The notes beneath the pieces were generated by a model. It was not told the origin of the DNA, made no database searches, and saw only the letters and a list, made by a program, of their open reading frames with translations. Positions 1-64,000 of a stretch of 64,000 nt of DNA are shown in pieces. Origin of the DNA: Isurus oxyrinchus (Eukaryota); contig JANJGN010000041.1 in assembly GCA_026770705.1 (NCBI GenBank), positions 1,488,001-1,552,000 on the forward strand. Reading direction: 5' to 3'. Within the stretch, counting starts at the first letter, position 1; each line of letters starts with the position of its first letter. The translations under genes and the position numbers were made by a program.

Positions 1-287
1 GAAGCTGCAGGAGATTCCGGGCGATCAGAAAGATGGAAAATGGAAGGGAACCCAAGATTTTACTTCTATCCTCTCAACCAAATGCATGAAGTAATGGACA
101 ACGTTTACTGTTTTTCTCTGTGGTGGCAGATGTTTGATGTTTTGTCCAGTTTTATGTATCTCGACAACTTTGTGCAAGTATTTCGCTGCATTCTGCAGCT
201 CCTGTATTGATGCACAATCATTTGCATTTATGTTGTCGTTCAGAAAATGTTGCAATTGCACTTGAAGAATGTGCTGGAATATGATTA
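1..287 (+). pseudogene. 3' end (TM5 end to TM7/helix 8) of a decayed GPR139/GPR142-like GPCR pseudogene (locus A1), running off the window start
   Basis: Translates with frameshifts and stops to ...FSLWWQMFDVLSSFMYLDNFVQVFRCILQLLY*CTIICIYVVVQKMLQLHLKNVLEYD*. This matches the family TM7 pattern seen in the intact gene (GFMLGILSCSTNTFIYVLTQASFREELK). Paralogous to 36767-37050. Confidence 0.75.
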
Positions 288-2727
288 AAGTAACTGAAAC
301 ATTGTTCCTGGGCAGCACTGTCTAATGCTCTTTCAGCTTTTCAGCATGTGGAAGGGCTTGCCAGCAAGACAAGAGAAGAATAGTGGGCTAGTCACAAATG
401 GTAACATTGCCTGTTGAACAATTGGCATTTACAAAATGAAGGTATCTCGCTCTGATTAGACATCATAGTCTCCAGAATAACAGCACTCCCATTGGGCAAT
501 CGACTGTTCCACATTGCTTGTCCTTCACACAACTGTTCTACAAGGTGCCCTCCCAGCAGCATCACCCAAATATCCCATGACACCCATCCCCATCTACAGC
601 CCCAAATGCATTTGGCCATTCCACATGTCCGTTATAAAACATTCCACAATTGTCCCTTGCAGATGTTGCACATATTTACCACAGTGCTCCCAGACCCCGG
701 CCTGGACTTGTAGCAAAACTAGCAATCGCTTTACTGATGAACATGAACGATAATTGTCACAGTGATTTTGCAGAAAAGGGTCTTAGTAATTTTTCAATCG
801 CCCCACGAGCCTCCACGCATCTGGCCTCAAACATATTTCCTATTTTACCCTTCATTTCTTTCTCTCTCAGCTGCTTTCCTGGTTTCCCCTTCAAGAGTTT
901 TATAATGTTCACCTGAACCATCCCATCTCGTAGCGAGTTCCACATTCTCAGGAATCTCTGGACATGAGGTCTCTCCTGAATTCCCCATTGGATAATTTTC
1001 TGATTGTCATACATTGGTGACCATTTAGCTGCGTCCCTCCCCACAAGAGGAAACATTTTCCCTGTATCCAATCTCTCAAAATGCCTGCATTTTAAACACT
1101 TCTATCGTGCCATCCCGGAGACTTGTCTTTTCCAGAGAGAAGAACCACAGTTTGAATACGCCTCTTCATATTTAAACCCGCACATTCCTGGCATCATCCT
1201 TATCAATCCCCTCAAAACTACTGCTTCTATATCGCTTTTATAACAATCCAAGTTGACCATGTGCGCAATTGTCTAAGATTGGTCAACCAATGTTTTAATC
1301 AGGCTCAACATATCTGCTTGACTTTTCCATTCTATCGCCTAAGGCATGAAGCCAAGTGTTTGGTTTGGAATATTTTAATGTCCTGTTAACATAAGGGTCA
1401 GCTTGAACTGATTGATGTATTTGTACTCCCAAATCGCTTTGTACCTCTTCCCCTTCGAGAGGAAAGATGAAAGAAGAAGAGCCTCGTTTCCTTGTGTCAC
1501 TGCGATCAGCTCTGGACAGCAGGCACATTTAAGGCTATATGGCTTGAAGCGGAGGCCACTATCGTCGGTAGTGATAGGGGTTTTGGGGGGGTGGCAGTGC
1601 GGCATGGGACAAGGAACACATGTACAAGCCAATTCCGTTTTCTGGTGAGGCGGGCTTCATGACCATCTGAAGTAGTCACTGTAGATACTTGAACTGAAGC
1701 GCCAGTTGAGCCCTCATTTAGTGTCAGGCGACATCTTTTTCAAATTGATTTAATCAAAATCCTCAAAGTAACATCACCTAAAAATAGCGAGCGTCCGTGC
1801 TGCTATGCGATATCGAATGCTTATACAATTGTAATAGATGATATTAGTGGGAGACTGGGTAAGACCACAATAAATAAAATGCTATTATTTGTTGTTTCTT
1901 TAAAGGGCATGAAACTGAAGCGATGGGTTTACATTTGGAGAGTGTTTTAATGGTTATGGGATAAAATTGTGGTAATGGTGTTCAGCACACATCAGGCAGC
2001 TGTCAGTTGAAAAGAAGGACATGCTTGAAGTGCGAAAACGATTCCTCCTGTTCCAATCAATACCGATCTACGGTGGCTGCTGTGAAATATGCTCACCTCC
2101 ATTATGATCATTTCTAATAAAGAGTATCTGTGCTCGGGCTAACTCATCGTGACTCGGAGGTGCCCAAGAGAAGGTGTGGAAAGCTTTGTTCTCGGTCATT
2201 GAATTTCCAGTGCACTAACAGCACCGATACTCTTTATTGAATCTGCACAGATATTATGTAGTTTATAATAACATGCAAGCAATGAAGATTGTCTCCACTT
2301 TGAGCGTGATAAAGGGACAGTCACCCAAGCCGGGAACTTGTTAACCACCAGAGAGACCAATCTTTGTTATGAACTGGTGAAGGTTTAAATTAATTGTTAA
2401 TGATTTATAAGGTAAGAGCCAATCTGCAGAGGAGACGGTCTTTTAGCCCATTGAGCATCTCCTGGATCTTTGAAATTGCTGCTGAATAATGTCCACTCGA
2501 TCACTTCACTTTCCCCATTGCTCTGCTATCGCTCTTGTTTTCCGCTCAGTTACGTACACAACCCCTCATTTGTGACTCAACATTCCATCTTCCTCCAGTA
2601 CCCTTTCAAGAGTCACCTTAGAGGTCACACGGGCAGGTTGTGCAGAAATATGTTTCCCACATCTTCTATTGTGTAATCTGCCAGTTGCCTTCAATGTGTT
2701 CCACCCGATCATCCAAAATCCCACACT

Positions 2728-2865
2728 GATTGCCACTATTGGAAGAAATGCAGATGTCTCCCCTGGGGCTGATATTGATCATTTGACTAGCCTCAGAAAA
2801 ACAGATTACCTAGTTATTAACTGGCTGATGAGTTTCGCTGGTTGAAACATTAACAACAGTAACTC
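2728..2865 (+). mobile_element. Fragment of a Deu-domain tRNA-derived SINE (SacSINE/AmnSINE-like central domain and tail)
   Basis: gccactattggaagaaatgcag...aaaaacagattacctagttatt...acattaacaacagtaact resembles the Deu-domain consensus as I recall it, and is the reverse complement counterpart of the 46805-47135 element. Confidence 0.45.
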
Positions 2866-2934
2866 ATTATATGTTCAGAGCTCTGGGACAGCCCAAGGAA
2901 GGCAATGGTCTGCAGGGACAAACCCATTTCACAT

Positions 2935-3270
2935 GTTTCTTTTCTGCATTTCCCCTCATCTCCCTCTCTCTCTCCCTCTCTTTCTGTCTCTCTCTTTCGC
3001 TGTTCTTTTCTCTCCCTATCCCCTTCTAGCTCAGTCTTCCTTCCTCTCTACTTGCTCTATCTCTCCCACTCTCTCGCTCTGCATCTCCCTCTCTGTGCTC
3101 TCACGCTCTTCCTTTATTCACTATCTAGCTCTCTTTTATTCGATTATTCTCTTTTGCTCTGTCTCGCTCTGTTCGTGCTTCACCATTTGTTTTACTATTC
3201 TTGTTCCATCTTATCCTCCATTTTCCTTCCACGCTTCATCTCATTGTCCCTCTTTCTCTTTCTTTTAATG
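2935..3270. repeat. Degenerate CT-rich polypyrimidine simple repeat
   Basis: Long run of ctct/tctc motifs; gives rise to spurious S/L/F-rich ORFs. Confidence 0.85.
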
Positions 3271-5341
3271 TGCTACTTACATGTAGTCGTTCAATGAGCG
3301 GAATAAATATACACAGATAAATATTCAAACTCAAATATATGATCATTTTAACGAGGCTATGATCGTTCTGGCATTCAGGGGACATGGGTGACGCTGGATC
3401 GCCCATTATATTTTATTGTCCATCCCTATTTACCCATGAGAACCTGTTGGTCAGCCACTTTCCTGAACACTGAAATCCACATTATTTAGGTGCAACGACA
3501 GTGCTGTTGAGGGATTTGTATTCAGGTGACTGCATAACTTCCCTGGTGGAATTCCCTGCTCTGTGTTCAGCATCAGAAACTGTTTTTGTCATCGCGTCAC
3601 TTTCTCTGTCACTAGGCCCGGTGAGTTATTCACAATTTAATGAGTTCACGCAGAAATACAGCCTCCTCCACTTCTCTAGCCCCTATGCATACTCCCAAAC
3701 TCCACCAAACCTCACGCAAAGACCCCAATTTTCTCCCCCACGCTGATGTCTCTTGTCTTTCCGAAACTGTTCCCCATTTCTTTTCGAACACGGACCTCTT
3801 GACATTCCTTCTTCCCAGACCCTTGACAGAAATGATCTCACACGTCCTACAGGTTACATGGGCTAGGTGGGCCAAATGGCTAGTTGTGCCGAAATCAATA
3901 CGAATTACCTATTTCAATGTACCCCAGAGTGGGCATTAGCTGGAGACTAAAGTGAACTCATTTTTACAGGAGAGGATAAAATGTTAAAGGAATCAGGAAT
4001 GCAACATTTCTAAAAGGTTTTGCATGATGGGCAGGTGAGTTTTGGTGACCATAGATATTTGGAGCACTTTGCCAATCTGTTTAATATTTGCTTGTAACAC
4101 GGATCTGACTAGTCTAGGCAGTTGCCATCCTGTCTGACTGTATTGAACAAGCTGCTAGGATTTCGAATTACTGAATCATCCCAGTATAGTTTCCAGCTGC
4201 TCACTGCCAGTGTGTGTGGACAATATACAGACCGCCCAGTTCTGTGTCTCATAACTTCGCTTGTTGCAAATCTATAAACACGCTGGGCTGTTGCTCTGCT
4301 AACTTTGACCAATGGATGACAGGAGGCTCAGATACAGGTAACGATCGTTTATTCGAGCATTTGCAAGGAGCGAACCATCTCAAGGCATCATGAGATAGCA
4401 CACGGACAAACTGCAAGCACGCAGCATATTTTTTTAAATCACTGATCCCGTAAAGTAACATTACTGAAATCCCCTCCTTGGCAGAATTTATGTTATATCA
4501 TAGAAGCACTTTCACCCCGACATAGACGTCACCCCCTATCCTGGCTGGGACCAACTGCCCTTCCCCAATCACTGGGAAAGAGCACTTAATCTATGCTGTT
4601 TCATCCTCTGTCTCCAATCAGGCTCTCAAGGCCGTTCTGTTGTTTGCAGGCGCTAAGGCTGTGCAAGGGTCAGCTGGTAACTTTCACTGTTAATGTGCTT
4701 GTTAGCACTGGCTGGATGCAGATTTTAAGTCATTCATTCAGTTTCAATACATTCTTGTTGAATTTCTCCATAAACTGCACGCCCCCCCCCCCCACCCGAA
4801 CTTGGATTTTCACCTAGCCCAGATTATCGACATTTAATTGTACAGTCTGTCTCTTTATGTACCGCCACCCATTGATACTGGCCTGTAACCTTGCTTTGAA
4901 TCTAAAACGACAATGGTCAGATCGGCTGTATCATCTGGCGCTTCACTTGAGGTGCTAATTTTCCTTTGGTCTTTTATGATTTTTGTAATCCTTTGTTCAT
5001 CTTTAAAATGTTCCCAATCTTCCAGCTTGTCACAGACCCTTGCATTTGGTATGCCTTAGTTTTAGAATTTGTGTCTCCTAGCTTATCCTTGGATGATTGT
5101 TCCCCCTCTTATCAAGCTTCTTCTACATTGGAAAGATTGTTCACTTTATTTTTGCGATTGTCACGAGGGATTTTTGATAATGGTATTTAGACACATTTAT
5201 GTGACTGAATGTATTGTCCAGGTCGATTTTCAGTTTACATATTTGATGCAGCAAAGAGCTGGGCGTTTTATGCCAGGTAGAGGGAAAATGTACCCTGGTG
5301 AATCAATTTTGACTTATTTTTCCCATTTTTTTCTCTTGCCG

Positions 5342-5632
5342 GTAAATTAGTGATGTTTTTGTTCCTGTTGCAAGGAAAGTGTTCTCCTTAAAATTTTATT
5401 ATTGGCTACCTGAAGCGAATGGCTTCGACTGGGTTCCAGGAAGTCATATCCGATCCGATGTTATGGGGGATTTGTTAGATGAAAATCACAGTTTTATTGG
5501 TGTGCAATACTCGCATCTCACATGTGTAAATTCATTGAGTTTCTATGTTTGTTTTTCATTCACAATCACCCCTTTCTGCTTCACAGTTGCCTTTATCAAT
5601 GTACCGACAGCGGATATTGGTTGCAAGAAGCA
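5342..5632 (+). pseudogene. Relic of GPCR exon 2, 5' part (TM1 end to TM3/ICL2) (locus B1)
   Basis: Polypyrimidine tract then a mutated acceptor (ttgccg), followed by KLVMFLFLLQGKC... and ...PFCFTVAFINVPTADIGCKKH. Compare VNVVGIVILYRGKCGLSKC...SVWLTVVFTFDRFVVICCKKL in the intact gene. Paralog at 41063. Confidence 0.65.
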
Positions 5633-5694
5633 CTTGTGTTTGAGCCTTTCAATTTCACATCTTTCTATCTATTCATCCATCCATCTATGTAACT

Positions 5695-5983
5695 AAAACA
5701 AAAATTAAAATACCTGGAAAACACTCAGCAGGTCTGGGAGTATATGTGGAGAGGAACACAGTTGACGTTTCGAGTTCCTTTGATAGTGACCACTGGCTTC
5801 TATCCACCTCTAAATGTCCCACCCCCTCCCTTAAACCAGCTTATGTTTCACCTCTTTTCTAGTTTTCCTTATTTCTGTGGAAGAGTCATAGAAGCTCGAA
5901 ACGTTAACTGTTTTTCACTCTGCAGATGCTTTACGGCCTGCTGAGTTTTTCCAGGGAATGTTGTTTTGGATTTCCGGCATCCA
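5695..5983. mobile_element. Short non-autonomous Penelope-tail (pLTR-like) element with inverted arms and a degenerate hammerhead-like motif
   Basis: Left arm cctggaaaacactcagcaggtctg...gttgacgtttcgag is an imperfect reverse complement of right arm ctcgaaacgttaac...cctgctgagtttttccagg. The right arm shares cttaaaccagcttat..tttca and downstream sequence with the PLE 3' end at 13088-13255. Confidence 0.7.
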
Positions 5984-6269
5984 NNNNNNNNNNNNNNNNN
6001 NNNNNNNNNNNNNNNNNNNNNNNNNNNNNNNNNNNNNNNNNNNNNNNNNNNNNNNNNNNNNNNNNNNNNNNNNNNNNNNNNNNNNNNNNNNNNNNNNNNN
6101 NNNNNNNNNNNNNNNNNNNNNNNNNNNNNNNNNNNNNNNNNNNNNNNNNNNNNNNNNNNNNNNNNNNNNNNNNNNNNNNNNNNNNNNNNNNNNNNNNNNN
6201 NNNNNNNNNNNNNNNNNNNNNNNNNNNNNNNNNNNNNNNNNNNNNNNNNNNNNNNNNNNNNNNNNNNNN
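5984..6269. other. Assembly gap (286 N)
   Basis: N run. The paralogous position (about 41715-41850) is a TCTA-type microsatellite. Confidence 1.
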
Positions 6270-6465
6270 TCTACCTATCTTTCATTCCATCTCACTCGCT
6301 CATTCTCTTGTTCTTTCACGCGCTTGCTCCATTTCTCACATGCACTGTTTAGTACTCTCTGTCACATACAAATCTCTCTTCAATTCAATCTATCCATCTG
6401 AATGCCTGTCTATCTGTGCATCTATGTGTCTGTCTATCTGTCTGTCGGTCTGTCTGTCTAATCAT
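6270..6465. repeat. Degenerate (TCTA/TCTG/CT) simple repeat
   Basis: tctatctgtctgtcggtctgtctgtcta; paralog at 41730-42015. Confidence 0.8.
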
Positions 6466-6929
6466 CTTTATGATTAATTTTCCCAGCCCTTCGACATATG
6501 ACTGCACTGCAAAAAAAAAGTGCCAGTGTGATATCACGTGTAAGATTAGATTAGGTCTATACTTGCACAATCGATTGCCAAATTCTGCATAAAATGTCTG
6601 TTCAGGCGAAATAAATTATCTTTGCCTGTGATTCCTTCTCCTTAATGCGCTTCACTCTGTTCTCCACAAATGCTGAAATTATTGAATGATTCCTCCATTT
6701 TATTATGCCTAATGTTTGTTATTTTGTTCATAATCGTGTTTTCAAACGTATTGTTTCATGTGGCAGGGATGTGGTTAGATGGGCCACAAGTTATTGCACG
6801 ATCCAAATTGCCATTGAAAATAAGGAGGTGCCCTACCTTCCTGAAATTGCATATTTCTACTGATTGACGTCAGTAGCATTCCCTCAGTAACTAGAATGAT
6901 ATCCGTTCAGCTCAGTGTGATTTCAGATG

Positions 6930-7920
6930 TCGCAGGATTCCAATTCTGGACCTACATGTTCATCTGCCATTGGAGAGGTTTTTAGCACTCTCGAGTGGAA
7001 ATCAAAGGCCCAGGTTGCTACACTTTTATTTGCTGTGCCTCGGCCTTTCCACCACTCCTTTGAGACGCTGAGCCTCGAAACAGTTTTCGATTTGATGGAC
7101 TGCATCGTGCCACGCTGAAAGTCCGGCATCATTCTCCTCCCGCTCCTTGGTGTTAAGGCCCCCATGCTTTAGGACACCTGGAGAATGTCAGGAATGCTGC
7201 ACTTTGCAAGGTTATCGGTTTTGTGGATTTTGTCCTGCCAACAACCATTGGAAATGGTTCACAGGCAGTGCAGTTGGAAAGTTTTCAAGTTTTCAAGTTT
7301 TCTATGAGGCCGAAAAGTTGTTCAAGTCTCCCACTGATAAGGAAGAGATATGTAAAAAAAAAACTGCCTGGCAGGCCTTGATCTTCCATCTGAGGGATAA
7401 CCCATGTTTTCCTTGCCGAAATCAGTGAGTAAAGCCCTTCAAGTGCCGAACTTGTTTTTGTCAGGTGGTGGTAATTTGCCCATCCAGGTTGTGCCCTTGG
7501 ACTGTATGCTGCCAAGTTAGCAAAACTTCCGTACTGATCATAGGGGTGCATTGTTCAATGCGGCTGTGGTATCTTGGAGCACATGACCAGCAATGGTTTG
7601 ATACAGCATCTGTATCCTCAAATATATTGTCAATCGAAAACATTCTGGCTTTGCAGCGAAGCGCTTAGCATGCACCTGAATGTCTCCGGATCCTGAGCTA
7701 TGTGTGTGCATTGGTCCACGAATAAGAATTCCCTCTGTAGCTTTCCAATAACCTCTGTGCAAGGATTTAATTTTGGCTCTTTGAAAGGGCTGCCTGTGGT
7801 CCTGAAATGCATGTGTAATCCTGAACAAGCTCCTTGAGTGCATGCTTGGAGAATGACCAAAACATATATGACAAGCAGTGCTAGAGCCATTACACAGCCT
7901 TATTTGGCACCGCAAGTAAA
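6930..7920 (-). mobile_element. RTE-clade LINE relic (RT and C-terminal fragments)
   Basis: Minus-strand GLHMHFRTTGSPFKEPKLNPCTEVIGKLQREFLFVDQCTHIAQ resembles the RTE RT segment G..I.FRTDG.LFNLRRL.A.TK.....RELLFADDCAL.AH; the catalytic DD is mutated. Confidence 0.65.
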
Positions 7921-9439
7921 CAAGAAATAGTTTCACATAGACGAACCATTTTACATCGCTCCGATCATGACGTAATCACACAAGTGCGAATGACACTAAT
8001 CATCCGTTCAGGGCTGTCGCATATTCAAGGGTGAGTTGGATAGCTTATTGACCATCAGGGAGACTAGGGTCATGAGGATATAATTGTTTGTTTTGAGAGA
8101 GTTGGCAGAGGGAGCCGGTGTACGGCCCTGGCTGGGGAGGCGCAGGCAGGACAGCGGGGCTGAGGCTCTGATAAGATAAACCATGAACCTTTCGATTTGC
8201 AGAACAGTCTCAAGGGACCGAATGACCTCCTGAACTTAACTATTCTGTTTTTGGTGCTTCATTTAAATGCAGCCCACACCAAAGACGGACGTGCCGTCGA
8301 TTCGGATTCAGCATAATCAGTGCATCCATCTGTTAATGATTGTCTGCAGAAGAAATTTGAGAGCCAAGAGTTAAATGTTAATTGTGGAACACACTCCCTG
8401 CGATGTACTCTAGATATCCCATTATTTTATTGACAAAAAGGTTCTTCATTCAGTTCAAGCATCACTCTGGATAGAGTATGTGAGTGGGTGAGCAGGAGGA
8501 TTGCATGGCCTGGTGAATCGTTACTGAGAGTGTATGGGGTTGGATTGTCCTGAACGCATTATTTTGAAATATTTCAGTTGAGAAAACAAAAGCCTTCTCC
8601 ATACACTTTCTATTGCACATCAGGTCACCACCAACACCAACCTTCCGGGTCCTACAGTTGCGTTCATAATTTCCAGGCAGAATGGTGCAAATTTCTGTGC
8701 AACGACAGAATGTAGGTCAAGTCACTGATGGAAATGTAATTTCCAGAGGAATCCCCGGAAATATCTGGGCAGCGTATGAGTCCCGTCTGGAACATTAAAT
8801 GACAAAGACATATATTAGACATGTGCCCTTTTGTAACATAGAATGTGTCCCGAAACAAAAAACAGTGGTGAACATCTGAAATTTCCCCACTACTTCCCCT
8901 GGCGGTTCAGGCCAATTGAGTTTCATCGAATCATTTTGATCTAAATTAGTAATGATTTTATACCTAACATCGCTCTGCGTGTCAACCATTTCCTGCCATG
9001 CCTATCCACTATGGGACCTACCCGATGCTCGGATAAAAATATAGACCCTTCAATTGTATTGACCACACATATCATTCCAATGTTCGGCATTTCAATTCAT
9101 AACGGTTCCTTTCAGAAGGAGAATGACTGACGTAACCTGTTTGTTCAATGGGTAAAACTAATTACTTTCTTTAGCGGACATGAATGCGCTCATGGGGATT
9201 TATCTGCTGTCTACATAACAGCTTCTCTGAATGTCACATTTCATGCTATCTAACAGGCTCGGTGTGTCTGTTTCAGCAGGAGTTAGCGCTTCTCTGCGAG
9301 GATATAATTTGCTGTGCTTCATCAGATGTGGACCACTTACAAACCCATTCTCGAATCTCTCGTTTTCCAATGTACGTTTATTAACATGCTCTCGGACTAA
9401 CAATGTAAATTTTTGTCCGTCTTTACTTTCATGGATGTT

Positions 9440-9710
9440 GGCAACGTGGGCAGGGCAAGCGTTTATTGCCCATCTCTAATTTCACTTTTGAAGTGGGTGG
9501 TTAGCTGCTGCGGTGTTTGTGGTGTAGTTACATCCACGGTATTATTCGGGGGGATCCATTAACTTGACCCAGAGACAGTGAAGCAATGGCAATATCGTTC
9601 CAAACCGGGGCAATGAGTGGCTTGGAGAGGGACGATCAGCGAGCGTCCTTCCCATGTTCAAGTTGCCTTTGCCTTTCTAGATCGTAACGGCCGTGGGTTT
9701 GAAAAATTAA
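9440..9710 (-). mobile_element. 3' tail fragment of a CR1-group LINE (same family as 20640-22150)
   Basis: tttattgcccatctctaatttcacttttgaagtgggtggttagctg is the reverse complement of the tail caccaccatctcaagggcaattaagacgggcagtaaa at about 22075. Paralog at about 45590-45870. Confidence 0.6.
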
Positions 9711-9961
9711 CTAAAGGGCTTCATGTTCGCCAAATGTAACAGCTTTTCCCTGTTTACTGCTACGAATGCTTTCATGCCAGTTTTACCCTGTTACTCCAGA
9801 TTAATTAATGTGGCATCTCCTTCCGAACCTCCTGTGATTTAACATGTTTCTCTTATTTTCCCGAGCTGAATTTAATGAAGAAGGAGATTTCTAAGTTTCA
9901 GCTCAGACATTCATTCCATATTTTGCATCCATCTTTGCAGGAAAGACATCTCCTCATAAAG

Positions 9962-10031
9962 ATGGGAGAACTTCTTCTTCAACAGATAGAAGCCATTTAC
10001 TATTCTATTCTCGCAGCTATTGGTGTTCCTG
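9962..10031 (+). pseudogene. Exon 1 of GPR139/GPR142-like GPCR copy C1 (MGELLLQQIEAIYYSILAAIGVP-G)
   Basis: ATG in good context (aagATGG), 70 nt, canonical GTAAG donor at 10032. Phase 1 joins in frame to the acceptor at 15199/15200. Confidence 0.85.
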
Positions 10032-10206
10032 GTAAGAGCCTAAATACAATCTTAACACGTGTAAATGAATGTTGACGTTCTTTTCAAACGCCAGTTCCAA
10101 TAACATGGAATCGATTCTTTACTGCAGGGATATATGTTTAACCATAATGATAACAGATTTCATCCTGCTGCTGTATTTTATACTCTGTGGTATCCACTGC
10201 TGAAAA

Positions 10207-10436
10207 CGTTGTGGAAGGGGGCCGGAGTAGGACTGCAACAAGGAATATTCCACATACCCCATAAGGAGACTGGCATAGTTGGGGCCCATGCGGGTACCCA
10301 TAGCCACACCTTTTATTTGGAGGAAGTGAGAGGAGTTGAAGGAGAAATGGTTCAGCGTGAGTAGAAGTTCAGGCAGACGGAGGAGAGTAGTAGTGGATGG
10401 GGAATGTTTGTGCCTCTGTTCGAGGAAGAAGAGAAG
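10207..10436 (-). mobile_element. Inverted fragment of the Penelope RT at the 5' junction of PLE1
   Basis: Minus-strand FFLEQR...LLRLPELLLTLNHFSFNSSHFLQIKGVAMGTRMGPNYASLLMGYVE; reverse-complement copy of about 11420-11645. Confidence 0.9.
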
Positions 10437-13003
10437 ATGCTTCAACAACTCATCGACACCAACACCATCTAGGACCCTCCACCCCTGCCTGTCCCTCCGT
10501 CCCCACCCTTTCTTCCAATCCCAACCCCTGCCATGTATTCACTATACCCCCTGACCTTCCCCTCTCCGATGCTGAACGTTCAGTGCTCAGCAAAGGTCTA
10601 GGTTTCATCCCCTTACGCCCTCACCTCAATGAATTTCGGGCTCGGCATGATACTGAACTCTTCTTCCGCCGTCTTTGTCTCTGGGCTCAATTCTTTGGGC
10701 AGTAGTCCTCTCCCAGTTCAACGGATCCTTTTACCCATCTCCAATATTCTCCCTCCACCTGGACCACTCCCTCTGGATTCTTACCTTCTCTCGATCTTTC
10801 CATTGAGAACTGTCGGCACGACATTAGTCATCTCAATTTCTCTGCTCCTCTCAACCATTCTAATCTGTCTCTCTCTGAAATAACTGCACTACATTCTCTC
10901 AGGTACAATCCTGACATTGTCATCAAACCCGCTGACAAGGGTGGTGCTGTTGTTGTCTCGCGCACTGACCTCTACCTCGCGGAGGCTGAGCGTCTACTCG
11001 CAGACACTTCCTCCTACCTCTCCCTGGACCATGACCCCACCACTGAACATCAAGCCATTGTTTCCAGGACTGTCACTGACCTCATCACCTCTGGGGATCT
11101 CCCTCCCACAGCTTCCAACCTGATAGTCGCCGAAGCTCGGATGGCCCGCTTCTATCTCCTAACCAAAATCCACAAACATAACTGCCCCGGTAGACCGATC
11201 GTCTCAGCTTGCTCCTGCCCCACAGAACTCATTTCTCGTTATCTTGACTCCCTTCTCTCTCCCCTTGTCCAGTCCCTTCCAACCTACATCTGTGATTCAT
11301 CTGACACCTTACATCACATCAACAATTTCCAGTTCCCTGGCCCCAACCGCTTCCTCTTCACGTTGGACATCCAAACCCTCTACACCTCCATCCCCCACCA
11401 GGATGGTCTGAGGGCCCTTAGCTTCTTTCTCGAACAGAGGCCTGAACGATCCCCATGCACTACTGAACTCCTCCGTCTGGCTGAACTTGTTCTTACGCTG
11501 AACAATTTCTCCTTCAACTCCTCTCACTTCCTCCAAATAAAAGGTGTGGCTATGGGTACCCGCATGGGCCCCTGCTATGCCTGTCTCTTTATGGGGTATG
11601 TGGAACATTCCTTGTTGCAGTCTTACTCTGGCCCCCTTCCACAACTTTTTCTCTGGTACATCGATGATTACATCGGTGCCGCTTCATGCTCTCGTCGGGA
11701 CTTGGAAAAATTTATTAATTTTGCTTCTAATCTCCACCCATCCATCATTTTCACGTGGTCCATCTCTGACACTTCCCTTCCCTTCCTTGACCTCTCTGTC
11801 TCAATCTCTGGTGATAGACTGTCCACCAATATCCATTACAAACCCACCGACTCCCACAGCTATCTCGACTACAGCTCCTCACACCCGGCTTCCTGTAAGG
11901 ACTCCATCCCATTCTGCCAGTTCCTTCGCCTTCGTCACATCTGTTCCAATGATGCTAAATTCAAAAACAGTTCCTCTGACATTTCCTCCTTCTTCCTTAA
12001 ACGAGGTTTTCCACCCACGGTCGTTGACAGGGCCCTCAACCATGTCCGGCCCATCTCCCGCGCATCCGAACTCATGCCTTCTCCTCCCTCCCAGAAACAT
12101 GATAGGGTCCCCCTTGTCCTCAATTATCACCCCACCAGCCTCCGCATTCAAAGGATCATCCTCCGCCATTTCCACCATTTCCAGCATGATGCCACCACAA
12201 AACACAGCTTCCCTTCACACCCTTATCGACATTCCGTAGGGATCGCTCCCTCCGGGACACCCAGGTCCACTCCTCCAACACCCCCTACCCCTCAACCCCC
12301 TCCTATGACACCACCCCATGCCTACGCAAAAGATGTAACACCTGCCCCTTCACTTCCTCTCTCCTCACCGTCCAAGGGCCCAAACACTCCTTTCAAGTGA
12401 CGCAGCATTTCACTTGCATTTCCCCCAACTTATTCTGCTGCATTCGTTGCTCCCAATGTGGTCTCCTCTACATTGGAGAGACCAAACGTAAACTGGGCGA
12501 CCGCTTTGCAGAACACCTGCGGTCTGTCCGCAATAATGACCCAAACCTCCCTGTCGTTTGCCATTTTAACAGTCCACCCTGCTCTCTTGCCCACATGTCT
12601 GTCCTTGGCTTGCTGCATTGTTCCAGTGAAGCCCAATGCAAACTGGAGGAACAGCACCTCATCTTCCGACCAGGCACCTTACAGCCTTCCGGATTGAATA
12701 TTGAACTTTAGGTCGTGAGCTCCCTCCCCCATCCCCACCCCCTTTCTGTTTCCCCCTTCCCTTTTTTCCATTAAGTTATAAAGATTTTCCATTTCCCGCC
12801 TTTTTCCATTATATAAAAAACACACCCGCACTAGAGCTATATCTTGAGTGCCCTACCATCCATTCTTAATTAGCACATTTGTTTAGATAATATCACCAAC
12901 TTTAACTTTAACACCTATGTGTTCTATTGTACCATTGTCGTTGACATCTTTTGATGATCTGCTTCTATCAATGCTTGTTTGTCCATACAACCACACCCCC
13001 CAC

Positions 13004-13049
13004 CTCTCTCTCTCTTTCTCTCCCTCTCTCCGCCCCCCCCCCCCCCACC

Positions 13050-13087
<38 letters not shown>
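13004..13087. repeat. (CT)n / poly-C / (CA)n microsatellite inside the PLE tail
   Basis: Direct observation. Confidence 0.95.
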
Positions 13088-13089
<2 letters not shown>

Positions 13090-13127
13090 TAAACCAGCTT
13101 ATATTTCAGCTCTTTCTTGGACTCGAA

Positions 13128-13175
13128 CTCAAGTTCTTTTGAAGGGTCATGAGGACTCGAAACGTCAAGTCTTTT
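13128..13175 (+). ncRNA. Degenerate minimal type I hammerhead-ribozyme-like motif in the PLE tail
   Basis: cttttga-a-gggtc(atgag)gactc-gaaa-cgtc: stem II pairs, GAAA box and palindromic ACGT are present, but the CUGANGA box is mutated. PLE pLTRs are known to carry minimal hammerheads. Confidence 0.5.
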
Positions 13176-15199
13176 CTTCTCCGCCGATGCTGCCAGACCT
13201 GCTGAGTTTTTCCAGGTAATTCTGTTTTTGTTTTGGATTTCCAGCATCTGCAGTTTTTTTTTTTTATTTTCATCTCTATCTACTCATCCCATTGTTTTGA
13301 GAATGAGCATTTGACACTCCCTAATTTGTGCCTCTCGAATCTGACCGGAGATGTCAGTCAGAAAGCTATTCTGCACCATTGTCAGAGCCATGTCATCCTA
13401 TCCTATAGCATCACCACCAGAACGGCAAACAATTTTCGACAGCGAGCCGATTACCTACTTTCAATAATAATTCAGGCTAGTGTTATTTACCATGCATTAA
13501 AATGCAGGAATTAATTTAGTAAATGTGTGCATCAAGTTGTTACATATCTGGTCGCTACAAAATAGTTCAGTGAGATTCACTCAGAAAAAACTATTCTTCA
13601 AAATTCAAAAGGACCTTTACTAAGTAAACAACATAAATCATAATGCAACGGTGATTACCTGAGGCTCACGTCAATTTAGCTTGACTTGTACAAGTCATTT
13701 AATTGAATCAGTAATCTGTATAAATGTCTGAACTTAATCTTCTGCATAATAATGCAGCATTGAATAACTTTGTTAATTCCCTGAAAGTTTCCTGCATTTT
13801 GAAAAAAAAAGGAGATATGCCTTTTAACAAATAAGGCTAAGATTCATGGGTTTTATGAGCCTGCCCAATCTGAAATGAATTCAAACATGGGTCTGCTCGG
13901 AGTTAGGTCTGTATCGTCAGGTAATTGGCAATTTGTAATTTCACTTTTCTGAACATCTATTAGCCTACAAAATCAAATCAATGTGCCCATCATGGTCAAT
14001 CATTATCCCGATCTTCTGCACTTGGCTACCAACAAAAAACAATTTTCACCTTCGCATTTCAAATTACTTTGCAGAGGTGTTGTGCATGAGATGCAAGCGA
14101 CTCTCTTCTGCCCTCTCGGGAACAAAGTGATTTCTTTTGCAGCCAATCAAATAATGGCAACTCTGTACTGCTAACTGGGAAGCAAAACGTTAGTTATGTC
14201 CTCACTAGAATCACATCTTCGAATTGCTCATTCACTATGCTTTGCATGAAATGTGCCACTATGGCCAATAAATATTATCCACTCAATCTGATAGCAAAGG
14301 CACCGTTGCCAGTCAGCCATTACACAGCCCTCTTGATCAGGACTGCCTACACCCCTTATACATAGCAATTCACCTGAAATATTCCTGCACAATGCTAAGC
14401 CAGCATATCAAACTTAGATTACTCAGTCTAACTTAAAGCATATGATTGATCAGATCTCATCTCCGAATAAAACTTCTCCCTGGGAACCTGCATAAGAATG
14501 TCACCTAGAACTGATTGCCATTGTACCGCCACTGTGATAATTCCTGTGTAAACTTGCATTCGGCCTCATCTATGCTGGTCTTTTATGTAGCTCAGTGACC
14601 ATTTACTGGTCCTGTGTCTTTACTATTCCATGTTTACTCTCACAAGCATTCAGAGTTTGTTCTTGCAACTGGGCAATATCTTACCTTCAAACTGTAAGTC
14701 CTGTAGCACAATAATCCTTCCCAGTACTTATTCACACCTATAGACCACCCAGCAAACAGTGCACCACTACCTATTCCAGAGTATAGCTCTACTTGGAGCA
14801 GATTCTGTTTTGCGCATTCATTTCTCACGTCACATTGTACCAACAAACATGAATTGACTCATTACACCTCCTCCTTACCTTTTAATATTCACGTAGCCCA
14901 TTTGTTTGTGTGTATTAAATTTTTACAGGTCACATTCGCCCTCAGCAATCTCAGTCATTACTATACAATTGTTGTCCATTTTATGTTGAAGGTGTTCCTT
15001 TCAAAAGACGGATTATCAAGTTATGTTTTTCTTCCCTATCCACTTTCACTCGATCCAGTTTACATTTAGAACATGTACACCTCAAAAAGCAGACTGTGCA
15101 TATTTGGGTCACATGAACGATCTTTGCAGCAACAGGAAGAATATTAATCATGCTCATCTGTGTCATCTATCCCCTGCTCTCTCTATCCCTCTCTTACAG

Positions 15200-16105
15200 T
15201 TAATCTTGTTTCGATTGTGATTCTTTCCCGGGGAAAGTGTGGCCTTTCCAAATGTATTACCCATTACATGATTGCCATGACTGTGGCAGATCTTCTCGTT
15301 GTTTGTGCAGAAGTCATACTGAAGAACATGTTGGATATTTATTTCCCTGTTTCATTCTTCACCATGAGCACGGTGTGCCATCTAACTGTGACTCTGAATT
15401 ATGTAGTCACATCAGCCTCTCTCTGGTTCACAGTGGTGTTCACCTTCGATCCTTTTGTGGTCATATGTTGTAAGAAGCTGCGAAAAAAATGTTGCTCGGA
15501 GATAACGGTGGTAGCTGTCATATCAGTTGTGAGTGTGTTCAGTTGTTTGATAAACATTCCCTGGTACTGTGCATTTGAAACTGCGTATACAATGGACAAT
15601 GTAAATCGTGGTTGTGTCCTAAAACAGACATTTTTCATTTCTGCTGAATGGGCCGTATTTGACATGTTGACCATTACCTTGACCCCATGTGTTCCATTCA
15701 TTCTAATTTTGTTGCTAAATGATTTGACGGCAAGATGTATTTTGGCGGCCATTAAAGTTTACAGGAGTCTCCGCGGTTGCAGCAGTGGGGAACAACAAAA
15801 GGATTCTGAAATAGAAATCCGAAGAACGTCCATTATTTTACTCTTCAGTATAATTGGCAGCTTCATATTGCTCTGGACAACTCCAATTATATACATTATC
15901 ACTCTGCGTGTAACCATCACATCGAATGTTGGTGCAAATGAGCTTGAGTCAGTTGGACCCTTGCTTGGGATCCTCAGTTTGCTGTACAAATACATTCATT
16001 TATGTCCTGACACAGGCTAAGTTTAGGGAGGAGCTGAAGAACGGAATGCAGTACCTTTTGAAACTGTGCGTAAAAATAGGCAAATTACACCTGAGAACTC
16101 ATTGA
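15200..16105 (+). pseudogene. Exon 2 of GPR139/GPR142-like GPCR copy C1; probable recent pseudogene
   Basis: Acceptor ctctcttacag at 15199; TM1-TM7 are collinear with 60144-61042. DRF is changed to DPF (15448-15456). An extra T at 15978-15980 shifts TM7, giving TAA at 16018-16020; the ancestral TGA is at 16103-16105. Confidence 0.88.
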
Positions 16106-17455
16106 CCTTTACAGGAAGACCGAAACGTTGTGCCCTGAAAGAACTCATGTTACCAAAGTGCTTGTAAATGCGGTTAAGCACTCTGGATAATATTATATCC
16201 TTCTGAAAATGCTCATTTACAATATAATGTCAAATTGAACTGATTTTCACAGTATAGTGTAATCAATGATGAATTGTAAGGTGTGATAACAATAATAATA
16301 AATAATAATAAAATTACTGAACAGTCCCTGTTAGTGTTGAAGAGTTTGAAAGGGTGAAATGTGATGCCATGTTCCAACAATGTTGTGTTCAATGGAACAG
16401 TTGTTCTGGTCAATATGAGAACACCCAAAACTTCACCAGCTGGATCACGATAACTCCACAAATGTAACATAGACAAACTTCACAAAATTTCCTGCAACGT
16501 TTATTCTGGGCCAAATAGTACGCAGGGGGAGTTTTCAGGACTAGTTTCATGAAGTCTGGCACCCTGCAAATATCGAAAAGTTGCACAATGAGCTGCTTCA
16601 CAGAATTCCATTTACCTCACATGAATAAATGAAGGAAGGCCTGGTCATCAAGTGTTTTGTGAAAAGACGGGCAATGGCGCAATTGGTCAATCATTCCCAT
16701 GATCCATCAGGCTGAGAGACGGCTCCATATATTGGATTCAAATCTTTTAAGACTGATTTCCTTCCGATTTTTTTGAAAGCACAAATAGCTCATACTTGTT
16801 TTTTTCACTGTTAATGGGCTACTTCCTCCCCACAAGCTGATTCACAACACTCTCTGTTTCATGTTAACTGGTCCATCCACACACACAGCTACCAAATTAC
16901 TGTTATGATAAATCGGGACTCTTTTAATATGTTTAACTTAATATCCACTCATCAGTATATCGAGTGACACTTCAACCAGATATCAGCACGAATTCCCGCC
17001 AAGTATCGTTTGATCAACCAGTGCCTGACCTCAGCTTCCTTCTTTGTGTATCTCTGCATATTGAATGTGGAAAAAGTCATGAAATTCTTCTCGTCGCATT
17101 ATCCTATCATTTAGTTATCATAAATGCCGTTTTTAGAATTCAACCATAGACGGGCTACAGCACAGAAGCAGACCATTTGGTCTGTCCTTTCCTTATTGTC
17201 TCTCTTAAGAAAGATGCAGCCTGCAGCCACTCATCCGGCTTCTCCCTGCTCTCTGGGTCATTCGATTTTCACAGATATTAATCCAAAATTGTCTTGATCA
17301 TTCTTAATTAACCTCCCCAATCACCCGGTAAAATGATTGACCATGACAACTGCCAGTTTAAGCGGTGTTAAATAGACAACTACGACCACTGTCCTTGATT
17401 AAATGAAAATTAAAAACAAGAATGATTCCGTCATGGCATGAGCGGAATGTCAACA

Positions 17456-19950
17456 ACAATAGAACAAAAGAACACATGGGTGTTAAAGTTGGTGATATTA
17501 TCTAAACGAATGTGCTAATTAAGAATGGATGGTAGGGCACTCAAGGTACAGCTCTAGTGGGGGTAGAGGGAGCATAGAAAAATTTAAAATATTTAAAAAT
17601 AAAGGAAATAGGTGGGAAAAGAAAAATCTATATATCTTATTCCAAAAAAAAGGAAGGCGGAAACTGAAAAGGGGTGGGGATGGAGGAGTGAGCTCACGAC
17701 CTAAAGTTGTTGAATTCAATATTCAGTCCGGAAGGCTGTAAACTAACTAGTTGGAAGATGAGCTGTTGTTCCTCCAGTTTGCGTTGGGCTTCACAGGAAC
17801 AATGCAGCAAGCCAAGGACAGACATGTGGGCAAGAGAGCAGGGTGGACTGTTGAAATGGCAAGCGACAGGGAGATTTGCGTCATTCTTGCGGACAGACCG
17901 CAGGTGTTCTGCAAAGCGGTCGCACAGTTTACGTTTGTCTCTCCAACGTAGAGGAGAACACATTGGGAGCAACGAATGCAGTAGACTAAGTTGAGGGAAA
18001 TGCAAGTGAAATGTTGCTTCACTTGAAAGGAGTGTTTGGGCCCTTGGATGGTGAGGAGAGAGGAAGTAAAGGGGCAGGTGTTGCATCTTTTGCGTAGGCA
18101 TGGGGTGGTGCCATAGGAGGGGTTGAGGAGTAGGGGGTCATGGAGGAGTGGACCAAGGTGTCCCGGAGGGAGCGATCCCTATGGAATGCCGATAGAGGGG
18201 GAGAAGGAAAATTTTGTTTGTTGGTGGCATCATGCTGGAGTTTGCATAAATGGCGGAGGATGATCCTTTGAATGCGGAGGCTGGTGGGGTGATAAGTGAG
18301 GACAAGGGGGACCCTATCATGTTTCTGGGACGGAGGAGTAGGGTTGAGGGCAGATGCGCGGGAGATGGGCCGGACACGGTTGAGGGCCCTGTCAACGACC
18401 GTGGTTGGAAAACCTTAGTTAAGGAAGAAGGAGCTCATGTCAGAGGATCTGTTTTTGATGGTAGCATCATCGGAACAGATGCAACGGAGTCGAAGGAACT
18501 GATAGAATGGCATGGAATCCTTACAGTAAGTGGGGTGTGAGGAGCTGTAGTCGAAGTAGCTGTGCGAGTCGTGGGTTTGTAATGGATATTGTTGGACAGT
18601 CTAACACCAGCGATTGAGACAGAGAGGTCAAGGAAGGGAAGGGAAGTGTCAGAGATGGACCACGTGAAAATGATGGAGGGGTGGAGATTGGAAGCAAAAT
18701 TAATTAATTTTTCGAAGCCCCGACGGGAGCATGAAGCAGCACCGAAGTAATCATCGATGTACCAGAGAAAGAGTTGTGGAAGGGGGCCGGAGTAGGACTG
18801 GAACAAGGAATGTTCCACATACCCCCATAAAGAGACAGGCTTAGCTGGGGCCCATGTGGGTACCCATAGCCACACCTTTTATTTGGAGGACGTGAAAGGT
18901 GTTGAAGGAGAAATTGTTCACCGTGAGAACAAGTTCAGCCAGACGGAGGAGAATAGTGGTGGATGGGGATTGTTCGGGCCTCTGTTCGAGGAAGAAGCTA
19001 AGGGCCCTCAGACCATCCTGGTGGGTGATGGAGGTGTATAGGGATTGGACGTCCATGGTGAAGAGGAAGCTGTTGGGGCCAGGGAACTGGAATTTGTTGA
19101 TGTGACGTAAGGTGTCAGAGGAATCACGGATGTTGGTGGGAAGGAACTGGACAAGGGGAGAGAGAAGGGACTCAAGATAACGAGAAATGAGTTCTGTGGG
19201 GCAGGAGCAAGCTGAGATGTTTGGTCTACCGGGACAGTTCTGTTTGTGGAATTTGGATAGGAGATAGATGTGGGCCGTCCTAGGATGGGCGACTATCAGG
19301 TTGGAAGCTGTGGGAGGAAGAACTCCAGAGGAGATGAGGTCAGTGACAGTCCTGCAAACAATGGCTTGATGTTCAGTGGTGGGGTCATGGTCCAGGGAGA
19401 GGTAGGAGGAAGTGTCTACGAGTTGACGCTCAGCCTCCATGAGGTAGGGTTCAGTGCGCCAGACAACAACAGCACCACACTTGTCAGCGGGTTTGATGAC
19501 AATGTCAGGATTGGACCTGAGAGAATGGAGTGCAGTAAGTTCACAGGTTAGAATGGGTGAGAGCAACAGAGTAATTGAGACAACTAATGTTGCGCCGACA
19601 GTTCTCACTGAAATTATCAAGAGAAGGTAAGAATCCAGTGGGAGTGGTCCAGTTGGAGGGAAAATATTGGAGATGAGTAAAAGGATCCGTTGAACTGGGT
19701 GAGGACTCCTGCCCAAAGAAGTGAGCCGGAGAGAAAGACCCCAGAAGAAGAGTTCAGCATCATGCCGAGCCCGAAATTCATTGAAGTCAGGGCGTAAGGG
19801 TATGAAACTAAGTCCTTTACTAAGCACTGAACTTTCAGCATCGGAGAGGGGAAGGTCAGGGGGTATAATGAATACACGGCTGGGGCTGGGATTGGAAGAT
19901 GGGGTGGGGACGGAGGGAGAGGCAGCGGTGGAGGGTGCTAGATGGGTGAC
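17456..19950 (-). mobile_element. Second Penelope-like element (Neptune type), RT + GIY-YIG, several frameshifts, tail truncated
   Basis: Minus ORFs: PADKCGAVVV, MDVQSLYTSI, GVAMGTHMGP, YIDD, LVYCIRCSQCVLLYVGET, RFAEHLRSV. Roughly 85-90% identical to 10463-12930. Confidence 0.93.
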
Positions 19951-20124
19951 TTTTAGCCTGTCATCACCGATGAACATACAGAATATTTCCAAGTAAAGCT
20001 AAGCATCCAAGCGACTTGTGAAACAGGTGAGCGAGAAGAAATAATTAGTTTTAGTGAGAAAGGTAATACTTGATAGATGAACTGGATTGAAGGTTAAATA
20101 ATTCAGTGGACTAGAATTGCTTCA

Positions 20125-20335
20125 TCTCAGCAGTGCTGAAGGATGGAACTGGAGAAGCATTGGTTGCATTAGTTGTTTTCTTTCAAAATTATTTAGCTTC
20201 TGGAAAGTCTCCAGCGGAACGCAATGTATCAGAAGTTGCATCACTATATAAGAATGGAAGAAGAGGGATGGAGGAGAACTGCAGACATGTTAGTTTGACA
20301 TAAGTGGTATAGAAAATGGCATAATCTATTGGTAC
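20125..20335 (+). mobile_element. CR1 LINE ORF2 fragment (start of RT)
   Basis: Decayed equivalent of VLKE....ALV.IFQN.L.SG.VP..W..A.V..L.K.G.R....N.R.VSLTSVV. Confidence 0.6.
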
Positions 20336-20639
20336 GGATGCAGTACCTGGATAATGAGTAAAGAATGGTAAAATTTTGCAGAGTTAACAAGGGCATAAGA
20401 AAGGGGAATCATGTTAGAAAGACAATTAAACAACTCACAGCATAAGGATGCTCCACACATATCGACAGTTCCAATGTTGCGGGGGCCCTGCACATCTGGG
20501 GAAATTGAAAAGCTGAAGCACCCGCAAAGATCTTTCTCTGGATGTGCCGAGAGGATGAGCCATCTTTGCCTCCACCGCAGTTTCCCAACATCACAGATGA
20601 CTATCTTCACCCAACTGTCTACACTCTCCGAGATATCAG

Positions 20640-22150
20640 GGAGCCACTGAAACTCTGGACACTGAAAGATGATGGGCACCGAGAATATCCCGGCAACTCT
20701 ACTGAAGGCATGTGAACCCGATAGCAACCTCTGCCATATTCATGCTGCTCCAGTACAGATTCAACACTGACATCTACACAAACATGCGGAAAATCGCCCA
20801 GGGACGTGATACACAAAAACGCAGCACAAACACAACCCCTTCATTAATAGTCGCATCAGCTTCCATTTCATGATCAGCAAAGTAATGGAAGGGTTCAACA
20901 AGCAGCATCTGATCAGCAGTACTCTGCTCACTGAGGCTTAGTTTGTATTCCACAAGGTTTACAATGTTCCCAATAGCATCACGGCCATGGTCCAAACATG
21001 GAGACAGAAGCTGAACTCCAGGTGCGACGTGACAAACACCGCACTTAATAACAAGGCAGCATGTGTTCCAATGTGGAACCAACGCGCCCTCAAATAACTG
21101 AAGTCAATGCCAATCAGCAGGAAAACTCTCCGTCAGATGCAGTCATATCTGGCATAAATGAATATGGCTGTGGTAGGTGCAGGTCATTCATTTCAATTCA
21201 AGGCTGTCACTGCAGGAGATGCGTGGGATTGTGCCTAGTCCTCAGCACCTTAAGCTGCTGCATCTATTACTTTTCTTGCACCATTAGCTCAGAAGTGGGG
21301 ATGTTTGATGATGATTCCTCAATGTACAGAATATTTGCAACTCCTCAAATACTGAGCCACCCACGCACAAATATAGTAATGTCTGGACATTTTCCAGGAT
21401 TGTGGAGAGAAATGTCAAGTAAGGTTCACTTCACATAACTACGAAGCCATTTTGATCTCCAACAATAACTTAACCATAGTCCTTGGCGTTCAATATTTTT
21501 TTTTTCCGAAACCACAGCTATCAGCATCTTAGGAACAACCGTTGACCAGTAACTGAATATGCCTAAGCATACAAATAATTTGGCGAAAAGAGCAGGCCTG
21601 AGGCAAGGTAATCTGCAGCGAGAAAATCACGAGCTGACTCTCAATTGCTTGGGCACCATCTAAAATTCCACAGTCAGGAGTTCCCGGATCAATGCTGCTC
21701 CAACAGTCCACAGAAACGTCAGAACCATCCACCACAAAGCTTTATTGGCAGCCTTTCAATAAGCGCGTGCTCCTTCCACTACTGACGAAGTGTGACAGCA
21801 GTGCGCACCAGCTAGAACACTTCCCTCAGGAACGGATCACTCTACGTTCGACAGAACATTCCAAATCCAGAACAGCTGCCATCTAGAAGGACAAGAACAG
21901 CCGCCACGTGGCAACAGCAGCACTTGCAAGTTTTCATCCACGCCACTCACTGCACTGGCTTGGGGTTTCACCGTTCCTTCATTGTTGCTGGGTCAGACCC
22001 TCGTGCTACCCCTCTAAATGAACAGTGGATTTATCTGCACTACATGCAAAGCCATGGCTCAAGAATGTAGCTCGCCACCACCATCTCAAGGGCAATTAAG
22101 ACGGGCAGTAAATTGCAGCCCAGACAGCGATGCCAACATCCTGTAAAATA
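20640..22150 (+). mobile_element. Decayed CR1-group LINE (second family), RT through 3' tail
   Basis: Fragments resembling LDT.K.MGP.NIPA.LLK.C and YNT.IY..MWKIAQ; EVGMFDDDSSM (decayed FADD) at about 21290; 3' tail at 22070-22145. Confidence 0.7.
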
Positions 22151-22399
22151 ATATTAAAAATATAGACATGTTAAGAAGGTGAGTATTTTTCCAACTTTTC
22201 GTCACTGTGTGGAATTCTGGTAGTAAACAATGAATGAAATGTTATTGAATTTATTCAATCTAGAATTAGAAAGGTTTTTAGTAGACTAGGGAGTTATGAG
22301 TAATGGCCCATGTCGGAAATTGGAGTACAGAGAGCCTGCAGGTGAGTTATGGACTTAATGAATAGTGGAGCCAGATAGAAGTACCGATTGACCTACTGC

Positions 22400-22790
22400 A
22401 GCCGCTAAGCGCTATATTCAAAACCCACTTTATCCCTAATTGTAAACAATATACATATTTATTTACTCCTGTACTCCAATCCACTTACAAATAATGTCAA
22501 TGTGCCATCTGCCTTCTTAATTGATTTATTTACACGCAAGCCCTCGCGTTTCACACTTTTTAAATATTATACTCTGCTTTTGTTACATAAGGGCAGAAGT
22601 CAATTACTTCAAACTTCGAAACATGATACTTCATCTATCATCATATTGACAGCTTAATTCATCATTCTGTATCACTCTGCAACCTTTCTGTTCTCCCCCT
22701 CAGCTTAACTTTCTGCATAAGTCTATATTATCAGCAAAGGTAGGTACATAATTATTTGTCTCTACTCTTGTGTCATTAAGATTGATTTTA
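22400..22790 (-). mobile_element. CR1-like RT fragment
   Basis: The reverse complement reads ...aaattatgtacctacctttgctgataatatagacttatgc (FADN, a decayed FADD). Confidence 0.45.
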
Positions 22791-23299
22791 AGACCCATTC
22801 AGCATCTTTCAGCCTTTTACACAGGAGCCACAGGAAAAGGTCATTCTGAGCATTGGGCATTTTAGAATTCGAATGGAGTATGTATTCAAGCAAGTTTCGT
22901 TGAAATAGTAGAAGGCTATTCAGTCCTCCTTGTGTTTGTTACAGACAGGCAGCCTCTGTCGATCCTATTACACAGGGAAAGGGGGAAACACAATTCATTG
23001 TATTTTCGACCCTGTAAGACAGGAGCAGGGGGATGAAATTTGGCACCCACAGCCTGTTGCTGTGGAACTCTGGCGAAAGACTCTAAGGGAGCAATAATCA
23101 CATCGTTGGAAAGCTCAACATAGGCCCTAATTGATTCAACAAGTTTGGAAAATTATGCTTCTCTTGTAGAATTGTATATGTTGCGGCATATCGATGTTAA
23201 TGATTTCTTTGCTGTTGTTGGTTTTCATGGCACGACAGTAAACAAGTGGAAGCTGTGATGGGTGACCGCAAGGAAGAGGGGTACCCTTGGCGGTGAAAT

Positions 23300-25650
23300 G
23301 AAGTTGTTAGATGATAACAGGTGTGTCAGCAAGCACTCCCCAATATCGGTTTGGGTAACTATAATTAATGACAAGATTCTCAAGAAGAAATGTGAGGCAT
23401 GTATGTTCCAGAAACTGGAAATGGGTGATTTCAGTTTACATTTAAACTAGAAAAATCAGGGTGGTAGTAGAAGGATGAGTGAATAATACATAGAATGCCA
23501 CCGAGGTATACATATATTTAGCAGTGCATACTGGAAATATTATATTATCATAGATTTGGTATTATGTATTTAAAAATCATTAATTCAAGGCCTCAGAGTA
23601 AAGGGACTCCTCGGTACCAGCGAGCGCAATATTCTTGAAATTTACCTCCAGTTTCAGCTGTAGAAGGGTGTGCCTAAGACAAGTATTTTAAGCTTAAATA
23701 TCAGCATCTATGTGGGCAGGAAATCTGAGCGAGCTGAAGCGAATATTAGGCGAGGGGATAGATCAAAGGAGAAGTAGTGGCTGACAGTTAAACAGGCATT
23801 TCAGAAGACTCAGAGTAGGTATATCTCTGCAATAAAGGAAGATTATTAAGGGAAACCCAACATCCGCGGATAACTAAAAAAGTTAGGGAAATCATCGAGC
23901 TAAAGGAAAAAGCAATAGACCATGCAAAGTTTGCTGCCAGGCCAGATGATTAGCCAGATTAAAAGGAACATCAAGGAATGACTAAAGGATTATCATGAAT
24001 AAGAAATAAGATTCTGAAGGGAAACCAGCTGGAAATGTAAAACGGATAGAAACCGTTTTAACAAGTTTTTTCGAAAGGAAAAGAGTTAGTAAAGAGAGTG
24101 ATATTGCCCTTCTGAATTAAAAGAGGGAGTTAATATTAGATAATAAGGAAATGGCGGAAAAAATGAAGGCATAATTTGCCTCTGTATTCAGCACACAAGT
24201 AACACAAACGTTCCACTATTAGCTTTAAAGCAAGAGAGGAAGGGCAGAGGGAAACTTGGTGAAATTGCAATCACTAGGAAAAAAGATCGTGAACAAACTG
24301 ATGGTGCTGCAGGCAGACACGTTTCAGGGTCCTCAGGAACATCATAATCGGATCTTAACAGAGGTGGCTATCGGAGAAGTAGAGCGTTGGTGTTAAAATT
24401 CCAATTTTACATAGTTTCTGGAAACATTCCATTCCAAAGTGAGCACGAAAAAAAAACTCACTATTCAGGAAGGAAGGACTATGGAAAACAAGAAACTCTA
24501 GGCCAGTGAGCTTGACATCTGCTATGGGGACGGTGTCGGAAACGATCAGGTGGGAGTTCAATGCTGGACACTGAGATAATCAAGATAATCAGAAAGATTA
24601 TCCATGCTATTGTGAAACGGAAATGTTGTTTAACAATTTAATTGGGTTTTCTTGAATGATTAAGGTGCGTTTTGGTAAAGGGTTGTTTTTGCATGTGCTG
24701 TATTTGGATTCTCGGAAGGCATTTGATAAATTTCCGCATCAAAGTTTACTTCAGATGAAAAATGCTCATGACTTTTGAGGTAACTTTTTAGCATGGATAG
24801 AGGATTGGTTAGCTTTCAGATAACAGCGACAATGGAGCATAATCTGGGAAAATTCACTTTTGCAGGGACAATGAAAAAAAAACTGGGTGATACTTAACCT
24901 GCGAAAGGCTGCAGCATTCCGAGCTGCAGAGGGATCAAGTTGGTCGATCGCATGAGTCGGATAAATTGGCCATGCAGGTAATGCATGTCATTCAGAAGTG
25001 TAATGAAATGCTATGCACATTTTTGAGGGGAATTGAACACAAACGAACGGCTGTTATGCTTCACGTAAACAGATCATTGGTGAAATCTGGAATATTGTGT
25101 GTGGTTTTGATTTCCATATTTATGGAAGGAGGTGAATGCTTGCAGGTTCTTCAGAGAAGGCTCACTAGGTTTTCACCTGTAATGAATGTGATGCCTTGTG
25201 AGGAAAGGTTAGGAATATCGGACTTGCTTGCACAACATTTTACAAGAGGGAGGGGTGAAATAATTGAAGTGTACGTGAACCTGAAAGCTTTTGACAAAGC
25301 GGTGGGAAACCATCTTTCATGTTTTGGGTATGCCCTGAATTAGGAGGCGTCTATTTTTAAAAAAATGGTGTCCCGTTTTAGGACAGAGTTTATGAATTTG
25401 TGTTTTTCTTTGTTTGTTTTTCCTCGAGGTTTATCTCAATTTTTAACTCCCTGCCGTGGAATGCGGTGGAGGCTCGAACACTGAATACTGTGACGTTAGA
25501 GGTCAATACATTTTAGCAATGAAAATGAATCAAAGGAATGGGGTTGGTGGGGATTTTGGAAGTCGAAAGAGACAGATTATCGATGAACTTATTGAAAGGT
25601 GGAGAGGGATTGATGGGACAAATGGCGTACATCTGCTCATAACTTCAATC
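23300..25650 (+). mobile_element. Decayed CR1 LINE ORF2 (endonuclease end, RT, 3' end) with internal deletion
   Basis: NSRPVSLTSA at about 24495, YLDSRKAFDKFPHQSL at about 24700, RGIEHKR..VMLHVNRSLV and LQVLQRRLTR in ORF 24966-25343. Confidence 0.75.
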
Positions 25651-26768
25651 TTGACATGCTCGTAATCGTGATGACAAGGACATATTTGATCACAAGAATA
25701 TAAACTTTCAATTTAACTTTTTTGCCAGAGCGAAAGTGGTCAGGGAGCACAAGGGGTTGTATGAATGAGGTTTCGTCAAAGTTCAGTTATAGGCAGCAGA
25801 GTTCTAGTAGTGTTTTGATCACACAGATTTGTAACTTGGTGTTGCCAGGAAAAAAATTAGAAAGATTGAGCCTGGATTTCCTAAAAGGACAGGTGAGGCC
25901 TTAAGCAGCAGATGATCTGGAGTAGATGTTCTGATATAATGTTGGGGATCGAGTGAAAAAGTATTGGGTGAGTGTGATGATATGGAGGTGCATATCAATC
26001 AGGGTCAAGTAGTTGGCAGAGGTTCTGATCTGTCTGGCTCAGCATCAGATATTGGCAAGGCACTGGTTCAGGAACCGTTACTGCTGGGAAATGAGGAAAA
26101 TGCCCGCCATCTTCGCAATATTGAGCATCACGGACGGTAGTGCCATGAAACATGGATTTCAGGCAGAGCATCTCGATGTTATGCTTTCACAGGATGTACG
26201 CCAAAGCAATGATGGAAAAGTGAGCTTACAAGATCATCGGAAAGTTAAGAATGCATTGTCGAGTTAATAACTGAATGCGGAGATTCACAAAAAAAAGTCA
26301 AAACAGGGCAGATTAAATGGCAACAAGAGTACAGAGTGAAAGATCATTCATACAATTACTCACTGAATAGAGTGTCTTACTGGGGCACAAACAATAGCCA
26401 CCTTAAGTAAGAAACATACTATAACACTCTTCCGAAATTGATCCGTTTGGCTTAGTTATCGACTAATCACCTGCAGAAATAACTTTGAAAATGTAAGATA
26501 ATTCGCTGTGCCTTGTTTGTACATTCAACTCTACTATTCCCAGATTTACAGAATTGTGTTAACACTCGAAGCATTTAATCTGATTCACATCCAGTTTTGC
26601 AACATTCAAATCGACTGTTCTCTGATTCAAATCCATCGTTGTAACTCAGGATCTATTGTTAACAGATTCAGATCTGTGCAGGCAAACTGGGTAAATGTTG
26701 CTAAAAAGTGAATATCCAACGAGAAAGTGGAATCTCATTGGCACCAATGGAATGCTGCGGCAGGCCTG

Positions 26769-39479: not shown

Positions 39480-40850
39480 CAATAGTTTACAGGTCAACAA
39501 CGTTAACCCAGATCCTTTTGCACTGAAGCATTCTGACATTTCTCTCCATTTAAATAATAGGTCGTCGTTTTATTCTTCGGAACAAAATGTATAAACTCGC
39601 AATTATACATCTTAAAAACAATCCAGGAAATTTTCTCCCATTCAACTAAACTGTCCATATCCATTTGTAAATATCTGATATCTTAATTACAAATTACTTT
39701 CCCACCTTTTCTGTTTTCAGCTGCAATTTTAGCTACAGTGCCTTGTACCCCTGAGTCCAAGTAATTCATAAAGTTTGTAAATAGTTGGGCCCCAATGACC
39801 GAATCCTGTGGAAAAACATTATTTACCATTTGCCATCCAAAAAAAGACTCATTCATCCAGAACCTTAGCTTTCTGCTCATGAGCCGATACTCTATCCAAG
39901 CTCATATTTTACCAATCTTACCTTGTGTATTAATCGTTTGTGTGGCTTCTTATCAGTGGCCTTCTGGAAGTCGAGAAGTACAACATCCACAGTATGTCCG
40001 TTATGCACTTTGTTTGTCACATCTCCAAAATATCTAGCAAATTACCGCAACACGATTTACTCTTCATAAAACAATGCTGACTCTGCTGGATTATAATTCG
40101 ACTTTCCAAATGCCCCATTAATAATTCCTGACTCATGGATTCCAGCAATTTCTCAACTAGAGACATTAATCTGGTCTATAGTTTCCTACTTTCTGCCTCA
40201 CCTGCCTTTCTGAATAAGAACATCTTATTAATATTAATCCAATTCACTGCAATCTTTATGGAATCCAGGGTATTTTGGAACATAATTACCAATGCATACA
40301 CCAACTGCGCTGCAACATCCTTCAGGACCCTGGGATGTATGTCAAGGGGCCCTGGGGACCTGTCCCCATTTAATCGAAATTGTTTGTTCAGTACTGTTTT
40401 CTCTAGTTATGGGAATTGCTCTAAGTTCCTCCATCATGTTACGATTGGGGCGGCACTAGTTTCCTCCACTGTGAAAATTGAGGCAAAATATTGAGGCAAA
40501 CTTATAGTTCCATTTTGTGCATTCATCACTACTAACGCCCCAGTCCTACCCACCAAGGGACCAACATTCACTTTAGTTACTCTACTTCTTTTTATATACT
40601 TGTAGATACTTTTAATATCAGTTTTTAAATTTTGCGTTAGTCATCTTTAATACTTTTCCTTTGGTATTTTGTGATTGCTCGTACCTTTGTTCATCTTTAA
40701 AACGTTCCCAATCTTCCAACTTTTCACTGATCTTTGCCTTTCGCTATGCATTTTTTTGGGACTTGTTGTCAGCTTTAACTTCGTTATTTAGCCAAGGATG
40801 ATTTTTTTCCCCTCTTACCATCTTTCTTCCTCATTGGAAAGATTGTTCAC
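39480..40850 (-). mobile_element. CR1 LINE ORF2 fragment
   Basis: Minus strand: VFPQDSVIGAQLFTNFMNYLDSGVQGTVAKIAA (decayed VPQGSVLGP.LF.IYINDLD...KFADD); gacaggtccccaggcccc...catcccagggtcctgaagga (DRSPGP...HPRVLK). Confidence 0.75.
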
Positions 40851-41062
40851 TATATTTTTGCCATTGTCACGAGGTATTTTAAATGGTACTTAAACTCATT
40901 TATGTGTCTGAATGTGTTATCCAGGTCGATTATCAGTACACATATTGAATGAAACAACCAGGTGAGGGTTTTAGGCCACATCGAGGGAAAATGTGCCCTT
41001 GGCTGCTGGTCTGCTGGATCAGTTTTCATTTAATTTTCCCAGTTTTTTTTTTTCGCTTGCCG

Positions 41063-41355
41063 ATAAATTAGTGATGCTTCTGTTCATGTCCAGAGGAAAG
41101 TGTTATCCTTCAACTTGTATTATTTGCTACCCAAAGCGAATGGCAGCGACCGAGTTCCTGGACATCATATCCGATCCAATGTTAAGGGGATTTGTCAGGC
41201 GAAATTCCCAGTTTTGTTCGTGTGCAATACTCTCATCCTGCATGTCTAAATTCATTGTGCTTCTATGTTTCTTTTTTAAATTTACCATCACTTCTTTCTG
41301 CATCAAAGTTGTCTTTATCAATGTCCCAACAGTGGATATTTGTTGCAAGAATCAC
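41063..41355 (+). pseudogene. Relic of GPCR exon 2, 5' part (locus B2)
   Basis: ORF 40993-41418 contains DKLVMLLFMSRGKCYPSTCIICYPKRMAATEFLDIISDPML...FCIKVVFINVPTVDICCKN, which resembles VILSRGKCGLSKCITHYMIAMATADLLVV...FTFDRFVVICCKK. The acceptor is mutated to CCG. Confidence 0.7.
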
Positions 41356-41417
41356 TTGTATTTCAGCCCCTCATGTTCAACTCCTTCTATCCATCCATCC
41401 ATCTATCTCTGTAACTA

Positions 41418-41715
41418 AAGCAAAAACATAAATACCTGTAAAAGCTCAGCAGGTCTGAGAACATCAGTAGAGAGGAACACAGTTAAAGTTCCGAATCCAT
41501 ATTCCGGTGATCATTGGCATTCTATCCAGCTCTACCTACCTCACCACCCTCCCTTAAACCAGCTTACATTTCACCTCTTTTCTATTTTAACTTATGTTCT
41601 GTTGAAGAGTCATACAAGATGGAAACTTTAACTATGTTTCTCTCCGCAGATGCTGTCAGACCTGTTGAGGTTTTTCTGGGTATTTTTGTTTTTGTTTTGG
41701 ATTTCCAGCATCTGA
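41418..41715. mobile_element. Short Penelope-tail element with inverted arms (paralog of 5695-5983)
   Basis: acctgtaaaagctcagcaggtctgagaacatc versus gatgctgtcagacctgttgaggtttttctgggt; hammerhead-like ctgttga-agagtc...gaaa at about 41619. Confidence 0.7.
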
Positions 41716-41727
41716 TTTTTTTTTCTT

Positions 41728-42015
41728 TTATCTATCTATCCATCTATGTATCTATCTATCTACCTACCTACCTATCTATCTGTCTATCTATCTATCAATC
41801 TGTACATCTATCTGTCTGTCTATATATATATCCATCCATCTTGCTCTCTCACTCTCTTGCTCTTTCACTCGCTCGCTCCATTTGTCGCATGCTCTGTCTC
41901 GCTTTCTCTCTCGCGTTCAACTCTCTCTTCAAATCAATCTATCCATTTGAATGTCTGTCTATCTGTGCATCTATGTGTCTGTCTATGCGTCTGTCGGTCT
42001 GTCTGTCTAACTATC
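41728..42015. repeat. (TCTA)n/(TCTG)n/CT compound microsatellite
   Basis: Direct observation. Confidence 0.9.
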
Positions 42016-42469
42016 TTGATGATTAATTGTCACAACACTACGACATGTGAGTGCGCTGCAAAAAACAGTGTCAGTGTGATATCACGTATGAGATTAGATC
42101 AAATCGATTGCCAAATTCTGCATAAAATGTCTGCTCAGGCGAAATAAATTAACTTTGCCCGTGATTCCCTGTCCTTAACGCACTTGACTCTGTTCTCCAC
42201 AAATGCTGAAATCACTGGATGATTCCTACTTTTGGTTATGCTGTATGTTTGTTATTTTGTTCCTAATCATGTTTTCAAATATATCATTTCATGTGGCGGC
42301 GATATGGTTAGATGGACCACAAGTCAATGCTCGATCCCAATTGCCCATGATATTGTGGAGGTGCACTACCTTCCTGTAATTGTACGTTTTATCTGCTTGA
42401 CGTCAGTGGCAATCCTTCAGTACCTAGAAAGACGTCCATCAGGCTCAGTTTGAATTCAGATGACTGAGG

Positions 42470-44210
42470 AGTCCAGTTCTGGATCTACATTTACTTCCAT
42501 TGTAGGACACGTTTTTTTGCACTAACGAGTGGAAATAAAAGGCTCTTTTTGATTCAATTCTTCTTGCTGTGTCTCGGCTTTTCAACCTCTCTTTTGAGTC
42601 GCTGAGCATCGATGTGGTTTTCGATTTGATGGACCGTGTTGTGCCAGGCCGAGAGACTGGCAGCATTCTCCTCCCGTTCCCTGGTGTTAATGCCTCCGAG
42701 CTTTAGGGCGACCTGGAGAGCACCCTTACACCTTTCTCTTTGGCCGCGCTTTGGACGAGGAATTCTCAGTGGCAGATGCAGGTATGGAGAGGCAACCATT
42801 TCCCAAAAAAGTTGCCCAACGATTGCCACATATATGCCGCATTTGTGTAGGAACTTGACCGGGGGCCTCCAGGCATCACAGCCTTACCCCGTTCCCCAAT
42901 CCTCCGTTCCTACAGGGCTTTTCGCCTGAAGCCGGCCAGTGAACACCATATTTTAGTAGTAGGAATCTGGTGCACCGGTTGTAGGGATCATATGGCGCAG
43001 GCACACCACGTTGCTTGAGGCACGTGACAAGCAACTTTTTGATGCAGCATCTCTATCCTCAGATATTTTGTCAGTCGAAAGCATTCTGAGTTAGCAACAA
43101 AGCACTCAGCAAGCAGCTGAATGTCTCCAGATCCTGAGCTGGTAGTGTGCATTGGCCGTGAGTGACACTTCCCTCTGCAGCTGTCCAATAAGCTCTGTGC
43201 AATGATTTAATTGTGGCACTTTGAAAAGGCTGCCTGTGGTCCTGAAATGAATGCGTAATCCTGCGTGAAGCTCTTTGAGTGCAAGCTTGGGGAATGACCG
43301 ACAAATATATGACAAGGTGTTGTCAGGACCCAATGTACTGGGATCCAGCTTCCAATCTCTGAGTTTGGCTTTGAGATTTCAGTAATTCTGTCGGGGAGCT
43401 TCCCGTCCTTTTCGAGTGTGGCGTTTTGGTACATAGACATTTTCCAGATGAACCGGATGACCTTCCCAGGCAACCGGGGCTCTAATGAACATATTTTGGA
43501 TGTTCGGCATGATGCACTTTGCAAGGTTATTGATTTTGTGGATTTTGTCCTGTCAACAACCGTTGGAAATATTTCATGGACAGTGATATTGGAAAGTTTT
43601 CATTAGCTATCTATAAGTCCGAAAGGTTATGCAAGTCCCGCACTGATATGGAAGTGATATGAAAAACACGGCCTGGCAGGCCTTGATCTTCCATCTGATG
43701 GAAAATCCATGTTTGCTTTGCAGAAGTCAGTAAGTGAAGCCTGCCAAGCACCGATCTTTTATTTGTCAGGGTGTGGGTAATTTGCCCATCTAGTTAGTGG
43801 CCTTGGAGTGCATGCTGCCAACTTCGCAAAACTTCCCTACTGAACAGAGGGATGCGTTGTTCAAAGTGGCTGTGGTATCGTGGAGCACGTGACCAGCAAC
43901 GGTTTGATGCAGCATCAGATATATCATCAATCAAAAAGATTCTGAGTTAGCAGCAAAGTGCACAACACAAAGCTGAAAGTCTCCGGATCTTGAGCTATGA
44001 GTGCGCTTTGGTCCACGAATAAGACTTCCCTCTGTAGCTGTCCAGTAATCTCTGTGCAAGGATTTAATTTTGGCTCTTTGAAACGGCTGCCTGTGGTCCT
44101 GAAAAGAATGTGTAATCCTAAACAAGCTCTTTGAGCGCATGCTTGGACAATGACTGACAAATATATGACAATCAGAGCTGGAGACATTAAATAAGCTTAT
44201 TTGGCACTGC
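42470..44210 (-). mobile_element. RTE-clade LINE relics, rearranged, with the RT segment present twice
   Basis: C-terminal RPKRGQRERCKGALQVALKLGGINTREREENAASLSAWHNTVHQ resembles the RTE pattern R.RG....R.KD.LK..LK...I....WE..A..R..WR..V. FRTTGS(L/R)FK occurs at both about 43240 and 44100. Confidence 0.7.
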
Positions 44211-46119
44211 AGGTGACATGAAATGGGCTCACACTGACCAACCACTTTGCATCCCTCTCATTATGACGCCATCGCCAAAGAGTGAATGTCACCTATCATC
44301 TGTTCAGGGCTGTTTTAACTCATGGATGAATTGGATAGTTTAATGACCAATAAGGGGGCCTAGGGTCATGAGGATGTAAGTGTGTGTGGTGAGGGAGTTG
44401 GTGGAGCCGGCTGGTGAACGATGCTGGTTGCGGGAGAGCATGTAGGAGAGCATGATTGAGCCCATGATCAGATAAACCATGAGCTTTCCGAGTTGCAGAA
44501 CAAGATCAAGGGGCCTAATGACCTATTGAACTTAGCAATTCTGTTCTTGGTGCTTCTTTCAAATGCAGCCAACCCAAAGCGAGAGGCACAATCGACTCGG
44601 GTTCATTATAATCGGTGCATCCATCTGCTACTGATTGTCTGCAGAGGAAATTTGAAGGCCATGAGTTAATTATTAGGTCTGGAATACCCGCCCAATGATG
44701 TACCCTAGATATCCCATTAATTCATTCAATAAATTGTTTTTCATTCAGTTCAAGCATCACTCTGGATGGAGTATGTGAGTGGGTGAGCAGGAGTATTGCA
44801 TGGCGTAGGGAATCGTTACTGAGGGTGGATCGGGTCGGAATGTTGTAAATTTATGTGCAACAACACACAATATAGGTCAAGTCACTTTCGGAAATGTCAT
44901 TGCCAGAGGAATCCCCAGAAAGATGTGGGCACCGTATGAGTTCCCTCTGAAGATTAAATGGCAAAGATATGCATCAGACATGTGCCCTATTGGAAAATAG
45001 AATGGGTTCTGTAACACAAAACTTCTGGCATTTCTCCACTAATTCTCCTGACGGTTCAGACCGATTGAGTTTCCTTGAATAATTTTGATCTAAATTAGTA
45101 ACGATTTTATACCCAACATTAATCTGTGTGTCAATGATTTCCCGCCATGTCTATGCACTCTGGGACCTACCCGTTGCCCATTAAAATATAGCACCTTCAA
45201 TTGTATTGACCACACAGATGATTCCAATGTTCAATGTTTCACTTCGAAACAGTTCCTTTCACAAGGAGAGCGACTGACGTAACCTGTTTGTTCAATGACT
45301 GAAATTAATTACTTTCTTCAGGGGACATGAATGCACTCATGGGGATTTGTCTGCTGCCTATAATAACAGTTCCTCTGAATGTCACATTTCATGTTTTCCA
45401 ACAGGCTCAGTGTATCTGTTTCAACTGGAGTTCACGATTCTCACCGACGATATAATTTGTTGTACTTCAACAGATACGGGCCATTTACAAACCCATTCTC
45501 GAAGCTCTCGTTTTCTGATGTCCATTTATTCACAAGCTCTTGGACAAACATCGTAACTTTCTGTTCTCCTTTCCATTCATGTATGAGGTCAACGCTGGCA
45601 ACGCCAGCATTTATTGTCCATCTCTAATTCCACTTGTGAAGTGGATGGTGAGCTGCTGTGCTCTTTGTGGTTTTGTTACATCCACAGTATTGTTAGCGGG
45701 TCGGGGTGTGGGTCTATTAAGATGACACAGACAAAGTGAATGAACGGCGATATTTTTGGGAACCAGGGCGATGAGTTGCTGGGAGAGGAACGTTCAGCTA
45801 GTGGCGTTCCCATGTTCATGTTGCCTTTCTCTTTCGAGATCGTAGCGGCCCTGGGTTTGATGAGGTAACTAAAGGGCTTCATGTTAGGCAAAGCAACATG
45901 TTTTCTCTGCTCCCTGCTACGAATACTATCGTGCGAGTTTTATCCTGGTGCTCCAGATTAATTAATGTGGCATCTCCTTCCGAATCAACTGTGATGTTAA
46001 TGTGTTTCTCTTATTTTCCTCAAATGAATTTAAAGCAGAAGAGGATTTCTACGTTTCAGCTCACACGTTCATTCCATCTTGTGCATCCATCTCTGCATGA
46101 AATATATCTCTTCATAAAT

Positions 46120-46189
46120 ATGGGAGAACTGATACTTCACCAGATAGAAGCCATTTACTATCCTATTCTCGCAGCTATTGGTATTCCTG
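46120..46189 (+). CDS. Exon 1 of intact GPR139/GPR142-like class A GPCR (copy C2)
   Basis: ATG (aatATGG) MGELILHQIEAIYYPILAAIGIP-G, then GTAAG donor at 46190; phase 1. Confidence 0.87.
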
Positions 46190-46804
46190 GTAAGAGCCTC
46201 AATACAATCATTACCGTATAAATGGATGTTTGCCTTCTTCTCAAACGTCGGTTCTGATAACATGGAATCGCAACTTTACTGTTGGGGAGTCATCAAAGCA
46301 GGGATGTATGTTTAACCATAACGGAAAGAGATGTCTTCCTGTTGCTGTATCTTACACTCTGTGGCATCCACTGCTGACACTTATTCTTGCTTTACGGAAT
46401 GTCTTGTAACAGGGTGGGCTCTGCAATTATTATCGTAATCAAGTGCAAACGCTGTTTGAACTTGTACGAAACACAATCTGTGAAAATCTGTGCAGAGGCA
46501 AATTCGCATTCTGCAAAATTTGGTTTCAAATACTTGAATCCATTGCTAATGGGTATCATTCAACTTCCAATATTCAAAGGAACTGAATCCCTTTCAAATC
46601 ACATACTTATTACCACAGCGATTTTTTTTTACAAATCTGTATGCAGAGAGGATATCTGGAAGTCTGGGTGAAACGGATTACTGTGTGTGCTGAAGTCATT
46701 CTGATGTTTACTCACCTGTCTATTGAAATACACAAAATTCTGCAGCCTCATTTATCAAACTTAATGCATATACATGAAGTGTAGTCACTGAAGTAACGCA
46801 ACTG

Positions 46805-47135
46805 TAACAGGCAATTTTTGGTCGGGAAGTTTCCAAAAGCAGCGAGTTGATAATGGCCGGATGATCTTTTCTGTGGGCTTTAGCTCAGGTTTAAATAGTG
46901 GTCAGGACGCAACGGGCTACAACACTGTTGTTCGGCGAAATAGTGGCATGGATTCTTTGACGTTTATCCTGTGATTCAAATTGAAATATGTTCTTAAAGT
47001 TTTTACTTCCAATAGTTCAGAACAACTACACTGCGACAATGGAGCATTAGCCGAGATTTTTGTTCTCAAGTACTGAGAATGGGCTTAAGTCGTCAAACCT
47101 CCACCTCAGTACGCAGATTGCTAACTGAGACATAT
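46805..47135 (-). mobile_element. Deu-domain tRNA-derived SINE (SacSINE-like), decayed
   Basis: gataatggccggatgatc...cgaaatagtggcatgg...gatttttgttctcaagt...tgctaactgag resembles the antisense of the shark Deu-SINE as I recall it. Duplicate at 51942-52270. Confidence 0.6.
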
Positions 47136-48879
47136 GTGGACCGATTTCGAAACACCTATGCTTTCGATCAGTTATCTGGTTCTCATTATTCTGCTCCTTT
47201 CAATTTCTAGCCTTCCACTTCCTGCTTTTATGAACCCTGCTTCCAAATCTAACTGATTTACATTGAGAATTGGAATAGATTGATATTAAGCATTATAGAA
47301 GTTGACCATTTGGCCGCATGAGGGTCCTCGACTACTCAAGTATATGATGGCTGAAAGTATGCCCCCACGACATTCTATCCACTATCTCATATCTTTGGAT
47401 GCATTTAATATTGAGAAATCGGTTCATAGGCACTTTCAAAATACTCAATGACAGCCCATGAGCGGAGTTTGCCATACATAATTTCGAACATTTACCACTC
47501 CCTGAGCAACGAAATTCGTCCTTAGTTCAATTCTAAATATAGACCTCATATTCTGAAATAGCTTTTCCTGGTTTTAGACACAACCGCAATGGGAAACATC
47601 CATCAAAGATCTACAGCACCGAAACTTATATGAACAGTGATTATTTCAGTGAGATCACTTCTCATTTACCAATGCTCCAGAAAGCAGAGGATGAGTCCCG
47701 ACAATGTTTCCACAAAGGACAATCTCAGCTAAATACCAGTAATCCAAGAAGTAATCTGCTGAACATTTCTTGTCACAGAGCTAAAACATCACCTAATGGA
47801 ATCTACACCGAATGAGTAAAGTAGAATGATTGACCAGCACCACAAACATCAGCATAAACACAGCACATGAAAATTGCAAGCTGGGGATAGGCTGGGCTTG
47901 GGGTTACAAATTATGGTTGTGCACAAATCAACTCCAGCTGATGGTCCACGGTGCCTCATGAATGCCCCCTTTTGAGTTCTTGATCAAGGTGAAAAAGGCT
48001 CATTTATCACAATGGTTGTCCTTCACAATGCAATGGACGGAAGCTCCAGTGTAAAGGAAGAATTAGTTTGCAGGACGTCCGTGACTTGGTAAATCCTATA
48101 AATCATTGAATGGACAGATGCACATGTGGTGGGTAGTAGGTTGGTGGACCGAATTCAATTTGGTTTCTGCACCTGGTTTTTTACCTGACCACATGCCAAA
48201 TACCCAGTCTAGCTTTTATCTTTAGGACTCTGCCTGTTCGGCCATTAGTGGAACTAACGATCCTCTCTTGCTCACAAACATCGAGTTCCCCGATGTATTT
48301 TTTTTTCTTGTCAATGCTCAAAACGTATGCCATTGGTGATCATTGATTCATCCGCTGAGAGGAACGGGAGGTGATCACCAGGAGAATATATTCATTGCCA
48401 ATGAATTACGTGATGTCATGAGATTTCATTTTAGTACCCGGTCTTCTCCACGCTATGCAAAATGGTGCACACTGAACGTGTTGCAAAATGGTATTTATGA
48501 AAGCAGCAATGCAATTGAGTGATAACAAGAAATTGGGTGAGTAATTAAACTTTTACATATGATTACTTCACTCAGATGTTTGCTGATGATTCATCTGAAC
48601 TTTAAAAACAGTAAGAGGACTTATTCAGATCAGGATAAACAACTTGAATTCTTAAGTTTACTGACTGATCGCAAATCAGGCAGTCTGCTTTATTCCTGAT
48701 TAAGTGCATATCCTTGAATTCTATTGGCGCGTAACTCATGTAGATAGGTCTGGCATATCAAATCGCACTCCTGATTTGTGCACTTTAGGTGGAGGAAAGG
48801 TGTTGGAGAGTCAGGGGATGCGTTGCTCACCACAGAATTCTCAGATGCTGACCTGCCCTTCTAGGCACAATCTCTTGTC

Positions 48880-50210
48880 AATGGATTGTCCAACACTGTT
48901 GAAATTGGGGGATTAAGGGATGATAATTCCATTAAATGTCAAGCGTATTTCGTTGCATATTCGTTTGGTGCTGATGGGCATTGCCTGTTAAATGTCTGAG
49001 CCGGTTAAACTTGTCATTTTTCAACACAACTCTGGCTATTGCCCAGTTCTTGATACACATGGGCACGGAATTCATCAGCATTTGTTGAGTCACGAATGGT
49101 GCTGAACATTGACCAACGATCAGCGGACACAACGCCCTCCCGCTACCTCACCCCCTCCCCAAGAAACCAAAACCTCCTTCTGTGTTTCAAATGGAGAGAA
49201 GTTCATTGATGCAACGGCTTAAGATGCTTGTGCTCAGGACACGGCCCTCAGGCTGTCGTCCAGTTACGTCATGGGGCTGAGACGATTCACCTGCAAGCAA
49301 AACAAAAAGAAAAAATACATACTTTTTGCTTGTTAAGACTCCAAGCAGTGGGGGAGTTGCCTCTTATTCTTAATGACTGCAGTTCTCATAGCTCTCCTTG
49401 ATACATGGTGTGACAAATGTTGTCTTGATATAAAACACAGCTGCTCACTCCTCACCTCATGAGTAGAGCACTTTTGACAAAATTTGCACTAAGGCCAGCC
49501 CTTAGCTGGAACTCGCACGATGCAAAAAGTGAGCTTCAGTGAGCAGTTTGCTGCGGAGTACTTGGCATTTGAAAGCATTGTCCATGATAATTTTCATCAC
49601 TTTGAACATTATGAAGTGTAGGCAGATGGGGCTGTAATTAGATTTATTGGATTTGCCGTGTTTATTTGTGGATAGGCATTCCTGTGAAAAAGCTCGCATT
49701 TTTTCATAGAGCCATTATTTTACTTGCACTATACCAGCTTCGATAGGCAGGCTTATTCAGGAGCACTGATCTCCCGTATTACCTGCATTATCCAGATGGA
49801 CCCATAGCCTCTGCCTCATCCAGTTCCTTAAGTCATAACTTAAATTCAAGGGCTGACAATCACATTGTATGAAGACTGGTATCTGTGATGCTCGTCATCT
49901 GTATGAAGAGGCCGGGATGGTTCATCCACCCGTCACTTCAGGATGAATGTGGCTGCACATTCTTCAGCCATGTATGTACACAGGTGCGTTGCCCTCCACA
50001 GTCATTGCCGATGCGGATATTGGTGAAAGCCGTCCAAAATGATGTGCAGAACTTCCCACAACTATTCAAGGTGACTGTGACAGGACTTCAGAGATGAGCT
50101 CTCGTTATTTGGTAGGGGAATCAATGAGACCTGTCTTTCTCATGCTGAATGCGCTATTTTGCTTGCAAGTTGCCCCGTCTTGCAATTCACCAGGTTAAGC
50201 CATGTTATTA
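48880..50210 (-). mobile_element. Decayed CR1-group LINE (second family) RT fragment; duplicate at about 54110-55430
   Basis: Minus ORF KSNKSNYSPICLHFIMFKVMKIIMDNAFKCQVLRSKLLTEAHF resembles KSNP.NYRPISLLSI.SKVME.......L..N.LL..AQF. Confidence 0.65.
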
Positions 50211-50755
50211 AGACTGATCACTGCTGCTGTGGACATATGACAGCTGTCAGCAAAGTTCCTTCGTTTGTGCAACTGACCTCGAAAGCCTGGAACGACAAGA
50301 GCAGAAGAGGCATTAGAACACTCTTAATTATAAAATCCTTTCCGAAACACACAACAAGCTGACTTGGAGTGAAATCACGCATCCCTGATTGTCACTCAGT
50401 CAAAAGCCTGGAAATCCATCGCTCATAGCATTTTGTCCGCACCCACTTCACATAGACTGCAACGCTGTAAAAACCCTTATGTCCAAGAAGAACTAGTGTA
50501 AACGGAAATAAAAGTGCTAATTATGTAAATGTATCCAAAGAAAATAAAATGTTGGATGATGACGAATCCATGAATATTAATAGATTTTTGTTTATTGGAA
50601 TGACGGCCTTGGCTGTTTTTCTTTCTTGCAATTCAACAAAGATTAGGTACAAAATGCATATTTTAATTTAAATTATTCCGGAGAATACTGGCCTCGAAAT
50701 GAGAACGTATATTTTGAATTCATGTCTGAATATCTAAGTATTTAACCAAAAGGAT

Positions 50756-51468
50756 TGGCTGGAATTTTCGTCCAAAAATCGCACACACCCCTCCCCCTCA
50801 GCTCCCCAAAACCTCCACTGCCCACCACTCACCCCCCTCAAAAATGCCAAAACCGCACGATGATCAACGACTTGCATCGGTGTAATGACGTCACGTACAT
50901 GAATCCCCCAGTTGCAGATGGAGAACAGGCGAGCCCAAGTTACGAACGAGCAAGTTATTGAGTTTGTGATCAACACAATCAGACGTTTTCTTGATTTGTG
51001 CTTTGCACTTGCCATGACCGAGAGGAGAGGAAAAAAAATGTTTCTGGGCAGCTACCACTACACAACAATCACGCGGAAGAGAGGTTCTGCCTCCGGGACC
51101 ATGATTAAATGTAGCAACAGATTTTGCTGGGGAATATGGCAGCAACGTCATGTATACTTTTCACTTTTTTGTTTCTTGCCTGAGCTTTCAACGAAAACTA
51201 TTATTGGAAAAACAGTTTCTGAGAGCAGATGGTGTTGAGCTTGCAGCCAGACCGACTTTCTGTTCCCAGCATTACACTCTGCTGCATGATGTTCAGGCTG
51301 TGACTGCCGATTGGACACGGACCCCATTTTGCATCATTGAATGACTCTTGCCCGTGGGAATTTAATGACTTGTGGAGCGGGAGGTGGTCTAAGGGAGGGT
51401 GAGTAGGGAAAGGGCTAATTTAACATTTCTCCAATATCACGCTTCGAAAAACGTAAATTCCGGGCCAC
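50756..51468. mobile_element. Non-autonomous DNA transposon (MITE, possibly PIF/Harbinger type)
   Basis: Imperfect terminal inverted repeats tggctggaattttcgt ... acgtaaattccgggcca; no transposase. Confidence 0.6.
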
Positions 51469-51941
51469 TGTCCACTTATTGTCATGTTTCTCTATGATCT
51501 TAAATCAGAATTAACGGTTTGAACCTGCACCGGAGGATATGTGTCACTTCTCTAGTGCAACTGCTACTATCGAGCCTGCAGCAATGTGCCATAACCACAA
51601 AGAAAATTTTGTAAATCGCACTCGGTGGTGCGTTCGCCGCAACATTCACAGAATCATTGAAAGGAATTTGCCCGTAAGTGCAAAATATGCAATAGAAAAT
51701 GGTTATTTTGTGCTTACACTGCGAATAGAACATTGTTGTTAAAGTGAAATGGATTTGGGACCTTGGGCAAAATTGTGTCACTCTGTTGTTCTTCAGACTC
51801 GGGTGATTGCAGTAACGACACGAAGAGGCACTTAAACCAAAGCGCACTGCACCTGCTCCACTGCTTGCATTTCTACAGCCTCATTTATCGGTCACTGTAA
51901 TGAATTTACATTAACTGTATGCATTGAAGTAACGTAAAAGG

Positions 51942-52270
51942 TGACAGGCAATTTTTGGTTGGGAAGCTTCCACAAGCAGAGAGTTGACAATGACCAGATG
52001 ATACTTTTTGCGGGCTTTAGCAGTGGTTTAAATACTGGTCAGGGCGCAAGGGGCTACACCAATGTTGTTCAGCGCAATAGGGGCATGGATTCTTTGATAT
52101 GTATCCTGTCAATCGATTTGACATCTGTTCCGAAAGTTGTTACATCCGGTAGTGCAGAAATACTTCAATATCACAATGTAGCATTGGCTGAGAATATTGT
52201 TTTCCAGTACTGAGGCCGGATGTAAGTAATCAAACATCTCTCTCAGCACGCACATTGCTAACTGAGACAT
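51942..52270 (-). mobile_element. Deu-domain SINE (duplicate of 46805-47135)
   Basis: gacaatgaccagatgatac...aaatactggtcaggg...caatagggGcatgg. Confidence 0.6.
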
Positions 52271-55200
52271 AAATGGTTCGATTTCGGAGCACTTATGCTC
52301 CCCGAGTATTTTTCTGGTTTTCATTATTCAGCTCATGTCAATTTCTAGCCCTGCACTTCCTGCTGTTGAAAACGCTGCTTCCAAATCTAACTGATTTAAA
52401 TTGAAAATTGGAGTGGAGTGATACGAAGCATTGTCGGACTCCCATGTGGCTTTGGGAAAATCATGAAGTCACGTTACATGGCGGCGCTGACAGAGGGACA
52501 GAGAAGCATACGAAATGCGAGTAGAAGTTGACCATTTGGCTACAGGAGGGTGCTCGACTACGCAAGTATATCATTGCTGAACTTATGCCTCCACAAGATT
52601 ATTTGCACTATCCCATATCTTTGGATGCATTTAATATTGAGAAATAGGTTCATTGGCATATTGAACATCCTAAATGACTGCCCATCTGCCAAGGTTGCTT
52701 TGCATAATTTCGAATATTTATCCCTCCCTGACTGATGGAATTCTTCTCATCTCAGTTCTAAATGCAGACATCTTATTCGGCTAATGCTTTTCCTGCTTTT
52801 AGATACACCCTCCAGGGGAAACATCCATCAAAGATCTAAACCACCGATACTTATAAGAACAGCGAATGCTTCAGTGAAATCAGTTATCATTTACAACGCT
52901 CCAGAAAGCAAAGGATGAGTCTCCTCAATGCTTCCACATAAGACAATCCCAGCTAAATACCAATAATCCAAGAAGTAATATCTTGAACATTCCGTGTTGC
53001 AGGGCGATAACAACACCTAATGAAATCTACAAAAAGGAGCAAGGTGGAATGCTTGACCAGCACCACCACCGTCACCATAAACACTCCACATGAAAATTGC
53101 AGAGCTGGAGATACACTGGGCTGGGACTGGGGTTACAAATTATTGTTGAGCACAAATCAGCTCCAACTGATGGTCCACAGTGCCTCATGAATGCCCACTT
53201 TTGAGTTATTGTTCAATGTGAAAACTACCCCCATTTAGCACAATGGTTGCCTCACAGAATATGATGGAAAGAAGCCGCAGTGTGAAGGCAGAATTCGTCT
53301 GCACGAGGACCGTGTGCTGTTCAATCCTATGTATCATTCACTGGACAGATGCACATGTGGTGAGTAGTTTAGTCGAGCGAATTCAATTATGTTTTTGCAC
53401 CTCGTTGTTTCCCTGAACACAATGGCAAAGACCCAGTCGAGCAGTTGTCTGTATGACTCTGCCAGCTCGGCCATTAGTGGAGCTACCGATCCTCTCTTGC
53501 TCAAAGACAACGAGGTCCCAGACAAAAAGCAATTTTTTTCTCTTGTCATTCACCAAAGCGTCGGGCAGTGATGATAATTGATTCATCTGCTGAGGGGAAC
53601 GGGAGATGGTTTCCAGGAAGCGATATTAATTTTCCATGTGTTATGTGATGTCATGAGCTTTCATTTATGGAGCTCCTGCTCTCAAGTCTATGAAAAATGG
53701 TGCACACTGAAAGTGTTGCGAAATGGTATTTAGGAAAGCAGTAGTGCAATTGAGCGATACCGAGAAATTGGATGGATAATTCAAATTTTGCATAAGATTA
53801 ATTCACTCAGATGTTTGCTGCTGATTCTTATGAAGTTTACAAACAGAACGAGGAATTATTCAGATAACGATAAACAACTTGAATCATTAAGTTTACGGAA
53901 TGACTGCAAATCAAGCAGTCTGCTTTGTCCTGGATTCAGGCAATATCCTTGAATTCTTTTGCAGCGTAAATCATCTAGACAGTTGTAGTGGATCCAATCA
54001 CTCTCCTGATATATGTGTTTTAGATGGAGGAAAGGTTTCGGAGATTCTGGGTGTGCTTTGCTCACCAAAGCATTCTCAGATTCTGACCTGCCCTTCTGGT
54101 CAAAGTTTCTTGTCAATGGTCAGTCCGAGTGTGTTGAAAATTGGACCTGAAGGGATGGTAATGCCACTAAATGCCAACGGTATTTTGTTGGATATTGTTT
54201 CGGTTGAGGTACACATTGCCTGTCAGTTCTGTGGGGTGAGTATTACTTGTAACTTTTCAGAACAAGTTTGGCTATTGCCCAGGTCTTGATGCGCATGTGC
54301 ACAGGTTTCATCAGCATCTGTTGAGTCGTGAATGGTGATGAACTTTAAACAATGATCACCGGACGCAAGCCCTTCCCACTACCTCACCCCCTCCCCACCA
54401 CACCAAACATCCTTCTGCGTTTGAAATGGAGAGAAATGCATTGATGCAGCAGCTTAAGATGAATTGCCTCAGGACACTGCCCTCAGGCTCTCCTCCAGTT
54501 ATGTCATGGGGCTGAGATGATTCACCTGCAAAGCAAAAAAATAAGAAAAGTAAAAAATATACTTTTTGCTTGGTAAGACTCAAAGCATTGGGGAGGTTGC
54601 CCTTGTTATTGACTACAATTCTCATAGCCCTCCTTGATACATTGTGCGACAAATGTTGTCTTGATATAAAACACAGCTACTCAGTCCTCACCTCTTGGCT
54701 ACAGCACTTCAGACCATGTTTGGACCGAGGCGAACCGAGAGCAGGAGCTCGGACGATGCAAAAAGTGAGCGTCAGTGAGCAGTTTCTGGCGATTGAAGAC
54801 ATTGTCCATGATAATTTTCATCACTTTGGTCATGATGAAGTGTAGGCAATTGGGGCTTCTATTACATTCGTTCGATTTTTCGTGTTTTTGTGGATAGGCA
54901 TATCTGTGAAAATATTCACATTTTCGCGTAGCTGCCATTATTTTAGATGAACCATACCAGCTTCGATAGGAATGTCTTATTCAGGAGCACTGATCTCCCG
55001 TATTATTGGTATTATCTAAAATGACCCCTAGGTTCTGCATCATCCAGTTCCTTCAGTCATTCCTTAAATTCAACTGCTCAGAATCACATTGTACGAAGAC
55101 TGGCATCTGTGATGCTTGTCAGCCGTGGAGGAGGCCGGGATGGTTCATCCACCCGTCACTTCATGGTGGATGTGGCTGTAAATGTTTCCGTGATGTATAT

Positions 55201-55976
55201 GCACTAATGCACTGCACAGCACAGTCATTGCCCATGCGGATATTGGTGGAAGCCGTCCAAAGGTAAGGTGCAGAACTTTGCACAACCATTCAAGGCGAGT
55301 GTCACAGGACTTCAGATCTGAGCTATCGTTATTTGGTGGGGGGGTTCAATGAGCCCTGTCTTTCTCGTGCTGAATAGGCTGTTTTGCTTGCAAGTAGCCC
55401 TGTCTTGCAATAAACCAGGTTAGGCCGTGAAGTTAGGAATAATTGCTGCGGCGGTGGACATAGGACAGATGTTGGCAACGTTCCTTCATTTGTGCGTTTG
55501 ACCTCGTAAGCCTGGAAGGTCAAGAGCAGAAGATGTAACGACAACTCTTAATTATTAAATCCTTTCCAAGTCACACACCAATGTGACCTGAAGAGACATC
55601 ACCATTCCCTGACTGTCATTGGGTCAAAAACTGGAAATCCATCGCTGGAAGTACTGTGTCTGCACCCTCTTCACATAGACTGCAACATTATTTTCAACCC
55701 TTATTTTCAAGAAGAATTAGTGAAAATGGAATTAGAAGTGTTAATCTTGCCAATATATCAAACGAAATGAATATGTTGCATAATGACGATCATATGAATA
55801 TGGATTTCCGTTTTGTGTTGAAATGACGCCCCTGGATGCTTCTTTTGTTCCAACTCAACAAAGATTGACTACAAAATGCATGTTTAAATGTAAAATATTT
55901 CGGAGTACACTGGCCTATAACTAAGAACGTATCTTTCGAATTCACTCCAGGATATTAAATCTTTAACCAAAAGGAT

Positions 55977-56725
55977 TGGCTGGAATTTTCGTCAGCAAAT
56001 CGCACCTCCACCGCCCCACACACTCCCCACCTCACCAACCCCCAGCCCTCAGTCCCCCCAAAGCCCACTCCGCACCAGCCACCCCCCTCAAAAATGCCGA
56101 ATCCGCACGAAGATCAATAACATGGATCGTGTATATTGACGTGACATACATGAACTCTCTCTTGCAGCTGGAGAACGGGTGGGCCTAACTTGTAGAATCA
56201 AGAATTATTGTTATTGAGTTTGCGTACGACACAATCGTATGTTTTCCACATTCATGCTTTGCACTTACCGTGGCCCAGACGAGAAAAGATAAAATGTTTC
56301 TGAGCAGCCACCATTAGACGATAATCGCGCGGAAGAGAGTTTCTTCCTCCGGGACCATGATTAAATGTAGCATCAGGTTGTGCTGGGGAAGGTGGCAGCG
56401 CCTTCATGATTACTTTTCACTTTTTTTATTTCTTCACTGAGCTTTCAACGAAAACAGTTGTTGGAAAAAACAGTTTCTGAGAGCAGGTGATCTTGTGCTT
56501 GCAGCCATAATGACTTTCTGTTCACAGCATTACACTCTGCTGCATGATGTTCAGGCTTTCACTGCCGATTGGTCACGGGCCCCATTTTGCACCACTCAAT
56601 GCCTCCTCCCCATGGGAATTTAATGTATTGTGGAAGGGAGGTGGTCTAAGAGTGAGTGAGTAGGAAAGGTTTATTTTTTACTTTTCTCCAATCTCACGCT
56701 GCCAAAATACGTAAAATCCAGGCCA
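55977..56725. mobile_element. MITE (duplicate of 50756-51468)
   Basis: TIRs tggctggaattttcgt ... acgtaaaatccaggcca. Confidence 0.6.
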
Positions 56726-59700
56726 TTGATTACTTATTGTAATGTTTCTTTATGATCTTAAACCACGAATTGCGTTTTGAACCTGCACCGGAGGATATGT
56801 GTCACTTCTCTAATTTAACTTCTGTGGTCGATTCTGCAGCAATGTTTCATAACCAAAAAAAACTTCAGTGGATCACACTCGGTGGTGCATTCGCCACAAC
56901 ATTCACAAATTCACTGAAATGAATTAATCCTTTAGGATCTGTTTTGCATGCAAAATATGCCACAGAAAATTGTTATTTTGTACTTACAATGTGAATAGAA
57001 AGTTGCTTGTGAAAGTGATATGGATTTGGCACCGTGGAGGAAACTCCATAGCTCTGTAGTTCTTCAGACACGGGTACTTACACTAACGTCATGAAGAGGC
57101 ACATAAACCGAAGTGCACTACACCTGCTCCATGTTCCTTTTCCCAAACAGCAAATCAATAACAGTTCAGAAGCAGATAGCAGTTGCAGCAAACAATGGGT
57201 CATTCTGTAGCATATATACATTTTCATTTCTCTAGTTTATTTAGAAGGGAATAATGTTGATAATTTATTTGATGACTGTGTACTTAATTAGCTAGCTAAA
57301 TAGTGGATAATGGTTTGTATAGGTCACTGTTTCATTCGGTAGATAATTGGATGGTTCATTCCTGGGGCATTTCAACGTTCAATTCGGAGCAATATTCTGG
57401 AAATGTACTGACAATGTATTAGATAATACTTTTGATATCGACATTGGCTACTTCATTATATAATTGTTTAAATTACTGAATTTTTTATGTTCTTTCCTTG
57501 CTCACAGAGCTGGCCAGTACAGTTTCATGTGCTGATAATTTGGCTAAGAGTGTTTGTATAATTCACAGTTGCGCACAGATAATTATGTCTTTCAATTCAA
57601 ATGCATGTCATTGTAGGAATATATATATATATATATATTAGGTTTGATCAATAAATAATAGGCATCGGATAATTTTCATTTTTGACATTTATTTTAAGCT
57701 GCAATTGTGTCAACATAGCTTTGATTAATAATGTCTCTACATTTTCTAGTGAATCCTACATGGTCAACAGAAACTCAAACTTTATTTTTTATCCATTGTC
57801 TGACTTTTTCAAGGCTTTTTGTGATTATTTTTGACAGCTCCATTAAGTCAATCAATTTTTGATGCTTCTATTCATGTTAGAGAATTGTGAATCGGATGCT
57901 GCCAGCTGGGCTGTGTATGTAATGTAAATATTTTTTTTTTTTTCTGTGTGGTCAAAGTTTGCCAACTTGCAATCTGATCCAAAAATGTAAAAAGCTGTTT
58001 ATCTTTGGGCGACTAATTCACCTTACTCATTCAAAGTTCATCTGAATCATTAACCAACAACTTACTGAAATAGTATGATCCAAACTGTTAATTAACCATC
58101 GGTTTATATACCTTCAATGCATTGTTGTTTCCCTTAGTTCAAGATTGCGAAAACTCTATGTTCAGTCTGCACCATGTTGCATAGCCATGAAACCAGTGGC
58201 TACTTGAAATAACTCTTTAAATACTCATCCCATTATTTTGAGAATGTGCATTTTCCATTCGGAAATTTGTGCCTCACGAATCTGACCGGATATTTCAGTC
58301 GTGATGCTATGCTGCACCGTTGTCAGGATGACCCATGTCATCCTTTCCTATAGCATCCTCCAAGCAGCGAGCAGATTACCTACTTTAGATAATAATTTAA
58401 ACTAGAGTTATTTAACTTGCTTCAAAATGAAGGAAATAATTTAATAAACGTGCGCAGCAAGTTATTAATTACCTGGCAGCTAAAAAAATTAGTTCAGTGA
58501 GATCACTTAGAAAATGAATTCTTCAAAATTCACATGGATCTTTAGTAAGTAAACAACATGAGTCATAATGCAACCGTGATTATCTGAGGCTCACGTCAAA
58601 TTCGTTTGACTTATATAGATCATTTGATATAATCAATAATCTGTAAAAATGTTTGAAGCTAATCTTCTGCATAATAATGCACCATTGAATAACTTCGCTA
58701 ATTCCTTAAAAAGGTTCCTGCATTTTGAAAAAGGAAAAATACATTTTAACAACTAAGGCTAAGATTCATGGTTTTTAAGAGCCTGCCCAATCTGAAATGA
58801 AGTAAGCAGTAGAGGATAATAATTTAAACATGAGTGTGTTAGGAATTAGGTCTTTATTGTCAGGTAATCAACAATTCGTAATTTTCTGACATATATTAGT
58901 CTGCAGAGTATTGTCGATGTACCCATCACAGTCAATCTTTATCACAATCTTCTGCACTTGGTGCCCAGCAAAAATCAATTTTCAGCTTCACATTTCAAAT
59001 CACTTTGCACGGGTGCTGTGCTTGAGATGCAAGCGACTCCTTTCTGCATTTTCATCAACAAAGTGATTGGTTTTGCAGCCAATCAATTAATGGGGACCCT
59101 GTCTTGTCACTCAGAAGCAAAACGCTAGTTATCACCCCACTAGTATCACATCTTCGAATTGCTCATTCACTACACTTTGCGAGAGATATGCCCCTATGGC
59201 AATTAAATATTGCCCACTCAATATACTAGCAATGTCACCGCTGCCGCTCTGCCATTAAACTGCCCTCTTGATCAGCACTGACTACACCCATTCTGCATAG
59301 CAATGTTGATTCCCTCTTTCTGCACTGAATTAGTGACGCATTCACCTGAAATAATCCTGTACAATGCTCAGCTAGCATATCAATCTCATGTTACTCAGTC
59401 TGCCTTAAAACACACGACTGATCAGCACTCATCCCCGAATAAAACTTCTCCCTGGGAACCTTCATAAGAATGACACGTTGTACTGATTGTCATTGTACCA
59501 CCACTGTAAGGACACGTGTGCAAACTTGCATTTGGCATTCTATCCTGGTCTTTTGTGCAGCTCAGTGACCATTTTCTGTGTACCCTAACAAGCGTTCAGA
59601 GTATGTTCGTGCCCGCTGGCAATATTTTACCTTCAAACTGTATGTCCTGTAGCACAGTAATCCTACCCAATACTTATCACATCTATTGACAAACCAGCAC

Positions 59701-60143
59701 ACATTGCAAGACTACCTCTCCCAGAGTATAACTCTACTTGGCCCAGATTCTATTTTGCGCATTCATTTCCCACTTCACATTGTACCAGCACACATGAATT
59801 GACTCTTTACTTCTCCTATTTACGTTTTATTATTCACCATGCCCTGCCGCTTGTATTCATTCAAGTTGTTCAGGTCACATTCGCCCTCAGCAATCTCAAT
59901 CTTTATTATACAATAGTTGTCCACTTTACATTGAAGATATTCCTTTCAAAAGACGAATTAACAACTGATATTTCGGTTTACCTATCCACTTTCAGTAGCC
60001 TCTAGTAAACATTTAGAACCCGCACACCTCGATAAGCAGATGTCCATATTTGGGTCAAATGTATGATCCTTTGCAACAGGAGGCAAATTAATCATGTTCA
60101 TCTGTGTTGTCTATCTCATACTCTCTTTATCCCTCTCTTTCAG

Positions 60144-61042
60144 TTAATGTTGTTGGTATTGTGATTCTCTACCGAGGAAAGTGTGGCCTCTCCAAATGTA
60201 TTACCCATTATATGATCGCCATGGCCACGGCGGATCTCCTGGTTGTTTGTGCCGAAGTGATGTTGAAGAATACGCTAAATATTTATTTCCCTGAATCATT
60301 CTTGAATATTAGCACAGTATGCTATCTAAATGTGACAATGACGTATGTAGCCATATCAGCCTCTGTCTGGTTAACAGTGGTGTTCACCTTTGATCGTTTT
60401 GTGGTCATATGTTGTAAGAAGCTGCGAAAAAGATATTCCACGAAGACAACAGCAGTAGCTGTCATTTCAGTGGTCAGTATGTTGAGTTGTTTAATAAACA
60501 TTCCCTTGTACTTTGCGTATGAACCTGCGTATATAAAGGACAATGTAAATCGTGGTTGTGTCCTAAAACCAGCATTTTTGATTTCTGCTGAATGGGCCGC
60601 ATTTGACTTGTTTCACCTTATCATGACCCCATGTGTTCCATTCATTCTAATTTTGTTCCTAAATGTTTTGACGGCTAGACATATTTTGGTGGCCAGTAAA
60701 GTTCGCAGGGGTCTCCGCAGTTGCAGCAATGGAGAACATCACAAGGATTCTGAAATAGAAAGCCGAAGAAAGTCCATTATTTTACTCTTCAGTATAACCG
60801 GCAGCTTTATATTGTTATGGACAACTCCGGTTATATATATTATCTCACTGCATGTCATGTTAAATGCTGGCGAAAATTATCTTGAGTCCATTGGATTCAT
60901 GCTTGGGATCCTCAGTTGCTCCACAAATACATTCATTTATGTGCTGACACAGGCTTCGTTTAGGGAGGAGCTGAAGAGCGGAATGCAGTACCTTGTGAAA
61001 CTGTGCATAATATTCTGCAAATTACAGCTGAAATCCCATTGA
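60144..61042 (+). CDS. Exon 2 of intact GPR139/GPR142-like class A GPCR (copy C2); spliced product 322 aa
   Basis: Acceptor ccctctctttcag at 60143. 70 + 899 = 969 nt in frame. Seven hydrophobic segments, TM1 GIPVN, TM2 AMATADLL, TM3 FTFDRFVVIC, TM3 Cys (TVC) and ECL2 Cys (RGC), TM7 STNTFIY, helix 8 SFREEL. Family assignment is from motif recall; it is not claimed as the GPR139 ortholog. Confidence 0.92.
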
Positions 61043-62589
61043 CCATTACAGGGGGATATAGACTTTGTGCCCTGAATGATCTCATAATAGAAAGATGCTT
61101 GCAACAATGTTCAAGCACTCAGTATAAAGCAATATCCTACTATAAATGCTCTTTCATAATATAATGCCAAATTGAATTTCTTTTCACAGTATACTGTAAT
61201 CAATGCTGAATTGTAAGTTGTGATAATAATAATAAAATAAAAATACTGAACAGACCCTGTTAGCGTTGCGGATATTGAAAGGATGAATTGAGATGGCAAA
61301 TTCTGACAGTCCCACGTTCATGGGAACAGTTATTCTGCTCAACAAGAGAACACCCCAATCATCACCAGCTGGATCACGAGAACTCGACAAATGTAACATA
61401 GACAAACGTCACAAATTTCTACAACGTCTGTTCTGGACCAAATACGACATAGGGGTAATTTCCAGAACAAGTTTCATGAAGTCTGGCACCCTCCAAATAT
61501 CGGACATTTGTACAATGAGATTCTTCTCAGAGTTCCATATACCTCACATGATGAAAACAAAGAAAGCCTGGTCATCACGTGCTTTGTGAAAAGACGGGCA
61601 TTGACGTAATTGATCACTCATTCTCATGATGCATCGGACCATTGAGTCTCCATATCTTGGATTCAAAACTTTTACATTCTGTTTCCCTACGATGCATTTG
61701 AAAGCACAACTAGCTAGTGCTCAATTTTCCACGATCAATGGGGCTACCTCCTCCCCATATACTCATTCACAACACTCTCTGTTTCATGTTATCAGATCCT
61801 ATCACACACACAGCCAGCAAATGCCTGTTATCATAATGATCGAATGTTTTAATATGTTTCACATGATATCCACTCATCAACATAGAGAATGATGCTTCAA
61901 CCAGGTATATGCACGAATTCCCAACCAAGAAAATTCTGATCACTCATGGCCCTACCATTAAATTCCTTCTTTTTATACTTAAACATATTGAACGTGAAAA
62001 AATTTAATGTAATTCTTCTCGTCCCATATTCTTATCATTTACTTAAATTAAGTGCCATGCGTAAAATGCAACCATTGACAGGCTACAGCACAGAAGCTGA
62101 CCATTTGTCCCATCCATTCCTTATTGTCACTTTGAAGGAAGAAGAAACAGCCAGGCACTTCTCCGGCTTCTCCTGTTATCTGGGTCATTCGCTTTTCTCA
62201 GACAGTAATCCAAAATCCTCTTGATCATTCTTAATTCCCAACCCCAATTGACCAGAACAACTGCCAATTATATGGCATTAAATAGAAAAGTACAAACACT
62301 TTCCTTAAATAAATTGGTATAAAAACAAGACAGATTCGGTAATCGCATGAGGGGCATTGCTAACAAGAAAAGCAATTATTGCCAATCTTTAATTGCACTG
62401 GCAGCAAAGCATACTTGATTCATCTCTTCGAGCAGCTACAGTGTTTCTGACATCTTTGCGCTGGCTGCTTAGGGCCTGAATTACTAATTGCCCACACCGT
62501 CGGCTCAGCTAGCACTCTTTTCTAAATGTTTGCTCTGGATTTTTGGCACCTGCACTTTCTAAATAAGCACCCGATTGCTCAGCTCCCAG

Positions 62590-63570
62590 TCGTTTCAGTA
62601 CATGAGGGGACCTGTGTTCCTCAGGATAGTGTCCGAGGCTAAACGATGTTTAGCTCCCTCATCAATGCCCTTCTCTCCATCTTCAGGTCAGAAAGGGGGA
62701 TGTTCGCTGATGATTGTGCAATGTTGAACACAATTCATTACTCCTGAGATATGAGGTTGTCCCTGGCCAAAAGCAGCATTTTCAGTCCTTGGTTGACAAG
62801 ATGCAAAGGACATTTAGACCATACAAGTACCAGGCAATGACTATCTCATAAGGAGAAAATCAAACCATCGCTCGTTAACATTCAATGGCATTACCATCGC
62901 CGAAAGTCGCACTATAAACATTGTAATGGTTATCATTGACCAGAAACAGAACTGGATTGGTCATGTAAAAACAACGTCTACAAATGCAGTTCAGAGGCAA
63001 GGAATCCTGTGGCGAGTAACACACCTCCTGGCTCCTCAATTCCTTTCACTATCTACAAGGCACGAGATAGGATTGTGATGGTATGCTCTCCACTTACTTG
63101 GGTGCATGCAGCTCCAAAAGCAGTGAAGAAGCATGCTGGCATCTGGGACAAATCAGCCGTTGATTGACACCACATCAATAAAATTTCACTACCTCCACCA
63201 CCGACGAACAATAACAGCTGTGTGTAATATCTGCAAGGTGCACTGCAGGAATTCTTGATTTCACCTAAGACATTACAGTCCAAACTATGACAGCAAACAT
63301 CTGGAATGGTAATGCGCAGCAGGTGCATTTGAACACAACGATTTGGAAGATCACCTCCAAGCTACTCACCAGCCTGATTTGAAATGATAGCCCTGTCTCT
63401 TCATTTTCCTTGTGTCATATTCCAGGAACTCACCACCTAACTGAAAATTGTGTGTAGGGTTACCACAGTGACTGTTGCGATTTGGGAAGGCAGCACACCA
63501 TCATCTTCTCAAGGGCACCTACGTCTGGGCAATCAATGCTGCACGAGCTATTGACGCCAACCCCTTCTTA
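62590..63570 (+). mobile_element. CR1-group LINE (second family), 3' portion
   Basis: gttcctcaggatagtgtccgagg (decayed VPQGSVLG), gggatgttcgctgatgattgt (GMFADDC), and tail caccatcatcttctcaagggca...tgggcaatcaatgctg. Confidence 0.75.
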
Positions 63571-64000
63571 TTGAATAATAATAAATTATCATTGTCTCTG
63601 TGGCTGCACAACTACTGCACTACCCATTTCTCCAGCCTGACACCTCTTTTCTACTATAGCCAAATCACTGCCTAGCAAATACTTCCTGCTTCTTATAAAA
63701 ATATGCTCTAGCTCTTAAGCTCCTCCACTTTTATAAATCTCTGCTCTGGGGGAAGAGTACTTTTTAATTATCAAGCTGTGTTTTGATTATCTAGCTCACA
63801 CTATTTTTAACTCTGCTATGGGGGAACAGCCATTTTCTAATCTGTGCTTTGACGATCTAGCTCTAGCTCATTTTAAATCTCTTCTCTGGCAACTCATCTC
63901 CCGTTCTTTTTACATTTCTGCCCTGTCGCCTCAACTGCCTCTCTTTTTGTTAAAATATCACCTGTTCATGCTCAGCTCTAAATCTCGGTTCTCGCTGTTC

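Follow-up and report, generated by a model that had tools for sequence, protein, structure and literature searches.

A segmental duplication in an elasmobranch receptor cluster and a high-copy family of GPR139-related class A receptors

The window analysed here, a 64-kb stretch of DNA, covers part of a cluster of two-exon class A GPCR genes in an elasmobranch (lamniform-like) genome. It contains six receptor loci on the + strand: one intact gene (F), one recently broken copy (C) and four relics (A, B, D and E). The receptors very probably belong to a lineage-specific, high-copy orphan family related to GPR139, with dozens of copies per genome, as the earlier note had proposed. As a locus, this is an unremarkable part of such a cluster; what makes it interesting is the family, which has at least 40–45 distinct members in single genomes (counted from the 120 nearest matches) hidden under an automatic GPR139 label.

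Six loci and one duplicated cassette

Searched in six frames over the whole window (score >5), the family HMM detects receptor sequence in six places and nowhere else, always on the + strand (Table 1). Frameshift-aware profile alignment gives scores of 65 (A), 58 (B), 729 (C), 170 (D), 90 (E) and 785 (F), compared with 23–41 for locus-free control tiles (40 tiles of 900 nt, both strands, 900/1600 bases covered). The six same-strand loci recognised in the earlier note are borne out by both methods. The common exon-2 start described there is seen with a usable AG acceptor in C, D and F only, because B and E have CG in its place.

Table 1 Receptor loci and associated features of the window
Feature	Position	Strand	Description
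Locus A	~1–288	+	3' exon-2 relic, TM6 to helix 8, truncated at window start; paralogous to D
Locus B	5342–5630	+	5' exon-2 relic, TM1 to TM3; paralogue of E
Degenerate exon-1 copy (probable, borderline)	~9290–9372	+	GT at phase-1 position
Locus C, exon 1	9962–10031	+	23 codons + 1 nt, GT donor
Penelope-like retroelement in C intron	10202–12947	+	RT and weak GIY-YIG; not part of receptor
Locus C, exon 2	15200–16105	+	Young pseudogene
Locus D	36232–37046	+	Near full-length old exon-2 pseudogene, AG acceptor kept, no exon 1 found
Locus E	41063–41352	+	5' exon-2 relic, CG acceptor, truncation point as in B
Degenerate exon-1 copy (probable)	~45440–45520	+	Paralogue of 9290–9372
Locus F, exon 1	46120–46189	+	ATG, 70 nt, short N-terminus, first half of TM1, phase-1 GT donor
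Locus F, intron			13,954 nt between exon 1 and exon 2
Tandem duplication in F intron	46738–51860 and 51871–57131		5.1 kb, 79% identity, K2P 0.22
Locus F, exon 2	60144–61042	+	Intact, remainder of 7TM receptor, no lesion in frameshift-aware alignment

The two duplicated units noted previously are present at ~1–17462 and 36766–62372. They are 78–81% identical, and the flanks of the duplicated cassette have a K2P of 0.20–0.24. Relics A and D (K2P 0.257) share a TGA at the same codon, and the alignment of B and E (K2P 0.212) runs on into non-coding sequence. The pairs A/D, B/E and C/F are ~56–64% identical to each other. A single cassette, made up of relic A/D, relic B/E and one live gene, underwent one duplication, and both relics were already dead before this event. 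Copy F stayed intact, while copy C remained open for most of the time since the duplication and then broke. This is a simpler account of the array than six births, as first read. Since the cassette was duplicated with two already-dead relics, the five broken loci out of six overstate turnover.

The spliced ORF of F encodes 322 residues with a single terminal stop, in agreement with the earlier claim of one intact gene among six. It matches Pfam 7tm_1 with E=1e-19 and 71 bits (cut-off 30.5). The predicted structure has seven helices (pLDDT 89) and a TM-score of ~0.7 to many class A structures. The N-terminal part encoded by exon 1 is 87% identical to the N-terminus of a Cetorhinus protein. The tandem duplication in the F intron is missing from the C intron.

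In C, one extra T near 15978 shifts the frame of exon 2. The exon also carries R3.50P, which turns DRF into DPF, and a V to D substitution in TM5; all 120 family proteins have R3.50. A mere assembly error, with a T added to a TT run, is less likely than real decay, which the two substitutions favour. We claim no date for the C/F duplication relative to the basking shark and white shark genes, since a quick tree joins C to them (82), whereas a careful tree leaves its placement open. The retroelement in the C intron matches RVT_1 with E=1.2e-6, below the curated cut-off, and GIY-YIG with E=0.02. It is 88.7% identical to an inverted copy at 17447–19945.

The remaining loci are more degraded. A has an HMM match at 166–285 and, in the frameshift-aware alignment, 2 frameshifts and 2 stops; the aligned part of D has 5 stops and 6 frameshifts. 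In B, the acceptor has changed from AG to CG and the exon is truncated past ~codon 116. A 286-N gap (5984–6269) does not account for the truncation, since E has no gap but stops at the same place, and since the flanks align. The 64-kb window showed no gene of any other family next to the receptors, Rfam returned 0 matches, and a Pfam search of the 11 other ORFs gave nothing above a curated cut-off.

A large family in sharks and rays

Of 2980 candidates, 2086 match at E≤1e-5. The best 120 of these 2086 matches, which are the proteins nearest to F and not a random sample, all come from sharks or rays, with 49 from Heterodontus and 42 from Heptranchias. At least 20 of the Heterodontus proteins are encoded on a single 74.5-Mb sequence. 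Within a species, median identity is 61% for Heterodontus and 69% for Heptranchias proteins. At E≤1e-30, 98 clusters at 50% identity are obtained, and subclades are common to distant shark and ray orders. The family is thus present in dozens of copies per genome rather than a few, and no one-to-one orthology with a characterised receptor was found. As in chemoreceptor families, many clustered paralogues occur together with pseudogenes.

The class A residues N1.50, D2.50, C3.25, D/E-R3.50, P5.50, W6.48 and Y7.53 are 98–100% conserved in the 120 proteins. Together with the 7tm_1 match and the seven-helix model, they place the family among class A (rhodopsin-like) GPCRs. P6.50 has been lost and is replaced by T in 62% and V in 22%.

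The suspicion that such genes were already auto-annotated proved correct, as databases name members 'probable GPR139'. No paper describing the family was found in a literature search that had most subscription journals outside its range. GPR139 goes unmentioned in the main text of PMC11979771, PMC8455134, PMC10620051, PMC13100897, PMC11886862 and two bioRxiv preprints, as it does in the supplements of PMC10620051, PMC7677710 and, for the part available, PMC8455134.

Relationship to GPR139

In trees built without true GPR139 and GPR142 sequences, the shark and ray proteins form a clade with support 100/98. Its sister (100/99) is a gene of amphibians and sturgeon that, unlike the shark/ray clade, is apparently single-copy. 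The next branch (92/80) is a second paralogue of sharks, bony fishes, coelacanth, amphibians and reptiles. Several basal tree representatives (P0194, P0186, P0171, P0164, P0142 and P0262) carry no species label, and part of the expansion may lie in chimaeras or bony fishes. A profile search of solved structures, a list from which GPR142 is absent, ranks GPR139 first with 82.4 bits, against 57.8 for the next, and the profiles of both single-copy relatives likewise rank GPR139 first. Judged by sequence, the family is within the wider GPR139/142 and FMRFamide-receptor superfamily. The earlier label 'GPR139/GPR142-like' therefore holds in so far as GPR139 is the best solved relative and the nearest characterised one; the nearest relatives, however, are unnamed non-mammalian paralogues.

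Two other approaches were rejected as guides to the subfamily. In a single-sequence PDB search with F, human GPR139 scores 30.8 bits, below histamine H1 and M4. Foldseek is uninformative because all class A receptors score alike, and it lists GPR139 at ranks 27, 37 and 46 of the best 50.

The unnamed paralogues share short N-termini and the same automatic name with the shark family. They differ in occurring once per species among the matches listed and in having conserved pockets, and F is only 26–29% identical to them. They are possibly GPR210A/B of PMC6504862.

Judged by identity, copy number and nesting in these trees, the shark genes are not orthologues of GPR139 or GPR142. The score to human GPR139 is low, single species contain 49 and 42 proteins, and the clade nests with other paralogues in the tree. 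In contrast, true GPR139 orthologues are reported to be 70–96% identical (at least 70% from fish to human), and the GPR142-labelled orthogroup, with 70 proteins from 35 taxa, averages about two per genome.

An intron of the same phase is found in TM1 of GPR139. According to PMC7318219, GPR139 is a two-exon gene, like the genes of the shark family. W6.48 is invariant in the family, H occupies the H187 position in 48% and F3.33 is present in 32%. GPR139 differs in that the family has lost P6.50 and mostly lost N7.39 (kept in 8/120 shark proteins) and R6.51 (R/K in 18/120). For Trp and Phe, GPR139 uses F3.33, H5x43, W6.48 and N7x38, as stated in PMC5430874. Mapped by HMM alignment and our own residue numbering, the sites F3.33, H5x43, W6.48, R6.51 and N7x38 are occupied in F by Y, H, W, P and F, which does not match the GPR139-type site; the family, too, mostly departs from it. 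An aromatic residue at 3.33 together with H and W6.48 is kept in only 36/120 shark proteins. The amphibian sister gene keeps F3.33, W6.48, K6.51 and N7.39, while F keeps Y3.33, H and W6.48. Because so few shark proteins retain the Trp/Phe-site residues, the ligands may be something other than aromatic amino acids.

The pocket varies while the inner half is conserved

We compared column identity at 29 pocket positions, which we take to be a generic class A list, with that of other positions. In the 120 shark proteins it is 0.41 for the pocket, 0.55 for other outer positions and 0.77 for inner positions (pocket against other outer, p=0.009, with sites that are not independent). The corresponding values are 0.97, 0.81 and 0.81 in 20 amphibian orthologues, and 0.74, 0.60 and 0.69 in 86 proteins of the second single-copy paralogue. 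The pocket is thus the most variable of the transmembrane classes in the expanded clade and the most conserved one in the single-copy relatives, an inversion with p=0.001 in a difference-in-difference permutation. In a tree-based count, class-changing substitutions per site amount to 20.9 in the pocket versus 10.6 and 3.9 in the other two classes (p=0.002). The 49 Heterodontus proteins have 46 distinct 7-site pocket strings, and the 20 amphibian proteins have 1. For Heptranchias alone, a BLOSUM version of the test is not significant (p=0.105). The G-protein side, consisting of ICL1, DRF, the ICL3-TM6 junction and helix 8, is nearly constant in the clade.

Known chemoreceptor repertoires have pockets that are variable among paralogues and conserved among orthologues. 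The shark family has the same pattern, with sister and cousin single-copy genes providing the orthologue contrast. Measured on proteins only, pocket variability does not tell positive selection apart from relaxation. The inversion agrees with tuning to many ligands, and a many-ligand repertoire is likely on these grounds.

Proposed function

We propose that each receptor would bind a ligand of its own, either small and amino-acid-like or a short peptide, in a TM3/5/6/7 pocket. Switching would proceed through the invariant W6.48, F6.44 and R3.50, and all receptors would feed one common G-protein pathway. With different ligands per receptor and a shared output, the family would act as a combinatorial sensor repertoire, as the OR, V1R or T2R families do. 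We consider this the best explanation overall, with about an even chance of being right. A chemosensory epithelium in nose, taste, skin or gut is the most likely site, and we would put this placement, too, at roughly one half. In line with the proposed ligand class, PMC8557429 suggests that the superfamily's ancestral ligand ended in an aromatic residue. Catshark olfactory neurons are reported in PMC10116579 to be all Go/TRPC2 microvillous with robust V2R expression, so a further receptor family may be unnecessary in the nose.

By analogy with formyl-peptide receptors or MRGPRs, the family could instead serve immune or barrier sensing, with its receptors on leukocytes, mast-like cells or sensory neurons of skin and gill responding to varied microbial or damage peptides. 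FPR and MRGPR expansions show the conserved-inside, variable-pocket, clustered pattern that this alternative predicts equally well, and the superfamily binds peptides. Most leukocyte peptide receptors carry an N-terminal N-glycosylation sequon, which is present in only 1/73 of the short N-termini here. A phylogenetic link is also absent, with the family profile scoring GPR139 at 82 bits and chemokine-type receptors at ≤54, and the window is without immune genes. We regard an immune role as improbable, though it is the strongest of the alternatives.

The expansion could also be largely non-adaptive, driven by repeat-mediated segmental duplication of a dispensable gene, with pockets decaying under relaxed ligand binding and most copies weakly expressed or dying. 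The broken state of 5/6 loci, the retroelements flanking C and the copying of already-dead loci and 17+ kb of non-coding sequence along with the gene are as this account would have it. So is the high C/F dN/dS, which is 0.57 (95% interval 0.40–0.84), or 0.79 overall by YN00. The first of these estimates, with its interval, also counts in favour of the main reading; the YN00 value counts against it, as does the lack of any excess in the outer half (0.57) over the inner half (0.56) for this one codon pair. On the other hand, under neutrality ~6.4 lesions would be expected in F, and its open state has P ~0.002. Plain relaxation does not readily predict pocket class-changing substitutions at twice the level of other outer-half sites. 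Inner positions match those of single-copy relatives in conservation (0.77 versus 0.69 and 0.81), and the subclades shared by distant orders again speak against it. This possibility is somewhat less probable than an immune role.

Least likely is a reproductive or social repertoire for the animals' own seminal, oviducal or pheromonal peptides, an echo of protostome sex-peptide/MIP receptor relatives: elasmobranchs fertilise internally and Atlas look-alikes include FMRFamide-receptor-like and Srw clusters, but we know of no matching expanded peptide family, and dozens of divergent pockets per genome would exceed the usual endocrine need. Such a role would agree with the place of the GPR139/142 group as the sister of the MIP, proctolin, FMRFamide and myosuppressin receptors of protostomes.

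Comparison with chemoreceptor repertoires

The proposed combinatorial sensor repertoire resembles OR, TAAR, V1R/ORA, V2R/OlfC and T2R repertoires in that its genes are clustered and subject to birth and death and its pockets vary among paralogues. It differs from OR, TAAR, V1R and T2R in its separate ancestry, with GPR139 as the best solved relative. All 44 aligned members match 7tm_1, and none match 7tm_4, V1R or TAS2R at E≤0.01. Srw-bearing clusters are among its Atlas neighbours and recall the nematode Srw, Aplysia rhinophore and lophotrochozoan expansions. Lineage-specific class A expansions with sensory expression occur in molluscs, echinoderms and nematodes, as reported in PMC11886862. 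The shark family differs as an independent vertebrate expansion; Srw itself matches 0/44 alignment members, and Srx weakly matches 3/44.

Reviews describe shark receptor repertoires as small, and cartilaginous fishes are called GPCR-poor in PMC8455134. They have 20–62 complete olfactory receptor genes (mean 43.8) according to PMC10869828, and the shark family is outside the six chemoreceptor families counted there. Surveys that query only these six would miss it. PMC10116579 leaves open whether the small repertoire limits shark odour space. It is conceivable, though doubtful, that the family is an undescribed shark/ray chemoreceptor family derived from a GPR139-related receptor, at least as large as all known olfactory families together and with one or a few receptors expressed by each cell of the nose or of some other chemosensory epithelium. 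If so, it would help to explain how odour space is covered with 20–62 known olfactory receptor genes, and the single-copy Xenopus sister gene would offer a laboratory handle on the ancestral ligand.

Additional exon-1 copies

Scanning of the window for exon 1 of A, B, D and E yielded none beyond two probable degenerate copies beside C and F, which were overlooked in the first reading. DNA scores were judged against a null of 500 random windows compared with exon 1 of F, which gave a maximum of 63. The borderline copy at ~9290–9372 ranks 4 in the exon-1 profile (score 15.0), has a DNA score of 64.5 to exon 1 and lacks an ATG within the 21 upstream nucleotides inspected. Its paralogue at ~45440–45520 reaches a profile score of 21.9 and a DNA score of 69.

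Receptor loci in the window

Comparison of the window with itself reveals two long units on the same strand, 78–81% identical. A family HMM, trained on those of the 120 listed homologues that are 290–350 aa long (84 proteins) and run over the whole window in all six frames, finds receptor sequence at six sites only (loci A–F, plus strand, paired across the units as A/D, B/E and C/F). In a frameshift-aware alignment the loci score 58–785, versus 23–41 for locus-free tiles. Locus F is intact, with a GT-AG intron of 13,954 nt and a spliced product of 322 aa that matches Pfam 7tm_1 and is predicted to fold as a seven-helix receptor (pLDDT 89). Locus C has the same exon structure with one additional T near 15978, and its DRF motif is changed to DPF. 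Locus D carries five stops and six frameshifts, while A, B and E are fragments. The earlier note's six loci, one of them intact, in two duplicated units are thereby confirmed.

Features of the window
Feature	Position	Strand	Remark
Unit 1	~1–17462		
Unit 2	~36766–62372		
Locus F exon 1	46120–46189	+	intact gene
Locus F exon 2	60144–61042	+	intact gene
Assembly gap	5984–6269		286 N; unit 2 counterpart ~106 nt, inside TATC microsatellite
Exon-1-like copies	9290–9372; 45440–45520		degenerate
Penelope-like copy	10202–12947	+	short inverted internal copy, 10202–10431 vs 11422–11651
Penelope-like copy	17447–19945	-	
F-intron tandem duplication	46738–51860; 51871–57131		5.1 kb
Short repeat	5695–5981; 13087–13267; 41417–41731		both orientations
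Direct duplication	27186–27578; 28552–28912		300–400 nt, 73% identical
Direct duplication	43014–43316; 43885–44171		300–400 nt, 80% identical; 7573–7875 also matches

Each real exon 1 is preceded, ~660 nt upstream, by one of the degenerate exon-1-like copies. Both copies retain a GT at the phase-1 position; their significance is borderline.

History of the array

Between the two units, the K2P distance of the non-coding flanks is 0.195–0.241, and A/D (0.257) and B/E (0.212) have diverged as far. A and D have a same-codon TGA in common and align without gaps across a stretch that is out of frame in both. In B and E alike, CG replaces the acceptor AG, and both end at the same point. Flank-level divergence and common lesions together indicate that these relics were already dead when the unit duplicated. 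Exon 2 of C and F, at 0.180, lies below the flanks. From 73 frameshifting indels in 8539 flank columns and simulated stops, a neutral reading frame is expected to gather ~6.4 lesions per lineage; under neutrality, P is ~0.002 for none in F and ~0.012 for one in C. F has therefore been kept under selection, and C was lost late. The C/F dN/dS is 0.57 by NG86 (bootstrap 0.40–0.84), 0.59 by LWL85 and 0.79 by YN00. The window records a single duplication of one live gene rather than six births.

A large family in sharks and rays

Of 2980 candidates for relatives of the protein encoded by F exon 2, 2086 reach E ≤ 1e-5. Our description rests on the best 120 of the 2086, a biased sample: all are shark or ray, with 49 from Heterodontus and 42 from Heptranchias. 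The closest among the matches listed are from Carcharodon (77%) and Cetorhinus (76%), pointing to a lamniform or similar shark. Within-species pairs above 90% identity (four in Heterodontus, two in Heptranchias) may each represent a single gene modelled in two ways; allowing for them, each of these genomes has at least 40–45 distinct genes, a lower bound, rather than only a few copies. In an index-free search, 98 of the clusters formed at 50% identity reach E ≤ 1e-30, and a family motif is present in 120 of the best 150 matches. As had been suspected, databases already contain the genes, automatically but misleadingly named: nearly all of the best 120 are called 'probable G-protein coupled receptor 139'.

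Human GPR139 is the top solved structure for a profile of 44 members (82.4 bits, next 57.8). Closer relatives exist outside mammals: an amphibian/sturgeon gene and a second paralogue found in sharks, bony fishes, coelacanth, amphibians and reptiles. Their GPR139 scores are 62 and 69 bits; since real orthologues are 70–96% identical (PMC7318219), neither is GPR139. In a 37-row tree (mixture model, amphioxus root; true GPR139 and GPR142 not included), the 21 shark/ray rows are monophyletic (100/98) with the amphibian/sturgeon gene as sister (100/99). F and C group with two lamniform genes (100/99), the branching order among them not being settled. An 83-row quick tree is concordant; in it, a few unnamed representatives fall between the shark/ray clade and the amphibian/sturgeon gene. 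This sister relationship, and the score of F alone against GPR139 (30.8 bits, below histamine H1), argue against one-to-one orthology with a characterised receptor. Extra fish and coelacanth subtypes have been named GPR210A/B (PMC6504862) and may correspond to these paralogues.

The second paralogue is apparently single-copy, and its 120 listed proteins include none from mammals or birds. Two records wrongly labelled as TMEM183A isoforms hint at a gene next to it. Strong conservation of the pocket makes it likely that this paralogue has an endogenous ligand of its own. In the amphibian/sturgeon gene, all 20 amphibian proteins carry S at 1.50 and N at 2.50, residues that are unusual in class A, and the pocket is invariant.

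A description of the family was not found in mainly open-access full-text literature or in shark genome papers and their supplements. According to the whale shark paper, cartilaginous fishes have few GPCRs, and its supplement has a GPR142-labelled orthogroup of 70 proteins from 35 taxa (PMC8455134). A vertebrate chemoreceptor survey gives cartilaginous fishes 20–62 complete olfactory receptor genes (PMC10869828). Other literature covered is PMC12208981, PMC10116579 and bioRxiv 10.64898/2026.08.31.747588. Large class A repertoires are familiar from vertebrates and invertebrates alike (PMC11886862); what appears novel is that a vertebrate repertoire of this type is built on a GPR139-related paralogue. 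The first interpretation is supported in part: the family is real and apparently undescribed, a candidate sensor repertoire. The locus in the window is itself an unremarkable piece of a gene cluster.

Pocket variability and proposed working

With helix numbering set from anchor residues, we compared three sets of sites: 29 generic pocket positions, 50 others in the outer half and 94 in the inner half. Column identity (pocket/outer/inner) is 0.41/0.55/0.77 in the 120 shark and ray proteins, versus 0.97/0.81/0.81 in 20 amphibian orthologues and 0.74/0.60/0.69 in the second paralogue (86 named proteins; 34 unnamed rows dropped). The reversal relative to the single-copy relatives is significant (permutation p = 0.001), and tree-based parsimony counts are concordant. 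In Heptranchias alone, the BLOSUM version is not significant (p = 0.105), and dN/dS shows no outer- versus inner-half difference in the one codon pair C/F. Distinct seven-site pocket strings number 46 in 49 Heterodontus proteins, versus one in 20 amphibian proteins. D2.50, R3.50, P5.50, F6.44, W6.48, N7.49 and Y7.53 are fixed at 98–100% of the 120 proteins, P6.50 is substituted, and intracellular motifs are common to 108–118 of them (ICL3 motif, 70/120). A variable pocket combined with near-fixed activation residues and intracellular motifs suggests many inputs and one output: family members would convert diverse pocket inputs into a common response. The non-significant Heptranchias sub-test, the equal dN/dS of the two halves in C/F and the biased sample count against it.

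GPR139 is described as binding Trp/Phe via F3.33, H5x43, W6.48 and N7x38 (PMC5430874), and ligands of the superfamily as having an aromatic terminal residue (PMC8557429). The amphibian gene retains four GPR139-like pocket residues, and by analogy we infer a candidate ligand class of this kind. The aromatic-H-W triad is retained in only 36/120 shark proteins, so the ligands of the shark family probably extend outside the GPR139-like class.

Repeats and retroelements

Two Penelope-like retroelements, 88.7% identical, with a reverse transcriptase and a weak GIY-YIG match, flank locus C exon 2 in inverted orientation. At the site of the element, the C intron lacks ~11.8 kb of the F intron. The tandem duplication in the F intron has a K2P of 0.22, equal to the divergence of the large units, and yielded no receptor sequence. 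The short repeat, which has inverted copies, is probably a small non-autonomous element. Two local direct duplications are also present.
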